From: a virus
DNA length: 32,000 nucleotides
Reading direction: 5' to 3' (one strand)
Virus record (IMG/VR): IMGVR_UViG_3300013426_000021
Location: 31,669 to 63,668 of that record
Part shown: positions 1-32,000 of the stretch, in pieces
Numbering within the stretch: the first letter of the stretch is position 1
Layout of the letters: every line of letters begins with the position of its first letter
Made by a program: the position numbers and the translations under genes
The notes under the pieces: generated by a model
The model's input: the letters and a program-made list of their open reading frames with translations, nothing else
What the model was told of the DNA's origin: nothing
Databases searched by the model: none

Positions 1-1851
1 TTCAGTGGCCTTCTCGCGCTCAACCTGATTGAGCCCCATGGTGTAGCCTTTGGCGTACATATCCCAGACTGGATCATCCGGCGGGCACATGGCGAGCAGT
101 TCGTTAACAGAGGGGAGGGGGATATTGGCGGCCTTGTAGGCGGCGGTGTTGATGTTGACGACGGTGACGGAAAGAAGATCGTTTTTTAGATATCCGTATC
201 GATCCGCTGTCGCCCCGTCGATAAAAGCGGCATAAATAGTTCCCTTCTTGCCGGTTTTGCTATTGATACGATAAAGCCCAATTTCCCGGCGGATATCCTG
301 ATCGGTCAGAAGATAGGAGCATGGGCTGGGGGAGATGGAATCGACCATGCCAAGATATTTATTGGACATGCGCAGCTGCTCATGATACTCCTTGGGCACG
401 TAATCGAACGGATCGATGGCTTCGCGGTCTTCATCGTCTTCGGCGTATTTTACATCAAGCTCATACTTTTTCAAGCTGTCAGAGATGGCGTTAGCCGTTT
501 CGAAGGCGACGTTGGTAGAACGGCAATACATCTTCCAGGCGGAAAGCCGTTTGAGCGTGCCAAAGGCGACCATCTGCGCGCTATGCCACTCGCCCATGAC
601 CTCGGCCTGCGCTTTTTCAAACACCTCAACGTTGCCGCAGTTCAAATCCAAATCCGGCATCTGACCGGTGCTCAGGCGCTCTTTGGAAATAAACCGGTCG
701 GGGTACATGGTGACGGGCATCTTCAAGCGATCAACGGAGGAGAAGCCGAGAAGCATATTCGTCAAAAAAGATACACCCGACCCCCTTCCAGATTGGGTTA
801 ACACCCCGCCTTCCCGCTTGGCAGTATCGACAACGCGGTTATCAATAAGAAAATAATCCGAAGTGTTGGTACCGGTAACGGCGTCTGTCTCATACCGGAT
901 CGCTTCTTCGTATTCCGGCCAGCGCTCCTGCGGCACTTCAGCTTTATACTGATCCCACGCCTGATGTACAAGGTCGAGATATTTTTGATTGCGCTCTTCC
1001 TGCGTCATGTCGGGATAAGCCGCGGGGAGCTTGCGGCGTTTACCAAACGAGACATCCTCAAAATCCAGGAAGACGTTTGTGTTTTCCATCGCTTCATTAA
1101 TCTGGGCGACGGACAGAACGCCCTGCGCCTTGAACCTGTCGAGCAAATGCTTTTCAGAGGGATAATCCATATCCCAACCCTCTTCATCTTCATATTTAAG
1201 ATGATGGGACTCAAGCAGCTGATCGCGCAGTTTGGAATCCTCCGGGTAAATGAAATGGGAATCGGTTGCGGCAATGAGCGGGATGTTATACTTGCGATAA
1301 AGATCGAGCACGAGCCGGTTGACATCCTTCTGCTTATCGACGTTATGCGCCTGAACCTCGAGCATGAAGCTGCCGCGGAAATGATCGTTCAAGAGCGTAA
1401 CGAGCCGTTCGGCCTCCTCCGCGCCGTACTTCCAAATACCGCCGACGCAGGCTGTGGTAACGAATACATCCTTCGGATCGAGGGCCATGAGCAGATCCAG
1501 ATCGACGCGGGGGCGATAGTAATAGCCGGTGATATTCGCTTCGGAGAGCGCATAATTCAAATCGCCGACGCCTTTGCGCGTCTTCGCTGCCAGAATGAGA
1601 TGGCAGTTGGATTTGTCTTTTTCGAAGCGGTCCTTGACGAAATAGGCTTCGGTAACATAGCGCCACTTCAGGCCATACTTTTCAGCTAGCTCGGCGCACT
1701 CCCAATAGTTGCCCTGCGTGCCATGGTTACAGGAGGAAAGAACCGTCTGGTTCAGTTCGACGGCGCGCCTGGCGTAATCCTCCATGGTGGCGACGCTGTC
1801 GGCAAGCATGATATTGGAGATGTGATCATGTTTATGATAATTGACGTACAT
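1..1851 (-). CDS. dnaE: DnaE-type DNA polymerase III alpha-like replicase, N-terminal 617 codons (C-terminus lies beyond window start)
   Basis: Frame is open from ATG at 1851 (GGAGGT RBS at 1855-1860) to position 1. It is absent from the ORF track because there is no stop in the window. Hand translation gives MYVNYHKHDHISN (PHP-type His/Asp motif), TGQMPDLDLNCG and YGYLKNDLLSVTVVNI, which resemble the DnaE PDIDxDF and GLLKMDFLGL motifs. Confidence 0.8.
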   Translation of the reverse strand, partial: MYVNYHKHDHISNIMLADSVATMEDYARRAVELNQTVLSSCNHGTQGNYWECAELAEKYGLKWRYVTEAYFVKDRFEKDKSNCHLILAAKTRKGVGDLNYALSEANITGYYYRPRVDLDLLMALDPKDVFVTTACVGGIWKYGAEEAERLVTLLNDHFRGSFMLEVQAHNVDKQKDVNRLVLDLYRKYNIPLIAATDSHFIYPEDSKLRDQLLESHHLKYEDEEGWDMDYPSEKHLLDRFKAQGVLSVAQINEAMENTNVFLDFEDVSFGKRRKLPAAYPDMTQEERNQKYLDLVHQAWDQYKAEVPQERWPEYEEAIRYETDAVTGTNTSDYFLIDNRVVDTAKREGGVLTQSGRGSGVSFLTNMLLGFSSVDRLKMPVTMYPDRFISKERLSTGQMPDLDLNCGNVEVFEKAQAEVMGEWHSAQMVAFGTLKRLSAWKMYCRSTNVAFETANAISDSLKKYELDVKYAEDDEDREAIDPFDYVPKEYHEQLRMSNKYLGMVDSISPSPCSYLLTDQDIRREIGLYRINSKTGKKGTIYAAFIDGATADRYGYLKNDLLSVTVVNINTAAYKAANIPLPSVNELLAMCPPDDPVWDMYAKGYTMGLNQVEREKATE

Positions 1852-1885
1852 AATACCTCCACCCCTTGTTATTTCAAATGAAACA

Positions 1886-1894
1886 TGATATACT
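1886..1894 (+). promoter_or_regulatory. extended -10 promoter (TGATATACT) for the 1928 gene
   Basis: TG-n-TATACT lies 34 nt upstream of ATG 1928. The same TATGATATA-type box recurs upstream of three other plus-strand cassettes. An alternative TATAAT at 1900-1905 is too close to the RBS. Confidence 0.5.
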
Positions 1895-1927
1895 TTGTTT
1901 ATAATGCACGAAAGGACTTGAACGACA

Positions 1928-2833
1928 ATGGTAAAACGATTTGCGGCAGTTGCGCTGAGCATTATGCTTCTGCTTTGCGGCATCGCAAACGCGGAAACGC
2001 TGAAGATGCTGGACACGGGGGACGAAGTGCTTGCGCTGAAAAAGGCGCTGATGGCGGCGGGATATCTGGAAGCGACAGAAGAAACGACGAACGTATTCGA
2101 CAAGGCGACAAAGAACGCCATCGAGGAGCTGCAGAAGGATTTTGAGCTGGAGGAAACGGGAATTGCAACGCCGGAAATACAGGTGATCTGTACGCTGTTG
2201 GGAAAACTTACGGAAACGAAATCAACCGCCGGACAAGAGGAAGCAGATGCCGACATGGTAGTTATGCCGGATGTTTACGGCATAACAGCAGAAGACGCAG
2301 CAGAAGCATTGAAAAAGCTTGGCCTCTATGTTATTTTTACGGAAAGATATGACGACTCGCAAGAAGGAACGGTGTGCTATACCGGTTGTAAACCCGGAGA
2401 GAAACTAAAAAAAGGAAGCAAGGTAATTGTGCGCGTTAGCAAGGGGCCTCGCAGGATTGAATCCAAAGCCAGCACCATTACCTGGTGGCACGTGAAGGGG
2501 TCTAATAGTGATGATTACGAATTTGAAAATCCTTACATTTACGAAGATACGCTCATCATCAAACTTGACGTGACACTCAACTCTGAATACAGCCTGCGTT
2601 GGCGGGGATATGGCACAGCCTGCATTACGGACAGATTTGATAAGACCGTTCCGATAGAGGTAAAGTATGAAAACGAGCAAATCAAAAAGGGCGAAACACA
2701 AGCAGTCACCCTAAGAATCCCTCTGAGAGACCTCGACGTTAAGAAGCCGACAACCTTATCTGTCGAGCTTCAGCTATACCGCGGTAAACAAACCCCGACG
2801 CAAATCCGTCTGGATTTCACAATGACATGGTAA
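1928..2833 (+). CDS. secreted protein with PG_binding_1-like domain, PASTA domain and an unassigned beta-rich C-terminal domain
   Basis: N-terminal signal peptide MVKRFAAVALSIMLLLCGIANA|ET. LDTGDEVLALKKALMAAGYL...ETGIATPE matches a peptidoglycan-binding repeat. VVMPDVYGITAEDAAEALKKLGLYV...GSKVIVRVSKG matches PASTA. AAAGGA RBS, TAA stop. Opposite strand to the backbone. Confidence 0.8.
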   Translation: MVKRFAAVALSIMLLLCGIANAETLKMLDTGDEVLALKKALMAAGYLEATEETTNVFDKATKNAIEELQKDFELEETGIATPEIQVICTLLGKLTETKSTAGQEEADADMVVMPDVYGITAEDAAEALKKLGLYVIFTERYDDSQEGTVCYTGCKPGEKLKKGSKVIVRVSKGPRRIESKASTITWWHVKGSNSDDYEFENPYIYEDTLIIKLDVTLNSEYSLRWRGYGTACITDRFDKTVPIEVKYENEQIKKGETQAVTLRIPLRDLDVKKPTTLSVELQLYRGKQTPTQIRLDFTMTW

Positions 2834-2858
2834 ATGAAAGCACAGCACAAAATGACCA

Positions 2859-2893
2859 TTGACGTTTTGCGCTCCGGCGATGTATGATATAAA
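2859..2893 (+). promoter_or_regulatory. sigma-A type promoter of small gene P1
   Basis: TTGACG (2859-2864), 18-nt spacer, then TATGAT (2883-2888), overlapping TGATATAAA (2885-2893). The homologous box sits upstream of paralogue P2. Confidence 0.55.
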
Positions 2894-2937
2894 TGATATC
2901 CGAGGTAATATTCAGTCCCTCCCAAAGGAGAATGAAT

Positions 2938-3183
2938 ATGAAAAAAGGTATCATTATCACGCTCGCGCTTGTTACATTTCTTGTAGCTGTTTTCAGCTTT
3001 GACATTCCGGCAATATCCGCGCTGGGTATTGCTTAGGCGCTGGAAACATTCCTGCGCAAGTGGGATGGCGCAAGTACAGCCTGTTTGATCGTAAGCCTTT
3101 TAGGAATGTACTCTTCTCTGTTTGGATGGATCGGCGTCGCCCTTGCTGCGCTTGATCTATACCAGACATAGAGGAAACGATGA
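2938..3183 (+). CDS. small 2-3 TM membrane protein P1 (holin-like size), readable only if TAG at 3034 and 3169 is translated
   Basis: GGAG RBS 7 nt before ATG 2938. Product: MKKGIIITLALVTFLVAVFSFDIPAISALGIA-TAG-ALETFLRKWDGASTACLIVSLLGMYSSLFGWIGVALAALDLYQT-TAG-RKR-TGA. The segment after the first TAG is conserved in frame with P2. A terminator follows. Confidence 0.6.
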
Positions 3184-3197
3184 AACAGGCGGAGAAG

Positions 3198-3224
3198 AAG
3201 CCCCCCACGGGGCTTTTTCTTTTA
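3198..3224 (+). terminator. rho-independent terminator after P1
   Basis: Stem AAGCCCC/GGGGCTT (7 bp, loop CCAC) followed by a TTTTTCTTTT run. Confidence 0.7.
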
Positions 3225-3247
3225 TGGGCTGGAATAAACAGACAGAA

Positions 3248-3258
3248 TATGATATACT
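3248..3258 (+). promoter_or_regulatory. extended -10 promoter of small gene P2
   Basis: TATGATATACT (TG-a-TATACT). The 5' leader GATATCCGAG..AATATT.AGTCCCTCC..AAAGGAGAAT is conserved with the P1 leader. Confidence 0.5.
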
Positions 3259-3309
3259 ATCATTGATATCCGAGAAAATATTTAGTCCCTCCCCGAAAGG
3301 AGAATAAAT

Positions 3310-3567
3310 ATGAACAAAGATATCAAAACCAAAGCTGCGCTGTTCTTTGCCGCAGTTAACGTACTGCTGGCGATTGCCGGTCTGTTCTTCCCGCTCGCGT
3401 CGTTATAGACGCTGGCCTGGGCGCTGGCTGGCTTCCTGCAAAAACAGGACGTCGAAACCGCATGCTGTCTCATTGTGGGCCTTTAGGGGATGAGCTTCTC
3501 CGCCTTTGGATGGGTCGGACTCGGCATTGCCGTTGCCGCCCTGATACTGGCGCGGAAAGCGCAATGA
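3310..3567 (+). CDS. small membrane protein P2, paralogue of P1, with in-frame TAG at 3406 and 3484
   Basis: Same RBS spacing as P1. Product: MNKDIKTKAALFFAAVNVLLAIAGLFFPLASL-TAG-TLAWALAGFLQKQDVETACCLIVGL-TAG-GMSFSAFGWVGLGIAVAALILARKAQ-TGA. The first TAG is codon 33, as in P1. Many synonymous differences versus P1 occur downstream of the TAG. Confidence 0.6.
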
Positions 3568-3577
3568 GACGAAGACG

Positions 3578-3609
3578 GAGCCTTGCTACAAGCAGGGCTC
3601 TTTCTTTTT
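3578..3609 (+). terminator. rho-independent terminator after P2
   Basis: Stem GAGCCTTGC/GCAGGGCTC (9 bp with one G-U) followed by TTTCTTTTT. Confidence 0.7.
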
Positions 3610-3642
3610 GCCAATGGCCATTTTGTGCCGTGCTTTACAGAG

Positions 3643-4842
3643 TTAATTTTTCAATTCGACGAGATACTTGACGGTCGTCTGGCATTCCTGATAGACGATG
3701 ATCTCGTCGTTGCGGAGCATTGCCCCTTCATGCGCATGCAGACAGTTCGCGCCAGGACATGCGGCCTGAAGTTTTTCATAGTCGAAGGAGTTATAAGCGC
3801 CGGAGAAAGAATAAACGTCGTACGGTTTGCCGTAGGCGACCTCATACAGTCCCATAAAAGCGCTGTTCTCACTGCCTTTAGCCCAATAAGAACCGGAAAG
3901 GGAAGTGTAACCAAGCGACTTGCGCGCCTTTGTGGCGAAATAGATACCGTAACCGAACATCTTGCCGGTGATAACCGCGTTGGTGGGCTTGAGAACAAGG
4001 CCGCCGGTGAGGATGGACCACCAGTTTTCATTGCGGCTGCCATGCCAGAGCAGCTTGGTAGCGATATGAGCAGGCTCGACATAATTATCGAACGCCTGCT
4101 GGGTACGAAGGTTCCGAACCCGCCACGCCTGACGGAATTTATCGGCGCAGGAACCGAGGCAGGACTTGATTTTAATGATGTCTTCGGGCGTTGCTTCTTC
4201 AAAGACAAGACCGTTCGCCTCGAGGACGGTCTGCTGTACTGGAGCAGTATCGACAACTTTTACCGGCTGCGGGACATAGACCTGACCGCGCATAATATCC
4301 AGCAGATCCTGTTCTCGGCGGATAATATCGCCGAACTGGTCGACCGAAGTGGCCAAATGAGAGCGGACGCTGGCCATGCGGCGGGGAATAATGCCGAACA
4401 ATTCCGACAACAGCAGATTAAAATCATTCAAGCTGCGTTTATCAACCAGCGCGTTCAGCATGAGCTGCGCTTCATCGACCATCGCCATAGTGACCTTGTT
4501 GGACGAGATGGTGTAGTTCTCCGCAACCGCCTGCCGCGCCATTTCTCTCAGCCGGCGGACAATTTCAGCGATGGGTTTCTGCAGGATCGGCCGATAATCA
4601 TCTGTAACAGGCTGTACTTCAATCAGGTCTCGCACAAGCCATGTACGATCAACATACCCTTTGGAAAGCTTTTCGTTGTATTTCTTCTCCCAGTCCCGGA
4701 GGGAGTAAGTCCGACGCTGCGGGCTTGCCCCCACACGACCGTAAGCCGCTTCCCAGACGGAGCCCATCGGGGTCATATCATAATATTTATTATTGTTGGC
4801 GTCGGCGGATATTTTCACCAGCCGCCGCGGTGTGTATTCCAT
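3643..4842 (-). CDS. WGR-domain poly/mono(ADP-ribose) polymerase (PARP1-3-like H-Y-E catalytic domain)
   Basis: N-terminus NNKYYDMTPMGSVWEAAYGRVGAS...KGY matches the WGR domain. A helical middle region follows. The catalytic domain has LLWHGSRNENWWSILTGGL (His), KMFGYGIYFATKARKS (Tyr) and NDEIIVYQECQTTVKYLVELK (Glu). ATG 4842 overlaps the upstream TGA (TGATG). Confidence 0.85.
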   Translation of the reverse strand: MEYTPRRLVKISADANNNKYYDMTPMGSVWEAAYGRVGASPQRRTYSLRDWEKKYNEKLSKGYVDRTWLVRDLIEVQPVTDDYRPILQKPIAEIVRRLREMARQAVAENYTISSNKVTMAMVDEAQLMLNALVDKRSLNDFNLLLSELFGIIPRRMASVRSHLATSVDQFGDIIRREQDLLDIMRGQVYVPQPVKVVDTAPVQQTVLEANGLVFEEATPEDIIKIKSCLGSCADKFRQAWRVRNLRTQQAFDNYVEPAHIATKLLWHGSRNENWWSILTGGLVLKPTNAVITGKMFGYGIYFATKARKSLGYTSLSGSYWAKGSENSAFMGLYEVAYGKPYDVYSFSGAYNSFDYEKLQAACPGANCLHAHEGAMLRNDEIIVYQECQTTVKYLVELKN

Positions 4843-5297
4843 CACAGCGTATACACCACGATATCGACGCGCGTATCATCAAACGTTTCGAGGATCAGCT
4901 CACGAACATCATCCCAGTTCAAACGATCGAGCCCGCAGCCGATGCGCGGCATAGCGAGACGGGTGATTCCACGCTCCTGAATATGCCGGCGGAGATCGAA
5001 CAGAGCGGCTCCAAGCGTTTCAAGCGTGGGTTTTTCATAGCACCGTTCTTTGGTGACGAGGTTATAAACATCCAGCACGGGGAGCGCGCAAGGCCCCCAG
5101 CCTTCAAAATCATACTCGCCGTACATCTGGCGAAGCTTTTCCTTCATATCATACTGGGTATCAATCTGCCTGGCGACGCCAGCGCCCAGAGCAAAATCCG
5201 CGCTGATGCAATGCACAAGCGCCCAGCCGCGGGGCGCGCTAAGCAGATCGCCTTTGATTTCAGAGAATGTCAATTTCGGATTACAGGTTTCGCACAT
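4842..5297 (-). CDS. TARG1/OARD1-like macrodomain ADP-ribosyl hydrolase
   Basis: 151 aa. KGDLL...LVHCISADFALGAGVA, LVTKERCYEKPTLETL, MPRIGCGLDRLNWDDV and C-terminal IVVYTL are nearly collinear with my recollection of human TARG1. GGAGG RBS. Confidence 0.85.
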   Translation of the reverse strand: MCETCNPKLTFSEIKGDLLSAPRGWALVHCISADFALGAGVARQIDTQYDMKEKLRQMYGEYDFEGWGPCALPVLDVYNLVTKERCYEKPTLETLGAALFDLRRHIQERGITRLAMPRIGCGLDRLNWDDVRELILETFDDTRVDIVVYTL

Positions 5298-5312
5298 ATC
5301 AATTTCCTCCTG

Positions 5313-6623
5313 TCAATAATAGCTGACTTCTTTGCCGGGCTCACGCAGATCTTTGAAAACCGGAAAACGGAGCGACTCGACGCCCGATTTATCCTGCGTG
5401 ACCTCAAAATACTGCACCGTAACGACCCGACCAATAAATTGGGACGGATTCGCCCAGACCTCGCGGCGGAAAGAATCCGTCATGCCGGAGCCGACACGGA
5501 CGGGATTGCCCTTAAAATCCACCACCAATGCGCCGAGCGTGCCCTTGAAGCGGCCGCCGCCTTCTTCGACACCGGTAATTGCAAGATCGCAATCCTGCAT
5601 GGCTTTGACCTTAAGCAAATTCCGGGTTCGCTTGAACTCATAGGGCGCGTCGAGCAGGTTGATCATCACGCCTTCATGACTGAGGCCGCGCTGAATTTCA
5701 AGATGGCGAAGGATTTCATTTACATCGCCGCCGACATAGAGGACGGGAACGGCCTTGATATGCTCGACGTCATGGACGATCGCTTCCAGCTCCTGCCGGC
5801 GAAGATAATACGGCGTGGTGCAGTCGTGGTTGAGAAAAACGCTGTAATCAACGATATCGAACGCGTTGAACACAATGCCGCGCTTTTCACCATCCCGGCG
5901 GACAATCTGCACGGTGTGCTTATACTGCTCTTTGCTGGGGATATTCTCCCTGTCTGCGATGAGCAGCTCGCCGTCAAGCACAAAGCCAAGCGCGCCGCCG
6001 TCAGTAAGCGTGAGAATATCTTCTTCCAATTCGACAAGCCCTTCGATAGGCTGACCCTGCCGGGTATAGAAACGGGGCGGCTTGCCCTTCTCGGCCACGC
6101 ACTGACAGCGAACGCCGTCCAGCTTTTCGGTAAGCGCGAACCGTCTGCCTTCAACCGCTTCGGGATGCTCGAAATATTTCTCGGCCAGCATACATTCATA
6201 CACGGGAATAACCGTGCGGCCAAGAACCTTGTTGACCGTCTTAGCAGAAATACCGAGCGGGATATCCTTACAGAGGAATCGAACAAGGAACTCGCGCAAG
6301 GCCGGGTCGGCTATATTGGCGAGCGTATACTGCAGTCTGGCGAGGACCTGCATATCTGCGGCGCGCAGGCCGGACAAATATTCGCACATGGTAAAAAGAT
6401 CATCCCAATATGAAGCCAGCGTGATATTCAAATTTTTCTCAAGCGACCTGCGCTGAACATGAAAGACGACCATAGGATCGAGCAGAAGCTTCAGGGCGGA
6501 AAACGCCGCAGGACTCTGGGCGCAGGCCAGAATTTCCGGCTCTTTCGCCTTGCCTCGCGCGGTTTGAATCGCATCGAAGCAAGGCCTGATTTCGTGAAGC
6601 TGAGATTCAAGAGTGAAAGACAT
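5313..6623 (-). CDS. lig: ATP-dependent DNA ligase
   Basis: Motif I EKLDGVR, plus LDGELL, FNAFDI, EGVMIN and LLKVK, with an OB-fold-like C-terminus. Start set at MSFTLES (ATG 6623, AAAGGAA RBS). The 100-codon upstream extension in the ORF track has no coding character. Confidence 0.85.
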   Translation of the reverse strand: MSFTLESQLHEIRPCFDAIQTARGKAKEPEILACAQSPAAFSALKLLLDPMVVFHVQRRSLEKNLNITLASYWDDLFTMCEYLSGLRAADMQVLARLQYTLANIADPALREFLVRFLCKDIPLGISAKTVNKVLGRTVIPVYECMLAEKYFEHPEAVEGRRFALTEKLDGVRCQCVAEKGKPPRFYTRQGQPIEGLVELEEDILTLTDGGALGFVLDGELLIADRENIPSKEQYKHTVQIVRRDGEKRGIVFNAFDIVDYSVFLNHDCTTPYYLRRQELEAIVHDVEHIKAVPVLYVGGDVNEILRHLEIQRGLSHEGVMINLLDAPYEFKRTRNLLKVKAMQDCDLAITGVEEGGGRFKGTLGALVVDFKGNPVRVGSGMTDSFRREVWANPSQFIGRVVTVQYFEVTQDKSGVESLRFPVFKDLREPGKEVSYY

Positions 6624-6925
6624 GATGTATTCCTTTCTTGATTGATGTATAATTGCGTTATGCGGCCAGAGGCGAGGGAACCCATTTCGCACGATACGTT
6701 GAAGGGAAGGAGGCCACAGCTTCAAATGGAGAAGATAGTAACAATTTAGAACATTATTCTGATTGTGCTTCAGCTGATTGCAGCTGCGTTCGAGTTGGCT
6801 AAACCACAGGACACCGCTGTGACCATCCATGTTGAGGGCAATAACAACAACGTTATTGTCATTGTCAACACTGGGATGAAGTAACAACCGCCAGTGATGA
6901 CGCGCCGTGTTACTTCTCCGGCGCA

Positions 6926-6958
6926 TAACGCAAAAGGAATTGCGCGCGAATCGCGCAA
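6926..6958 (-). terminator. rho-independent terminator after the PAPS-reductase gene
   Basis: On the minus strand: TTGCGCG-attcg-CGCGCAA hairpin (6940-6958) followed by TTCCTTTTG. Confidence 0.55.
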
Positions 6959-6963
6959 GGAAA

Positions 6964-7824
6964 TTACACAGATAAATACCAGGCCATTACCTCTTCAGGC
7001 GAAGACCACAGATCGTTCGGCAAACCACGTTCGTCCCGCGCTTTCAACATCCGGTCGAACGCGCGAAGATACGCTTCTTCATATTTCGGATATCGTTCAA
7101 AATCGCGCTGGCGATTTTTTACGGAGCCCATCGGGCAACCGATACAGCCGAGCCGGCCATAGCCTTCATCATACAGACGGCAATGCGGAACCTGAACCAC
7201 ATCGTTCAGGAAAGACCAGACTTCCTCTGTCGACCAATCGATGATGGGGTTGACGAGCGTTTTCATGGTACGATAACAAACTTCCACCATACGGCGGGAC
7301 GAATCGTTATCATCGTTCAGGATGATACCGCCCTTCGAGCCTTCATGGAAATCGATGCCGCGCGTTAACGCAATCCGTTTCGCCCTTGCGGGCTGCTGGA
7401 GGATTTCCACAGAGCCGTGCATGGCGGCGCGGCGAGGGCTTTCCGCCCAGCGGACGCCCGTTATTGTAACACGCCCCTACCCGCCGGACTCTTTCAGATC
7501 GGCACAGCAATACCGCGCGCTCCGGGACGGCGGCTTGCCAACGGCGGGAATCAAATTCCACATGGTGATCGGGTTTCCGGCCGCGTTATACGGGATTTCC
7601 CGCGCTACGTCAGGATAATGATCCCGAATGAAACGAACCAGTTCAGGCGGGTCCACGCTTGTGACGCGATAATGCGCATCAAATTTAACGCCGGCCATTT
7701 CGCACAGATGATAAACGCATTGAGAATCTTTGCCGCCGGAGAAGGCGACATAGTACCCCTCTTCGGGCTCGAAGGTACGCAGCTTCAGGAGCGCCGCGTC
7801 GATTTTTCTCTGATCGATCATCAT
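6964..7824 (-). CDS. PAPS reductase/PP-loop family protein (phage DNA-modification-type), single reading frame interrupted by in-frame TAG at 7477-7479
   Basis: Track ORFs 7477..7878 and 6964..7422 are in the same frame. PP-loop AFSGGKDS, then ...RYCCADLKESGG-TAG-GRVTITGVRWAESPRRA...CIGCPMG. The conserved GxRxxES motif lies directly after the TAG. Start ATGATG at 7824 overlaps the upstream TGA. Confidence 0.7.
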
Positions 7825-8693
7825 CTCTCCAATATCTCCTCGCAGAGGGGGCAGGAATTCAGCACGCCGCAGATCCACCGGCAGAAATACTTATCTTTAT
7901 GCGGCCTCCAATCAAACTCAAAGAGAATTTTCTCGATCGTATCGACGACCCAGGCCATGGCGGCGTTATATGCGGCCGCGTCGAACGGTTCATCAATGAA
8001 GGTGCCATCCCGGAACATGTTGAAGCGCAGCCGGGCGGGGAAAACGCCGAATTTCTGCTTGACAAACGCGGCGTAAACATAGAGCTGCTTGCGATAAGTA
8101 TCCAGTTCCTTTTTCATGGAGCTCATGGACTTGGATTTATGATCGATGACCTCAATTTCGCCGGTTTCGCGATTTTTGAGCACCAAGTCGGCGATTCCAA
8201 CGAAAGGATAACCGCCGATTTCAATTTCGAACCGCTCTTCAGCGGCCAGAATATCATATTGATCACCGAAGCCGGAGAAAGTCTCGAAATATTCAAGGCC
8301 AGCGTCGTAATATTTCTGCGGCATGCCTTTGGGGAACGGGGGGAAGGAGTGCTGAAGCGCCTGATCATATCCTTCCTCATACTCGGACGCCATAAGAAAG
8401 TCGGGGAGCTCGCCCTTCGCCCATTTTTCCAGAATTTCATGACAGTGCGTACCGTATTCGGCGAAGGCGTTATTCTCATTGGGGACGCGATCGATATACT
8501 GGAGTTTATAAGCCAGAGGACATTGTTCAAAGGTTGCCAGACGGGAAAAAGACCACTTGGTTTCGGGAGGAATAGCGGCATCACCTCGATGGATATGGTA
8601 TAATGGCTCTGCGCAGACAACGCCGAGCCAAGCCTTTATAAAAAGGAAGGTGTAACGACTGGACACGGAGCGCCCTGCAAGGGGCGAAGGCAC
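7821..8693 (-). CDS. Cas4/RecB-like PD-(D/E)xK exonuclease with Fe-S cysteine cluster
   Basis: WSFSRLATFEQCPLAYKLQYI, IADLVL...EVIDHKS (D..E.K) and C-terminal CRWICGVLNSCPLC. There is no in-frame ATG near the N-terminus. GTG at 8693 or 8666 are the only candidate starts, so the start is uncertain. Confidence 0.75.
   Translation of the reverse strand: MPSPLAGRSVSSRYTFLFIKAWLGVVCAEPLYHIHRGDAAIPPETKWSFSRLATFEQCPLAYKLQYIDRVPNENNAFAEYGTHCHEILEKWAKGELPDFLMASEYEEGYDQALQHSFPPFPKGMPQKYYDAGLEYFETFSGFGDQYDILAAEERFEIEIGGYPFVGIADLVLKNRETGEIEVIDHKSKSMSSMKKELDTYRKQLYVYAAFVKQKFGVFPARLRFNMFRDGTFIDEPFDAAAYNAAMAWVVDTIEKILFEFDWRPHKDKYFCRWICGVLNSCPLCEEILER
8596..8604 (+). promoter_or_regulatory. candidate extended -10 promoter (TGGTATAAT) facing the copy-A element
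   Basis: ATGGTATAAT is identical to the box at 25543-25551. It lies inside the 5' end of the Cas4-like ORF, about 190 nt upstream of the GGAGG+ATG at 8782/8799. Confidence 0.35.
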
Positions 8694-8834
8694 AGTCTGA
8701 ACTTACGGGCGACTGTAAGAGCCGCAAGGCCCCGCAGACAACAAGGCGGGTAACAAATTGCGAAAGCCGGTGGGAGAATTTGGAGGTTTATCGAAAGAAT
8801 GTCAATTTTAATTTCATAGGCGTTGTCCTATTGG

Positions 8835-8963
8835 TTGCAAGTCATAGGAAACTATGACGGATTGGTTCACTTGTTCCCGACCGCCGCGGCGACCCCGCCG
8901 GGCAGATTGTTGCTGATGGCAATCGCTATCGCGCTTGTCGTCTTTATGGTACTGTACGACCGA
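8835..8963 (+). repeat. copy A of a ~129-nt conserved element (candidate small hydrophobic ORF and/or structured RNA)
   Basis: 91/129 identity (hand alignment) to 26808..26936. Contains hairpin GTCATAG-GAAA-CTATGAC (8841-8858). Plus-frame peptide LQVIGNYDGLVHLFPTAAATPPGRLLLMAIAIALVVFMVLYDR. Preceded by GGAGG (8782-8786), ATG 8799 and an in-frame TAG at 8817. Confidence 0.6.
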
Positions 8964-9080
8964 CCCCACCATGAATGGTCAAAAATGATGGCCCCATACC
9001 GCGGTAACGCGGTATTTGGAATCTCCGTAAATTCGGCGAACGTCTGCGCGTTCCCGTTACACCTTCGGGGGGGGAATGTT

Positions 9081-9626
9081 TTATTTATCAGCCTTCAGCG
9101 CGGTGACGGCGGCCAGCTTTCGGGCTTCCTCTTCGATATAAAGCTCGCGGGCGCGGCGCTTGATACGCGCCTTCAGGCGGCGCTTTGCTTTGGCGCGGAG
9201 CTTTTCTTCTTCTTTCTCGCGCAGTTCGCGCTCCTTCGCCTGCATGGCTTCGAAGTCATATTTATCGCAGATCTTTTTGGCGCGGGTGGTGCTGCCGTAA
9301 AGCTTCTTGACGACGCAGGCGCAGAAGGCGGCGTATTTATCATAGGTTTCGCCGGGCATGAGGCGGACGGAGGTTGTGGTATCATCGTTCCAATGAACGA
9401 CGGTGGTATTGTTGGGGTGCGCGATTTTAAGGATATCGGGGAGAAGCTTCGCCGGCTCCTCCGGTGCTTTTGTTTTAAGGGGCGCGGAAGCAAGACAAAC
9501 ACCGACAGCCTCCGCCGGGATTGTAACAGAGTACGGATAAACATCTCCGACGGTACACGCAGTCGACGAGAACGTGGGAAGTTCGGTCATAGACGAAGTG
9601 GTAAAAACGGAAGCGTCATTCATCAT
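9081..9626 (-). CDS. hypothetical protein with Lys/Arg/Glu-rich coiled-coil C-terminus
   Basis: ATGATG start at 9626 with AAAGGA RBS. Protein-like composition. C-terminus KERELREKEEEKLRAKAKRRLKARIKRRARELYIEEEARK. TAA stop. Confidence 0.6.
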   Translation of the reverse strand: MMNDASVFTTSSMTELPTFSSTACTVGDVYPYSVTIPAEAVGVCLASAPLKTKAPEEPAKLLPDILKIAHPNNTTVVHWNDDTTTSVRLMPGETYDKYAAFCACVVKKLYGSTTRAKKICDKYDFEAMQAKERELREKEEEKLRAKAKRRLKARIKRRARELYIEEEARKLAAVTALKADK

Positions 9627-9894
9627 AAGTATCAAGTCCTTTCATTCGAATATCACGGAGGTGACCACGGAAAGCGTATTCGGAAACATGGAGCAGGGTT
9701 TTAAGCTGGTCGCGGGTATATTCCCCACCAAAGCCCTTGTAGAGATGGCGGATAAACCACTCATAAACATAAGAGCGGCACCCGTCCGGGTCGCGATAAT
9801 ATTTGCATGCGCTACAGTTTCTGCTATGCCGGTCGAAGCAACCGAGCATCAATGTGGAGACGACCCCACGATCCCATCTGCGATACCTAGCCAT
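9616..9894 (-). CDS. small Cys-rich hypothetical protein
   Basis: GGAGGG RBS before ATG 9894. 92 aa with CFDRHSRNCSACKYYRDPDGC. Overlaps both neighbours. Confidence 0.55.
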   Translation of the reverse strand: MARYRRWDRGVVSTLMLGCFDRHSRNCSACKYYRDPDGCRSYVYEWFIRHLYKGFGGEYTRDQLKTLLHVSEYAFRGHLRDIRMKGLDTYDE

Positions 9895-10451
9895 TGTTTT
9901 CCCTCCATTAATTTTGTCCGAATTCGCGCGCCCGTTTCCGCGACGCGCTGCTGAACGCGTTGGCGGCTGAGCCCGAGCTCGTCACCGAGCGACTGACAGG
10001 TTTTGCCGGCTATATGATAACGCAGATATAGCCGTGCCGCATCCTCGCCGACAATGGATTTCATATAAGAAACGATGCGCTGCGCATCCATAAAGGCGTC
10101 TGCATCGGTGATACAGCGCTGATCGCCGGGGAGATAATAGTCGATCATCATATCGGAAAGAAAACCGACGCCACTCTCTGGTTTACGGGACTGCGTGTTA
10201 TTGTGCGCGTTAAGATGGGAGAGCTCGCTGCGAACCTGATGCCAGAGATAAGTCGACCAGGCGCATTTGCCGGGGACATAGCTCTGCACGGCGTAAACCG
10301 CAACAAGATGGACGAGCCCAAGCGAATCATCGAACCCCAAATCCCGCCGGTAGCGTGCGAGCTTTGAAGCATAGAGGACAAGCAGCCCATAATTCCGCTC
10401 GAGGAAGGCGCGCTGCGCATCAGTGAGCGGCGGACGAATTTTCTTTCTCAT
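9849..10451 (-). CDS. sigma-70 family (ECF-sized, regions 2 and 4) RNA polymerase sigma factor
   Basis: 200 aa. Region-2-like YGLLVLYASKL...GLVHLVAVYAV. Region-4 HTH CQSLGDELGLSRQRVQQRVAETGARIR. TAATG overlap with the primase-helicase stop. Confidence 0.7.
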   Translation of the reverse strand: MRKKIRPPLTDAQRAFLERNYGLLVLYASKLARYRRDLGFDDSLGLVHLVAVYAVQSYVPGKCAWSTYLWHQVRSELSHLNAHNNTQSRKPESGVGFLSDMMIDYYLPGDQRCITDADAFMDAQRIVSYMKSIVGEDAARLYLRYHIAGKTCQSLGDELGLSRQRVQQRVAETGARIRTKLMEGKQWLGIADGIVGSSPH

Positions 10452-12280
10452 TAGAACGGCAATGTCTGAGCCAGCATGATGCCATACTCCGGCATGGAAT
10501 CGGCGCGCGGGTCAGGCTTCTGCACTCCCTCCTTATTCCAGCTGAAATTATTCAGATCGCCTTTATCGGCCTGATAGATGCGGCGGCTATCGCCGCAATA
10601 ACAGCACTCGATGAGTTTTTCGATGCCGCCTTCGCGGTTTTTGATGATGCGCAAATTCGGGCGCTCAACAACGATGGCGGAATCTGCAAGGTTGACGATC
10701 TGTGAAGAACCGGCGACATCAAATTTCCCAAATTGTTCGCCCGCTTTACGCTTGCGCGGGTGACAAACGGCCAGCACATGGACTGAAAAACGAACGGCAA
10801 ACTTTTTGAGCGCGCCGATAAACTTGCCCTGCGCACGGGTTTCCTCATCGACGTCAGAGAGAGAAGTCATCAGGTTATCGACAAGAAAAAGCTTGCAGCC
10901 ATAGCGGCGAACCGCCATGGTAAACACTTCGAGAATGGATTCCGCCTGATTATGCTCGAAGATTTCGTTATTATCGAAGAGAAAAAACTTGCCGCCGTAA
11001 TATTCCGAAAGCCGCTGCTGAACCTGCCAGCTGAGAGAAGGCACCTGTTTGCTGCGGACGGAATCATATTTCAGACCGATATAATCGGAACCGGCGCACT
11101 GGAGGTTGATCCATTCCTGAAATTTTTCTTTACGGAGCTCCCCCGAATAAGCGCAGACATTGTGTCCTTGCTCGATTGCATTGAGAAGAAGCAAGCCCGT
11201 TAGCGTGGATTTTCCGCCGCCCGCGTCACCTGTAAAAACCGTAAGCCCGCCCTCAACCAAGCCACCAATCGCCGCGTCCAACGCGGGGATCATCGTCTTG
11301 ATTCGGGGAACGGTCGTCGGGTCATACGGGGTGACGGTGCCGAGATCGAGCAAACCCTTGATGGGAACCTGTCGGGCGTTCTCGACCATATCGACCAGTT
11401 CGAATGGACCCAACGCAAAGAGAATTTCGTTCGCATCCTTACATTCCTTGCCGCGGTCTTCCCAGTAGGGATAATCCTCAACGATAGCGCACCGCGACTC
11501 GTCCAGCCGCTTGGCCACCTGCTGAACCATCTTGCGGCCGGGATCATCGTTATCACCAAAGAGAACGATTCGCTTGAATTTTTCCAGCCAGTCCCAGCAG
11601 TTTTCAATCCAGCTGAAATCCTCGCAGCCGGAGGGGACGGAAACGACGTTGGTGACGCCGGCCTCATAAAGCGACATGGCGTCCAGCTGGCCTTCCGTGA
11701 TGACGAGCGGCTGGGCGAAGGAGCACATATCCATCCCGAAGAGAACAGCCTTTGTGCCGGGGGCGCGCCACTCCTTTCCTTTTTCACCCTCTTTCGGCTT
11801 CCACGGCCGGCGGAACTTCTCAAAGACATTGACGCCGTTTTCATAAAAAGGGAAGACGATCATGCCGGCGTCGTCGGACTGAATTTTGAAGGCGTCGACC
11901 GTTTCGCGGCTGATGCAGCGCTTCTCAAAATACTGATAGATCGCTTCCGTGGGCGGGTTGAGATGCGTATCGGGGAGCTTCCACGCTTTAGGCTTTTGTT
12001 TGGCGAGGCTGGAGGAGCGAGCGGAGCGGGCGGCATTGGTATCGCCGAAGAATTCGGCCAGCTCGTCAAAGTGCCCGCGCTTGCCGCAGGTGCCACGCTT
12101 GCAGACAAACACTCCTTTATCGATGGAGAGCGCGAAGGTTTCCTTATCCCCGTTATCCCCGCCGTGACAGAAGGGGCAATACTCCGGGACGATTTCTTCG
12201 CCCCCATCCTGCTTGGGTTTCACCTTAAAATTGCCGAGATACTGATCCGCGAACCGGATCATCTGATCTCTGTTATTCAT
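10451..12280 (-). CDS. bifunctional primase-helicase (zinc finger + Toprim + DnaB/RecA-like ATPase)
   Basis: CPFCHGG...CKRGTCGKRGHF zinc motif. Toprim ITEGQLDAMSL...LFGDNDDPGR. Walker A TGDAGGGKST, Walker B KLFLVDNL. Confidence 0.85.
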   Translation of the reverse strand: MNNRDQMIRFADQYLGNFKVKPKQDGGEEIVPEYCPFCHGGDNGDKETFALSIDKGVFVCKRGTCGKRGHFDELAEFFGDTNAARSARSSSLAKQKPKAWKLPDTHLNPPTEAIYQYFEKRCISRETVDAFKIQSDDAGMIVFPFYENGVNVFEKFRRPWKPKEGEKGKEWRAPGTKAVLFGMDMCSFAQPLVITEGQLDAMSLYEAGVTNVVSVPSGCEDFSWIENCWDWLEKFKRIVLFGDNDDPGRKMVQQVAKRLDESRCAIVEDYPYWEDRGKECKDANEILFALGPFELVDMVENARQVPIKGLLDLGTVTPYDPTTVPRIKTMIPALDAAIGGLVEGGLTVFTGDAGGGKSTLTGLLLLNAIEQGHNVCAYSGELRKEKFQEWINLQCAGSDYIGLKYDSVRSKQVPSLSWQVQQRLSEYYGGKFFLFDNNEIFEHNQAESILEVFTMAVRRYGCKLFLVDNLMTSLSDVDEETRAQGKFIGALKKFAVRFSVHVLAVCHPRKRKAGEQFGKFDVAGSSQIVNLADSAIVVERPNLRIIKNREGGIEKLIECCYCGDSRRIYQADKGDLNNFSWNKEGVQKPDPRADSMPEYGIMLAQTLPF

Positions 12281-12281
12281 A

Positions 12282-12791
12282 TCAATCCATCACATTCGTT
12301 CGGAGAGTATAGCTGCGGCTATCGACCAACTCTTTACAGGCGCGGCATTTGCCCTGCACCTGCGCAAGCTGGTTAATGGCCTGCTTATCGGCGAAGAAAT
12401 CATAAACCGGCTTGAGCAGGTCCATTTCGTTTTTACACTGCCGGCGTTCCCGGCGGACAGCGGCCAGCCGCCTATACATATCATAGCCTTTGGAGGCGTT
12501 CAGATTATCAGACAGCTCGATAACATGGAGAAGATCCTGCGTTTCCTGATCGAACTCCTGCCAGCGGCGCTCGTTTTCCTCATAGCGGGTGACGGCGGAG
12601 CGGGCGAAATCAAGAAAGGCGCGAATCTGATCGACCGGTTGGAGGGTATCGTACTCCTGCTTGCGATATAACCTGAGCACGGGGGCAGGAGCGGGGGATG
12701 CGGAAGCTGACGGCGGCTGCTCCGGGTTTGAATTCAGGATATCCTTCACAATCCGCTGCGAAAGCGGTTTATATTTGAGCTTTTTCCCCAT
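12282..12791 (-). CDS. hypothetical protein
   Basis: Start set at MGKKLKYKP (ATG 12791, GGAGG RBS). The longer track ORF overlaps the upstream gene. Product not recognised. Confidence 0.6.
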   Translation of the reverse strand: MGKKLKYKPLSQRIVKDILNSNPEQPPSASASPAPAPVLRLYRKQEYDTLQPVDQIRAFLDFARSAVTRYEENERRWQEFDQETQDLLHVIELSDNLNASKGYDMYRRLAAVRRERRQCKNEMDLLKPVYDFFADKQAINQLAQVQGKCRACKELVDSRSYTLRTNVMD

Positions 12792-12792
12792 A

Positions 12793-14307
12793 TCACTTGA
12801 GCGCCTCCCAAACAAGCAGGTAACGATCGCTGCGCAGCTGCTCCATGAGGCACTGATAGGGATCGAGCGTGCCGGACATGACCATCTTTGCAATGTTAGG
12901 CGAGAAACCGGAAACGAGCGCGACGCCGAAATCATTTTCCCTGACGGGAATGGTATCGGTGCGGCCGCAAACATTCCAAAAGACCAGGCGGGGCAGGGAA
13001 TAACCATAAAAATCGTACTTCTCCTTCACCTCATCGAACAGACTGCGATTGAAGTGCGGATAACACCCGGCGTCGAACTGCATATCGGAAATGATGAGGA
13101 TATTTTTCGGAAGCTCTTCCTGCCTGAGCTTATTTTGAACCGCCGTATCAAGGATAAGATCAAACACAGCCTCGATATTCGTATTCGAACATTCATCATG
13201 CCGGCGGGCAATGCGCAGCTTGGACAGCAGCGTGCTCGCGCCGGAAAGATCGACCAGCTGAGGACGCACGGAGAAGGTGATATAGCGATTACGGTAAACG
13301 CCATGCAGCCGTTCGGCAAAATAAATCGCCAGACCGTGCGCGATATCGAGCGGCTGAACACCGCCGGCTTTCAAACCGCACGTCATACTGCCGCTGCCAT
13401 CGGCGACGACGATGGTTTCCGCTCCATCGGGGACGGTATCAGGGAGCGCCCGCCAGAGCGCTTCAAGCGCGTCGTCCACACGCCGTTCACCTTCGTCATA
13501 TTTTGCGGCGATTTCATGCGGCATGAGGACGGAGGAATTAATCTTGACATCCTTCACGCCAGCCTTGAGATCTTCCAGATATTGCTGCCGGCGATCTTCA
13601 TCATGCTTAAGGAACGCCTTGCGATAAATCAAATTCGCGCGGGAGGGGACGGTATTATAATTGATTTGCCCCCACTCGCCGGCTGACATTTTCAGCTCGA
13701 TAACATCCAGATAGCGGCGCAGCTTTGCGACGGCGCGGCGATAATTGCGCGGCGTGACGTGAAACTTTGCGGCCAGCAATTTTGCGGCTTCGCGATGGGA
13801 GGGGACGCGGCTCTTTTCGGATGGAAGCCATTTGGCAAGGAGCGAAATCGGCCGCTTTTGCAGCATATCCGCCGTATCCTGCCGCATCTGATCGGCAAGG
13901 ATATCGAGAACGGAAGAAGCGAGCTGCGTATCGAGCAGGGTAAACAAATCGTCCCAGCGGCCATACTCCGCGAAAAGCGGGAGCAGGCGCATCAGGGCAT
14001 AAGGAAACTCGCGCGCCAGATAGCGGGCGCAGACGCGAAAGAGCCGCCGTTCTCCCATACCCTGCCGGCAATCGCGGGCAAAGAAGAGCCAGACGATCGC
14101 CGCGGCCATATCTTCCGCACAGGCGGCGGCAAACATCGTTTCGATCTTCTCTTCAGGCGCTTCCCGCAGAGAGGAGACGGCAAAATTCAGATCAAGCAGG
14201 GCATGGCCGCTGGTGCGATAAACCTTCGCGCCGTTATCGGTATAAGAAACGTTCGCCGAACCATTCACGAGCGTTTCATTCATCTTATCATAAAAATTAA
14301 CAGCCAT
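12793..14307 (-). CDS. DUF2828-type protein with C-terminal vWA (MIDAS) domain, Ro60/TROVE-like architecture
   Basis: YTDNGAKVYRTSGHALLDLNF...FFARDCRQGMGERRLF matches my memory of the DUF2828 N-terminus. IVVADGSGSM is a DxSxS MIDAS motif. Confidence 0.7.
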   Translation of the reverse strand: MAVNFYDKMNETLVNGSANVSYTDNGAKVYRTSGHALLDLNFAVSSLREAPEEKIETMFAAACAEDMAAAIVWLFFARDCRQGMGERRLFRVCARYLAREFPYALMRLLPLFAEYGRWDDLFTLLDTQLASSVLDILADQMRQDTADMLQKRPISLLAKWLPSEKSRVPSHREAAKLLAAKFHVTPRNYRRAVAKLRRYLDVIELKMSAGEWGQINYNTVPSRANLIYRKAFLKHDEDRRQQYLEDLKAGVKDVKINSSVLMPHEIAAKYDEGERRVDDALEALWRALPDTVPDGAETIVVADGSGSMTCGLKAGGVQPLDIAHGLAIYFAERLHGVYRNRYITFSVRPQLVDLSGASTLLSKLRIARRHDECSNTNIEAVFDLILDTAVQNKLRQEELPKNILIISDMQFDAGCYPHFNRSLFDEVKEKYDFYGYSLPRLVFWNVCGRTDTIPVRENDFGVALVSGFSPNIAKMVMSGTLDPYQCLMEQLRSDRYLLVWEALK

Positions 14308-14318
14308 TGAAACCTCTT

Positions 14319-14870
14319 TCAGGCGGCGAACGCCGCATATTTTTTTCGGATACGCTGCAGGGTGCGCATGGCCGTAGCATCGCCAAAGCCGGCGGCACGC
14401 CCCGCATCGCGCGTGGTGGCACCGTTCATTTTCTGCTGGACAAGTATTCTTTCAGGCTTGGAAAGGGTGCCGAGGAAGATATCGAAATCAGCCTGTGTCT
14501 CGATATCTTCCGCAGTAGAGCCTTCTTTGGCATAATAATCCAGCCCATCGAACATAATCGACGAATCAACGGGATAGGAAATGGTTTTTGTGAAATCAGT
14601 CGTGCGCTTGGGGATATGGACGACATTCATCTCCATCAGGTAGCGGCACATTGCGTTCGTCATATCAAGAAGCGGGGCTTTGCGCGCCGTTTCAATATCG
14701 GGGCTGCGGCGGATATGCTCCAGCATAACAATGGACGCTTCCTGAAAGAGATCCTCCGCGCAGGCGCTATAATTTTTATCATTGCGGCGTCTAAACTGAT
14801 GGACAGCTGACCAGACCAGATTTATACAGGAACGAAAAATCTGATCTTCCTGGCTGGGAGAAAGATTCAT
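14319..14870 (-). CDS. sigma-70 family (ECF-sized) sigma factor, second copy
   Basis: 183 aa. DLFQEASIVMLEHIRR (region 2). ERILVQQKMNGATTRDAGRAAGFGDATAMRTLQRIRKK (region 4 HTH). Confidence 0.65.
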   Translation of the reverse strand: MNLSPSQEDQIFRSCINLVWSAVHQFRRRNDKNYSACAEDLFQEASIVMLEHIRRSPDIETARKAPLLDMTNAMCRYLMEMNVVHIPKRTTDFTKTISYPVDSSIMFDGLDYYAKEGSTAEDIETQADFDIFLGTLSKPERILVQQKMNGATTRDAGRAAGFGDATAMRTLQRIRKKYAAFAA

Positions 14871-14948
14871 TCGGCATCCTTTCTGCCAGCAGCCTGATAT
14901 AAACGTTTTCTATGGGCGATTTACGAAATTACGGGATGAGGAGAAAAG

Positions 14949-15452
14949 TTAAAAGGGAAGATCATCCTCATTGAAACGATTGGCGGAAGCGGCAGCGGGC
15001 GCGACAGGAGGCTGCACAGCGTAATTATTATAAGCGGGGACAGGCTGAGCGGGGGCATAAGCCGGAGCGGGCGGAGCGTATCCGTAAGGCTGGGGCTGAG
15101 GCTGAACTGGTGCGGCGGCCTGCGCATCCTTCTTAGATGAGAGGAACTGCACCTTGCCGGCGCGGAGCTCGAGGGAGAATTTCATTGTGCCATCTCGCCC
15201 CTGATAGGAACGGACGCTCGGCTCGCCATCACAATAGACGGGATCGCCTTTATGGAGATACTTAGCACAGGCGTCGGCCTGCTTGCCCCAGACGGCGACG
15301 CGATAAAAGGTCGCGGCTTTTTCTTCGCCGTTGCGGGGCTGATAATCGGGGTCGACGGCCACGTTAAAGTTGGTGACCATATTTTCGCCGACCATGCGGT
15401 TTTCAGGATCAGCCGTAAGACGGCCGATGATTTCAGTTCTATGAAGACTCAA
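14949..15452 (-). CDS. ssb: single-stranded DNA-binding protein
   Basis: OB-fold N-terminus IIGRLTADPE...FYRVAVWGKQA, a Pro/Gln/Ala-rich linker and an acidic tip EDDLPF. TTG start with GGGAGG RBS. Confidence 0.85.
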   Translation of the reverse strand: MSLHRTEIIGRLTADPENRMVGENMVTNFNVAVDPDYQPRNGEEKAATFYRVAVWGKQADACAKYLHKGDPVYCDGEPSVRSYQGRDGTMKFSLELRAGKVQFLSSKKDAQAAAPVQPQPQPYGYAPPAPAYAPAQPVPAYNNYAVQPPVAPAAASANRFNEDDLPF

Positions 15453-15469
15453 TGCTTTTCCTCCCTTTC

Positions 15470-16504
15470 TCAGGCGGCAAACGCGGCGTAAAGCGCGTCG
15501 AGCGTAGCCTGATCTTTAATGGTACGATAATTCGCGGTGCCGCCGGTGATCGATTTGACTTTTGCCAGCAAATCGGCGCGTTCCATCGTTTTTGAAGCGG
15601 CCTTGATGACAGCATCTACCATTTCCGGCGTGACAGCCGAAGCGGGGATGGGGGCGGGCGGCTCGCTGAAGGGGAGCTGCGATTCATCCATTGGGGATGC
15701 GGCGGCGGGCATCGGTTCGGAAACGGGAGCCTTCACAGCACGCTCAATGGGTGCCGTTACAGCTTCCGGCTTTGCGCCGGCCAGCCAACCATGAATCTTC
15801 GCGCCGACTTCGGGCGTGATGACGAAATACTGGCCGTCGAACAGGCGGGTACGATCCTTCGTGGCGCATGCCTGATGCGCCTGATCAAGCTCGAAGAAGG
15901 TGGTGACTTCATATTCCAGCCCATCGCGGAATTGAATGCCCATACCTTTCTGGACGACCTTCTTGCGGCCATTCTCTTCTTCCATGGCGTACTCTTTCTT
16001 GGAACGCGCAGTGATGATGACGTGCATATCGCACTGAAGGATTTTATCAATGAGTTTATTATGCAGCGGAGTCACATCCCGCCAGGCGGTGTAGCTGTTG
16101 CCGCTGCGCTTTGCCGCGTTGGCCTGCATTTCAAGCAAGCCGCCTTCGCCTGTCCATGCATGGGTGAGGGAATCGATAATAAGGAATTCCATGCCGGCGC
16201 GCTGCGCTTCATCGATTGCGTCGATATATTTCTGGGGCCCGAAGGGCGGAGTGATATCGATTTTGCAGAACTCTCCGATTCGCACATTGCCGACCTGCTC
16301 ATCGACGAACAGATTAGCGGAGCGGTTTTCGGTATCGACGACGCAGATTCTATCCCAAACCTGCGCGTCCGGCCAATCGGGATGGTCTGCGTGGACAAGA
16401 CCATAGGCGAGCAAGAGAGAGCTCATCGTTTTGCCGCTGCCGGAGATGCCGCCGATGCCAAGCTTGATGCGTACCTGCGATTTTCTCGCTTTACTGATTG
16501 CCAA
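15470..16504 (-). CDS. Sak4/AAA_24-like RecA-fold ATPase (recombination/annealing helper)
   Basis: Walker A GISGSGKT, Walker B FLIIDSLTHAW. TTG start at 16504 preceded by AAGGGGG. Adjacent to ssb. Confidence 0.65.
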   Translation of the reverse strand: MAISKARKSQVRIKLGIGGISGSGKTMSSLLLAYGLVHADHPDWPDAQVWDRICVVDTENRSANLFVDEQVGNVRIGEFCKIDITPPFGPQKYIDAIDEAQRAGMEFLIIDSLTHAWTGEGGLLEMQANAAKRSGNSYTAWRDVTPLHNKLIDKILQCDMHVIITARSKKEYAMEEENGRKKVVQKGMGIQFRDGLEYEVTTFFELDQAHQACATKDRTRLFDGQYFVITPEVGAKIHGWLAGAKPEAVTAPIERAVKAPVSEPMPAAASPMDESQLPFSEPPAPIPASAVTPEMVDAVIKAASKTMERADLLAKVKSITGGTANYRTIKDQATLDALYAAFAA

Positions 16505-16523
16505 GGTAAAATACCCCCTTCTC

Positions 16524-16596
16524 AAATTTTGTTTTTCAATAATAAAGGGAACATTTTTGGCACCGTTTTTTCACTTTCCGAAAATTTTCTTTGAAA
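16524..16596 (-). promoter_or_regulatory. promoter-like element X (paralogue of 29577..29649)
   Basis: On the minus strand: GTGAAAAAAC-N8-AAATGTTCCCTTTATTAT, ending 34 nt before the TTG start. Y has the same 18-mer and 10-mer with identical 8-nt spacing. Confidence 0.5.
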
Positions 16597-16607
16597 AAAT
16601 TTTTATT

Positions 16608-17504
16608 TCACCACGGCAGCGTGTTCACCGCCCTCGCAAGCTGCTCGGGATGGGAGTGATCATATCGGTTTGTAACGCGCAGGGAGGAATGATTGGCGCA
16701 GTCCCTCGCCACGCCAGCGCCGTTGCGCTTTTCGACCTCGGAGATGAAGGTATGCCGCAGGCAATGGGGGCCCGTGGCAAGGCCGAGCTGTTTCTGTTTG
16801 AAGGCAAGCGCGCCATAGACCGTCTTCCGGTTCATCGGCTGGCCATGCGTGGAGAGGAAGAGCGGGCGGGAATGATCGGCCGCGTCGGGGCGGGTTTGAA
16901 GATACGCGTCGAGCACGTCGTAGAACGAATCCTTGACGTAAACATCCTCCCAGTTGCCGCCTTTGCGTTTGCAGTAGATTTTGCCGCGCTCGCCGTCGAG
17001 CACGTCGCCGATAGTCAGCGCGCACAGCTCGCTCACGCGCATGCCGGATTCCAGAATAAGCGTGCAGATGGCGCGATCGCGCAGCTTATTACGGCCGGGC
17101 ATATCGCCGAGCAGCTTGCGTGTCTGCTGGACGGTCATGTACTTTTCCTTGCGCTCCCACTTTGGGACGGCCTTCTCATTAGGGAGCTTATGCGTGGTCA
17201 GCACGCCGCTGAGATCTTCCGCCGTGGCCTGCGCAACCTTCCACGCCCAGCGGAAGAACGGGTTGAGCATGCAAACGTAATTGTTGCGCGTGGTCATCTT
17301 GCAGCGGGCGGCAAGCTGGTTATAATATTCATCCAGCACGGCGGGCGTAAGGCCGGAGAGTTCGTTTTCCCCGACCTGCACGCCATGATCCCGCTCCAGC
17401 TGCCGGAGGATGCGATTGAGAACCTCGGCGCAATGTGCCGCTGAAACATCCGAAGCGCCGCCGGCCTTATAGCTCGCGGCATAGCGTTCAACCAGCCTGT
17501 ACAT
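16608..17504 (-). CDS. int: tyrosine recombinase / phage integrase
   Basis: ESGMRVSELCALTIGDV (Arg), HCLRHTFISEV (HxxR), HSSLRVTNRYDH (His..Tyr). Start at MYRLVERY (ATG 17504, GGAGGG RBS). Confidence 0.85.
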   Translation of the reverse strand: MYRLVERYAASYKAGGASDVSAAHCAEVLNRILRQLERDHGVQVGENELSGLTPAVLDEYYNQLAARCKMTTRNNYVCMLNPFFRWAWKVAQATAEDLSGVLTTHKLPNEKAVPKWERKEKYMTVQQTRKLLGDMPGRNKLRDRAICTLILESGMRVSELCALTIGDVLDGERGKIYCKRKGGNWEDVYVKDSFYDVLDAYLQTRPDAADHSRPLFLSTHGQPMNRKTVYGALAFKQKQLGLATGPHCLRHTFISEVEKRNGAGVARDCANHSSLRVTNRYDHSHPEQLARAVNTLPW

Positions 17505-17709
17505 TTCCCTGCTCCCTCCTTCTGCGCGCGGCGACGATCTGTTTATATTCCTCAACGACCTCATTCAGCCGGGGCGTGCGCAGATAGCGCCAGTAACGCG
17601 TGCCGAACTCGTCCTTATAGGAATTCTCATAACGGATATCGTGGACGTGGATGAAGGTTTCGAGGGCGAAGTTGTTCGTTTCAAAGATTTCGGGATTCTG
17701 ATTCATCAT
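17488..17709 (-). CDS. small protein, possibly DUF5659-like / recombination directionality candidate
   Basis: AGGAGG RBS. 73 aa, immediately upstream of and overlapping int. Family assignment from memory only. Confidence 0.5.
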   Translation of the reverse strand: MMNQNPEIFETNNFALETFIHVHDIRYENSYKDEFGTRYWRYLRTPRLNEVVEEYKQIVAARRRREQGNVQAG

Positions 17710-17926
17710 AATAATTTTTTCCTCCTAATTGTTTTTCGGTTTCGGAAAGATAGAAGAGAATTGCCTGCCGGATTGCTTCCGATCGGGTAAGCCCCGCCTG
17801 CCGGCAGAGGGAATCGACGCGATGGACGATCCACGGCTCGAGCCGGAGATGAACGCGTTCGCTGCGGGGTTCCGCCCCAAGGGTTTTACGGCCGGCACCG
17901 CGCGGGTTTTTGATTTTGTCACACAT
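17681..17926 (-). CDS. ribbon-helix-helix (CopG/Arc-type) DNA-binding protein
   Basis: VHLRLEPWIVHRVDSLCRQAGLTRSEAIRQAILFYL fits beta-alpha-alpha RHH. Start moved to ATG 17926 (GAGGTG RBS) because ATG 17953 lies in the -10 box. Confidence 0.65.
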   Translation of the reverse strand: MCDKIKNPRGAGRKTLGAEPRSERVHLRLEPWIVHRVDSLCRQAGLTRSEAIRQAILFYLSETEKQLGGKNYYDESESRNL

Positions 17927-17953
17927 AATTAAACACCTCGTTTCTGTGACCAT

Positions 17954-17982
17954 ATGATACCCGACGCGGAAGGAATTGTCAA
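17954..17982 (-). promoter_or_regulatory. sigma-A promoter of the RHH-int operon
   Basis: On the minus strand: TTGACA (17982-17977), 17-nt spacer, TATCAT (17959-17954). Confidence 0.6.
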
Positions 17983-18016
17983 GAGGGAATGCGAACGAAC
18001 GTTCTTATTTATTTAA

Positions 18017-18039
18017 CGCCGCGTCAAAAATTCGCGGCG
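18017..18039 (-). terminator. candidate terminator after the GP88-like gene
   Basis: CGCCGCG/CGCGGCG 7-bp stem followed on the minus strand by an A/T-rich tract (TTAAATAAATAA). The T-run is imperfect. Confidence 0.4.
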
Positions 18040-18066
18040 AGGACGGGCTATTTTTGACAGTTTTGC

Positions 18067-18681
18067 TTAGTGTTTATGGAAGACGACGGACTGGCCGCCG
18101 GCAAGATCCCAGCATTTGGCGCAGGCGGAACAATTGCCGCTGCAGGACATGGCGTCAGCGGGAACACGGGTTTCGCGCCCATCCTGCATAAAGGCGACGG
18201 GATAATAACCCAGCAATGCACTAGGCATTTCGACGCCCGGCCACGCGCTGAGCACGAGACGGAAATTTTCGGGGAGGGTTTCGCGATCGATTGCGGCGAA
18301 GAGGTCGTACCGCTTAGTGAAGGCGAGAAACTTGGTGCCGGGATGAGAACGGATAACGCGCAACCACATATCGAGATATTCGCGGGAGAAGAAATCGCCG
18401 GAGACATGAATACGGAACATGCGCGGGGCGTTAGGGGAATCAAAATACCAGGCGAGATAGGATTCAAGGGCGGGGAGATCCTCTTGAGCGAGGGAGAAGT
18501 TTTCCGCATAAGCGTTGCGGACGCTGGGGCGGAGGCGTTCCAGCTTGCGGGCATAGCAGCCTTCACAGAAGCAGGTTTTGCAGGCGGAAGAGGAACAGGA
18601 CGCGCCGGAAGGCAAAGAAAAAGACGGGATCGCTCCCATCTTCGTGTTGCCGGCGCTGATATGCACGGGAAGTTTATTCAT
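18067..18681 (-). CDS. Cys-rich protein, GP88-like (function unknown)
   Basis: FSLPSGASCSSSACKTCFCEGCYARK near the N-terminus and CSGNCSACAKCW near the C-terminus. Family name from memory, low certainty. Confidence 0.45.
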   Translation of the reverse strand: MNKLPVHISAGNTKMGAIPSFSLPSGASCSSSACKTCFCEGCYARKLERLRPSVRNAYAENFSLAQEDLPALESYLAWYFDSPNAPRMFRIHVSGDFFSREYLDMWLRVIRSHPGTKFLAFTKRYDLFAAIDRETLPENFRLVLSAWPGVEMPSALLGYYPVAFMQDGRETRVPADAMSCSGNCSACAKCWDLAGGQSVVFHKH

Positions 18682-18764
18682 TTGTCAGGACTCCTTATGG
18701 GTTGAAATAAGGGAAGAGGGAACCTCCTTTCTTTTTGAACTGAGGGCAAGCCCCGGAGGGGCTG

Positions 18765-19670
18765 TCAGGAGAACATATGCGACGAAACGATGTCAGAAAG
18801 AACGGAAACAGCAAGATCATAGGGAACAGGTGTAAAAAGAAGTGGTATGGTTATTTTTTCGTAATCTTCACGATAAGCCGCGTTTGCGATAATTTCCTTT
18901 ATGACAGAGATAGCGCTTCCTCGAACGGCGGCGGAGGGGCATACAGTGTGCGGCGCACGTTCCATTCTTACCTGTTCTACAAGCGTGTAAAACGTATCGT
19001 CAAACCGTATGAGCGGTAAAATCTTATAAAGATCATAAAGATGCCGGGAATGCTCGGCTACCCGGCCGGTAAGATAGTAATCACACAGAGCGAATGTCTT
19101 ATCGACAAAGGTTCTTTCTATCGCCTGTACCTTCACTGGAAATGAACCCGCCCCATGCTGACAGACGATGTTCTCAAAACCGTTTCCCAGCAAATAATCG
19201 CTGACAAAACTGGAAACCGGCTTTGTCTCACACGGAAAAGAACGCATGGAAACCATCGTTTCCACCATGAGCCTGCGGCGAAGAAAATCATCTTCAATAA
19301 CAGAAGAATAATCTGCAAGGTAACGATTAAAATCTCTGCGGCTGCGGGTTTCTCCAAGATTAGTGGGAATGGCACTGATTTTCGCAAAGGCAGACACAAT
19401 ATTACGTTTCAACTGTTTCCGTTGGCCCTCCGAGAGGCGGGCATCGCAATCGATATTCAAGTCGATATCCTCTGAAAAACGATCGATTACATGATAGCAT
19501 TTGGAGAGCGAGGTGCCACCCTTAAACACAGCGTTAGGCTGCGACAGAAAAAACGCACGCAGGTATTCCGTCACATAGTAATCCTTTTCAATAATGCTGG
19601 GCAGAATCGCTTTCGCTTCGGCTGTTCGAAGCACCAGCTGCGCAAAGAACTCTCTATCCTCATGTAGCAT
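18765..19670 (-). CDS. abiEii: AbiEii/DUF1814 nucleotidyltransferase toxin (type IV TA / abortive infection)
   Basis: FKGGTSLSKCYHVIDRFSEDIDL is the hallmark AbiEii NTase motif. 301 aa. Overlaps the upstream abiEi by 11 nt. Confidence 0.85.
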   Translation of the reverse strand: MLHEDREFFAQLVLRTAEAKAILPSIIEKDYYVTEYLRAFFLSQPNAVFKGGTSLSKCYHVIDRFSEDIDLNIDCDARLSEGQRKQLKRNIVSAFAKISAIPTNLGETRSRRDFNRYLADYSSVIEDDFLRRRLMVETMVSMRSFPCETKPVSSFVSDYLLGNGFENIVCQHGAGSFPVKVQAIERTFVDKTFALCDYYLTGRVAEHSRHLYDLYKILPLIRFDDTFYTLVEQVRMERAPHTVCPSAAVRGSAISVIKEIIANAAYREDYEKITIPLLFTPVPYDLAVSVLSDIVSSHMFS

Positions 19671-20280
19671 CGTAAATCACCCCGCTTTCAACAAGAGTTC
19701 GAATCGGCTTATCGGGGAAAAAGCCGCAAAGCTGAGATATATTTTCCTTTGTAACACCGTTTGCTTTTATAAATTTGCGCAGCGCATCCCGACGTTCTTG
19801 CGATAATGCGTTGGGCGGCAAAGCATCCAGCACCTCAAAGAGCATCATCGTCGAAACATTTTTCGAAGTGACGCGCGCCGGAGGCCGTTTCAGCACAACT
19901 TGCTGCCCACCGACGGAAACAATTCTGGAACGGGAAGAAACGGCGTTTGTAAAGATTTCAACGCCATTTGGCATCTGTGTCGAGAGCCCTAAGTTATTTA
20001 TGAGCGTCGCGCCGGCGTAAAATCCGATTACCGCTCCATTCCGTTTGATATATTTTCTTTCGATGACATCGCGCGGATTCAGAACGCTGGGGCCGAAAAT
20101 CGTCTCGGAGGGGATGTAATACACCCCTTTTTGGAAACGTTTTAGTTTCCCGCACTTGCAAAGAGCAGCAAGCTGGCTACTGACCCATGGACGGGAATAA
20201 TTTTCAAATGATACGTCATCGAAAAAAATTGGAACGTTCTTCCCGTATTTCTTCAAAAGATAATCATAAAACGCTTCCAT
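19660..20280 (-). CDS. abiEi: AbiEi-type antitoxin/transcriptional regulator
   Basis: 206 aa, directly upstream of abiEii. N-terminal wHTH-like region (LAALCKCGKLKRFQKGVYYIP). Own consensus promoter. Confidence 0.75.
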   Translation of the reverse strand: MEAFYDYLLKKYGKNVPIFFDDVSFENYSRPWVSSQLAALCKCGKLKRFQKGVYYIPSETIFGPSVLNPRDVIERKYIKRNGAVIGFYAGATLINNLGLSTQMPNGVEIFTNAVSSRSRIVSVGGQQVVLKRPPARVTSKNVSTMMLFEVLDALPPNALSQERRDALRKFIKANGVTKENISQLCGFFPDKPIRTLVESGVIYDAT

Positions 20281-20312
20281 GCAGATCCTCCTTCCGCTTG
20301 GTTTCCTTAAAA

Positions 20313-20341
20313 ATTATAATACATTTTCTGCGGAGCGTCAA
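20313..20341 (-). promoter_or_regulatory. near-consensus sigma-A promoter of abiE
   Basis: On the minus strand: TTGACG (20341-20336), 17-nt spacer, TATAAT (20318-20313), about 30 nt before the GGAGG RBS. Confidence 0.65.
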
Positions 20342-20352
20342 CTTTATTATAA

Positions 20353-20622
20353 TTACTTCATTTTATTCAGAATATTCTCGTCCGGCGCGTGTTCCATCAT
20401 AATCATGGCGTACATGGTGCCGTCCGGCTTGCGGAAGGCGGTAATGGTATCGGGCGGGAGGATATCTTTCAGCTCTGAATTCCCGCTGGCGGGAAGGGCT
20501 TTGCCGTCGCTGTCCTCGTTGTCATAGAGGAGCTTGAGGCGGGAGGCGATGGCCATGGGGTCAGTATCCCAGCAGAGAAGTTTGTTGCGGTTGCCGGTTG
20601 CGCGAATGAGATAATAATACAT
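20353..20622 (-). CDS. hypothetical 89-aa protein, third gene of the ATPase operon
   Basis: GAAGGAG RBS, 15 nt after the upstream stop. No recognisable motif. Confidence 0.55.
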   Translation of the reverse strand: MYYYLIRATGNRNKLLCWDTDPMAIASRLKLLYDNEDSDGKALPASGNSELKDILPPDTITAFRKPDGTMYAMIMMEHAPDENILNKMK

Positions 20623-20637
20623 GGGGCGCTCCTTCTG

Positions 20638-21156
20638 TTAAGTTGAAGTTGATTTTTCGCGGCAGATCATGCCGTATTCTTTTGCGAAGTTTTCATTCAT
20701 GACCGCCACGTCGATATTCCACATCGCGGTGGTTTTATATAGGCACCGTTTTAACTCGTTCTGTATCGGCGCAAGCCATTCCGGACGATGATTGGGGATA
20801 ATGAGTATAAATTTCATCGGCAAGGTTTTTATATCGGCATGCCGGATAGCACCGCCAAGGCACGGTTCAGCGCGCCTCTCCGTATAAACTGCCAGGAAAA
20901 GCTGAAGCGAATCGCAGAACTTCGAGACGACTTTCGTTATCCATGTCTCAAATTGTCCCGGACTTCCATTCTGCCTTGGAGAAGAGGACTTCACTTCGAC
21001 AAAGCAGAGCTGATTTTTCCGGTTCATAAAAATAAATTCAACGGTTGAAAAATTTTTGCCGAGACGATTATATGAACCGGATTTCTCGATATAATAAAAG
21101 CGTGCTTCGTCGAACGGACTGAACGTGATGCCAGACTCACGAACTGACAGACTCAT
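20638..21156 (-). CDS. small PD-(D/E)xK-like (restriction-endonuclease fold) candidate effector
   Basis: 172 aa. STVEFIFMNRKNQLCFVEVKSSSP fits the acidic residue ... hhhExK pattern. Translationally coupled (6-nt gap) to the ATPase. Confidence 0.5.
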   Translation of the reverse strand: MSLSVRESGITFSPFDEARFYYIEKSGSYNRLGKNFSTVEFIFMNRKNQLCFVEVKSSSPRQNGSPGQFETWITKVVSKFCDSLQLFLAVYTERRAEPCLGGAIRHADIKTLPMKFILIIPNHRPEWLAPIQNELKRCLYKTTAMWNIDVAVMNENFAKEYGMICREKSTST

Positions 21157-21162
21157 AGGCGC

Positions 21163-22173
21163 TCAACCCATCGCTTTCCTGATTTCATCTTCGTACATTT
21201 GCCGGAAGGTTTCAGAAATTGCATTATGCTGGAGCGCGGCAAGAGACTTCTGCGTTTCGCAAACCACTTCCGAATCTTCCCAATAAAGCGAATGGTAAAG
21301 GATTTCGTCCTCTGCCTTGCGTTTGATTTCGAGATAATTCGTCAGGAAATAGTCGTGCGTAGAAACGAATACCTGTACCCCGTCGCGCTGCAGAGCAAGC
21401 AGCATTTCTGCGACGACGGGAATGTACCTTGGATTCAGATTCGCTTCGGGCTCATCCCAGAAAAGCACGGCTCCGTTTTCCAGCGTGCCGTTCTTTATCA
21501 GCTGCCACAGGAGAGCAAGTTTTCGAATGCCTTCCGCGACCAGACTGAACTCGATTTTTGCCTGATTGCCCGGACGGAGATAAAACCGATCCTCTTCAAG
21601 CAAAACCTTGCCCTTGGTCGCCTGATAAAGAATATCGAGATACTTCTTTCTGCTCTCCGGATCACGGCCGGTATTGATGTCAATCTTAGCCGCGCTTACC
21701 ACGTCGACATAGGTTTCATCAAACTCTACGTTGCCGACATGAACAGCAGCTTCAAAATGCCAGCCGTTGGAGAGAATTTCCTTCGCGGGAATAAAAGTAC
21801 TGTTCAGTTCTGGGAACTGACGCTCCCACCTTTCTTCGCCGCGCACATCCGCATCCCATTTTTTGGTTTGGGAAGTAATATTCATCGAGAGCTTCGCAGC
21901 GTCCGAGAAGATGCTGACAGACCCCGTCTTGATGTTTTTCTTGCGGCTGATTAAGCGGTGGATGCAGGCACCGTCGGGCATAAAGACCTTTACGACTTTC
22001 TGCGCGAAAGAAACATCATGCCTCACCGCTCTGCAGGCGCTATACAGCAACTTCATGATATGCGTTTTCCCAACGCCGTTTTCGCCGATAAAAACGTTTA
22101 TCCCCTTGGAAAGCGGCAAATCAAGAGAACTGAAGACCGTGATATTATTTAACTGAATTTTGGTAATCGCCAA
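21163..22173 (-). CDS. ABC/SMC-like AAA_15/21-type ATPase (defence-system-type)
   Basis: Walker A GENGVGKT, signature-like SLVAEGIRKL, Walker B VLFWDEPEANLNP, H-loop VSTHD. N-terminal ITKIQLNNITVFS is typical of this family. Confidence 0.8.
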   Translation of the reverse strand: MAITKIQLNNITVFSSLDLPLSKGINVFIGENGVGKTHIMKLLYSACRAVRHDVSFAQKVVKVFMPDGACIHRLISRKKNIKTGSVSIFSDAAKLSMNITSQTKKWDADVRGEERWERQFPELNSTFIPAKEILSNGWHFEAAVHVGNVEFDETYVDVVSAAKIDINTGRDPESRKKYLDILYQATKGKVLLEEDRFYLRPGNQAKIEFSLVAEGIRKLALLWQLIKNGTLENGAVLFWDEPEANLNPRYIPVVAEMLLALQRDGVQVFVSTHDYFLTNYLEIKRKAEDEILYHSLYWEDSEVVCETQKSLAALQHNAISETFRQMYEDEIRKAMG

Positions 22174-22286
22174 TGTGCGTTACTCCCTTCCGGCGGCCTG
22201 CAAAGCGCCCATTGTGTTTGCTCCGTTACCAAACGCGGCGGAAGGCAAACCTGTTGTATTTATCATAGCATATGTCGGGGCAAACA

Positions 22287-22613
22287 TCAATATGAGCCGC
22301 TGCGGCGGCAATCAGGTTTTAGCCGTTCCTCCAATTCCTTCAGTCGTTTTTCAAGAGCGATTCGTTTCTCAATTTCCAGCTCCATACAGCGTTCATGGTA
22401 TTCATACGGAACGAAGCCGGCGCGGACGGAGGCCCTGTAATGCGCGCCGAGCGCAGTTTCATCCGGCGGGGAATCCCAGCCGCAATAGTTGCAGTGATAG
22501 CAATAACCGCTCCGACCATATTCGGAATAGCCCAGCGGACGCAGGGACATCGCTTCGCCGCAGCCGGGGCAGAGGATTTTTCGGGTTCCATTCAGCTGGT
22601 CACCTCCTTTCAA
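22287..22613 (-). CDS. zinc-ribbon protein with C-terminal coiled coil
   Basis: CPGCGE...CYHCNYCGW, then EIEKRIALEKRLKELEERL. Start uncertain: TTG 22613, or a rare CTG after the AAAGGAGGTG RBS. Confidence 0.55.
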   Translation of the reverse strand: MKGGDQLNGTRKILCPGCGEAMSLRPLGYSEYGRSGYCYHCNYCGWDSPPDETALGAHYRASVRAGFVPYEYHERCMELEIEKRIALEKRLKELEERLKPDCRRSGSY

Positions 22614-22826
22614 TCAGCCGATGATCAGATCTTCATTAGCGCGGGCAAGATATTCTTCAAGGAATTCCTCGTTGGAGCAGGGAGCGACGGCGGCGTGCGT
22701 ACGTTCGCGGGTTTCGTCGTCCATCGCCGCGACGACAGCGCCCCAGAGGTTCTGCCTGGCAATTTCGAGGAATGCTTCGCAGACAGACAGGAAAGTGTGA
22801 CCGTTATCCAAGCTGATTTGTTTCAT
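22614..22826 (-). CDS. hypothetical 70-aa protein
   Basis: Start at MKQISLDNG (ATG 22826, AAGGAGG RBS, ATGA overlap with the upstream stop). Confidence 0.55.
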   Translation of the reverse strand: MKQISLDNGHTFLSVCEAFLEIARQNLWGAVVAAMDDETRERTHAAVAPCSNEEFLEEYLARANEDLIIG

Positions 22827-23185
22827 TTTTCCTCCTTCGGCGGTTCGGGCATAGGCATCCAGTGGGTGACATAGCCGGCATAACGCCGCCAAACTCCGTC
22901 GATAGTCCAATCTTGCGCTACGATGCAGCCAAACCCATCGATATCTGCCGCGACAAGACAAGCGTCAGAACAAGTAAAACCAATGCCGGGCGTGGGGCCA
23001 TAATGTTTTTCGGGCGGCAGCCTGTCCTTGACGCTGATCCAGCTCCGCGCGTCCTGCTCAAGCATATCGGCGGCAAATTCGAGCACCTCTTCGACAAAAG
23101 CGTCCTCTACATCTCGCCCGTCAAACTGGTGGATAAACTGCCGCAACAACCTTATAACCTTTTCACGCGTCATTTGCATGTTCAT
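22823..23185 (-). CDS. DUF551-like phage protein
   Basis: WISVKDRLPPEK...YVTHWMPMPEPPKE matches the DUF551 signature as I recall it. Confidence 0.6.
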   Translation of the reverse strand: MNMQMTREKVIRLLRQFIHQFDGRDVEDAFVEEVLEFAADMLEQDARSWISVKDRLPPEKHYGPTPGIGFTCSDACLVAADIDGFGCIVAQDWTIDGVWRRYAGYVTHWMPMPEPPKEEK

Positions 23186-23471
23186 CGCGCAGCCCCTTTA
23201 CCATATCCTTCACGGCTTTGGTGTTCCGCAGCTTTTCGGCCAGCAACGACGCGGTCGCCGCCACAATTTCCGCCTTATGGTCTTCAAGGAATTTCTCAGT
23301 GCTATGTTCGACGAGGACTGTCAGCGCGGATTTCGGATTACGGTAGCGGTAATACTCGGCGCAGAGCGCATCCTCAATTTGACCGTAAAGCTTATCCCGG
23401 AGCGCGTTGACCACGCTCTTTTGAACAGCCTCATCCTCAAGAACAACGCCGACGGTTACAAGATGTTCCAT
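23163..23471 (-). CDS. hypothetical protein
   Basis: Start at MEHLVTV (TAATG overlap with the upstream stop). Helical composition. Confidence 0.5.
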   Translation of the reverse strand: MEHLVTVGVVLEDEAVQKSVVNALRDKLYGQIEDALCAEYYRYRNPKSALTVLVEHSTEKFLEDHKAEIVAATASLLAEKLRNTKAVKDMVKGLRDEHANDA

Positions 23472-24616
23472 TACGCGCACACCTCCTCGTTATTCTGTTC
23501 GATTCTGGGAAGGATTCCCTTCTGCTTCAGCAGGTCGTAGAGGAAGAGCCGGCCTTTCTGCGTCCAGTAGGTGTGGACGTTGCAGGCCCCGTCGTCGTTG
23601 AGATAGGTCTTGGTCTGCGTATATCCCTCCGGGGCGTACTTCTGATACAGCAGCCACACGCCGCCGCTCTTATACTGCACGCCAAGTTCGCGCAGCTTCT
23701 GGTTCATTGCCTGCGCGGAGAACCCGTAGTCCTTGGCAATCTGCACGATGGGCATGACGGACTGATTTTGCAGGATGAGATCATAGTAGCTGACCTTGGG
23801 CTGCATTTCCGCGATCTGCTGGGACTGGACGGCGTTCTGCGTGGCCAGCTGAGCGGCGCGGGCGCGTTCCTCTTTGAGATCCTGCAGAACCTTAATGAAC
23901 AGATCAGGGTTGGCGAGCAGCTCATCGGCGGCGTAAAGGCCATGCTTGCGGACGGAGGGGATAACCTCATGGGTGATCCAGCGCCGGAAGGCTTTGGCCT
24001 CAGGTTTGTTCGATTCGATAATCAAAGAGTAAAGCCCGGATTCATTAACGCACCACGCGAAAAGGGTATTATTTGCGGTGCGTATTCCTCTGAACACCCT
24101 TTTGTCTTCATCATCAATTCGTTCCATTGCCTGCGACGTGTCAGAAAGCGAAAGGATTCTGCAAGCATCCGCCGCTACAAACCATGGGTCATTGTTTTCA
24201 TCTCGGTGGACGCGAACAGAACCGAACTCTGCACTATTGTAAACCGACAGTTCAGACGAAGCGCAAACCGTTTCCTGCTGATAGATATCGTCAAGGCTCC
24301 ACCGTAGACCAAGCGCCGGGAAAACAGAAGTAGAAATCCAATTCTTGAAGCGTTTTGCAATTTCTTTTCGGCTGCCACAAACGATAACAATCAGCCCGTT
24401 TTTGTTGACAAAGTTGAGCGTCTGCTTTCCACCGGATGTTTCAATTTCATACTTCCGTTTTTCTTCATCATCAAGACGGTTGATAACGCTGGAAACATTA
24501 CCCAGACCAATACACCTACACACATCGGCGGCCACAAACCATGGTTCGCCGTTCTGCAGTACCGTTCTCACGTCCCCGAACTGTTCGTTCTTAAAAAGCT
24601 GAATCTGATTTTCCAT
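23471..24616 (-). CDS. antirepressor-type protein with two tandem Bro-N domains and a KilAC/ANT C-terminal domain
   Basis: Bro-N motifs QLFKNEQFGDVRTV...WFVAADVCRCIGL and AEFGSVRVHRD..WFVAADACRILSL. KAFRRWITHEVIPSVRKHG. C-terminal IAKDYGFSAQAMNQKLRELGV. Confidence 0.8.
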   Translation of the reverse strand: MENQIQLFKNEQFGDVRTVLQNGEPWFVAADVCRCIGLGNVSSVINRLDDEEKRKYEIETSGGKQTLNFVNKNGLIVIVCGSRKEIAKRFKNWISTSVFPALGLRWSLDDIYQQETVCASSELSVYNSAEFGSVRVHRDENNDPWFVAADACRILSLSDTSQAMERIDDEDKRVFRGIRTANNTLFAWCVNESGLYSLIIESNKPEAKAFRRWITHEVIPSVRKHGLYAADELLANPDLFIKVLQDLKEERARAAQLATQNAVQSQQIAEMQPKVSYYDLILQNQSVMPIVQIAKDYGFSAQAMNQKLRELGVQYKSGGVWLLYQKYAPEGYTQTKTYLNDDGACNVHTYWTQKGRLFLYDLLKQKGILPRIEQNNEEVCA

Positions 24617-24665
24617 CTTGAACTCCTTTCAGTTTCTGATCTGTGGTAGTAGAGAAGCCTGTCAC

Positions 24666-24788
24666 GTTTCACGGCACCCTTTTCGCCGTCGACCGTGAAA
24701 CCCGACACGCATAGAGTTAAGCAAAATTGAACCGGGTTTGTCAAATGGGCGGGCAGGATGATTATTACCACATAATTGTTAAAACAAT
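24666..24788 (-). promoter_or_regulatory. regulatory region: candidate promoter plus inverted repeats
   Basis: On the minus strand: TTGACA (24744-24739), 18-nt spacer, weak TTAACT. IR GTTTCACGG/CCGTGAAAC (24666-24674 / 24693-24701) lies in the leader. Palindrome ATTGTTaaAACAAT (24775-24788) lies upstream. Confidence 0.4.
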
Positions 24789-24868
24789 CACATTTAAGCA
24801 AAAAACTTAAGTGAACGAATGGTAATGGTCTTGAGTAGAGTAGGATATATACTTCGTATATAGCGGAC

Positions 24869-25174
24869 TTAGTGAATCCGTATCGTCGCCTTTCCTTCGG
24901 AGCTCAGCTTATCGGTGAACTCGACGGGGATTACCTGCGCTTTGGAGCTTGAACCTGTCTTGGCAGATGTCGCGCTGTACGCGTTCCACCAGCGTTCCCG
25001 CTCGGACATGAGATAGTTCTCATGCGCGGCTTCCTTATTGCGGCGGAGGGCGCTGCTGATCGCCTCCTGCTCATGCCGGTGATAGAGATTCGAAATGCGC
25101 ATGCCGAGGAAGAAGGACGCTGTGACGAGGGCGAGGACGAAAAGGACGCTGAGAATACCGGCTGTAAGGGTCAT
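24869..25174 (-). CDS. N-terminally anchored membrane protein
   Basis: TM segment ILSVLFVLALVTASFFLGM. AAGGAG RBS. TAA stop. Confidence 0.6.
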   Translation of the reverse strand: MTLTAGILSVLFVLALVTASFFLGMRISNLYHRHEQEAISSALRRNKEAAHENYLMSERERWWNAYSATSAKTGSSSKAQVIPVEFTDKLSSEGKATIRIH

Positions 25175-25198
25175 GGTTTTACGCTCCTTTGCTTTGCT

Positions 25199-25465
25199 TT
25201 ACTTGGTTTCGTTTTTCTCTTCGGGTTCCTGCCATTTTTCTTTGTTGTGGTTCATCCAGACACTGAGAGCTACAAGGATGAGCGCGCCGACCCACATTAC
25301 CGGCACCGCCCACAGCGGTCCTGTTTCCAGTACTGATACGCCCGGCACACGGGTGGGCAACGTTGCGCCGCAGCCGGTGAACAAAACCGCGCAGCCGAGC
25401 AGCTTTATAGAATCGATAACATCCCTGACCTGTTTTCTTTTCGCTTTGTCGTTGTTATCCTGCAT
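25199..25465 (-). CDS. small membrane/lipoprotein-like protein
   Basis: Start at MQDNNDK (ATG 25465, AGGAGG RBS). Borderline lipobox LFTGC, then a second TM PLWAVPVMWVGALILVALSVW. Confidence 0.55.
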   Translation of the reverse strand: MQDNNDKAKRKQVRDVIDSIKLLGCAVLFTGCGATLPTRVPGVSVLETGPLWAVPVMWVGALILVALSVWMNHNKEKWQEPEEKNETK

Positions 25466-25522
25466 ATGGATACCTCCTGTTTTATTTGGCGCGTCCAGCG
25501 CCATAAGATCATGAGCGGAACG

Positions 25523-25551
25523 TTGCACACCTGTTCTACGTATGGTATAAT
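25523..25551 (+). promoter_or_regulatory. strong sigma-A promoter (TTGCAC-17-TATAAT with TG extension)
   Basis: TTGCAC 25523-25528, 17-nt spacer ending in TGG, TATAAT 25546-25551. Confidence 0.7.
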
Positions 25552-25613
25552 GCAAATAAGAGCGCTTGCGTTTCTTTTCCTTTCGCCATTTTGTTTTGGG
25601 AGGAGAAAAGAAA

Positions 25614-25895
25614 ATGATAAAGTTGCTCGATAAACATTCTGCGTCGGTTTCACTCATACTTGGATAGACCGGAGCGCTTGCGCCTTTCCCTGTAAACTTT
25701 GCGCTGAATTCAGCTGGGGTCGCCCTCGCGGCACGCGGGGCGATGATTCAGCGCAGCCTGATGGGTTACATCGGGGTAGGGTTGGCGTAGCTCGGGTTTA
25801 TCCCGGCAGAGTGGCTGGCGATTGGACTAATCGTTATTTCCTGGCTGGGATGGTTAGCCGCAATCGCGCCGACAAGGAAGGAATGGGGCGGGTAA
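25614..25895 (+). CDS. small multi-TM membrane protein readable only through in-frame TAG at 25665 and 25788
   Basis: GGGAGGAG RBS 8 nt before the ATG. Product: MIKLLDKHSASVSLILG-TAG-TGALAPFPVNFALNSAGVALAARGAMIQRSLMGYIGVGLA-TAG-LGFIPAEWLAIGLIVISWLGWLAAIAPTRKEWGG-TAA. The stop sits in the loop of a terminator. Confidence 0.6.
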
Positions 25896-25915
25896 CCGTC
25901 CCGTTTTTGTTTTGT
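25885..25915 (+). terminator. rho-independent terminator
   Basis: GGGGCGG-GTAA-CCGTCCC (7 bp with one G-U, GNRA loop) followed by GTTTTTGTTTTGTT. Confidence 0.7.
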
Positions 25916-25946
25916 TCCGCTCATGATTTTATGACGCCGGATTATA

Positions 25947-25955
25947 TGATATAAT
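25947..25955 (+). promoter_or_regulatory. extended -10 promoter (TGATATAAT)
   Basis: TG-a-TATAAT lies 19 nt upstream of ATG 25974. Same TATGATATA box family as at 1886, 2885 and 3250. Confidence 0.55.
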
Positions 25956-25973
25956 CAAGGGCGAGGTGGTTGT

Positions 25974-26276
25974 ATGGATACCCTTAAGCTTACGAAAAAA
26001 GAGCATCGCGATCTGGTTCGATTGAAGCGCGGCGAGAAGCTTACGCAAGAAGAAGGTTTCCCGCTTTATCAAAAAGGACTTGCAACTCGTAAATTTCTGA
26101 ATTTTCAGTGCGGCACCCCAACCGAGGTGCAGTACTATATCAGCGAGGAAGGGGTTCAATATTTTCGCGATAGATTTGAGAGGATGAGATCTTCCTGGGG
26201 GAGGGCGGCAATCGCAGTTGCCACAATCGCCGGCGGATTAGTTGCCGTAATTGAATTTTTATGCAAGTCCGAATGA
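25974..26276 (+). CDS. small protein with C-terminal TM anchor
   Basis: GAGGTGG RBS. 100 aa with a basic/helical N-terminus and AAIAVATIAGGLVAVIEFL near the C-terminus. TGA stop. Confidence 0.65.
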   Translation: MDTLKLTKKEHRDLVRLKRGEKLTQEEGFPLYQKGLATRKFLNFQCGTPTEVQYYISEEGVQYFRDRFERMRSSWGRAAIAVATIAGGLVAVIEFLCKSE

Positions 26277-26692
26277 GCGATCAGATGGATTGCGAGCGAT
26301 CCAAAGGAGACGATAAGCGCGACAATCAGAAGTGCCATAGCGCTGCGCCATGTGGTTTCGTCCTTGCTTGGGATGCAATAGATGCTGTTTTTTTTGAAGA
26401 GCGCGGGGACCACGTCGTTGCCGAGCCAGTCGCCGTATGCTGTGGCTTTGGGAGATGTGCTGAACGCTGTGAGCCGAAGCGCGTTGCTGAGCGAGACGCA
26501 CGGCCTGTCTTCCCGCCAGACAATACCAGCCGGCGCACAATGGTTTTTCACGGCGGCTTCCGGATTCTCATATCCGAGCGAGTGCGCGATATTCAGCCCG
26601 GAAAACCACCACACGCCGTTTGTTTTTATCGCCCAGAGGTTGCCGAAGATTGGGTCGTCGAAAAATTTCGTATCGTCGATATCAAGTTTCAT
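26156..26692 (-). CDS. Bro-N-like domain protein with C-terminal TM segment
   Basis: FGNLWAIKTNGVWWFSGLNIAHSLGYENP (Bro-N-like). TM AMALLIVALIVSFGSLAIHLIA. The last ~40 codons overlap the convergent 25974 gene, so the true 3' end is uncertain. Confidence 0.6.
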   Translation of the reverse strand: MKLDIDDTKFFDDPIFGNLWAIKTNGVWWFSGLNIAHSLGYENPEAAVKNHCAPAGIVWREDRPCVSLSNALRLTAFSTSPKATAYGDWLGNDVVPALFKKNSIYCIPSKDETTWRSAMALLIVALIVSFGSLAIHLIAHSDLHKNSITATNPPAIVATAIAALPQEDLILSNLSRKY

Positions 26693-26708
26693 TTCAAGGC
26701 TCCTTGCA

Positions 26709-26717
26709 TGTTATAAT
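26709..26717 (+). promoter_or_regulatory. candidate extended -10 promoter (TGTTATAAT) facing copy B
   Basis: TG-t-TATAAT lies 58 nt upstream of ATG 26775. The orientation is ambiguous because the reverse complement also reads as a weak -10 for the 26692 gene. Confidence 0.4.
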
Positions 26718-26807
26718 GTTCATGTCCACGGTTGATGGAAGAAAACGCCGAGCCGTAAGTTTTTAACCAAATTGATGATTTATCTCTTGCGTGGCGTAAC
26801 CTGCGTG

Positions 26808-26936
26808 TTACAAGCTGTAAGCAATTACAGCGGCTTGGTATTTTTGTTCCCGACCGCCGGAGCAACACCTCTCGGCGTCTTGTTACTGGCAGCAATCGCG
26901 ATAGCGCTTGTTGTCTTTGCAGAACTGCACGACCGC
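26808..26936 (+). repeat. copy B of the ~129-nt conserved element (inside candidate ORF 26775..27008)
   Basis: Aligns to 8835..8963. Hairpin GCTGTAA-GCAA-TTACAGC (26814-26831) has 4 compensatory pair changes relative to copy A. Plus-frame peptide LQAVSNYSGLVFLFPTAGATPLGVLLLAAIAIALVVFAELHDR. There is no SD before ATG 26775. Confidence 0.6.
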
Positions 26937-26979
26937 GGCGAACCTCTTCCATCAACGGTGAACATGAACTGTCCACGGC

Positions 26980-27738
26980 TTATGCGCCGGCCTCCAATCG
27001 TTCCATGAGATATTTCTGCCCTTTGCCGGTGACGAGCGTGGTTGTCCGGATGGTTTCCTCAAAGCCGGTGAAGACCTTGCTTTCCTTGACAGCGAACACG
27101 CCCTGATCGACATACCGCTGATACGGTTTATTATCCGGCATGAGGTATTTGTTATCGCGCAGCCACTTGAAGAGCCGGTTGCGGCCGATGGGAATGCCGC
27201 TGTTGGCGGCGACCTTGGCGAAATCGCCGAGCAGGATGGTGGCGTCGCTGGCGGAGATGGACTTGCCGAAATGAGTATAGGGGCGATCTTCCTCGATCTG
27301 CGCGCTGAGCGCGGCAATCCTTGCTTCGCGCTGCTTGAGCTTCTCGGTTGTGATAATGAGCGCCTTGGCGACGAGCTCATCGTCTGTCATGTTTTCTTCG
27401 CCGGCGATGTAGCCGCCCGTTTTGCGGATGGCGGGAAGTATTTCGTCGAACACCCAGCGTTCGAATTTTTCTGCATCCGGGAGTTTACTGTGGGTGATGA
27501 GGCGGTAAACGTCGCCTTCGGGAATGAAAATCATGTCGATTTGTTTATCCGCGGCCTGCGGGTGAGGTATACTGCGTTTTGCCGTATACCGGCAATGCGC
27601 GGCGATCGCGTCATTAGGACGGGCATATCCCAGCGCCTTCGCTACATCGCTGCCGCAGAACAAGAATTTCCCGGCTTCCTCGATAATCCTGACGTTTCCA
27701 AACTGTTCGTTGTTAAAAATTTGCGTCTGGTTTTCCAT
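26980..27738 (-). CDS. Bro-N + KilAC/ANT antirepressor-type protein
   Basis: QIFNNEQFGNVRIIEEAGKFLFCGSDVAKALGY, EKFERWVFDEILPAIRKTGGY and C-terminal LGDFAKVAANSGIPIGRNRLFKWLRD. GAGGAGG RBS. Confidence 0.8.
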   Translation of the reverse strand: MENQTQIFNNEQFGNVRIIEEAGKFLFCGSDVAKALGYARPNDAIAAHCRYTAKRSIPHPQAADKQIDMIFIPEGDVYRLITHSKLPDAEKFERWVFDEILPAIRKTGGYIAGEENMTDDELVAKALIITTEKLKQREARIAALSAQIEEDRPYTHFGKSISASDATILLGDFAKVAANSGIPIGRNRLFKWLRDNKYLMPDNKPYQRYVDQGVFAVKESKVFTGFEETIRTTTLVTGKGQKYLMERLEAGA

Positions 27739-27987
27739 TCAATTTCCTCCTCGGAATAAAGTTCAGGTTCTTTTACAATGATTACCGCCTACGCTTTGCT
27801 AGGGGTGTTCATTTGCGTACCCTCCTTTGCGGATTGCTGCAAATACCGTGGTTAAAACTACGGTACCCCCATCATCCAGCCGGGCAATATTACCGCCGTC
27901 TATGGGGTATGGTATACCCCGTTTTAAGGCACACCGCATGGGGAAGGGTCTTCCACTTTGGAAACCCCTTGCAATGAATGAGCCTCA

Positions 27988-29061
27988 TTACGCCGAGTGG
28001 TTCAGCTGCTTCCATTTCTTCGCCGGCATGGACAGCACATCATAGCCGATGCTTTCCAGCTCGGAAGCGCGGTCATAGCTGGGCACGTCCTGGCTGAAGC
28101 GGGTGACGGCGTTGCTCAGGCCGTACAAGCTGAGATCGCCGCCATGAATGAGGTAGCTGAGGACGCTCTCGCTTTCCTTTTTGCCAATGGCATATTCCTT
28201 GGCGGTGAGCTCGACGAAGGCGGGGATGCTTTCGGCGGTGATCTTCGCATCGCGGGCTTCCTGCATCATGGCGACCACCTTATCAAACTGCGTCTCATCC
28301 ACAATAGCGCGCACGGTATCACGCACCTTCAGCATGAACGCGCGGTCGTCCGCCGTAATGGTTTCATCCGCATAGAGCGCATAGTCTTCGCCCTGCTGGG
28401 CTTTGGCCCCAATATGACGGCGCTTCTGCGCCGCATCATTTACAACCATGCCGTTGGAACACACCAGCCGATAGACGAGCGGGGAGGCTTCGAAACTGCC
28501 GAGGCCGACCTCCGAATTGGTGATGCAGATACCGGACTGCACGACGTCGCCGGGGGTCACGTCCGCCTGAAGGCGCGGGTTGACGGCTTTGATATACAGC
28601 TTGCGGTCGGTGACCTCGCAGCTGGCGATTTGCACATCCTTGATTTCGCCGAGGATGGGGAGGACGATGTTGGCGATTTCGTAGTTATCGATGCGGCGAT
28701 AACGATCGGAGAGGAAGGCGCGGGCAGTGTTATCCAGCGTGCGCACCATGCGGCGGCGCTCCTTTGCGTCCTCGTCCCGGTGCCGCATCCAGTGGTTGAC
28801 ATTGGTGGCGAGCAGGCCGGGCGCGTCGCTGAGCATCCGGCGATAATAGGGGAGCGGAATGCCCGTCTGCTGGCCGATTTGCTGATGGGCGACTTCGTTG
28901 ACGTGAAAAGCGTAAGCGCTGTTATCGATGTTCAGGCGGACTTCATCGGTTACATCAAGCCCCATGGTGAGCTGCGCGGTATCGACAAGATAGTCGCGCT
29001 TAGCATTGTTCTGGCGTTCGATTTCCTGCGCGAGTTCCATCAGGGTGCGGCCGTACTTCAT
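27988..29061 (-). CDS. DUF932-like phage/plasmid protein
   Basis: 357 aa. The size and the context next to DUF2958 resemble DUF932-family proteins of ICEs, plasmids and phages. Assignment from memory, not motif-exact. Confidence 0.45.
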   Translation of the reverse strand: MKYGRTLMELAQEIERQNNAKRDYLVDTAQLTMGLDVTDEVRLNIDNSAYAFHVNEVAHQQIGQQTGIPLPYYRRMLSDAPGLLATNVNHWMRHRDEDAKERRRMVRTLDNTARAFLSDRYRRIDNYEIANIVLPILGEIKDVQIASCEVTDRKLYIKAVNPRLQADVTPGDVVQSGICITNSEVGLGSFEASPLVYRLVCSNGMVVNDAAQKRRHIGAKAQQGEDYALYADETITADDRAFMLKVRDTVRAIVDETQFDKVVAMMQEARDAKITAESIPAFVELTAKEYAIGKKESESVLSYLIHGGDLSLYGLSNAVTRFSQDVPSYDRASELESIGYDVLSMPAKKWKQLNHSA

Positions 29062-29076
29062 AATTATACGCTCCTA

Positions 29077-29280
29077 TTAGAATGAATATTCATATTCGAC
29101 GTGCAGGATATCCTGCGGTTCGATTTCCAGATCAAGGTCGTCGGTCAGCACAGCGTCCTGATGTTCGAGCACTTCCTCCTTTGCTTTATCGGTGATTTCG
29201 CTGCCGGTCAGGGAATTGTTTTCGTCTTCGACATACACCCGGTAGAACCGGCGGATTTCAACTGTGACTACGTGGGTCAT
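29077..29280 (-). CDS. small highly acidic protein
   Basis: 67 aa with 18 Asp/Glu versus 5 Lys/Arg (hand count). ATGA overlap with the upstream gene. Confidence 0.55.
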   Translation of the reverse strand: MTHVVTVEIRRFYRVYVEDENNSLTGSEITDKAKEEVLEHQDAVLTDDLDLEIEPQDILHVEYEYSF

Positions 29281-29558
29281 TCCGCGAGCGCCTCCTCTTT
29301 TCCGTTCTTCCGTTCCGCGTCATAGGAGAGAACCAGCATCGCGCCGGCGGCCTTATCCTCTTCGGGCACGGTGGGATCGCTCATGCGGCGGCGGATTTCG
29401 GCTTCGAGCGCCCCTTTGGCCGCGACCGCGGCGTTGACGATCAGCTGGCCCTCCTCGTTATCGGTGATTTCGCCGCGCTCGATCTTCTCGAACAGTTCGT
29501 GGTTCTGTTCCAGCTGCTTGATGAGTTCGTAGCACAGGTCGATGAAGTTTTCAGGCAT
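29277..29558 (-). CDS. hypothetical helical protein
   Basis: Start at MPENFIDL (ATG 29558, AAGGAGG RBS), preceded by promoter-like element Y. Confidence 0.55.
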   Translation of the reverse strand: MPENFIDLCYELIKQLEQNHELFEKIERGEITDNEEGQLIVNAAVAAKGALEAEIRRRMSDPTVPEEDKAAGAMLVLSYDAERKNGKEEALAE

Positions 29559-29576
29559 GGGATCGACCTCCTTGGA

Positions 29577-29649
29577 AAATTGTTTTCTCGTATAATAAAG
29601 GGAACATTTGAGCCCCTGTTTTTTCACCTGTGCAAAATTATTTTGCGGA
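29577..29649 (-). promoter_or_regulatory. promoter-like element Y (paralogue of 16524..16596)
   Basis: 18-mer ATAATAAAGGGAACATTT (29592-29609) and GTTTTTTCAC (29618-29627) are identical to X with the same spacing. The element ends 33 nt before ATG 29558. Confidence 0.5.
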
Positions 29650-30615
29650 AATTTGCTTATCGAGCTGGCCGGCGCGGTCGACATGCGGCTTGAGCTCGAC
29701 GATCTTGGCCTTGAGCGCGGATTCCTTTGCCTTCATCTGCTCCAGCTCGGCCTCGGCAGCGATGTATTCTTCCAGCATGCCCTGCAGCTGATAGCGTTCG
29801 CGCAGCTGTTTGCGGAAGCGGCGATCTGCGGCCGCGGCGGTGAGACTCATGTGCGTGATGGCCTTGGGCTGCGCGCCGAGCTTGGTGAGCACGTGCAGGT
29901 AGGACTTGCCGATTTTCTGGGCGATTTCTTCATTGGTATAGCCCTGCTTGCGCAGGATTTCCATGCGTTCCTTCTCGACCTCCGGAGAGGGGAAATTGGA
30001 ATGCTTCAAGTAAGCGTGCGGGTTCTGCTTGCCGGTGTGCGGCGGCTGATAGCGGGCGGGGTTATAGCCCATTTCTTTGGCGGCGTCCCGGATTTTCTGA
30101 ACGGTGGCCGCGGGGAGCCTGTTCGGGGTGGATTCGAGCGCGTTGTATACGGTGCTGACCGCATAGCCGGTGCGCTGGGCGATGTCTTTGGCGGAGACGT
30201 AGCCGGAAGGTTTGCTGCGCTTCTTTTTCCGGCCGGGGATATAGCCAAAGCGTTCTGCGGCGGCGCGGACATAAGCGATGAGCGCGGGGGAACCCTGCGA
30301 GCCGTAGTAATAACTACTTACATTTTGGCGCTTGAAGCCAAGCAACTCTCCCAACTCGGCGAAGGACGCCACAGGGGCGGCAGGTGCCTGGATCTTTTCC
30401 AAATCAGCAATATCCCAGCTTCTTTTCAGCTTTGCCTTGCGTGGATCATAATTCATCTTCCGGGCGACTTCGCGAATTTTATCTGCGTCTGTTCCATTGT
30501 TCCTGCCGGTAAGAACGCAATAGGCGTGGCTCTCGCTGCACCCGACGATTTTCGCGATATCTTCAAGGGTGGTAGGCTTGGAAGTTCCGTTCGCGTTCAC
30601 GTTGACTTTCTGCAT
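29638..30615 (-). CDS. DNA-binding protein with three LacI-type HTH repeats, a fourth HTH and a C-terminal coiled coil; no ligand-binding domain
   Basis: TLEDIAKIVGCSESHAYCVLTGR..KIREVARKMNYDP; SFAELGELLGFKRQNVSSYYYG...AAAERFGYIPG; SAKDIAQRTGYAVSTVYNALES..KIRDAAKEMGYNPA; then GYTNEEIAQKIGKSYLHVLTKLG and a heptad-rich tail. Confidence 0.7.
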   Translation of the reverse strand: MQKVNVNANGTSKPTTLEDIAKIVGCSESHAYCVLTGRNNGTDADKIREVARKMNYDPRKAKLKRSWDIADLEKIQAPAAPVASFAELGELLGFKRQNVSSYYYGSQGSPALIAYVRAAAERFGYIPGRKKKRSKPSGYVSAKDIAQRTGYAVSTVYNALESTPNRLPAATVQKIRDAAKEMGYNPARYQPPHTGKQNPHAYLKHSNFPSPEVEKERMEILRKQGYTNEEIAQKIGKSYLHVLTKLGAQPKAITHMSLTAAAADRRFRKQLRERYQLQGMLEEYIAAEAELEQMKAKESALKAKIVELKPHVDRAGQLDKQISAK

Positions 30616-30639
30616 AATTATAACCTCCGTTTGATTAAT

Positions 30640-30667
30640 AAAAACCGCCGCAGAGTATTTGCGACGG
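30640..30667 (-). terminator. candidate rho-independent terminator
   Basis: On the minus strand: CCGTCGC-aaatactct-GCGGCGG (6 of 7 pairs) followed by TTTTT. Confidence 0.5.
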
Positions 30668-30750
30668 TTACATTAACTGCGCTATTCTTGCTGAATGAAT
30701 GATAGTTTAATTTATTCTGCCCTCCTTGCTTCGTATGTCGGTGTACCGAC

Positions 30751-31101
30751 CTACGCCTCCCATTTCACCTTCTTCGGCTCCGGCATAAACATCACCGCGT
30801 AAACCTTCTCGATCATCTCGCCGCCGGCGAAGTATTTATCCCACACATCGTCGCGGTTCTCTCCCTCGCCGTGCAGCTTGAAGAGCGCGCCGGGGAAACG
30901 CTCGCTGAGCTCAGCCATATCGTCCTCATGGCCGTACCAGCGCCATTCTCCATTCGGCTCCGCGTTAAAGACCTGATCCTGCGGGTCGTAATAGAAGTCG
31001 CCCAGCGGCATATTCAGCTCCTCGATAGCCGCTTCTATCTTTTCAACATCCTGCGCCGCGACATGCAGCGCCTCCATAGAATACGAAGTCAGATAGCCCA
31101 T
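30751..31101 (-). CDS. acid-rich hypothetical protein; the only gene in the window ending in TAG
   Basis: GGAGGA RBS. 116 aa. Stop TAG at 30753-30751 is followed in frame by 12 sense codons (VGTPTYEARRAE) and TAA at 30714-30712. Confidence 0.6.
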   Translation of the reverse strand: MGYLTSYSMEALHVAAQDVEKIEAAIEELNMPLGDFYYDPQDQVFNAEPNGEWRWYGHEDDMAELSERFPGALFKLHGEGENRDDVWDKYFAGGEMIEKVYAVMFMPEPKKVKWEA

Positions 31102-31215
31102 TCTTTGTCCTCCAAGCCCCTGCAGACACAGGGTTTCTCATGCTCTAGTTCGCGGTGTATCCTAACCCCTATCCGGTGCGACATCTTCTCCGCGCTTGTG
31201 CCGCATTAAGGATTC

Positions 31216-31551
31216 TCAGCAAAAAACGGCATCCTCCCCGATCAGGTCTTTCACGACTGCGCCGGCGGGCAGATATAGATCCCGCTCAACGCCCAGACCG
31301 AACGGCGGGAACTTCACTTCTTCCAGCTCCTGCAGGCTGAACCAGCCCCACTCCCAGCCGTAGCCGATGTTGGCAAGGCCGTAGAAATCCCAGCCGCCGT
31401 CGTCGGTACGTTCCGCTTCCGTGACCAGCCATGTGCAGGTGCCGCCGCCGAAGAACTTGACCAGCACCTGTGCGCCTTTGCCTTCGCCGTCCTGCGAGCC
31501 AAACGGATATTTTTCCAGCCGGCGTTCGATTTCTTTTGTGATGAGCTTCAT
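31216..31551 (-). CDS. DUF2958-family protein
   Basis: MKLITKEIERRLEKYPFGSQDG...VLVKFFGGGTCTWLVTE...FYGLANIGYGWEWGWFSLQELEEVK...GVERDLY matches the DUF2958 pattern. GGAGGG RBS. TAATG overlap. Confidence 0.75.
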   Translation of the reverse strand: MKLITKEIERRLEKYPFGSQDGEGKGAQVLVKFFGGGTCTWLVTEAERTDDGGWDFYGLANIGYGWEWGWFSLQELEEVKFPPFGLGVERDLYLPAGAVVKDLIGEDAVFC

Positions 31552-31937
31552 TATTTTCCCTCCACGTTGAATTTGATTTCGGTCGGCTCTACGGTCAGCC
31601 CGTATTCGTTGCAGCACCATTCCACCAGCTGCGGGGCGAGCTGTTCCGCATTGGCACAAGCTTCTATCGCCCGCTTCTTGGATTGGCGCGGCACTTCCAG
31701 CAGCAAATGTTTAATGCCTGAGCCGAGGAAACAACTTACCACGTGCCCATACTCATATTCCGGCGTGGCGTGCAGGTAATAGCCGCGGGGTTCGTTCTTG
31801 TAGGTGAAACAGTTGGTTCCGCCCAAATTATAGATCACGGAGAGCCGGATACGGTTGGTCTTGGCATCCACCATGCGCGCATTGCGCGCCTTACTGATAT
31901 CCACGCCCGCAACGGGCACGCAGCACTCAATTCTCAT
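31551..31937 (-). CDS. hypothetical protein
   Basis: 128 aa. The ATG overlaps the upstream stop. No motif recognised. Confidence 0.5.
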   Translation of the reverse strand: MRIECCVPVAGVDISKARNARMVDAKTNRIRLSVIYNLGGTNCFTYKNEPRGYYLHATPEYEYGHVVSCFLGSGIKHLLLEVPRQSKKRAIEACANAEQLAPQLVEWCCNEYGLTVEPTEIKFNVEGK

Positions 31938-32000
31938 TCGCCGGTTCCTCCTTCTTCGCGATACGCCGCTGTTCGCGCGCTTCCTTAATGCGCAGGGCGC
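31927..32000 (-). CDS. 3' end of an upstream gene (partial)
   Basis: Frame ...LRIKEAREQRRIAKKEEPANEN-TGA is open to the window edge and overlaps ATG 31937. Confidence 0.4.
   Translation of the reverse strand, partial: ALRIKEAREQRRIAKKEEPANEN

Follow-up and report, generated by a model that had tools for sequence, protein, structure and literature searches.

A putative amber-suppression gate encoded by an SPbeta-like temperate phage for a subset of its genes

In the stretch of 32,000 nt analyzed here (the window), a small number of genes are interrupted by in-frame TAG codons that are conserved among relatives, and near-identical strains of the same phage encode a tRNA with the matching CUA anticodon. 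From the sequence we consider it quite probable that the phage uses amber suppression as a gate on selected genes, and not whole-genome recoding. A 117 kb metagenome contig (ENA ERZ27300206:k119_58561) contains the window at 100% identity. The stretch belongs to an SPbeta-like temperate phage of ~117-119 kb, of which it forms the early and replication region; the phage has a GC content of ~52% and TGA as its commonest stop codon; relatives point weakly to what is probably a gut Clostridia lineage as its host. With SPbeta-like phages of Bacillota it shares YonB- and YomX-like structural proteins, a large serine recombinase, genes for nucleotide metabolism, a replicase of the Pol III alpha type, and a genome of ~120-135 kb, a similarity limited to matches at the Pfam level. 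To our knowledge, SPbeta itself has not been reported to carry in-frame TAG or a suppressor tRNA.

In-frame TAG codons in small membrane proteins and enzymes

The seven core in-frame TAGs listed in the first-pass annotation were all present and fall in three small membrane-protein genes, termed smA, smB, and smC, and in a PAPS-reductase-family gene (Table 1). A GGAG-type ribosome-binding site could be read from the sequence in front of each of the three small genes, and the hairpin and T-run of each are located 3' of the final TGA or TAA, not 3' of the first TAG. The terminators of smB and smC were scored by the scan on the coding strand; for the smA hairpin, which the scan scores on the minus strand only, the plus-strand reading (GCCCC...GGGGC then TTTTTCTTTT) was made by eye. 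Codon 33 is TAG in both smA and smB, which are paralogs of ~35% identity. smA is unchanged across 6 related contigs, and a variant haplotype of smC present in 4 contigs retains both TAGs despite 9 substitutions, 7 of which lie within 30 nt of the first TAG. The smB ortholog in a more distant relative, L019, also keeps both TAGs, and its best-conserved stretch is downstream of them. Counting against read-through, the substitutions downstream of the TAG in smB orthologs show no clear third-codon-position bias, although their number is small.

Table 1 Features in the window, with positions counted from its first nucleotide
Feature	Position	Strand	Remarks
PG_binding_1 + PASTA cell-wall-binding protein gene	1928..2833	+	immediately 5' of smA/smB, same strand; no TAG
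Promoter-like site upstream of smA	2859..2888	+	TTGACG-18-TATGAT
smA, small membrane-protein gene	2938..3183	+	81 codons; final TGA at 3181
smA in-frame TAGs	3034-3036, 3169-3171	+	codons 33 and 78
smA hairpin, read as terminator	3189..3208		just after TGA
Promoter-like site upstream of smB	3235..3263	+	inside direct repeat common to the smA and smB upstream regions
smB, small membrane-protein gene	3310..3567	+	85 codons; final TGA at 3565
smB in-frame TAGs	3406-3408, 3484-3486	+	codons 33 and 59
smB intrinsic terminator	3577..3601	+	after TGA
PAPS-reductase-family gene	6964..7824	-	TAG at 7477-7479, codon 115-116
Promoter-like site upstream of smC	25524..25551	+	extended -10 type; sequence scan
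smC, small membrane-protein gene	25614..25895	+	93 codons; final TAA at 25893
smC in-frame TAGs	25665-25667, 25788-25790	+	codons 18 and 59
smC intrinsic terminator	25879..25908	+	overlaps TAA
Gene ending in TAG	30712..31101	-	TAG at 30751-30753; in-frame back-up TAA at 30712-30714, 12 codons downstream

In the PAPS reductase gene, the TAG directly precedes the invariant motif TGVRWAES. Both Pfam PAPS_reduct (PF01507, residues 24-230) and phrog_424 (10-266) cross it, and its column is an ordinary sense position in the 35 homologs that cover the site; code-11 callers nevertheless break the gene into 115 and 152 aa in every related contig. Just left of the window, RuvC (14-158) and RemA-like (6-78) Pfam domains also cross a TAG, and a Grx-like gene contains one inside its likely domain, for which Pfam support is sub-threshold only. 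Full-length homologs align over the TAG positions without interruption. Homologs thus treat these positions as sense codons inside intact domains, and the gene ends or decayed pseudogenes that the first-pass annotation had named as counting against its reading were not what we found.

The TAGs are the same in all strains at 97-100% identity. In L019, at 75-81% DNA identity, all 5 comparable TAGs (one each in the RemA-, RuvC-, and Grx-like genes and two in smB) occupy the same codon, against a background codon identity of 0.46 overall and 0.40 for conserved Leu, and the RuvC TAG is present even in L024, whose protein is ~45% identical. No exchange with synonymous codons such as CAG or CAA was seen among relatives. 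Pseudogenes and artifacts are excluded by this invariance among strains together with the retention of 5 of 5 TAGs in L019.

Standard-code callers annotate the TAGs as genuine stops in all public contigs, which would make the enzymes recent pseudogenes or two-piece proteins and the small genes peptides of 17-32 aa, and we found no tRNA gene within the 32,000-nt window itself. This reading is largely refuted, and we regard it as very unlikely: in addition to the codon-for-codon retention in L019, the reading frames flanking the TAGs on each side are open and conserved, and the genes split within a recognized or likely domain (PAPS reductase, RuvC-like, RemA-like, and Grx-like) are always split by TAG, with no TAA or TGA interrupting a domain among the split genes found. 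Catalytic residues of the RuvC-like protein lie on either side of its TAG, both PAPS reductase fragments would lose the TGVRWAES motif, terminators come after the long open reading frames and not after the first TAG, and the phage encodes a cognate suppressor.

A CUA-anticodon tRNA and the residue it may insert

The first-pass annotation had proposed scanning the full contig for a CUA-anticodon tRNA, which is the decisive check, and we found one on near-identical strains of the same phage (97-99.9% identity to the window), ~18.5 kb beyond the right end of the window. It is the last of a six-tRNA cluster (L030:18597-18673) that lies between the gene of a peptidoglycan-binding (endolysin-like) protein and the terminase/structural operon; the same cluster is present in L031, L032, L038, and L039, and four assemblies carry the tRNA(CUA) with 100% identity. 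The ~90 kb of phage sequence examined contained no release-factor or synthetase gene. The tRNA(CUA) folds as a canonical cloverleaf with G18G19, a T-psi-C loop, a 5-nt variable loop, and an anticodon arm of normal length comprising 4 base pairs plus a C31/C39 mismatch.

ARAGORN labels this tRNA 'Pyl', and frozen TAG positions would be expected where no synonymous codon exists, as would be the case if TAG encoded pyrrolysine or another non-standard residue through a host Pyl-type system. The label, however, is given from the anticodon alone. Genuine tRNA-Pyl has an atypical fold, unlike the canonical cloverleaf and normal-length anticodon arm seen here. In addition, the Pfam lists for ~90 kb of phage include no PylS, PylB, PylC, or PylD family, no in-frame TAG occurs in the host-flank genes beside integrated relatives, and the TAG columns in homologs are ordinary, variable, or aliphatic positions. 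A pyrrolysine-type code is therefore scarcely credible for this phage.

The evidence instead leans toward Leu or another aliphatic residue over Gln, on the combined strength of homolog columns, membrane context, and Leu-like tRNA architecture. When the five homolog columns were summed, Q scored -2.6 bits and L +1.45 bits, although the columns are few. The tRNA(CUA) has G1-C72 and A73, as opposed to U1-A72 and G73 in the reference tRNA-Gln genes, and combines its A73 discriminator with a Leu-type D-arm (3-bp stem and 11-nt loop with AAUUGGCAGA); its anticodon loop resembles that of Gln(CUG). In ARAGORN bracket architecture it equals the 77-nt tRNA-Leu(UAA) of phage Stitch, and the two tRNA-Leu genes rank as the top 2 by similarity among 33 reference tRNAs, a set drawn from an enterobacterial phage and not from a Clostridia one. 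The long (class II) variable arm typical of bacterial tRNA-Leu is missing; the annotated 77-nt phage tRNA-Leu, which also has a 5-nt loop, is a precedent for the short arm. The first-pass annotation rightly left the amino acid undeduced; the usual Gln that it mentioned is not favored by either the columns or the tRNA features. A more specific proposal, in which UAG is read as Leu or another aliphatic residue by a tRNA-Leu-like suppressor with a short variable arm and serves, at frozen positions, to gate a resolvase and toxic membrane proteins, is a serious but still tentative candidate.

Extent of TAG use across the phage

Our own gene call in the window returned 22 TGA, 16 TAA, and 2 TAG stops, in agreement with the earlier tally of 26, 18, and 1. 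One of the two called TAGs is the internal PAPS reductase site, which leaves a single genuine TAG terminator, at 30751. The first-pass annotation had offered this codon as a candidate sense TAG; the simplest view is that it truly terminates the gene, with the TAA as back-up. Two other candidates are not supported: the plus-strand open reading frame containing 8817 has a coding score under threshold and no family match, and lies antisense to a well-supported minus-strand gene, and that at 27789 is a short, out-of-frame upstream open reading frame overlapping an Ant-like gene. In addition to the 1 TAG terminator among ~39 window genes, there are three or four more among the flanking early genes, and one relative has its serine recombinase gene terminated by TAG as well.

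In-frame TAG is sparse: across ~90 kb, some 15-20 genes contain it, each with 1-4 copies. Most of these genes encode small membrane or holin-like proteins, and the remainder a few enzymes and regulators, among them the PAPS reductase, the RuvC-like protein (a resolvase), the RemA-like protein (a regulator), and the Grx-like protein, which resembles glutaredoxin. The expected concentration of recoding in late or lysis genes was borne out for lysis-associated and small membrane proteins, but not for the structural genes, and some early/middle enzymes carry TAG.

A full change to code table 15, under which TAG would be an ordinary Gln codon in late infection and its sparseness would reflect the parts of the genome read, has strong precedent (Borges et al. 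preprint 10.1101/2021.08.26.457843; PMC10607447; PMC9523058). It would account for the in-frame TAGs, the phage tRNA(CUA), the few TAG terminators, and the TAGs in lysis-associated membrane proteins, and ~27 kb of the genome lies outside the sequence examined. Nonetheless, we judge it improbable. The terminase, the probable portal and capsid, and ~10 other late genes contain one TAG altogether, which lies outside the three genes named; the integrase and the majority of the replication genes also lack TAG. Treating TAG as sense instead of stop hardly alters coding density, raising the coding total from 40,995 to 41,295 nt in 48.7 kb, and the late operon is nearly intact when called under code 11. 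TAG is the terminator of several genes, the serine recombinase and early genes among them; the TAG positions are frozen without synonymous swaps; and Gln is not favored by the informative columns or by the tRNA. The first-pass annotation had left open a reassigned code or an amber switch. A suppressor-driven switch fits better, because TAG is used sparingly, does not occur in the structural genes seen, and remains the terminator of a few genes; the tRNA(CUA) has now been found, and the reassigned code fits less well.

A proposed translational gate and its relation to known systems

Under the suppression gate that we favor, host RF1 would halt translation at UAG when the suppressor is absent, leaving short, inactive N-terminal peptides. 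Once the phage tRNA(CUA) has built up, charged by a host synthetase, read-through would give full-length proteins. Since full-length product would appear only after the tRNA(CUA) accumulates, TAG would act as a translational gate or timer on chosen genes, many of them plausibly toxic, and not as a genome-wide new sense codon. We infer that the tRNA(CUA) reads these TAGs, and the expression timing, read-through efficiency, and gating purpose are likewise put forward as putative. A simple 'late gene' timer is too neat, because the RuvC-, RemA-, and Grx-like and PAPS reductase genes that carry TAG sit on the minus strand among early/middle genes.

Stop-codon-recoded gut phages with suppressor tRNAs include crAss-like and Lak phages and the Garnet and Topaz prophages (Borges et al. 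preprint 10.1101/2021.08.26.457843; Peters et al. PMC9523058). Our phage resembles them in having in-frame TAG in a host with the standard code, its own tRNA(CUA), an enrichment of TAG in lysis-associated transmembrane proteins, an integrase/recombinase without internal TAG, and a proposed post-transcriptional gate on lytic functions, and it shares a temperate lifestyle with Garnet and Topaz. In contrast to these phages, for which the published model begins from low GC, its GC is ~52% and TGA is its commonest stop; its TAGs are rare, absent from the large structural genes seen, and frozen in position, whereas theirs occur in structural as well as lysis genes and exchange with CAG/CAA. Its suppressor is Leu-like and not Gln-like in the acceptor and D-arm, and no release-factor or synthetase gene accompanies it in the ~90 kb examined. 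phAss-1 ('Phassvirus'), of a group of ~136 kb gut phages of Eubacteriales, carries 2-3 tRNA-Sup(CTA) genes and has TAG, read as Gln, in about 40 ORFs (~40% of annotated ORFs), among them terminase, portal, and other virion genes (PMC10607447). Our phage is likewise large, probably Clostridia-associated, and of the kind that carries its suppressor within a tRNA cluster; both lack a dedicated synthetase (here in the ~90 kb examined) and have TAG in genes for holins and for DNA processing or nucleotide metabolism, for example dUTPase. Unlike in phAss-1, the terminase and probable portal here lack TAG and Gln is not favored. No sequence relationship to phAss-1 was found: in the phage collection, which does not include the BK accession sought, megablast gave no matches and tblastn no close ones.

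The arrangement also recalls laboratory amber genetics. With E. coli supE or supP and lambda Sam7, an amber codon in a holin or other essential gene makes expression suppressor-dependent, and supP is a Leu-inserting amber suppressor derived from tRNA-Leu CAA, possible because LeuRS ignores the anticodon. The present system, unlike those, occurs in nature and is retained throughout a family of phages, and amber codons and suppressor are both carried by the phage. TAG is Leu in genetic codes 16 and 22 of chlorophycean mitochondria. If the Leu reading is right, a tRNA-Leu(CUA) reading TAG would be common to both, although those codes are organellar and genome-wide and the putative Leu reading here is phage-borne, sparse, and probably conditional. 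A limited literature search turned up no phage for which amber is reported to be read as a residue other than Gln.

Phage stop-codon recoding as a means of regulating lytic genes has been proposed largely from genomics. With few TAGs, frozen among relatives diverged by 20-55%, and a matching tRNA supplied by the phage, this family offers a clean test case; because the codons are few and frozen and early expression of the genes bearing them would plausibly be harmful, the regulatory-gate hypothesis is directly testable. Standard-code annotation breaks up or overlooks the TAG-bearing genes in every public copy. Amber suppression appears able to arise in a mid-GC, TGA-rich phage, outside the proposed low-GC route, and, if the Leu reading is true, phage recoding would extend beyond Gln and Trp.

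TAG codons inside genes

The first-pass annotation of the window had proposed that TAG serves as a sense or read-through codon, through either a reassigned code or an amber-suppression switch, and had placed seven core TAGs in frame within genes; all seven were confirmed at their positions. They lie in three small membrane-protein genes, smA, smB and smC, and in a PAPS reductase gene (see table). smA and smB are tandem paralogues on the + strand, against the orientation of the neighbouring genes; both have a GGAG ribosome-binding site and a site resembling a promoter. Past the final TGA of smB, a hairpin with a T-run was scored by scan as a + strand terminator; the hairpin past the final TGA of smA was scored on the - strand only, and its + strand T-run was read by eye from the sequence. 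Codon 33 is TAG in both genes, and the second TAG of smB aligns with a Leu codon (TTA) in smA. smC has a similar build, and the TAG of PAPS reductase stands directly before the invariant TGVRWAES motif, with Pfam and PHROG matches that cross it.

The smA-smB cassette is bracketed exactly by a 25-nt inverted repeat (92% complementary), one arm of which lies just past the stop of a PASTA gene and the other just past the smB terminator. The right arm recurs behind the smB orthologue of L019, a relative with 75-81% DNA identity that carries neither smA nor the PASTA gene. The repeat may delimit a cassette that is mobile or invertible, or may reflect an RNA structure formed over a long range.

Coordinates of features in the window and in related sequences
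Feature	Sequence	Coordinates	Strand	In-frame TAGs
smA	window	2938-3183	+	
smB	window	3310-3567	+	two
smC	window	25614-25895	+	two
PAPS reductase	window	6964-7824	-	one
Inverted repeat arms	window	2837-2861 / 3612-3636		
Pol III alpha, without intein	window	<1-~1860	-	
Pol III alpha, with intein	L008, L010, L011, L012	(5413-9924)		
WGR/PARP protein	window	3643-4845	-	
Gene with weak AcrIC5 match	L001 (window)	18909-19121 (~22431-22643)	-	
~90-100 nt repeat	window	~24762-24862		
~90-100 nt repeat	L001	64-152 and 261-362		
Two small membrane-protein ORFs	L030	17209-18060	-	one; two
tRNA(CUA)	L030	18597-18673		
tRNA-Leu(UAA)	L037 (Salmonella phage Stitch)	1487-1563		

The stop-codon tally of the annotation agreed with our gene call of the window (22 TGA, 16 TAA and 2 TAG), in which one of the two TAGs is the internal PAPS reductase site. 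Of its three additional candidates, those at 8817 and 27789 lie within no supported gene; for the one at 30751 the simplest reading is a genuine terminator, backed up by a TAA 12 codons further on. Counted as a trinucleotide over the whole window, TAG is strongly asymmetric between the strands, with 200 copies on the + strand versus 70 on the - strand, which carries most of the coding sequence and has 309 TAA and 528 TGA; TAG is thus depleted on the coding strand as an all-frame trinucleotide and not only as a terminator.

Four lines of sequence evidence point to these TAGs being read through. Further cases lie close to the window on its outside. A RuvC-like gene, split by the caller into 58 + 107 aa, has a Pfam RuvC match that spans residues 14-158, with the catalytic Asp before the TAG and Glu/Asp residues after it; a RemA-like gene, called as 33 + 91 aa, has a Pfam RemA-like match over residues 6-78, and a glutaredoxin-like (Grx-like) gene has a CPMC motif before its TAG and a Pfam score below the curated threshold. 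The interruptions are always TAG, never TAA or TGA, and the TAGs are invariant among strains; a diverged smC haplotype keeps both, with nine substitutions, seven of which fall within 30 nt of the first TAG. In L019, the TAGs of the RemA-, RuvC- and Grx-like genes and the two of smB occupy the identical codon amid differing adjacent residues, a retention of 5/5 versus a background codon identity of 0.46 (0.40 for conserved Leu codons; p ~0.02 to 0.005). The RuvC TAG is kept even in L024, a more diverged relative (~45% protein identity), and the best-conserved part of smB (20/21 residues) lies downstream of both of its TAGs. Pseudogenes, assembly errors and production of a short peptide only are ruled out by the domain spanning, the TAG-only interruption, the strain invariance and the frozen codons in L019. 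In homologues, the TAG positions correspond to ordinary sense positions within intact domains, and not to gene ends or decayed genes. An all-frame search of TAG versus sense codons was dominated by non-coding frames, and its entries in verified genes alone were used; a symmetric coding-score test around TAA, TAG and TGA was discarded as insensitive, having missed the PAPS reductase site and returned mainly in-frame gene junctions.

The phage, its relatives and its host

The window (GC ~52%) is an early/replication module encoded nearly all on the - strand. Pfam and PHROG scans identified genes for Pol III alpha, ATP-dependent ligase, PD-(D/E)XK exonuclease, primase-helicase, SSB, a PARP/WGR protein, PAPS reductase, a DUF2828 protein, a sigma-like factor, a DUF932 protein, a tyrosine integrase and three Bro-N/ANT anti-repressor-like proteins. 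The PARP/WGR protein (400 aa, WGR and PARP catalytic domains; Pfam E = 1e-21; phrog_23333) is a poly/mono-ADP-ribosyltransferase-like enzyme amid the replication genes. Pol III alpha has 1058 aa in the window's strain and 1503 aa, including an intein (PF14890), in some other strains; in the more distant L026 it is called as two parts, again with an intein match. A 70-aa gene weakly matches PF22147 (AcrIC5, an anti-CRISPR family), and its neighbour matches DUF551. Repeats of ~90-100 nt, 80-84% identical, occur in the intergenic region between an Ant-like gene and the next gene of the window and in a non-coding stretch of ~1.9 kb ahead of the early operon (contig L001); they could represent operators or promoters present in several copies.

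By megablast the window matched no GenBank phage and no E. coli genome, its exact 42-mers had 0 matches in IMG/VR and GTDB genomes, and no relatives came from protein-pattern scans of GTDB or of IMG/VR, the latter with the DUF2828 protein and an aligned 265-aa early protein. A JGI metagenome scan yielded a 1.6 kb fragment only, protein P0151 occurred on short contigs only, and a chimeric query for homologues into which the hydrophobic small proteins had been built gave no hits. Exact-protein look-ups identified the ENA contig ERZ27300206:k119_58561 (117,027 bp), which contains the window at 100% identity, and the same phage at 97-100% identity in dozens of assemblies, on contigs of ~110-119 kb, several of them circularly permuted. 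Reading outwards from the window, we covered ~71 kb of the 97-99.9% identical strain k119_74479 and ~21 kb more from the 75-81% relative L019/L034. The remainder, as read, carries nucleotide-metabolism genes (NrdD, ThyX, dUTPase and SHMT), a large serine recombinase, a SpoIID-SH3 lysin, discoidin-domain tail-fibre genes, and a terminase with a YonB/YomX-type (SPbeta-like) structural operon. MT835470.1 (117 kb), whose NrdD is 57% identical to P0200, was rejected as a full-length relative; it has 36% GC, almost no common proteins and no tRNAs.

Five distant relatives (L015-L018 and L021) adjoin ordinary bacterial genes, and one of their protein clusters bears NCBI names from 'Candidatus Aphodomonas sp.' and 'Clostridiales bacterium' MAGs (Clostridia, Eubacteriales); these relatives hint at a host among the Clostridia. 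Chromosomal MatE, MarR, Metallophos and sugar-metabolism genes flank their diverged early region, and in L021 the AEP gene is truncated, with resolvase and DDE transposase fragments behind it; these copies look integrated and partly decayed. A HipA/HTH toxin-antitoxin pair lies within the early region of L015 and L016. A split MatE gene in the host flanks, considered as a sign of a recoded host, is interrupted by a frameshift and not by TAG, and a recoded host was therefore rejected.

A tRNA with anticodon CUA and the residue it may insert

No tRNA and no Rfam family was found in the window or in the first ~50 kb read. Strain k119_74479 carries, ~18.5 kb right of the window (window orientation) and beyond an AEP primase-polymerase gene, a six-tRNA cluster between a gene for a peptidoglycan-binding (endolysin-like) protein and the terminase operon. 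The cluster comprises Ser-GCU, Met-CAU, Gly-UCC, Thr-UGU, Ala-UGC and a 77-nt tRNA with anticodon CUA, so that the suppressor anticipated by the first-pass annotation is present on near-identical strains of the phage. Three other assemblies contain the cluster, with the suppressor sequence identical in 4/4. The ARAGORN label 'Pyl' derives from the anticodon alone and was set aside; the tRNA folds as a canonical cloverleaf, has G18G19 and a T-psi-C loop, and its CCA end is encoded. A BLAST of the suppressor against phages gave no informative match. In L030, a contig with the tRNA(CUA), two paralogous small membrane-protein ORFs lie between or overlapping the tRNA genes, on the strand opposite to the cluster, and begin MKT-TAG-RILLV... 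and MNT-TAG-KKLFV-TAG-LLCL..., respectively. The first is antisense to, and overlaps, tRNA-Ser; for the second, a promoter close to consensus (TTTACA-18-TATAAT with TG) and the ribosome-binding site AAGGAGG are present.

The homologous residues at the TAG columns are L, L, F, F and F for the RuvC-like protein (I or F in L026, where the alignment is ambiguous); I and I in L024 and L026, and I in the Geobacillus RemA structure, for the RemA-like protein; L in smA for the second smB TAG; K13, D5, E5, R3, G2, Q1 and six single residues for PAPS reductase; and E and G for the Grx-like protein. BLOSUM-based scores, added up across all five columns, come to L +1.45, I +1.19, E -1.7, K -2.1 and Q -2.6 bits, which favours Leu over Gln by ~16:1 but is no more than suggestive. 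The context is clearly hydrophobic (mean Kyte-Doolittle >1) at 10 of the 17 small-protein TAGs, one of which lies in a signal-peptide core.

The features of the suppressor are mixed. Both its acceptor (G1-C72, G2-U71, G3-C70 and A73) and its arms (3-bp D-stem, 11-nt D-loop CAAUUGGCAGA and 5-nt variable loop) are Leu-like. When the suppressor was compared with 33 labelled tRNAs, 28 from the T5-like enterobacterial phage Stitch and five from the studied phage, the two tRNA-Leu genes ranked first and second, and its ARAGORN architecture is the same as that of the Stitch tRNA-Leu(UAA). The latter, as annotated, is only 77 nt long and class-I-shaped, and its variable loop has 5 nt, which sets a helpful precedent for phage Leu tRNAs with short arms. 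LeuRS does not read the anticodon. The anticodon loop of the suppressor (UUCUAAU) and its 31/39 mismatch resemble Gln(CUG) tRNAs. We give Leu or another aliphatic residue an even chance of being inserted at TAG and consider Gln possible though doubtful, with the rest of the probability falling to other residues.

Selective use of TAG across the genome

The late operon as read, whose ~13 genes comprise terminase, the probable portal and capsid genes and others, has one in-frame TAG, in a 93-aa ORF, and the tyrosine integrase has none; when TAG is treated as sense, coding sequence grows by only ~300 nt in 48.7 kb. The serine recombinase gene ends in TAG, as do a few early genes; at the recombinase and at 30751, a back-up stop follows a few codons later. 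It is concentrated, at 1-3 per gene, in small membrane or secreted proteins. These are smA, smB and smC, three ORFs for small membrane proteins located within or next to the tRNA cluster, in which codon 3 or 4 is TAG, 104-aa and 64-aa proteins directly downstream of the SpoIID-SH3 lysin, and a secreted protein with TAG within its signal peptide. All are orphan families except the 104-aa protein (phrog_4105, function unknown).

The in-frame TAGs are real and the interpretation in the first-pass annotation is supported, with the suppression switch the better of its two options; sparse TAG, TAG-poor structural genes and continued termination at TAG speak against a general reassigned code. Because TAG is sparse, biased to membrane proteins and frozen in position, a gate on selected genes fits better than a general sense codon. 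Suppression of UAG by the phage tRNA would constitute this gate, whose purpose and timing we infer.

In-frame TAG with phage suppressor tRNAs is established in gut phages, temperate ones among them, where TAG is taken as Gln, the alternative code is used in structural and lysis genes, and TAG is enriched in lysis-related transmembrane proteins (Borges et al. preprint 10.1101/2021.08.26.457843; PMC9523058; PMC10607447; PMC11210395). In contrast, the family studied here is mid-GC and TGA-rich, its TAGs are sparse and frozen in position, the structural genes seen stay in the standard code, and its suppressor has Leu-like acceptor and D-arm features. A limited literature search found no report of a phage amber codon read as Leu. 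The family offers a good experimental system for asking why stop codons are recoded in phages.

Follow-up and report, generated by a model that had tools for sequence, protein, structure and literature searches.

Three autonomous genes for putative membrane proteins with in-frame TAG codons and predicted Shine-Dalgarno-sequestering leaders in a TAG-recoded gut-type phage

The window, the whole 32,000-nt stretch of DNA analysed here, is part of a ~117-kb gut-type tailed phage that uses TAG as a sense codon and whose host probably belongs to the Clostridia. It carries three small self-contained units encoding the proteins P1, P2 and P3, and we consider it reasonably probable that these are accessory, putative membrane effectors kept under a double translational lock, a leader hairpin and in-frame TAG codons. 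P1 and P2 would be tandem paralogous membrane proteins, each encoded in a unit of its own between a sigma-70-like promoter and a terminator, and P3 would be analogous and unrelated. The first lock would be a 5′ leader hairpin that buries the Shine-Dalgarno (SD) sequence and the start codon, and the second the two in-frame TAGs of each gene, which a standard-decoding cell would read as stops, leaving only a 32-aa (P1 and P2) or 17-aa (P3) fragment until the TAG-decoding capacity of the phage becomes available and the full-length proteins can be made. Such proteins may act as dose- or time-critical membrane effectors, with modulation of lysis timing, membrane permeabilisation and an exclusion-type toxin as candidate roles, their toxicity or membrane activity being putative. 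In the prevailing view, in-frame stops let recoded phages postpone the synthesis of dangerous late proteins, and clear, simple test cases are rare; given that the units described here are compact (about 370 bp) and self-contained and have two separable translational locks, the gating hypothesis is directly testable on them.

Two complete units, each with a promoter, leader, ribosome-binding site, ORF and terminator, had been predicted at 2859-3609 and are present as described, and the window contains a third. Their features are as follows.

2859..2893, plus strand: unit 1 promoter, TTGACG-18-TATGAT (2859-2888), overlapping an extended −10-like TGATATAAA (consensus scan)
2895..2954, plus strand: unit 1 5′ leader hairpin, in which the SD (GGAG), AUG and codons 4-5 are predicted to pair with upstream bases
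2938..3183, plus strand: P1 gene, 81 codons, with ATG at 2938, TAG at 3034-3036 (codon 33) and 3169-3171 (codon 78) and stop TGA at 3181-3183
3191..3222, plus strand: unit 1 intrinsic terminator hairpin and U-run, folding energy −21 kcal/mol, z = −3.2
3235..3263, plus strand: unit 2 promoter-like site, TAAACA-17-TATCAT, with an extended −10-like TGATATACT at 3250-3258
3265..3326, plus strand: unit 2 5′ leader hairpin, predicted to sequester the SD and AUG
3310..3567, plus strand: P2 gene, 85 codons, paralogue of P1, with TAG at 3406-3408 (codon 33) and 3484-3486 (codon 59) and stop TGA at 3565-3567
3571..3609, plus strand: unit 2 intrinsic terminator, hairpin (3577-3601) and T-run, folding energy −24.6 kcal/mol, z = −5.1
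25523..25912, plus strand: P3 unit, with promoter TTGCAC-17-TATAAT and TG extension (25523-25551), predicted SD-sequestering leader and terminator hairpin
25614-25895, plus strand: P3 ORF, 93 aa, with TAG at codon 18 (25665-25667) and codon 59 (25788-25790) and a TAA stop

The window has exactly two copies of a 29-nt leader core, with 0 expected. P1 shares homology with P2 (phmmer E about 1e-10), while homology of P3 to either was not detectable. As anticipated, both ORFs run on past TAG to give 81- and 85-aa proteins with short basic C-termini, and reading through the TAG at 3169 adds RKR and then TGA to P1, a #[RK]KR tail (#, TAG) that is kept in four variants. Each protein has a Lys-rich N-terminus, two hydrophobic regions and a C-terminus of RKR (P1) or RKAQ (P2), membrane character being judged solely by hydropathy scale, and the charged tail being very short. 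The claim of a positionally conserved amber codon held for the numbering, as codon 33 is TAG in both genes, but not for the alignment: P2 is 4 codons longer at the N-terminal end, which puts the two codon-33 TAGs at non-homologous sites and makes their shared number a coincidence. Opposite P1 TAG33, P2 has TGG (Trp); opposite P2 TAG33 and P2 TAG59, P1 has CTG (Leu) and TTA (Leu), respectively. The argument drawn from synonymous sites between P1 and P2 found no statistical support, with differences at the three codon positions numbering 14/18/22 (p = 0.41).

If TAG terminated, the products would be 32-aa peptides and the conservation downstream would be RNA-structural or non-functional. Standard gene callers do call P1 and P2 as 32-aa ORFs, and no suppressor tRNA with the anticodon CUA was found in the window plus 18 kb of flanks (about 50 of the ~117 kb), in any of 199 loci examined, or in the 60 kb (out of 70 kb) of the IMG/VR contig of the relative L106 searched with ARAGORN. 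According to the recoded-phage literature, a suppressor tRNA is detectable in only about 40-52% of TAG-recoded phages. Termination at codon 33 predicts homologues that end at codon 32, and a check of the orthologues found the frame 3′ of codon 33 conserved (P1 pN/pS 0.19-0.34), with post-TAG substitutions biased to synonymous sites in that frame (10 synonymous vs 6 non-synonymous changes in P1 between the window and locus L001). Both TAGs are kept in four P1 variants and both in three P2 variants, and each is kept across variants though neighbouring codons vary; both TAGs of P3 are likewise retained in L015-L017. The final stop of P1 differs among L001, L010 and L011 (TGA or TAA), with the TAGs and the basic tail kept. 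These substitution patterns show that the post-TAG frame is, by the measure of pN/pS, under purifying selection. As essential-type conserved domains elsewhere in the phage also span TAGs and genes hardly ever end in TAG, we regard termination at these codons as highly improbable.

The evidence beyond P1-P3 comes from conserved genes, among them one of the PAPS-reductase family.

6964..7878, minus strand: PAPS-reductase-family gene, codon 134 of which (7477-7479) is an in-frame TAG

Its Pfam PAPS_reduct domain (residues 43-249) spans the TAG, which is kept in 8 related loci. In-frame TAGs are also found in RemA-like, NrdH-like and RuvC-like genes, and the in-frame TAGs of conserved genes are kept in relatives at 78-88% protein identity. 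Conversely, at most 1 of 45 confident genes could end in TAG, the stops being 28 TGA and 17 TAA, an avoidance of TAG as terminator that gives a binomial p = 5e-4 against an assumed 20%. Conserved domains and codon usage together show, at the level of sequence comparison, that TAG is read as an amino acid throughout the phage, and because the whole phage has reassigned TAG, the TAGs of P1-P3 would be read as an amino acid too.

TAG is strongly enriched in P1-P3, with 6 in 258-259 codons vs 4 in the 11,118 codons elsewhere (~65-fold; Fisher p = 2.5e-8), and the ratio of TAG to Gln codons is 6:5 in these genes vs 4:391 elsewhere (p = 1.6e-8). This excess could lack any regulatory meaning, TAG being a rare synonymous codon whose abundance here was acquired with the genes from a TAG-rich phage or (late) genome region, or follows from a Leu-rich composition if TAG encodes Leu, an account that we find unlikely but worth weighing. 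It is consistent with the status of P1 and P2 as mobile accessory genes, with the presence of TAG in early genes and with the heavy use of TAG in L022 and L106 even in replication genes. Indeed, because non-membrane early or middle genes (RuvC-like, NrdH-like and PAPS reductase) carry TAG, the codon alone is no marker of 'late' genes in this phage. Composition would explain part of the excess if TAG is Leu, because the three genes together contain some 40 Leu codons (37 by an approximate count of codons, 41 counted as residues), but the enrichment relative to Leu codons is still an estimated 35-fold or so. Moreover, the excess is seen independently in two unrelated families (P1/P2 and P3), and all the TAGs are kept across variants in which neighbouring codons change.

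The reading of P1-P3 as gated effectors draws on known recoded phages. Recoded stops have been reported to be biased to lysis-related genes, including one for a TM protein, and in the accompanying model recoded genes remain untranslatable until the code change is active (Borges et al., preprint). Recoded gut phages using code 15 (Borges et al. 2021/2022, Peters et al. 2022, Cook et al. 2024) likewise have in-frame TAG in conserved genes, avoid TAG as terminator and concentrate recoded stops in small membrane- or lysis-type genes. By contrast, the TAG-rich genes described here lie outside any lysis cassette, as autonomous units with host-type promoters within the replication module, they have an additional SD-sequestering leader, and the inserted residue may be Leu. 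By analogy with these phages, temporal gating of P1-P3 by a suppressor is plausible.

The leaders are predicted to provide the other lock. The unit 1 leader folds with −16 kcal/mol (z = −3.0) and the unit 2 leader with −14.5 kcal/mol (z = −6.2; as stable in 0/200 shuffles), and the P3 leader (z = −2.1) and the sequence-divergent leaders of L010 and L001 (z = −1.9 to −3.0) follow, an SD-sequestering fold being predicted for all the leaders tested (P1, P2 and P3 of the window, L010 and L001). Compensatory changes affect 3 of 19 predicted leader pairs, including a C-G to U-A change between units 1 and 2, with the hairpins being short and the covariation drawn from 5 sequences only. Folding predictions show the SD-sequestering leader structure to be conserved.

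The mRNAs of type I toxins typically have a 5′ UTR that sequesters the SD, and type I toxin-antitoxin (TA) toxins are found on prophages, for example Bacillus subtilis bsrG/txpA and Escherichia coli tisB/hok. P1-P3 resemble them in being small and hydrophobic, in having their own promoter and terminator and a predicted RBS-occluding 5′ UTR, and in lying on phage DNA. P1-P3 might accordingly be moron-type toxins, either type I TA-like or superinfection-exclusion or abortive, expressed from host promoters and silenced by RNA structure and possibly by an antisense RNA, which we judge distinctly unlikely. Their stand-alone organisation with sigma-70-like promoters and terminators, their orientation antisense to the surrounding operon, the predicted sequestration of the SD in all three leaders and the fast turnover described below fit this explanation, as does an integrase gene in the window, which suggests a possibly temperate lifestyle. 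However, P1-P3, with their two hydrophobic regions, exceed the usual size of type I toxins and matched no family, and their in-frame TAGs, which would be an extra layer of silencing, would leave no full-length product in a lysogen unless a suppressor is co-expressed. In addition, a consensus scan for a minus-strand sigma-70-like promoter within 2850-3650 returned none, so that the units contain no recognisable promoter for an antisense RNA; antisense read-through transcription from the PARP operon is conceivable.

The genomic setting of P1 and P2 bears on whether they are lysis proteins. The two genes are flanked by replication and ADP-ribosylation genes (Pfam) and lie in the replication module, on the strand opposite to the surrounding operon, under host-type promoters. 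The gene adjoining P1 upstream encodes a secreted protein.

1928..2833, plus strand: secreted protein gene, first of the plus-strand island, with a signal peptide, PG_binding_1, PASTA and a C-terminal Ig-like beta-sandwich (Pfam)

This protein has no catalytic domain by Pfam, AlphaFold or Foldseek; its AlphaFold model (pLDDT 74) matches the PrkC/PknB PASTA ectodomain in Foldseek, and a homologue was found in a Clostridia MAG, with 0 matches in a scan of IMG/VR. L013 and L022 retain the flanking genes but lack P1 and P2 at that syntenic position, which argues against an essential role, while in L010 the leader and promoter are swapped and in L001 the start codon has changed from ATG to ATA. P1 and P2 are accessory genes with fast turnover.

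Class II holins and pinholins such as S21 of phage 21 are ~70-90 aa long with two hydrophobic segments and a short basic C-terminus, and holin genes are under tight translational control, lambda S having an upstream RNA structure. P1 and P2 are similar in size, in their two hydrophobic segments, in a probable N-in/C-in topology and in their short basic C-terminus. The holin-like topology proposed for them thus stands as far as small size, hydrophobic regions and a charged C-terminus are concerned, and does not extend to holin identity. That P1 and P2 are the holin/antiholin pair of the phage, with class II topology and TAGs that time lysis, appears improbable to us, even though they are tandem paralogues, recoded stops are biased to lysis genes (Borges et al., preprint), and the lysis cassette of a relative (L186, with L106) has small TM proteins with 1-3 TAGs beside an NlpC/P60-type endolysin. 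P1 and P2 have no homology to those TM proteins, no dual-start motif and no adjacent endolysin, the adjoining protein is non-catalytic, no lysis genes were found in the window, the genes sit on the opposite strand of a replication module, and relatives that keep the flanking genes lack them. Searches of the read-through P1-P3 against Pfam, PHROGs, NCBIfam and PADLOC (E up to 1, with TAG translated as Q and as L) gave no match beyond noise to a holin or any other family. Taking these observations together, we conclude that P1 and P2 are most likely accessory effectors rather than the core holin of the phage.

Wider searches returned no relatives of the units, whether IMG/VR was scanned with the leader pattern and with P2 or GTDB genomes and JGI metagenomes with the P1/P2 alignment. 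A HMMER search of 1.84e9 protein representatives with the 44-aa P1 core yielded only 4 matches, all to WD40 repeats, which we rejected as a chance, non-homologous similarity to 'LRxWDGxSGACL'. The phage itself has no near relative that we found among GenBank phages, its best DNA polymerase III alpha match being 38.6%, and 0 Rfam families were hit in the whole window at gathering thresholds.

The amino acid inserted at TAG can be approached through relatives. Three related phages (L022, L023 and L106) clearly appear to read TAG as leucine, the fit to Leu having a log-likelihood of −67 vs −122 for Gln, and TAG aligning with leucine in these relatives no worse than genuine Leu codons. For the phage of the window, likelihoods did not separate Leu from Gln. 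On the Gln side, the TAG of a PD-(D/E)XK gene in L011 lies opposite a Gln codon, CAG, that the window shares with L010 and L013, and the TAG position of the NrdH-like gene is polar. The TAG position of the RemA-like gene aligns with L/Y and that of the RuvC-like gene with F/I/M, P2 TAG59 aligns with Leu in a conserved motif, and the TAG sites of P1-P3 lie in Leu-like hydrophobic contexts; residues aligned with the PAPS reductase TAG are T/Y/E/A (PDB sequence search and phage homologues). From these alignments we lean towards Leu as the residue inserted in the phage of the window. We put at even chances the fuller proposal that this phage lineage decodes TAG as Leu and that TAG-Leu codons in the hydrophobic segments of three autonomous membrane-protein genes, together with SD-sequestering leaders, would form a code-dependent lock.

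TAG is leucine in NCBI tables 16 and 22, which belong to chlorophycean mitochondria; the codon-to-amino-acid change inferred for L022, L023 and L106 is the same, but those codes are organellar, unlike these phages. We know of no description of a phage with TAG as Leu in a standard-code bacterial host. Phage recoding described so far comprises TAG to Gln and TGA to Trp or Gly, and for a TAG reassignment that differs from the host only Gln has been reported (recoded-phage literature). If true, TAG as Leu would contradict the current general view that glutamine is the only residue to which phages reassign TAG, and annotation pipelines that assume code 15 would mistranslate these genomes. Standard gene callers already cut P1 and P2 short at 32 aa and break up several enzymes of the phage.

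The original prediction placed two units, each with a promoter, leader, ORF and terminator, at window positions 2859-3609, and the sequence bears this out, with the two units arranged head-to-tail and encoding the small membrane proteins P1 (unit 1) and P2 (unit 2).

2859-2888, plus strand: unit 1 promoter, sigma-70-like TTGACG-18-TATGAT (consensus scan)
Between the promoter and ATG 2938, plus strand: unit 1 leader, ~43 nt
ATG 2938 to TGA 3181-3183, plus strand: P1 ORF
3034-3036 and 3169-3171, plus strand: in-frame TAGs of P1 at codons 33 and 78, the latter followed by RKR and then TGA
3191-3222, plus strand: unit 1 terminator hairpin (-21 kcal/mol, z=-3.2)
3235-3263, plus strand: unit 2 promoter-like site, weaker than that of unit 1
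From 3265, plus strand: unit 2 leader
ATG 3310 to TGA 3565-3567, plus strand: P2 ORF
3406-3408 and 3484-3486, plus strand: in-frame TAGs of P2 at codons 33 and 59
3577-3601 plus T-run, plus strand: unit 2 terminator

A 29-nt leader core occurs in exactly two copies in the window against zero expected, and P1 and P2 are homologous proteins with 36% identity and a phmmer E of about 1e-10. The TAG at codon 33 (TAG33) had been taken for the same conserved codon in both genes, but the two positions are non-homologous: P1 TAG33 pairs with a TGG in P2, P2 TAG33 pairs with a CTG in P1, and the N-terminus of P2 is longer by four codons. P2 TAG59 pairs with a P1 TTA within the conserved motif CLIV[SG]L[L/#]GM, where # is the TAG-encoded residue. 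The synonymous-site conservation claimed from the P1-P2 comparison lacked statistical support, with 14/18/22 differences at the three codon positions (p=0.41, not significant).

The phage turns up in many assemblies, and its P1-P2 region was 100% identical in eight loci, an identity that is uninformative. Diverged relatives, found via the upstream gene plus one protein match, yielded four P1 and four P2 variants. Both TAGs were kept in all P1 variants and in three P2 variants, and the frame downstream is under purifying selection resembling that 5′ of TAG33, with a P1 pN/pS of 0.19-0.34 3′ of TAG33 (between the window and locus L001, 33.8 synonymous sites show 10 changes and 107.2 non-synonymous sites show 6), indicating that the ORFs read on through TAG as proposed. 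The basic tail foreseen beyond the P1 TAG at 3169 was present in every P1 variant as RKR-TGA, KKR-TGA or KKR-TAA. In the L001 P2, the first TAG was lost by a 4-codon deletion and the gene was broken exactly at the second TAG position, with an insert bounded by an inverted repeat (TATCTGAAAAA ... TTTTTCAGATA). The same locus (414; 975-1130) has ATA rather than ATG as the P1 start, and locus L010 (10017-10180) contains a dead unit 2 leader copy with a destroyed ATG, after which come a promoter, a leader and a P2 N-terminus that are all new; read from their sequences, both loci point to turnover of the units.

In-frame TAGs were also found in conserved genes.

6964-7878, minus strand: PAPS-reductase gene, TAG at codon 134, spanned by the Pfam domain
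L002 5237-5612, minus strand: RemA-like gene, one TAG
L002 about 1007-1219, minus strand: NrdH-like glutaredoxin gene, one TAG
L002 about 1274-2044, minus strand: RuvC-like resolvase gene, one TAG

The last three sit within 8 kb left of the window, and the RemA-like and RuvC-like TAGs are retained in locus L013 (78-88% protein identity). Among 45 confident genes (11,118 codons), 28 end in TGA and 17 in TAA, with TAG possible for at most one (binomial p=5e-4 versus an assumed 20%). In-frame TAGs in conserved genes and avoidance of TAG as a stop together indicate that the phage is recoded, a phenomenon already known in the literature. Standard gene callers split or truncate all four genes listed. 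The sole gene with an apparent TAG stop (codon 117; window 30712-31101, minus strand), a TAG conserved in L015-L017, has a candidate read-through of 12 more residues before a TGA.

TAG is concentrated in P1, P2 and a third self-contained unit, P3, unrelated to them in sequence.

25523-25912, plus strand: P3 unit with perfect extended -10 promoter, Shine-Dalgarno-sequestering leader and terminator
25614-25895, plus strand: P3 ORF, 93-aa small membrane protein, TAG at codons 18 and 59

Each of the three genes has two TAGs, giving 6 in 258-259 codons versus 4 in 11,118 elsewhere (Fisher p=2.5e-8) and a TAG:Gln codon ratio of 6:5 versus 4:391 (p=1.6e-8). All three mRNAs open with a predicted hairpin pairing the Shine-Dalgarno with upstream pyrimidines, which in P1 and P2 also encloses the AUG and codons 4-5 (folding z of -3.0 for P1 and -6.2 for P2 in the window). 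The P3, L010 and L001 leaders adopt the same fold, the latter two differing in primary sequence, and compensatory changes at 3 of 19 predicted pairs provide modest evidence, as five sequences were compared. Just 3′ of P3, a 100-aa gene with a C-terminal hydrophobic segment (25940-26276, plus strand) is preceded by a TATGATATAAT element closely resembling the unit 1 -10 region, which suggests that similarly controlled plus-strand inserts form a set in the minus-strand genome arm.

We propose, as the likeliest mechanism, that P1-P3 would be transcribed from host-type promoters and that their translation would be held back at two points, the leader hairpin and the two TAGs, so that standard decoding would release only fragments of 32 aa (P1, P2) or 17 aa (P3), and the full-length membrane protein would appear when phage TAG decoding is active. 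This scheme fits the model of Borges et al. for recoded phages, in which recoded stops are biased toward lysis-related genes, one TM protein among these. The analysis shows the read-through, selection on the frame after TAG, the TAG enrichment and the leader structure, whereas gating in time and products that are toxic or act on membranes are inferred. The "amber gate" is plausible and agrees with published work, but it is weakened by the presence of TAG in a few early enzymes and by the failure of ARAGORN to find a suppressor tRNA in ~50 kb (window plus L002 and L015 flanks). Recoding itself is known; the novelty lies in membrane-protein units that are self-contained, rich in TAG and doubly locked, and that stand outside a lysis cassette. 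The replication region also contains a tyrosine-integrase-like gene (16608-17564, minus strand) and a sigma-factor-like gene (14319-14870, minus strand). The phage may be temperate or may encode a late sigma factor of its own, a point that matters for the timing of host-type promoters such as those of P1-P3.

Consistent with the predicted topology, P1 and P2 each have two hydrophobic regions by hydropathy, with Lys-rich N-termini and charged C-termini (RKR or RKAQ). The suggested HMM search matched P1-P3 to no family in Pfam, PHROGs, NCBIfam or PADLOC with TAG as Q or L, an exhaustive HMMER search of the P1 core against 1.84e9 representatives returned only chance WD40 matches, and scans of IMG/VR, JGI metagenomes and GTDB genomes revealed no further copies. 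The gene directly upstream encodes a secreted protein (signal peptide, PG_binding_1, PASTA, Ig-like beta-sandwich) with no catalytic domain, whose nearest cellular homologue is in a Clostridia MAG; these three plus-strand genes form an island amid minus-strand replication and ADP-ribosylation genes, namely those for DNA pol III alpha, PARP/WGR, macro, ligase, PAPS reductase and PD-(D/E)XK nuclease. Locus L013 retains the PASTA gene and flanks but lacks P1 and P2, and L022 lacks the entire island at the equivalent junction. No lysis genes occur within the window; a relative in which TAG aligns with Leu (see below) has the following genuine lysis cassette.

L186 9204-10354, with L106 19875-20500, minus strand: endolysin, then three small TM proteins

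Its endolysin is NlpC/P60-type with 3 TAGs, its TM proteins (one LL-H-holin-like) have 1-3 TAGs each, several of the cassette's TAGs fall in hydrophobic stretches, and the TM proteins show no homology to P1-P3. Context therefore gives the holin-like label no support: with no lysis gene in the window, a non-catalytic neighbour, absence from L013 and L022 and no relation to the relative's cassette, P1 and P2 are accessory genes, not a core holin. Beside the island, adjoining genes for a WGR+PARP-like ADP-ribosyltransferase, a macro-domain protein and an ATP-dependent DNA ligase (3643-6926, minus strand) constitute an ADP-ribosylation/repair-type module in a phage. Strains differ in the gene for DNA pol III alpha (to the left of window 1851), whose product is 1058 aa in one length class and 1503 aa, with an intein, in the other (L003, L005, L006, L007 and L009 versus L002, L004 and L008). 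An intein is also present in the NrdD of L013, and that of L020 has a group-I-intron-like insertion bearing a GIY-YIG gene.

For the amino acid at TAG, Gln is the default expectation, and the evidence in the window's phage is mixed. In favor of Gln, a TAG in the L011 PD-(D/E)XK nuclease matches a Gln (CAG) that is conserved across the window, L010 and L013 (E or D in more distant relatives), and the NrdH TAG aligns to E/G/Q/N; the PAPS position (T/Y/E/A) is uninformative. By contrast, the RemA-like TAG aligns to L (L019) and Y (L022), with a TAG in the same column in L023, the RuvC-like TAG aligns to F, I and M, and P2 TAG59 lies opposite the motif Leu, all favoring a hydrophobic residue. Flanking hydropathy at the six P1-P3 TAG sites is 1.23, versus 1.27 at Leu sites and -0.29 at their ordinary Gln codons (p=0.04 for TAG versus Gln, small n). 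With paralogue positions in, a BLOSUM-based likelihood put Leu 3.2 ln units ahead of Gln; with them out, Gln led by 1.1. Overall, we lean slightly toward Leu for the window's phage. Three relatives provided more TAG sites.

L022: ODAI012958182.1, 116.8-kb contig (identity to the window's phage of, for example, 61% in DNA pol III alpha and 68% in PARP)
L023: Ga0326514_10141503
L106: IMGVR_UViG_3300012979_000041, IMG/VR

ARAGORN detected no CUA-anticodon or other suppressor tRNA in 60/70 kb of the L106 contig (positions 2022-62108, covered by loci L106, L186, L188, L189 and L190). In-frame TAGs of the three occur in ThyX, RuvC-like, DNA pol III alpha, NrdD and other genes, and 64% of the well-aligned ones (n=36) lie opposite Leu in the window phage's proteins, compared with 54-79% of authentic Leu codons in those alignments; Gln codons there lie opposite Q in 36-43%, with Leu outside the top five residues (each at most 5-6%). 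Leu had a log-likelihood of -67.0, ahead of Met at -85.7 and Gln at -122.3, and this sequence comparison argues that L022, L023 and L106 read TAG as Leu. In the literature consulted, the sole recodings described for phages are TAG to Gln and TGA to either Trp or Gly, and one paper says so explicitly. These relatives offer a credible lead to a phage genetic code that those papers do not describe.

Follow-up and report, generated by a model that had tools for sequence, protein, structure and literature searches.

A phage operon encoding a PARP2/3-like enzyme and a TARG1-type macrodomain beside an ATP-dependent DNA ligase

Background

Break-triggered ADP-ribosylation is usually viewed as a eukaryotic invention. 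A locus at which genes for a DNA ligase, a macrodomain and a PARP follow each other on a phage-like element raises the question of whether phages also possess a unit that writes and erases such marks, and whether nick sealing belongs to it, as the original prediction of a 'write-erase-seal module' had it. We analysed this locus in a window of 32,000 nucleotides (positions 31,669 to 63,668 of the IMG/VR virus record IMGVR_UViG_3300013426_000021) and compared it with related loci in cultured and metagenomic phages. Our search of the literature found no report of a ligase-macrodomain-PARP operon.

Genomic setting and layout of the operon

The source element is a phage-like genome of roughly 110-123 kb, and the operon is located in its replication module, where the neighbouring genes encode a primase-helicase, SSB, an AAA_24 ATPase, a Cas4-like nuclease, DNA polymerase III alpha, ThyX and dUTPase. 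The host is probably a Gram-positive, Clostridia-type bacterium of the gut type, as suggested by two indications: relatives placed in Clostridia-type genome bins, and a PASTA/peptidoglycan-binding gene. No tRNA genes or Rfam families were detected in the window, and a megablast search with the region as query gave no match among 50,697 phage records. Elsewhere the element encodes a tyrosine integrase and Bro/ANT antirepressors, together with the conflict genes AbiE and HEC-02 (two defence systems).

The block consists of a 436-aa ligase, a 151-aa macrodomain and a 399-aa PARP, each on the minus strand and exactly at the coordinates predicted. The macrodomain TGA (4844-4842) and the PARP ATG (4842-4840) do share a single base, 4842, in the TGATG overlap that had been noticed, while a 15-nt spacer with a GGAGG ribosome-binding site at 5310-5306, read from the sequence, separates the ligase stop from the macrodomain start (5298..5312, minus strand) and leaves no overlap there. 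The proposed translational coupling of three genes is therefore, in the strict sense, restricted to the macrodomain and the PARP.

Upstream of the ligase lies a 340-nt intergenic region (6624-6963), presumably the site of the operon promoter, in which a consensus scan found no sigma-70-like promoter. A terminator-like hairpin upstream of the operon, picked up by the consensus scan alone (6940..6958, minus strand), closes the preceding PAPS-reductase-like gene. At the other end, the scan and the sequence itself reveal a G+C-rich hairpin 42 nt past the PARP stop (3577..3601, no strand assigned), with a T-run on the plus strand side, which is probably the end of the transcription unit. The common strand, the short or overlapping junctions and the flanking terminator-like hairpins suggest that the three genes form a single operon.

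A compact PARP of the DNA-dependent type

The PARP (399 aa; 3643..4842, minus strand) matches the Pfam domains PARP (PF00644, 1e-21) and WGR (1.9e-5; 25.1 bits against a cut-off of 22), as well as PHROG 23333 (1e-49). It has no match to Pfam PARP_reg, and no PADLOC or NCBIfam model matches it. A profile of 18 homologues searched against the PDB retrieved the helical and ART domains of PARP1 (E=3e-27), and helices are confidently predicted at residues 89-109, 119-133, 138-151 and 167-187. From this alignment and these helices we place a helical (regulatory-type) domain at residues ~89-187 (4282..4578, minus strand), between an N-terminal WGR domain (residues 1-70; 4633..4842, minus strand; model pLDDT 92-98) and the ART catalytic domain (residues ~206-399; 3646..4227, minus strand). 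An AlphaFold2 model based on a 61-sequence alignment reached a pLDDT of 91.8, and its top Foldseek matches are WGR-catalytic chains of PARP1 and PARP2 (E ~1e-19 to 5e-20, ~470 columns). An earlier model from 18 close homologues (pLDDT 56.6, catalytic domain below 50) was discarded.

The predicted WGR domain and intact H-Y-E triad are both borne out: H267, Y301 and E380 show no variation in the set of 18 homologues or in that of 61, which reaches down to 35% identity, and together with K308/S309 and Y312 they form invariant ART columns in alignments A1, A2 and A5. In the WGR domain, the segments N16-N17-N18-K19-Y20-Y21 and Y34-G35-R36 and the residue Q42 can be aligned with PARP2, such that N16/N17/N18/K19/Y21/R36/Q42 correspond to N127/N128/N129/K130/Y132/R153/Q159. 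In PARP2, contact with the DNA break has been demonstrated for N127/N128/N129/K130/Y132, W151/R153 and Q159 (PMC6294510); among these, N127, N128, K130 and Q159 are specific to PARP2/3. Of the phage counterparts, N16 and K19 do not vary in alignments A1 and A3 and N17 hardly does, R36 is invariant in A1-A3 and nearly so in A5, and Q42 is variable in A1, its invariance being limited to the closer set A2. A profile of the WGR domain alone matches WGR domains in the PDB weakly (E 0.01-0.03). The tyrosine of PARP2 that contacts the 5'-phosphate, Y201, falls beyond the alignments, which end near residue 70; Y83 (Y/F in most homologues) is a candidate counterpart by spacing only.

With an ART fold bearing the H-Y-E triad, WGR contact residues and an intervening helical domain, the protein can be assigned by sequence and model to the DNA-dependent PARP1/2/3 clade. 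The WGR-helical-ART architecture is shared with human PARP2 and PARP3 by profile and fold, as are the triad and the break-contact motifs of PARP2 (NNNKYY, (W/Y)GRVG and Q). The phage enzyme differs from PARP2/3 in its length of 399 aa without an N-terminal tail and in having only ~17-20% identity to them in structural alignment. Moreover, it has Tyr in place of the WGR Trp (PARP2 W151), Asn378 at the position of PARP1 Y986, and a segment preceding the catalytic Glu that is ~20 residues shorter than that of PARP1; the last two differences bear on whether the enzyme would form polymer.

The family is the already-known bacterial PARP clade 1.2 (Clostridiales). Garcia-Saura et al. 2018 (PMC5966428) described clade 1 from Cytophagales and Clostridiales; its members combine a WGR with a PARP_cat domain, reveal a helical domain through modelling alone and mostly have Tyr in the WGR motif. 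This description fits both the phage PARPs and their spread in our genome scan. That study deals with these sequences as genes of bacteria and leaves their neighbourhood aside, the terms 'operon' and 'genomic context' being absent from its text. HaPARP of Herpetosiphon aurantiacus and CdPARP of Clostridioides difficile, which show DNA-dependent PARylation in vitro, belong to clade 2 and are paired with PARG; the characterised bacterial PARPs include no clade 1 member.

Phage PARPs had been taken to be rare, which is true of cultured phages (protein-level matches in 16 of 50,697 records, all with <=36% identity) but not of metagenomes, where we found >5,000 PARP clusters at 90% identity and 623 clusters at 50% identity (E<=1e-30). 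The PARPs of Cellulophaga phi4:1 (gp031), Klebsiella FBKp34, Xanthomonas XacN1 and Aeromonas Aeh1 belong to the same family (25-30% identity), but these phages infect other hosts (Bacteroidota, Proteobacteria), and no TARG1-type partner was detected adjoining the PARP of phi4:1 or FBKp34. A 2023 review lists the function of PARP-like genes in cultured phages as unknown. Cultured carriers also include a prophage-like locus of Paenibacillus medicaginis, Ruminococcus sp. YE282, Lacrimispora amygdalina and Clostridium tagluense, beside phi4:1.

The macrodomain is of the TARG1 type

The 151-aa macrodomain (4842..5297, minus strand) is a predicted ADP-ribosyl hydrolase of the TARG1 type according to phmmer against the PDB and BLASTP. 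Its near-collinearity with human TARG1/OARD1 stood up to these searches (4j5q, E=1.9e-26 over residues 12-151; 41% identity by BLASTP), and K83 (LVTK83ER) and D124 (GCGLD124RL) align with the catalytic K84 and D125. Among 13 phage homologues K83 is invariant, and D124 is kept in ten, the others having E (two) or G (one). The score against Pfam Macro (21.6 bits) is marginally below the cut-off of 22.

The protein shares a macrodomain clade with DarG and with AdfM, which provides a phage-encoded precedent: AdfM neutralises DarTG2 by removing DarT2 marks from DNA (PMC13309987). The PADLOC DarG model is matched (3.7e-16) in its macrodomain part alone (positions 6-143 of 329). We considered and rejected an identity as DarG, as the protein has no C-terminal DarT-binding domain, scores 48 bits against the NCBIfam DarG cut-off of 250, and neighbours a ligase and a PARP, its partner being the latter rather than DarT. 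The same kinship could nevertheless mean that the macrodomain acts, like AdfM, as an orphan antitoxin-like factor against defence, removing DarT2-type thymidine ADP-ribosylation or the mark of another toxin from phage DNA, with the PARP functionally separate. We consider this very improbable. The resemblance to TARG1 (E=2e-26), including a TARG1-like HCISAD motif, is closer than that to the DarG macrodomain structures 5m3i and 5m31 (1e-7), and such a role leaves the obligatory PARP partner unexplained: the two genes are translationally coupled and diverge in parallel, and macrodomains of this clade almost never occur without a PARP.

TARG1-like proteins of bacteria have been reported mainly from Firmicutes. 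The TARG1 of Fusobacterium mortiferum lies beside an immunity-51 gene in a genome without a PARP, unlike the phage gene with its coupled PARP.

The macrodomain and the PARP form a conserved pair

Chance adjacency of the genes would predict that synteny is lacking in related genomes, but in 70 related loci the macrodomain gene directly precedes that of the PARP, and in 67 of these the two are separated by -16 to +27 nt. The divergence of the two proteins is correlated (r=0.69), and a search from the macrodomain side likewise finds a PARP downstream in 70 of the 80 best viral loci. In one locus (L038) another macrodomain type occupies the slot upstream of the PARP, and PARP lineages without a macrodomain adjoin other end-repair enzymes, namely an Rnl-like ligase, RlaP, Thg1-like and CCA-adding enzymes. 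Given the recurrent adjacency, the correlated divergence and the 70 of 80 macrodomain loci, the pair of writer and eraser is a real unit and the conserved core of the operon. Its recurrence in dozens of phage lineages marks it as a real module, for which we infer a role in break signalling.

A pair of this kind might also serve a temperate element as a toxin-antitoxin-like or abortive-infection module, in which the PARP would be a break-triggered effector that depletes NAD+ or modifies itself and the macrodomain the antidote. The integrase, antirepressors and two defence systems on the element would fit such a module, and the arrangement of writer and eraser genes, joined by overlapping codons, recalls the logic of DarTG. 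However, the eraser gene comes first and lacks a toxin-binding domain, the PARP matches no defence-system model, and in many lineages the pair is found among replication and nucleotide-metabolism genes rather than in an accessory region. Hence we regard this explanation as very improbable, by a slight margin the least probable of those considered here.

Ligases recur in the upstream slot

The ligase (436 aa; 5313..6623, minus strand) comprises an N-terminal DNA-binding region, a nucleotidyltransferase domain and an OB domain (DNA_ligase_A_M, PF01068, 1e-17; DNA_ligase_OB_2, PF14743, 1e-14), and matches PHROG 114 'ATP-dependent DNA ligase' (5e-80). The start ATG at 6623 was chosen by gene callers on 23 independent contigs, giving the same 436-aa call. 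All nucleotidyltransferase motifs could be located as expected, namely I (K167 in KLDGVR), III (VLDGELL), IIIa (FNAFD), IV (EGVMI) and V (LLKVK), along with motif VI of the OB domain (LRFPVF). The likeness to PHROG 114 and to the 442-aa ATP-dependent DNA ligase of PDB 6ras/6rar/6rau (6RAS, 6RAR, 6RAU; E=1e-32, residues 41-427) is nearly full length. In itself the protein shows no feature out of the ordinary for an ATP-dependent ligase, and only its gene context is notable.

To describe this context we dereplicated the lineages at 90% PARP identity (n=79; sampled flanks of about 4-10 kb). A ligase lies immediately upstream in 16 of the 79 lineages; in 24 it is found within 1.5 kb. The ligases in this slot belong to three families (9 ATP-dependent, 6 NAD-dependent and 1 Rnl-like), and between two phages with 82% identical PARPs an ATP-dependent and a NAD-dependent ligase are swapped in place. 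A ligase occurs anywhere in the flanks of 36 lineages, and 16 of these in the slot immediately upstream correspond to a binomial P of ~1e-7 if the slot is taken as one of ten, a value that overstates the significance because the lineages are not phylogenetically independent and replication modules cluster such genes anyway. The order PARP, small gene, ligase is found in a Paenibacillus locus (L093), in L073 and in Cellulophaga phage phi4:1 (ATP-dependent ligase). More than half of the 79 lineages lack a ligase in the sampled 4-8 kb flanks, and in many the upstream slot is occupied by a DNA polymerase III alpha subunit, an ERCC4 nuclease or a Band-7 protein. As the region is a replication module, a ligase nearby would be expected in any case. 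In the 'write-erase-seal module', then, the write-erase part is well founded (70 loci, r=0.69), while the sealing part is weaker (16 of 79 lineages). The three families sharing one slot, the in-place swap and the gene order in the distant phage phi4:1 nevertheless favour a genuine tie to the ligase.

The lineages without a ligase, and those with other genes in the slot, are in line with a device for host takeover or counter-defence, in which the PARP would ADP-ribosylate host proteins, like T4 Alt, ModA and ModB, or consume NAD+, the macrodomain would protect phage components, and the ligase would be a mere neighbour in an early replication module. The proposal that phage PARPs resemble host-modifying ADP-ribosyltransferases in their action comes from a comparison of jumbo phages (PMC7824862), and the conflict genes AbiE and HEC-02 reside on the same element. 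We nevertheless judge a takeover function unlikely: the WGR and helical domains are the break-sensing and autoinhibition apparatus of PARP1/2/3, their contact residues are conserved, and toxin-type ADP-ribosyltransferases lack them. The recurrence of three ligase families in the adjacent slot, with swaps in place, as well as the lack of a PADLOC match for the PARP, also speak against it.

A possible break-signalling function

Our preferred reading, to which we give an even chance, is that the writer-eraser core carries out reversible, break-triggered ADP-ribosylation linked to nick sealing in the phage replication module. The writer would be a minimal PARP2/3-like enzyme, with a WGR domain predicted to attach to 5'-phosphorylated nicks or breaks when phage DNA is being replicated or is damaged. 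Such binding would release the autoinhibition by the helical domain, and the released PARP could then modify itself, proteins in its vicinity or the DNA end with ADP-ribose from NAD+. The eraser, made in fixed proportion to the PARP through the overlapping stop and start codons, may free acidic residues or terminal phosphates of the mark, whether mono-ADP-ribose or whole chains, and in this way would reset the sensor and prevent toxic accumulation, after which the co-transcribed ligase would seal the break. Both types of removal have been reported for TARG1, which strips PARP3-made ADP-ribose off DNA 5'-phosphates (PMC8385414) and releases whole PAR chains from modified PARP1 (PMC6397177). Activation by DNA breaks, the substrates, the choice between mono- and poly-ADP-ribosylation and a physical or kinetic link to the ligase are the parts of this scheme that we infer. 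Counting against the scheme are the lineages with no ligase in the sampled flanks, the Tyr in the WGR motif, the departures from PARP1 near the catalytic Glu and the marginal Pfam Macro score.

It is also conceivable, though quite unlikely in our view, that the substrate of the PARP is a nucleic-acid end, such as the 5'-phosphates at nicks or genome ends of phage DNA, or RNA-DNA junctions. The mark would then serve as a cap against host exonucleases or as a NAD+-derived activated intermediate for the ligase, with the macrodomain as proofreader. If this were true, the eukaryotic PARP2/3-TARG1 pair would have an evolutionary connection with a phage replication module of this kind.

Conclusions

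Large phages of gut and rumen Firmicutes commonly encode a compact PARP2/3-like enzyme. Its gene is nearly always translationally coupled to that of a TARG1-type eraser and repeatedly adjoins genes for interchangeable nick-sealing ligases. The concentration of bacterial TARG1-like sequences in Firmicutes would be accounted for if they, like the ones sampled here, turn out to reside on phages or prophages. The pair may offer a minimal, genetically tractable system in which to probe break-dependent ADP-ribosylation and to ask whether the modification of DNA ends has a physiological role.

Organization of the operon and its genomic surroundings

The three consecutive minus-strand ORFs lie exactly at the originally predicted coordinates and encode an ATP-dependent DNA ligase (5313-6623, 436 aa), a TARG1/OARD1-like macrodomain protein (4842-5297, 151 aa) and a PARP (3643-4842, 399 aa). 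The TGA of the macrodomain gene (4844-4842) and the ATG of the PARP gene (4842-4840) have one base in common, position 4842, and hence the TGATG overlap is real. Translational coupling had been proposed for all three genes; it strictly holds for macrodomain and PARP only, as ligase and macrodomain are closely spaced without overlap (15 nt from stop to start, with GGAGG within). Terminator-like hairpins form the two borders of the block (6958-6940 and 3577-3601), and gene callers report the identical three-gene set on 23 independent metagenomic contigs. The strong hairpin at 3577-3601 is inside a stretch of about 800 nt (2834-3642) without a convincing gene, flanked by PARP and a convergent PASTA/peptidoglycan-binding gene (1928-2833, plus strand); a tRNA and Rfam scan gave no match in this stretch.

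The operon is surrounded by genes for a Toprim/DnaB-type primase-helicase, a DUF2828/DUF7788 protein, SSB, an AAA_24 ATPase and a Cas4-like PD-(D/E)XK nuclease, as well as a PAPS-reductase-like gene, a sigma-like factor, a tyrosine integrase, three Bro-N/ANT proteins, AbiE and HEC-02, and on contigs directly past PARP we found DNA polymerase III alpha subunit, a Band-7 protein, ThyX and dUTPase. The exact PARP sequence occurs in 40 indexed blocks of the collection; the longest carrier contig is 50-200 kb in 18 of these, and the longest carriers among the matches listed reach 110-123 kb. These long contigs, together with the many relatives in IMG/VR, show that the element is a large phage-like genome with the operon in its replication module. 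Among species-representative genomes, the contigs that carry close relatives (45-62% identity) are assigned mostly to Clostridia-type MAGs and to a few isolates, and a second, chromosomal PARP branch (37-43% identical) belongs to Cytophagales and Saprospiraceae.

The minus-strand polymerase III alpha gene that follows PARP (below ~1851, running off the window) has an intein presence/absence polymorphism: among otherwise near-identical contigs (L160-L165), its product measures either 1058 aa or, where an intein-splicing domain is included, 1503 aa. The PAPS-reductase-like gene (6964-7878, minus strand) is one frame broken between KESGG and GRVTITG by a single in-frame TAG (7477-7479). The two halves are collinear with PHROG 424, the split is called identically on all independent contigs examined, and TAG serves as stop in only two of the 30 window genes; the gene is a conserved pseudogene, or else TAG is recoded or read through. 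PADLOC identified an AbiEi/AbiEii pair (18765-20280, minus strand; 5e-57 and 7e-75) and an adjoining HEC-02 A/B candidate defence pair, an AAA_21-type ATPase with a small partner (20638-22173, minus strand; 9e-126 and 9e-48).

Domain architecture and conserved residues

All three genes add new members to known families. The PARP matches the Pfam families PARP (1e-21) and WGR (1.9e-5, exceeding the gathering score), and its H-Y-E triad is intact as predicted: H267, G268, Y301, K308, S309, Y312 and E380 are invariant in the alignment of 18 viral-contig homologues, and H267, Y301 and E380 remain so in 61 sequences, down to 35% identity. The family profile matches the PARP1 catalytic fragment (E=3e-27) in an alignment (profile positions 114-352) that begins within the PARP1 helical regulatory domain, and its alignment with PARP2 begins at position 84. 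AlphaFold2 gave a poor model from an alignment of close homologues, and a diverse alignment was used instead (pLDDT 91.8, pTM 0.87); in this model a beta-rich WGR domain (1-70) and a four-helix region (89-187) are followed by the ART domain. The top Foldseek matches in the PDB are WGR-catalytic chains of PARP1 (7s6m_D, 4dqy_C) and PARP2 (6x0l_P, 7aeo_A), with E of ~1e-19 to 5e-20 over ~470 alignment columns, and the phage protein is therefore a minimal WGR-helical-ART PARP. PARP2 and PARP3 share this architecture, but the phage PARP is devoid of their N-terminal tails. In crystal structures of PARP2 WGR with DNA, the break is contacted by N127, N128, N129, K130, Y132, W151, R153 and Q159 (PMC6294510). 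These align with N16, N17, N18, K19, Y21, Y34, R36 and Q42 of the phage PARP, most of which are invariant or nearly so across the family; for the 5'-phosphate binder Y201 of PARP2, no equivalent could be aligned.

The macrodomain protein aligns end to end with human TARG1/OARD1 (E=1.9e-26, 41% identity), confirming the near collinearity noticed at the outset, and conserves the catalytic Lys84 and Asp125 of TARG1 as K83 and D124. The ligase likewise contains every nucleotidyltransferase motif expected of it (I, with K167 in KLDGVR, III, IIIa, IV, V and VI), and is recognized by DNA_ligase_A_M (1e-17), DNA_ligase_OB_2 (1e-14) and PHROG 114 (5e-80). Its closest solved structure is PDB 6RAS/6RAR/6RAU (442 aa; E=1e-32, residues 41-427).

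The macrodomain and PARP genes form a conserved pair

To compare gene order we grouped every ORF of 77 viral loci into clusters; in most loci the macrodomain cluster is directly upstream of the PARP cluster. Counting viral and genome loci together, the macrodomain gene directly precedes the PARP gene in 70, of which 67 have a gap of -16 to +27 nt, and the pairwise identities of the two proteins are correlated (Pearson 0.69). In a reciprocal search of viral contigs with the macrodomain alignment, which returned 328 stretches, PARP follows the macrodomain in 70 of the best 80, and several of the other ten have too little flank to judge. Chance adjacency, the outcome that would have spoken against the original prediction, is thus not what we found for these two genes. 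A macrodomain acting by itself as an AdfM-like anti-DarT2 factor, for which there is a precedent (PMC13309987), seems very unlikely beside this recurrent pairing, and a toxin-antitoxin or abortive-infection module appears highly improbable.

The partner is not the same everywhere. For instance, a different macrodomain type (NCQGVMGGGIA) holds the same slot in one locus (L038), and the Bacteroidota chromosomal PARPs lack a macrodomain and are instead partnered by a ~100-aa ORF and a WYL-domain regulator. This ORF, located after the Cytophagales and Saprospiraceae PARPs (L100-L157), is related to gp030 of Cellulophaga phage phi4:1 (L158; E=2e-6). A WYL/WCX regulator and pPIWI_RE_Z-like proteins are frequent neighbours of these chromosomal PARPs, and some of the loci continue with a CCA-adding enzyme or another WGR-containing protein.

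Different ligases occupy the slot upstream of the pair

What is encoded immediately upstream of the pair varies: loci L038/39, L044, L047-50, L055/56 and L080 have an ATP-dependent ligase there, as the window does, L031-34, L060-63 and L171-180 a Pfam-confirmed NAD-dependent LigA, and L186, L224 and L229 an Rnl-like ligase (PF09414, N-terminal OB fold); other loci have polymerase III alpha subunit, ERCC4 nuclease or Band-7 protein. In L055 an ATP-dependent ligase is followed after 26 nt by the macrodomain and after a further 13 nt by PARP, and in L061 LigA is followed after 61 and 11 nt by the same two genes. The PARPs of these loci are 82% and the macrodomains 78% identical while the ligases differ, indicating that the ligase type was replaced in place.

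Among the 79 assessable lineages obtained by dereplication at 90% PARP identity, 36 have a ligase somewhere in the flanks, 24 within 1.5 kb and 16 in the slot itself (9 ATP-dependent, 6 NAD-dependent and 1 Rnl-like). Finding 16 of 36 there has a binomial P of ~1e-7 if the slot is one of about ten positions and ~8e-4 if it is one of five, significance that is inflated by shared ancestry. Of the self-contained write-erase-seal module first proposed, the write-erase pair is upheld by the synteny, but a ligase directly adjoins it in a minority of lineages only. That the pair is a host-takeover device with the ligase as bystander we consider unlikely, given that three ligase families recur in the slot.

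A second order, PARP - small protein - ligase, was seen in L073, in a prophage-like locus of Paenibacillus medicaginis and, with a PARP of only 30% identity, in the cultured phage phi4:1. A small protein family without Pfam match (core VIH..ATIVIL.DGSKG[VI]AKC..Y...G[IL]KIAY.RAKI) is directly downstream of PARP in at least eight lineages (L038, L039, L040, L046, L053, L059, L073 and L093), and lies between PARP and ligase in L073 and the Paenibacillus locus L093; a role as accessory factor of PARP is possible. A weakly similar stretch (9336-9428, minus strand; E=1e-5) is present in window ORF 9081-9635. PARP lineages without macrodomain adjoin Rnl-like ligase (N-terminal OB fold), RlaP nucleotidyltransferase, Thg1-like and CCA-adding enzymes. 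The first three of these are RNA-repair-type neighbours (L046, L068-L071, L074, L112), a hint that RNA or RNA-DNA ends are the site of action for part of the family. The common theme of PARP neighbours is enzymes healing and sealing polynucleotide ends.

Proposed function and relation to known systems

In the best-supported reading, to which we give about an even chance, the module would serve phage DNA replication and repair through ADP-ribosylation that is reversible and triggered by breaks, as suggested by architecture, residue conservation and synteny. The WGR domain would bind a 5'-phosphorylated nick or break, releasing the autoinhibition by the helical domain, and the target of the ART domain would then be the DNA end, a nearby protein or PARP itself; the TARG1-type macrodomain would take off the mark and a ligase would close the break. 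PARP2 and PARP3 are known to modify 5'-phosphates at nicks, and the PARP3 product is reversed by TARG1; in vitro, the 5'-ADP-ribose made by PARP3 on gapped DNA was suggested to be a ligase substrate, and end modification shields DNA ends from phosphatase (PMC8385414).

Garcia-Saura et al. 2018 (PMC5966428) divided bacterial PARP clade 1 into Cytophagales (1.1) and Clostridiales (1.2), with WGR and PARP_cat domains, a helical domain by modelling only and mostly Tyr in the WGR motif; these features and the two-branch distribution fit the phage PARP family. Both characterised bacterial PARPs are of clade 2 and partnered with PARG (PMC5966428). Perina et al. 2014 tabulated co-occurrence of PARP and a TARG1-like gene in some Firmicutes genomes as well as four viral PARPs, and the word 'operon' is absent from their paper. 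A 2021 review remarked that TARG1 sequences are few in bacteria and come mainly from Firmicutes, and a 2021 jumbo-phage analysis (PMC7824862) and a 2023 review left phage PARP function unknown or guessed. Our full-text literature search, with most subscription journals outside its coverage, retrieved no paper describing a TARG1-PARP operon in phages or its link to ligases. What appears to be unreported is how the genes are arranged, with TARG1 and PARP as a translationally coupled pair in the replication module of a phage, next to an interchangeable ligase slot. The TARG1-PARP operon is a minimal system to probe the role of break-dependent ADP-ribosylation, and is for this reason relevant to the fields of both ADP-ribosylation and phage replication.

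Follow-up and report, generated by a model that had tools for sequence, protein, structure and literature searches.

Amber suppressors such as supE/glnV of E. coli classically rescue amber mutants of phages T4 and lambda. In gut phages, recoding of TAG to Gln (genetic code 15) has been described for crAss-like, Lak, Garnet/Topaz, and phAss-1 phages, and is brought about by phage suppressor tRNAs (Borges et al., bioRxiv 10.1101/2021.08.26.457843; Peters et al., PMC9523058; Babkin et al., PMC10607447). For phAss-1, TAG is reported in 41 ORFs (PMC10607447), and Garnet/Topaz prophages are almost wholly fragmented if they are read with the standard code (Borges et al., bioRxiv 10.1101/2021.08.26.457843). 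The gain of a suppressor tRNA by a standard-code phage has been proposed as the step before the code change. The published example of such an acquisition concerns TGA suppressors in Agate phages, and the proposed route starts from low G+C (Borges et al., bioRxiv 10.1101/2021.08.26.457843).

The DNA analyzed here, referred to as the window, is a stretch of 32,000 nucleotides from a gut phage, in which a gene of the PAPS reductase family is interrupted by a single amber codon. We think it likely that this gene is intact and that a tRNA(CUA) encoded by the phage itself decodes the TAG at codon 116. With the code-15 gut phages, this phage has in common the presence of in-frame TAGs in conserved genes, a phage tRNA with anticodon CUA, TAG sites at which CAG (Gln) is found in close relatives, a likely Bacillota host, and an integrase and other early genes that are free of in-frame TAG. 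It differs from them in that its in-frame TAGs are sparse, with three fixed sites and possibly a fourth in ~84 kb, and in that they reside in DNA-metabolism and regulator genes, whereas the published model places them in structural and lysis genes. Moreover, TAG still ends several real genes of this phage, and its G+C content is 53% rather than low. Classical amber mutants share with the present case the single CAG-to-TAG change and a protein that would be made only when a tRNA with a CUA anticodon is present. Here, however, the suppressor is phage borne, and the amber alleles are natural and widespread in metagenomes.

Among the systems described, the intermediate stage of Borges et al. fits this phage best. 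In both, a genome that mostly uses the standard code is combined with a suppressor tRNA, so that in-frame stops that would otherwise be lethal can begin to accumulate, and the TAG/CAG polymorphism that we observed among near-identical strains resembles such accumulation under way. The phage departs from the proposed intermediate in that its suppressor would read TAG, its G+C content is 53%, and one of its TAG sites, in a RemA-like gene, is old and conserved. We regard the probable suppression of a few amber codons in this phage, which mostly uses the standard code, as a variant of the known phage TAG recoding.

A PAPS reductase-family gene with one internal amber codon

The phage has a genome of ~118 kb and was recovered from gut metagenomes. 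Its terminase is distantly similar (28 to 31% at the amino acid level) to those of Clostridium phage c-st and SPbeta-like phages. A megablast comparison of 25 kb of the window with GenBank phages returned no match, and no close relative was found among the GTDB representative genomes, where the best match (45%) was to Bacillota/Lachnospiraceae MAGs. The phage was not found in IMG/VR either, the best match to its NrdD there being 59%. The window represents the replication, recombination, and early region, with genes for DNA polymerase III alpha, WGR-PARP and Macro-domain proteins, an ATP-dependent ligase, the PAPS_reduct protein, a PD-(D/E)XK exonuclease, a primase-helicase, DUF2828, SSB, and AAA_24 proteins, a tyrosine integrase, and Bro-N/ANT anti-repressors. 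All of its supported genes are on the minus strand except for a PG_binding_1/PASTA gene at 1928..2833. The PAPS_reduct gene belongs to the replication/recombination module and is flanked by the exonuclease gene and the ligase gene.

Translation demonstrated that the ORFs 7477..7878 and 6964..7422, both on the minus strand, share a common frame. Reading 7824..6964 (-) yielded one internal stop among 286 codons, the TAG at codon 116 (Table 1), and no frameshift was found in the translation of the window's copy. The first-pass annotation of this DNA had described a PAPS reductase-family gene split by one in-frame TAG, with the PP-loop upstream of it and the GVRWAES and Cys motifs downstream. The split was confirmed by the common frame and by profile matches across the TAG, and the order of the motifs was borne out by their coordinates. 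Pfam family PAPS_reduct (PF01507) produced a single match at residues 25 to 231 that spans the TAG (E value of 1.3e-14; 55.1 bits versus a cutoff of 22.5; profile positions 3 to 173 of 175). The match to PHROG 424 extends from residue 10 to residue 267 and also spans the TAG (E value of 1.1e-34). Position 7824, which the same annotation had given as the end coordinate, turned out to be the true start, with the ATG overlapping the TGA of the upstream PD-(D/E)XK gene. The PAPS_reduct gene is probably translationally coupled to this upstream neighbor.

Table 1. Coordinates of the PAPS_reduct gene, its motifs, and TAG-related sites in the window
Feature	Position	Strand	Remarks
PAPS_reduct-family (PP-loop) gene	6964..7824	-	286 codons plus TAA stop; sole interruption is one amber codon
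In-frame TAG, codon 116	7479..7477	-	Local sequence ...CCADLKESGG-TAG-GRVTITGVRWAESPRRA...
PP-loop SGGKDS, residues 29-34	7740..7723	-	Upstream of TAG; invariant in 20-sequence alignment
GVRWAES, residues 123-129	7458..7438	-	7 codons past TAG
GCIGCP Cys motif, residues 226-231	7149..7132	-	Downstream of TAG; family-invariant
ATGA start/stop overlap of PAPS_reduct gene (ATG) with upstream PD-(D/E)XK exonuclease gene (TGA)	7821..7824	-	
CAG (Gln, codon 111) of PD-(D/E)XK exonuclease gene 7821..8693	8361..8363	-	TAG in sister strains L024 and L025
CAG (Gln, codon 153) of 200-aa Sigma70_r4-like gene 9849..10451	9993..9995	-	TAG in sister strain L017
TAG as genuine terminator of gene 30751..31101	30753..30751	-	PHROG 6306; read-through would add only 12 codons

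The name PAPS reductase is a family label rather than a demonstrated activity, because the protein is a member of PF01507 but scored below every CysH/APS reductase equivalog cutoff. The NCBIfam models TIGR00434, TIGR02057, TIGR02055, and NF002537 gave 22 to 32 bits against cutoffs of 154 to 254, with cysH (TIGR00434) at 27.7 bits versus 165 and PAPS_reductase (TIGR02057) at 22.5 bits versus 254. The NCBIfam matches were confined to the C-terminal ~50 residues, and sequence matches in the PDB were partial too. With PAPS reductase/CysH, APS reductase, and DndC-type PP-loop enzymes, the protein shares the PF01507 fold signature, the SGGKDS motif, and the C-terminal Cys motif; it differs from them in reaching none of the NCBIfam equivalog cutoffs.

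Among 5.8 billion proteins searched, there were thousands of full-length homologues with lengths of 285 to 326 amino acids, the nearest of which were 91%, 83%, and 75% identical to the joined protein. They were single chains throughout. Because these full-length homologues align end to end, with up to 91% identity, the arrangement of the two ORFs is not a matter of chance. Alignment to homologues had been recommended in the first-pass annotation as a means of finding the residue that corresponds to the TAG, and it was informative. At the position of the TAG, the two nearest relatives have Gln and the third has Val, and K, E, D, N, T, and R are found further out; this variable column is flanked by the conserved G115 and G117. 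In the intact relatives with 91% amino acid identity (85% at the nucleotide level), codon 116 is CAG (Gln).

Every family-invariant column downstream of the TAG is retained in the window's copy. Nei-Gojobori dN/dS values, calculated against the relative L001 at a dS of 0.76 to 0.94, were 0.051 upstream and 0.055 downstream of the TAG. The first-pass annotation had held that a true pseudogene would be revealed by a sense codon in close relatives together with further frameshifts or relaxed constraint downstream. The sense codon (CAG) was indeed found in close relatives, whereas neither a frameshift nor a relaxation of constraint was. As judged from these comparisons, the low dN/dS and the retained residues speak against a decayed pseudogene but, taken alone, would also agree with a very recent one. 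No ATG, GTG, or TTG is present in frame between the TAG and GVRWAES, and the first in-frame start past the TAG is the ATG at 7422 (residue 135). Re-initiation therefore cannot include GVRWAES, and a re-initiated C-terminal fragment is excluded as a functional alternative.

The TAG allele is widespread. In the assembly collection, the exact 115-aa N-terminal fragment is indexed in 43 blocks and the exact 152-aa C-terminal fragment in 75. All 15 loci of the lineage that were read, originating from 13 samples and in many cases located on contigs of 112 to 123 kb, carry the TAG, and the window itself is identical to contig ERZ27300206:k119_58561. Among the TAG-bearing strains, the gene shows 0 to 1 nucleotide differences over 861 nt (15 loci). 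This near-invariance extends over a block from window position 6501 to 10000, and the neighboring blocks differ by 2 to 10% in a mosaic pattern. Since the TAG-bearing block is nearly invariant, selection that acted after the mutation is unmeasurable for the PAPS_reduct gene. The known protein variants of the two fragments are few, and all of them are nonsynonymous singletons or doubletons.

In-frame and terminating TAGs elsewhere in the phage

The survey was extended outward from the window by exact-protein look-ups and covered ~84 kb of the ~118-kb genome. When in-frame stops were sought by an all-against-all tblastn comparison in six frames, off-frame ORFs dominated the output. The comparison was therefore repeated twice, once with greedily chosen coding-strand ORFs and once with the window genes only.

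Two additional genes that are divided by a TAG were found on the window's own contig, outside the window. One of them is RemA-like and consists of 33 amino acids, the TAG, and 91 amino acids in one frame. The joined protein matches PF04025 at residues 6 to 78, covering all 73 profile positions, and aligns across the TAG to the RemA structure 7BM2. The TAG stands opposite an Ile of 7BM2, which does not point to Gln. The same TAG is shared with the diverged lineage L007 at a dS of 0.7 to 1.3, with dN/dS values of 0.06 to 0.07 on either side. Seven database relatives of this gene passed the E-value cut, and each of them is a C-terminal fragment. In four, the fragment begins with the codon that directly follows the TAG position; in the other three, it begins at an internal Met codon located further downstream. 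A difference between 61-aa and 91-aa versions of the RemA-like fragment was also looked into; it was due only to start-codon calling, the DNA being identical, and its inspection exposed the upstream in-frame TAG. The other gene, for a RuvC-like resolvase, is composed of 58 amino acids, the TAG, and 110 amino acids. Its joined protein matches PF02075 at residues 14 to 158, and PHROG 159 matches as well.

In two genes of the window, encoding the PD-(D/E)XK exonuclease and the Sigma70_r4-like protein, TAG and CAG alternate between near-identical strains (Table 1). In the supported genes, neither a frameshift nor an in-frame TAA or TGA was found. Under a random single-base nonsense model, the probability that five of five stops are TAG was 0.03 to 0.06. 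At all three sites where close relatives differ, the TAG is opposite CAG, for which the same model, that is, mutation bias alone, gave a probability of 0.008 to 0.08 (three of three from CAG). We regard the TAG-only and CAG-origin counts as supporting rather than decisive, since CAG to TAG is the commonest nonsense path. A scan of codon usage along the ~84 kb returned three fixed TAGs with coding sequence on both flanks and one unsupported candidate. This candidate fourth in-frame TAG is located at L115 2657..2655 (-), with positive coding scores on both sides and no family support.

Decoding had been preferred over a fresh pseudogene in the first-pass annotation on the grounds that other in-frame TAGs occur in the window. 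This premise did not hold. The only further in-frame TAG in a supported gene is the genuine terminator at 30753..30751, and no second credible in-frame TAG in a real gene was found within the window. Other long TAG-containing ORFs of the window were examined and rejected, being on the noncoding plus strand or in alternative frames. The preference itself is nevertheless supported by what was found beyond the window, where the phage has a tRNA with anticodon CUA in an array and TAGs in the RemA-like and RuvC-like genes of the window's own contig; two more genes are polymorphic for TAG and CAG.

As a terminator, TAG is rare but real. The ~38 minus-strand genes of the window end in TGA (22 genes), TAA (14 genes), or TAG (1 gene). 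Beyond this gene, TAG also ends that of a 535-aa serine recombinase, and it is the stop of several small early genes at SD-TAG-nn-ATG junctions. In total, TAG stops were counted in 9 of ~116 called genes, including the 3 in-frame cases. Because TAG still ends real genes, its reassignment is incomplete. Genome-wide recoding was also considered from the window alone and discarded, as reading TAG as sense adds only ~10% to the total length of ORFs of ≥100 aa in the window, far below the effect of reading TGA or TAA as sense. Thus, a full reassignment with the gain in coding density that accompanies code 15 was not observed. Nor did late genes, for structure and lysis, show an enrichment of recoded stops within the ~84 kb of ~118 kb that was seen. 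In-frame TAG was absent from the structural genes surveyed; no interruption is present in the terminase (562 aa), the head-module genes of 528 and 393 aa, the tail gene of 745 aa, or the PG_binding_1 gene.

A phage tRNA with anticodon CUA

A 77-nt tRNA with the anticodon CTA and an encoded CCA end was detected by ARAGORN at L117/L118 12562..12638. It is part of an array that also includes tRNAs for Ser(GCT), initiator-like Met(CAT), Gly(TCC), Thr(TGT), and Ala(TGC). The array is situated between a PG_binding_1 (endolysin-like) gene on one side and the terminase/structural module on the other, ~42 kb from the PAPS_reduct gene. The window itself contains no tRNA and, according to Rfam, no known RNA family. 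The Rfam tRNA model scored 39.9 bits on tRNA(CUA) against a gathering score of 29. Its minimum-free-energy fold is a cloverleaf, with a folding z-score of only -0.77. The molecule has a 9-nt D-loop with GG, a 5-nt variable loop, and a TTCGAAC T-loop; it is atypical in having a 13:22 mismatch and a C.C mismatch at 31:39.

In pairwise comparisons, tRNA(CUA) was 52 to 70% identical to other tRNAs, with no clear isotype. Its anticodon loop, UUCUAAU, would correspond to that of E. coli tRNA-Gln(CUG) after the G36-to-A change known from supE. The G1-C72 pair and the A73 discriminator of tRNA(CUA) presumably depart from what is typical of bacterial tRNA-Gln. The array is colinear, at 99.4% identity, with contig ERZ808259 NODE_28, which bears the TAG-carrying gene; the stretch compared stops ~530 nt short of tRNA(CUA). 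An exact search for tRNA(CUA) in the metagenome contig collection and a blastn search against GenBank phages returned no match. Relatives of the adjacent PG_binding_1 gene in metagenome contigs reached at most 49% identity over the full length (one partial match, 55%), and none of them was accompanied by tRNA(CUA).

Probable decoding of the amber codon and competing explanations

Phage-encoded amber suppression of the PAPS_reduct gene would operate as follows. The tRNA(CUA) of the array would read the TAG at codon 116, probably at partial efficiency, and the residue inserted would most likely be glutamine. Where the suppressor tRNA is absent, translation would stop after 115 residues, and the product would contain the PP-loop but lack the GVRWAES and Cys motifs. 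Synthesis of the full-length enzyme would accordingly be limited to the time during which the phage expresses this tRNA and the tRNA is charged.

The rival that we weighed most closely is a recent nonsense pseudogene, in which a CAG-to-TAG change knocked out an accessory gene and the allele hitchhiked in a near-clonal block, with too little time for decay. We consider this unlikely, although several observations agree with it. Its main support comes from the near-identity of the TAG-bearing block, with 0 to 1 nt differences per 861 nt in 15 loci versus 2 to 10% in the neighboring blocks. The intact relatives, none of them above 91% identity, have a sense codon, TAG terminates elsewhere in the genome, CAG to TAG is the likeliest nonsense path, and the few variants of the fragments are nonsynonymous. 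With a tRNA(CUA) in the same genome, however, TAG would be no clean knockout, and a pseudogene would remain leaky. Two more genes on the same contig are divided by TAG within their domains, one of which has been kept over a dS of ~1 with dN/dS values of 0.06 to 0.07 on both sides. The lack of in-frame TAA, TGA, or frameshifts in supported genes also argues against a pseudogene, and with a downstream pairwise dN/dS of 0.055, any neutral period would have to be very short. An assembly or sequencing artefact, for which we found no supporting point, is scarcely conceivable, because the identical TAG was recovered in 15 independently assembled loci from 13 samples with different assemblers.

Another explanation would place the decoding in the host, by pyrrolysine or a host amber suppressor, with the phage mirroring the host's code. 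ARAGORN does label the tRNA with the CTA anticodon "tRNA-Pyl," and the rarity of TAG as a terminator among the called genes would be expected on this account. Hallmarks of tRNA-Pyl are a short D-loop, a 3-nt variable loop, and the lack of GG. The label is assigned from the anticodon alone, and the tRNA fits the general tRNA model, with ordinary D-, variable, and T-loops. In addition, the polymorphic sites alternate with CAG (Gln) and not with AAG (Lys), and no pyl genes are among the called genes of the ~84 kb, which leaves decoding by the host very improbable. Still less probable, in our estimate, is a split enzyme, in which the 115-aa N-terminal fragment and a re-initiated C-terminal fragment are made separately and then assemble. 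Gene callers do give two ORFs, of 115 and 152 amino acids, in every assembly. Yet a start at the ATG at 7422 omits the invariant block from T122 to R132, including GVRWAES, and the homologues are all single chains.

If translation of the TAG by tRNA(CUA) is correct, non-late genes are affected, which would challenge the view that recoding mainly gates lysis and structural genes. We suggest only tentatively that the suppressor tRNA might serve a regulatory purpose as a translational gate for the PAPS_reduct-like, RuvC-like, and RemA-like genes, either as a stable "sparse amber regulon" or as the first observable step toward code 15, with the TAG/CAG polymorphism still segregating and TAG kept as a terminator elsewhere. 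Alternatively, the TAG may simply be tolerated in the presence of a suppressor. The lineage would then also offer a natural series on the onset of a code change, a step that Borges et al. proposed largely by inference. This series comprises intact relatives with CAG, strains polymorphic for TAG and CAG, one old and conserved TAG, a phage tRNA(CUA), and TAG codons that still terminate genes.

Amber suppression in this phage would have consequences for annotation as well. Under the standard code, the PAPS_reduct gene and at least two other genes of this phage would appear as pairs of fragments, and sparse cases of this kind would escape tools that rely on a genome-wide gain in coding density. 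The pattern of genes that a translational gate would act on here is the reverse of the published late-gene model.

In-frame TAGs in other genes and the tRNA array

In addition to the PAPS-reductase-family gene, in-frame TAGs were located within a RemA-like and a RuvC-like gene of the window's contig, and the RemA-like TAG is conserved in the diverged lineage L007 (Table). Searching 5.8 billion proteins, none of seven RemA-like relatives crossed the TAG position; four begin exactly one codon past the TAG, and the other three at internal Met codons farther downstream. The RuvC-like gene is called by gene callers as two ORFs of 58 and 107 aa. A possible fourth in-frame TAG lies at 2657..2655 (-) of locus L115, upstream of a 180-aa ORF (2034..2576). 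The codon-usage score was positive on either flank of this TAG; no family match supported a longer gene there.

The phage tRNA array comprises Ser-GCT, Met-CAT, Gly-TCC, Thr-TGT, Ala-TGC, and a tRNA with a CUA anticodon. Its Met-CAT tRNA carries a C1xA72 mismatch and is, in this respect, initiator-like.

Table. Coordinates of features in the window and in loci read from metagenome contigs
Feature	Location	Strand	Remark
RemA-like (PF04025) gene	L113 5984..6361	+	in-frame TAG inside; window's contig, ~4.1 kb past window position 1
RemA-like (PF04025) gene	L007 19015..19413		TAG conserved
RuvC-like Holliday-junction resolvase gene	L113 9815..10324	+	58 aa + TAG + 110 aa; window's contig
Phage tRNA array	L117/L118 11531..12638	+	flanked by PG_binding_1 gene and terminase module
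DNA polymerase III alpha gene	window 1..1851 (partial); L012-L023	-
Two tandem cassettes	window 2834..3642		~370 nt each
WGR + PARP-catalytic-domain gene and Macro-domain-like gene	window 3643..5297	-	400 aa and 151 aa
Primase-helicase gene	window 10451..12280	-
Three Bro-N/ANT anti-repressor paralogues	window 23471..24616, 26156..26692, 26980..27738	-	inside 4.3 kb

Strain variation around the TAG gene

Divergence among strains is mosaic. The ligase/Macro block (window 4500..6500) differs by 2 to 11% in most strains, and the adjoining 3.5-kb block with the TAG-containing PAPS-reductase-family gene (6501..10000) is invariant. Such invariance beside a diverged block suggests that the invariant block spread recently by recombination.

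DNA polymerase III alpha occurs among near-identical strains both with an intein (1,503 aa; PF14890) and without it (1,058 aa), the window's contig carrying the intein-less form. The primase-helicase harbors a LAGLIDADG-domain insertion in some strains (L025 244..3072 and L026 1763..4594), measuring 942 to 943 aa with it versus 603 to 609 aa without. In one relative (L002 9966..12764), the ligase ORF runs on into a serine-recombinase ORF, totaling 932 aa; an insertion, a gene fusion, or a chimeric assembly could each account for this.

Copy number of the tandem cassettes also varies by strain, being one or two. Each cassette contains one 32-aa hydrophobic ORF on the plus strand (~2938..3036 and ~3310..3408), and the pair is bracketed by a 25-nt inverted repeat (2837-2861/3612-3636).

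Other genes of the window

The WGR-PARP and Macro-domain-like genes share a 4-nt overlap and jointly make up an ADP-ribosylation writer/eraser-like pair within the phage replication module. A 70-aa ORF (L027 19295..19507; window ~22431..22643, -) showed a weak precomputed Pfam match to the anti-CRISPR AcrIC5.

Follow-up and report, generated by a model that had tools for sequence, protein, structure and literature searches.

Probable two-gene HEC-02 anti-phage system as accessory cargo of a temperate phage

The minus-strand segment 20638-22173 of the window (i.e., the whole stretch of 32,000 nucleotides of viral DNA analysed here) most probably encodes a two-gene HEC-02 anti-phage system, which a temperate phage carries as accessory cargo in one of its variable slots, near the integrase; we give this reading a probability of roughly 0.85. 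HEC-02, or Hma-embedded candidate 02, is included in PADLOC-DB v2 and consists of an ABC ATPase and a NERD-like PD-(D/E)xK protein (Payne, Hughes, Fineran & Jackson, bioRxiv 10.1101/2024.01.29.577857). When expressed in Escherichia coli, the HEC-02 system of Dickeya dianthicola made several coliphages plate less efficiently, by orders of magnitude, a protection that depended on both genes (bioRxiv 10.1101/2024.01.29.577857). In the same work, HEC-02B is termed NERD-like and attributed a (D/E/Q)xK motif (bioRxiv 10.1101/2024.01.29.577857). In the literature searched, HEC-02 is documented in a preprint only.

Layout of the locus and its two HEC-02 proteins

Three minus-strand ORFs of 336, 172 and 89 aa are present as described in an earlier note on this DNA, with 6 nt between the stop codon of the ATPase and the ATG of the 172-aa ORF, and 15 nt between the latter and the 89-aa gene on the same strand. 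The AbiEi/AbiEii pair reported by that note is also found. The features of the locus are the following:

22262..22290, minus strand: weak sigma-70-like promoter candidate (TTGATG-17-TATGAT, extended TG, 9/12), inside the HEC-02 cassette
about 20669-22341: HEC-02 cargo cassette, whose place is taken by other content in sibling phages
21163-22173, minus strand: ATPase ORF (putative HEC-02A), 336 aa, TTG start, GGAAGGGAG ribosome-binding site
20638-21156, minus strand: putative HEC-02B ORF, 172 aa, ATG start
20353-20622, minus strand: 89-aa ORF, a gene of the phage backbone that separates both cargo slots
18697-20352: AbiE cargo cassette, a second, independent slot
20341-20313: promoter-like site of the AbiE cassette (TTGACG-17-TATAAT, 11/12, strong)
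19660-20280: AbiEi (PADLOC 4.6e-57; Pfam DUF6088 1.4e-07), downstream of the three ORFs
18765-19670: AbiEii (PADLOC 6.5e-75; Pfam AbiEii 2.7e-28), downstream of the three ORFs

The surrounding genes correspond to an integrase, RHH, GP88, Bro/ANT, DUF551, SSB, AAA_24, a primase-helicase and a ligase. An AcrIC5-like gene lies just upstream of the two-slot region. A megablast search of positions 18000-24700 against the phage GenBank collection returned no match. The ORFs on the plus strand that run antisense to these genes (21199-21954, 21863-22156, 20788-21048, and 20279-20527) are taken as shadow ORFs, since they have no family matches. As the earlier note had claimed, the region is more AT-rich than the backbone: its G+C content is 0.47-0.48 over 18500-22000 versus 0.53-0.57 in the flanks. 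The HEC-02 cassette has a value of 0.45-0.49 versus 0.53 for the window, and the 89-aa gene has a backbone-like value of 0.533.

The 336-aa protein matches the PADLOC profile PDLC04213 HEC-02A over its full length (E 9e-126; residues 1-335 on profile positions 1-334 of 337), together with the Pfam families AAA_21 (1e-19) and AAA_15 (6.7e-14). All the motifs previously noticed in it are in place: (i) Walker A, GENGVGKT, at residues 30-37; (ii) a signature-like AEG at 213-215; (iii) Walker B, FWDE, at 238-241; and (iv) the H-loop, STH, at 271-273. Residues K36, D240/E241 and H273 are intact, and the four motifs are each at least 97% conserved among 84 homologues. Weak SMC_N and SbcC-like matches occur at the N-terminus, and a coiled-coil insert is absent. 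Identity with the experimentally tested HEC-02A of D. dianthicola is 31% (E 1e-43). HEC-02A is a small ABC-type ATPase and the putative sensor or regulator of the system.

The 172-aa protein matches the profile PDLC04221 HEC-02B, also over its full length (E 9e-48; residues 1-165 on profile positions 1-170 of 171). Its PADLOC matches are limited to HEC-02B profiles, and no HNH, Toprim or DUF4435 Pfam domain was found in it. The VEF...FVEVK core that had been pointed out earlier is located at residues 39-41 and 52-56. Among 75 family members, conservation amounts to 74/75 for D/E40, 75/75 for E54, and 74/75 for both K56 and K79. In the AF2 model (pLDDT 92), E40 precedes strand 41-44 and E54-V-K56 ends strand 50-55, i.e., an acidic residue followed by a (D/E)xK motif on the next strand. 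The best Foldseek matches of this model are PD-(D/E)xK nucleases (HamA, EndoMS, endonuclease I, and a restriction endonuclease), with weak scores (E 0.005-0.1, the best being 0.005-0.03; TM 0.26-0.39). At the sequence level, neither Pfam nor the PDB connects HEC-02B with NERD or with a solved structure: the NERD family (PF08378) was not detected at E<=10 in 17 family members, one of which matches PDDEXK_4 (E 0.046), and a PDB sequence search with HEC-02B gave no match. The HEC-02B of Dickeya can be aligned colinearly to the 172-aa protein, and its E, D/E and ExK residues fall in matching positions; pairwise, the two proteins are barely alignable (hhalign E 0.014). HEC-02B is a putative PD-(D/E)xK (NERD-like) nuclease effector.

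The earlier proposal of a compact defence module, composed of an ABC-type ATPase and a PD-(D/E)xK-like effector, beside AbiE in low-G+C accessory DNA, is supported. That proposal had also presented the module as uncharacterised and possibly a new variant; instead, both proteins match HEC-02 over their full length, the HEC-02 phenotype is published, and the pair falls within an already classified subtype, an outcome that had been set beforehand as counting against the proposal.

Conservation of the pair and proposed mode of action

The loci of HEC-02 relatives were collected using the ATPase as query. In 74 of 77 loci, from diverse genomes belonging to many phyla, an HEC-02B-family ORF directly follows the ATPase, starting between -26 and +35 nt from its stop codon (no farther than +9 nt, with a single exception among the 74 loci). 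A 4-nt overlap is the commonest arrangement, and the A-then-B layout recurs in independent metagenomic loci. No third gene is conserved beside the pairs in the 77 diverse genomes; of the ORFs found downstream of other pairs (n=47), 42 stand alone as unrelated sequences, and the rest form a PglZ group and a single pair. HEC-02 homologues are often chromosomal, beside or inside BREX: in 5 loci PglZ comes immediately after the pair, and in L021-23 the pair adjoins a GajA/GajB-like pair and BrxL.

The present locus resembles the described HEC-02 in (i) gene order and sizes (an ABC ATPase of about 337 aa, then a NERD-like PD-(D/E)xK protein of about 170 aa); (ii) the position of A upstream of B, both genes being adjacent, co-directional and closely coupled; and (iii) the full-length match to both PADLOC profiles, with conserved ATPase and (D/E)...ExK motifs. 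It differs in that the ATPase is only 31% identical to that of the tested Dickeya system, and in that the pair resides on a temperate phage beside AbiE rather than within Hma, BREX or RM loci. Phage defence by the present subfamily is putative.

The proposed mechanism rests on analogy with other defence systems that use an ABC ATPase, and we infer the nuclease activity, the substrate, the trigger and the interaction between A and B as follows. HEC-02A would bind the HEC-02B nuclease and keep it inactive. The cue that HEC-02A senses from an infecting phage would be one of the phage's proteins or else DNA of abnormal structure; ATP binding or hydrolysis by HEC-02A would then license HEC-02B to cut nucleic acid. 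Such cutting would stop the superinfecting phage and, in this way, protect the lysogen together with its resident prophage.

The same two proteins might instead act mainly as a toxin-antitoxin (TA) or addiction module, with the nuclease as toxin and the ATPase as antitoxin, which stabilises the prophage. A and B are closely coupled and are carried by a mobile element, adjoining AbiE, a bona fide type IV TA/Abi module; besides, the Pfam label of AAA_21 reads "putative AbiEii toxin, type IV TA system", and apparent toxicity has been published for the related HEC-03 and HEC-04, plated without IPTG (bioRxiv 10.1101/2024.01.29.577857). However, the protection conferred by the tested HEC-02 is phage-specific and needs both genes, with no toxicity reported (bioRxiv 10.1101/2024.01.29.577857), and its homologues are often found in chromosomes, by or in BREX or by the GajA/GajB-like pair, rather than on plasmids or prophages. 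An addiction module is hence considered unlikely. In any case, one role does not preclude the other, given that abortive infection is mechanistically TA-like.

Exchangeable cassettes and the 89-aa gene

Cassette edges were set by homology breakpoints (blastn versus sibling phages). Against L009, homology stops at 22342 and restarts at 20668; against L017, L108 and L109, it stops at 22324 and restarts at 20622. With the non-phage HEC-02 loci L021 and L024, the shared stretch is limited to 22190..20666. The position of HEC-02 is taken in colinear sibling phages by an AbiL-like pair (in L009), by two small ORFs, or by nothing extra. The cassette is dispensable, as it is absent from otherwise colinear sibling phages. 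Regarding the AbiE cassette, about 70 nt stand in its place in L009, L107 and L109. The low-G+C region of HEC-02 and AbiE is accessory DNA made up of swappable cassettes. No convincing repeats flank the cassette borders; the two copies of one 17-nt direct repeat (18600-18616 and 22233-22249) do not fall at the breakpoints of homology. The 177-aa partner in L009 was considered as a divergent HEC-02B and rejected (hhalign E 0.26); its N-terminal LIMCEGPNE is presumably Toprim/RloB-like.

Concerning transcription, the promoter-like box formerly assigned to the operon does exist, at 22262..22290, but it is a consensus match only, at just 9/12, and the region contains 8 such sites versus 3.9 expected from shuffles. 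The structured leader proposed at 22185-22246 did not hold up: the folding energy of the leader (22174-22262) is -24.2 kcal/mol, versus -24.7 +/- 2.9 for shuffles. Given this z of 0.17 and the lack of a match in an Rfam search, a riboswitch or attenuator was rejected. The three ORFs are probably co-transcribed, because the second gap measures 15 nt and there is no minus-strand terminator between them. Thus, of the three-gene operon put forward in the earlier note, joint transcription is probable; the idea of one functional unit fails, since the 89-aa family was found beside none of 80 other HEC-02 loci and is present without HEC-02.

The 89-aa ORF is a real gene under purifying selection, as indicated by its dN/dS of 0.05-0.17, and it has a strong ribosome-binding site (GAAGGAG). 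These traits, along with its strand, its 15-nt gap and the lack of a terminator after HEC-02B, would suit a genuine system of three genes, i.e., a new HEC-02 variant that could not work without the 89-aa protein as its regulator, adaptor or antitoxin. The comparative data largely refute such a system, which is very improbable: (i) homologues of the 89-aa gene occur in sibling phages devoid of HEC-02 (L013-17, L104, and L107-112) or, in L009, after the AbiL-like pair, the gene being kept in phages without HEC-02, without AbiE, or without both; (ii) the 89-aa profile finds no match, even at E<=10, in the 47 ORFs that follow other HEC-02 pairs; (iii) the breakpoints leave the gene outside the HEC-02 cassette, between it and that of AbiE; (iv) its G+C content equals that of the backbone; and (v) the published HEC-02 functions with two genes. 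The 89-aa gene forms part of the phage backbone and is separate from HEC-02; it would be read through on the HEC-02 transcript while being functionally independent of the two-gene system.

The 89-aa protein is small, acidic and confined to one phage lineage. It has no match in Pfam, PADLOC or PHROG. A profile search of 1.8 billion protein representatives yielded just 7 matches, mostly fragments; a scan of IMG/VR found no relatives, and one of JGI metagenomes just 3 short loci. Its AF2 model (pLDDT 81) adopts a beta-beta-alpha-beta-beta fold, for which a fold search gave no significant match and a weak longin/roadblock/GAF-like resemblance (E >= 0.06). Located between the two defence-cargo slots and downstream of the AcrIC5-like gene, the protein could represent a new anti-defence factor or one of tolerance to the phage's own cargo, although this is improbable. 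In one version, it would allow the phage to carry nuclease/Abi cargo without self-harm; in another, it would mark or organise the recombination hotspot of cassette exchange. As a separate and likewise improbable reading, the trigger of this HEC-02 subfamily may differ from that of the tested Dickeya system.

Finally, a role of the ATPase-nuclease pair in phage DNA metabolism (SbcCD- or RecN-like recombination or repair) instead of defence, although suggested by the replication and recombination genes nearby (SSB, AAA_24, PDDEXK_1 nuclease, ligase, and primase-helicase) and by the weak SMC_N and SbcC-like matches, is very improbable, for the cassette is dispensable and foreign-looking in composition, the ATPase is devoid of a coiled-coil insert, and defence profiles are the best matches by >100 orders of magnitude.

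Relation to other defence systems and significance

The two-gene HEC-02 system shares with PARIS (AriA/AriB), Septu (PtuA/PtuB), Gabija (GajA/GajB) and AbiL (AbiLi/AbiLii) the combination of an ABC-type (AAA_15/AAA_21) ATPase and a nuclease effector. The AriA, PtuA, GajA and AbiLi profiles align to the N-terminal Walker A and the C-terminal Walker B/H-loop regions of the ATPase (E 1e-9 to 1e-21). By analogy, the logic of a sensor ATPase and a licensed nuclease is probably similar in all of them. Nevertheless, these matches are partial and >100 orders of magnitude weaker than that to HEC-02A, the ATPase studied here has no long insert, and its effector is of the PD-(D/E)xK type rather than Toprim/OLD, HNH or DUF4435. 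As for Hachiman, its HamA protein (8vxy) gives the closest fold match to HEC-02B in the PDB; EndoMS/NucS, Card1 and Mus81 come next, and all of these are PD-(D/E)xK nucleases. The similarity to HamA is weak (E 0.03, TM 0.26), no sequence-level relation was found, and the partner here is an ABC ATPase instead of the HamB helicase. The neighbouring pair conforms to AbiE, with an AbiEi antitoxin/regulator followed by an AbiEii nucleotidyltransferase toxin.

Defence hotspots encoded by prophages and satellites exist, for instance, in P2/P4-like elements. As in those elements, alternative cassettes (HEC-02, AbiL-like, AbiE, or none) are found here at fixed backbone positions near the integrase; the present hotspot differs in belonging to another phage lineage, from gut-type metagenomes, and in consisting of two adjacent slots with one small conserved gene between them and the AcrIC5-like gene just upstream.

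The main value of these results lies in the correct annotation of the locus, i.e., HEC-02 (two genes) plus AbiE, and not a novel three-gene system. At the strength given above, the locus is a clean example of phage-borne HEC-02, and any expressible member of HEC-02 has some experimental value for the study of its mechanism (trigger, substrate, and role of ATP). It likewise reveals a two-slot accessory hotspot, in a temperate-phage family from gut-type metagenomes, where HEC-02, AbiL-like, AbiE or nothing are exchanged, and it supports the general picture that prophages carry interchangeable defence cargo.

Identity of the ATPase gene pair

The elements from which the earlier note had proposed a possibly new defence operon are all present: three consecutive minus-strand ORFs (6 nt between the ATPase and 172-aa ORFs, 15 nt between the 172-aa and 89-aa ORFs), the ATPase motifs, a VEF (39-41) and FVEVK (52-56) core in the 172-aa protein, a neighbouring AbiE pair, and a drop in G+C content to 0.47-0.48 across 18500-22000 (0.53-0.57 in both flanks).

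Features of the locus in the window
16608-17564, integrase
18765-19670, AbiEii, downstream of the three ORFs
19660-20280, AbiEi, downstream of the three ORFs
20353-20622, minus strand, 89-aa ORF, GAAGGAG ahead of the start
20638-21156, minus strand, HEC-02B ORF, 172 aa
21163-22173, minus strand, HEC-02A ORF, 336 aa, TTG start, GGAAGGGAG ahead of the start
22614-22826, minus strand, AcrIC5 (anti-CRISPR) family ORF, 70 aa (Pfam 30.0 bits against a gathering cut-off of 27, E 5.9e-07)

Judging from profile and sequence comparisons, the locus is a distant member of the known, catalogued HEC-02 family. The ATPase corresponds to HEC-02A (PADLOC-DB PDLC04213, E 9e-126) and the 172-aa protein to HEC-02B (PDLC04221, E 9e-48), both over their full length, so the pair is not uncharacterised, as had been claimed; the broader reading of an ATPase and PD-(D/E)xK-type defence pair adjoining AbiE is borne out. 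Against the AriA, PtuA, GajA, AbiLi and Old profiles, only the Walker A end and the Walker B/H-loop end of the ATPase align, and these matches trail that to HEC-02A by over 100 orders of magnitude. The following ATPase motifs are each conserved in at least 97% of 84 aligned homologues: (i) Walker A, GENGVGKT, 30-37; (ii) a signature-like AEG, 213-215; (iii) Walker B, FWDE, 238-241; and (iv) STH, 271-273. A further PADLOC profile, PDLC04146 (344 positions), bears the HEC-02B label, yet what it matches is the ATPase (E 6.6e-62 in the window; 1.3e-59 in L019, another phage) and not the 172-aa protein, apparently a quirk of database labelling that could mislead automated calls.

HEC-02 consists of an ABC ATPase and a NERD-like PD-(D/E)xK protein with a (D/E/Q)xK motif, and was discovered embedded in Hma systems; the cloned system of Dickeya dianthicola NCPPB 3534 reduced coliphage plating in E. 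coli, both genes being needed (Payne et al., bioRxiv 10.1101/2024.01.29.577857). The window ATPase is 31% identical to this experimentally tested HEC-02A (E 1e-43), and the two HEC-02B proteins align colinearly, with acidic and ExK residues in register, in a weak match (hhalign E 0.014). For these reasons membership is regarded as distant, and the published phenotype is that of a distant relative of the window pair.

The putative nuclease

Residues E7, E24, E40, E54, K56, K79, R94 and W127 of HEC-02B are invariant across an alignment of 17 relatives. A broader set, 75 B proteins drawn from many phyla, has E54 throughout; K56 and K79 each occur in 74 of them, as does an acidic residue (D or E) at position 40. 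In the confident AlphaFold model (pLDDT 92, pTM 0.89), E40 immediately precedes strand 41-44 and E54-x-K56 closes strand 50-55, the predicted arrangement being that expected of a PD-(D/E)xK site. Foldseek returned no strong match for this model; its top matches, though weak, are PD-(D/E)xK nucleases, namely HamA (Hachiman), EndoMS/NucS, Card1 and Mus81 in the PDB (E 0.03-0.5, TM about 0.27) and endodeoxyribonuclease I, restriction endonuclease, Mrr and VRR-NUC in BFVD (best E 0.005). Since neither Pfam NERD nor a PDB sequence search gave a match, the assignment draws on the motif, the weak fold evidence and the published NERD-model comparison, and HEC-02B is likely, though not proven, to be a PD-(D/E)xK nuclease.

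Gene number and the 89-aa gene

A scan of species-representative genomes for ATPase relatives yielded at least 582 stretches; the 80 loci examined cover Bacillota, Bacteroidota, Verrucomicrobiota, Planctomycetota, Chloroflexota and others. Iterated profile searching placed a HEC-02B-family ORF (99-190 aa, mostly 160-190 aa) next after the ATPase in 74 of the 77 loci having enough downstream sequence. Relative to the stop of the ATPase, this ORF begins between -26 and +35 nt (at most +9 nt in all except one), most commonly with a 4-nt overlap, and the divergent members sampled match other PADLOC HEC-02B profiles. Only 47 loci carry a co-directional ORF within 150 nt past B, and these ORFs group as 42 unrelated singletons, a pair, and a five-member PglZ group: in five genomes (L036, L060, L065, L086, L090) pglZ, a BREX gene, comes directly after HEC-02. 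The 89-aa profile matched none of the 47 even at E<=10, and tblastn found the 89-aa protein in none of the examined HEC-02 loci. Independent metagenomic loci (L021-23, the phage L019 and the chromosomal L018) likewise have two genes. The supposed three-gene operon is therefore a two-gene system followed by an ORF of the phage backbone. On the three contigs L021-23 the pair is convergent with a GajA/GajB-like pair, and L021 also carries BrxL; together with pglZ, these neighbours independently reproduce the original paper's context of embedding in defence systems.

The 89-aa ORF is a real gene (dN/dS 0.05-0.17 at dS about 0.53). Its family is very small: it comprises 14 clusters at 90% identity, and 1.8 billion proteins yielded 7 representatives of it. 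Wherever a member has usable context, it belongs to a single family of temperate phages. Its G+C content is backbone-like (0.533; HEC-02A 0.49, HEC-02B 0.45, AbiE 0.46). An AF2 model (beta-beta-alpha-beta-beta, pLDDT 81) gave no significant match in a structural search. It is a conserved phage-backbone gene between two cargo cassettes. The homologue in L009 (6001-6339, P0003) has an in-frame 23-residue tandem duplication, giving 112 aa. The L017 copy (1138-1406) has a frameshift, its called ORF being 50 aa long and the tblastn alignment carrying on in a different frame.

As to the regulatory features ascribed to the operon, its promoter-like box exists (22290-22262) and is weak, matching the consensus at 9 of 12 positions; the region has 8 sites of this kind, where shuffled sequence would give 3.9. 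The structured leader was not upheld: its folding energy is that of shuffled sequence (-24.2 against -24.7 +/- 2.9 kcal/mol, z = 0.17), and it matched no Rfam family. Just upstream of the cassette lie two overlapping minus-strand ORFs in different frames (22287-22613 and 22340-22591), neither with a family match; gene callers picked an 83-aa or 101-aa product, depending on the sibling contig, and the longer frame bears a CxxC...CxxC zinc-ribbon-like motif.

A two-slot hotspot in a temperate phage

Gene orders around the 89-aa gene
Window and L001-L008: HEC-02, 89-aa gene, AbiE, GP88
L009: AbiLi-like ATPase and Toprim/RloB-like 177-aa protein, 89-aa homologue, GP88; without AbiE
L017 and L108: two small ORFs, 89-aa gene, AbiE, GP88
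L107 and L109-L112: small ORFs, 89-aa gene, GP88; both slots empty
L013-16: degraded prophage end with 89-aa gene and broken AbiE

In blastn comparisons, homology of the window to L009 stops at 22342 and restarts at 20668; to L017, L108 and L109 it stops at 22324 and restarts at precisely the start codon (ATG, 20622) of the 89-aa gene. Past the stop of that gene (20353), homology to L009, L107 and L109 restarts at 18696. The non-phage loci L021 and L024 share with the window 22190..20666 only, that is, the A and B genes. Because of the varying neighbours, these breakpoints and the G+C contrast, HEC-02 (about 20669-22341) and AbiE (18697-20352) are, on comparative grounds, two independent cargo cassettes flanking the 89-aa gene.

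Both the L009 breakpoint (20668) and the one seen against chromosomal HEC-02 loci (20666) fall within the last ~10 codons of HEC-02B (20638-20668), whose C-terminal tail (...CREKSTST) is absent from most relatives and disordered in the model; a recombination junction therefore seems to lie inside the ORF. The slot used by HEC-02 is taken in L009 (4257-5902) by an AbiLi-like ATPase of 371 aa (PADLOC E 5.7e-34) together with a 177-aa protein that begins MKLLIMCEGPNE, looks Toprim/RloB-like and matched nothing in PADLOC or Pfam; this is an AbiL-type pair, its second gene missed by current profiles. A 17-nt direct repeat (16/17 identical; 18600-18616, ACGCGCCGGAAGGCAAA, and 22233-22249, ACGCGGCGGAAGGCAAA) brackets the HEC-02/89-aa/AbiE block, its copies lying within the GP88 coding sequence and the HEC-02 leader, respectively; it is off the homology breakpoints and may be due to chance. 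A 15-nt inverted repeat (20312-20354, 87% complementary, 13-nt spacer) overlaps a strong AbiEi promoter-like TTGACG-17-TATAAT (20341-20313), and may presumably be an operator for AbiEi autoregulation.

The window is a temperate phage. Besides the integrase, the neighbourhood encodes RHH, GP88, DUF551, Bro-N/ANT antirepressor-like, DUF932, SSB, AAA_24 and DUF2828 proteins, a Toprim-DnaB primase-helicase, a PDDEXK_1 nuclease, an ATP-dependent ligase and a PG-binding/PASTA protein. Sibling phages share the AcrIC5-family ORF, which is located ~440 nt upstream of the HEC-02 cassette; thus, counter-defence and defence genes adjoin. In the sibling prophages L107 (9430 onward) and L109 (9432 onward), bacterial genes (histidine kinase/response regulator; AraA-like) come directly after the integrase, their homology with the window ending at 16608, whereas the window integrase is followed by phage AAA_24, SSB and DUF2828 genes. 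Hence, the probable position of attP is immediately beyond the stop of the integrase (about 16526-16607), and the window gene order looks like that of an unintegrated (circular) phage.

The residual interest of the locus lies in the two-slot hotspot and the lineage-specific 89-aa gene. If HEC-02 works as other ABC-ATPase defence systems do, HEC-02A would restrain the putative nuclease HEC-02B by binding it; it might then sense a phage cue, ATP binding or hydrolysis licensing HEC-02B, which would stop the superinfecting phage. A prophage-borne HEC-02 working in this way would amount to superinfection exclusion, to the advantage of lysogen and resident phage alike.
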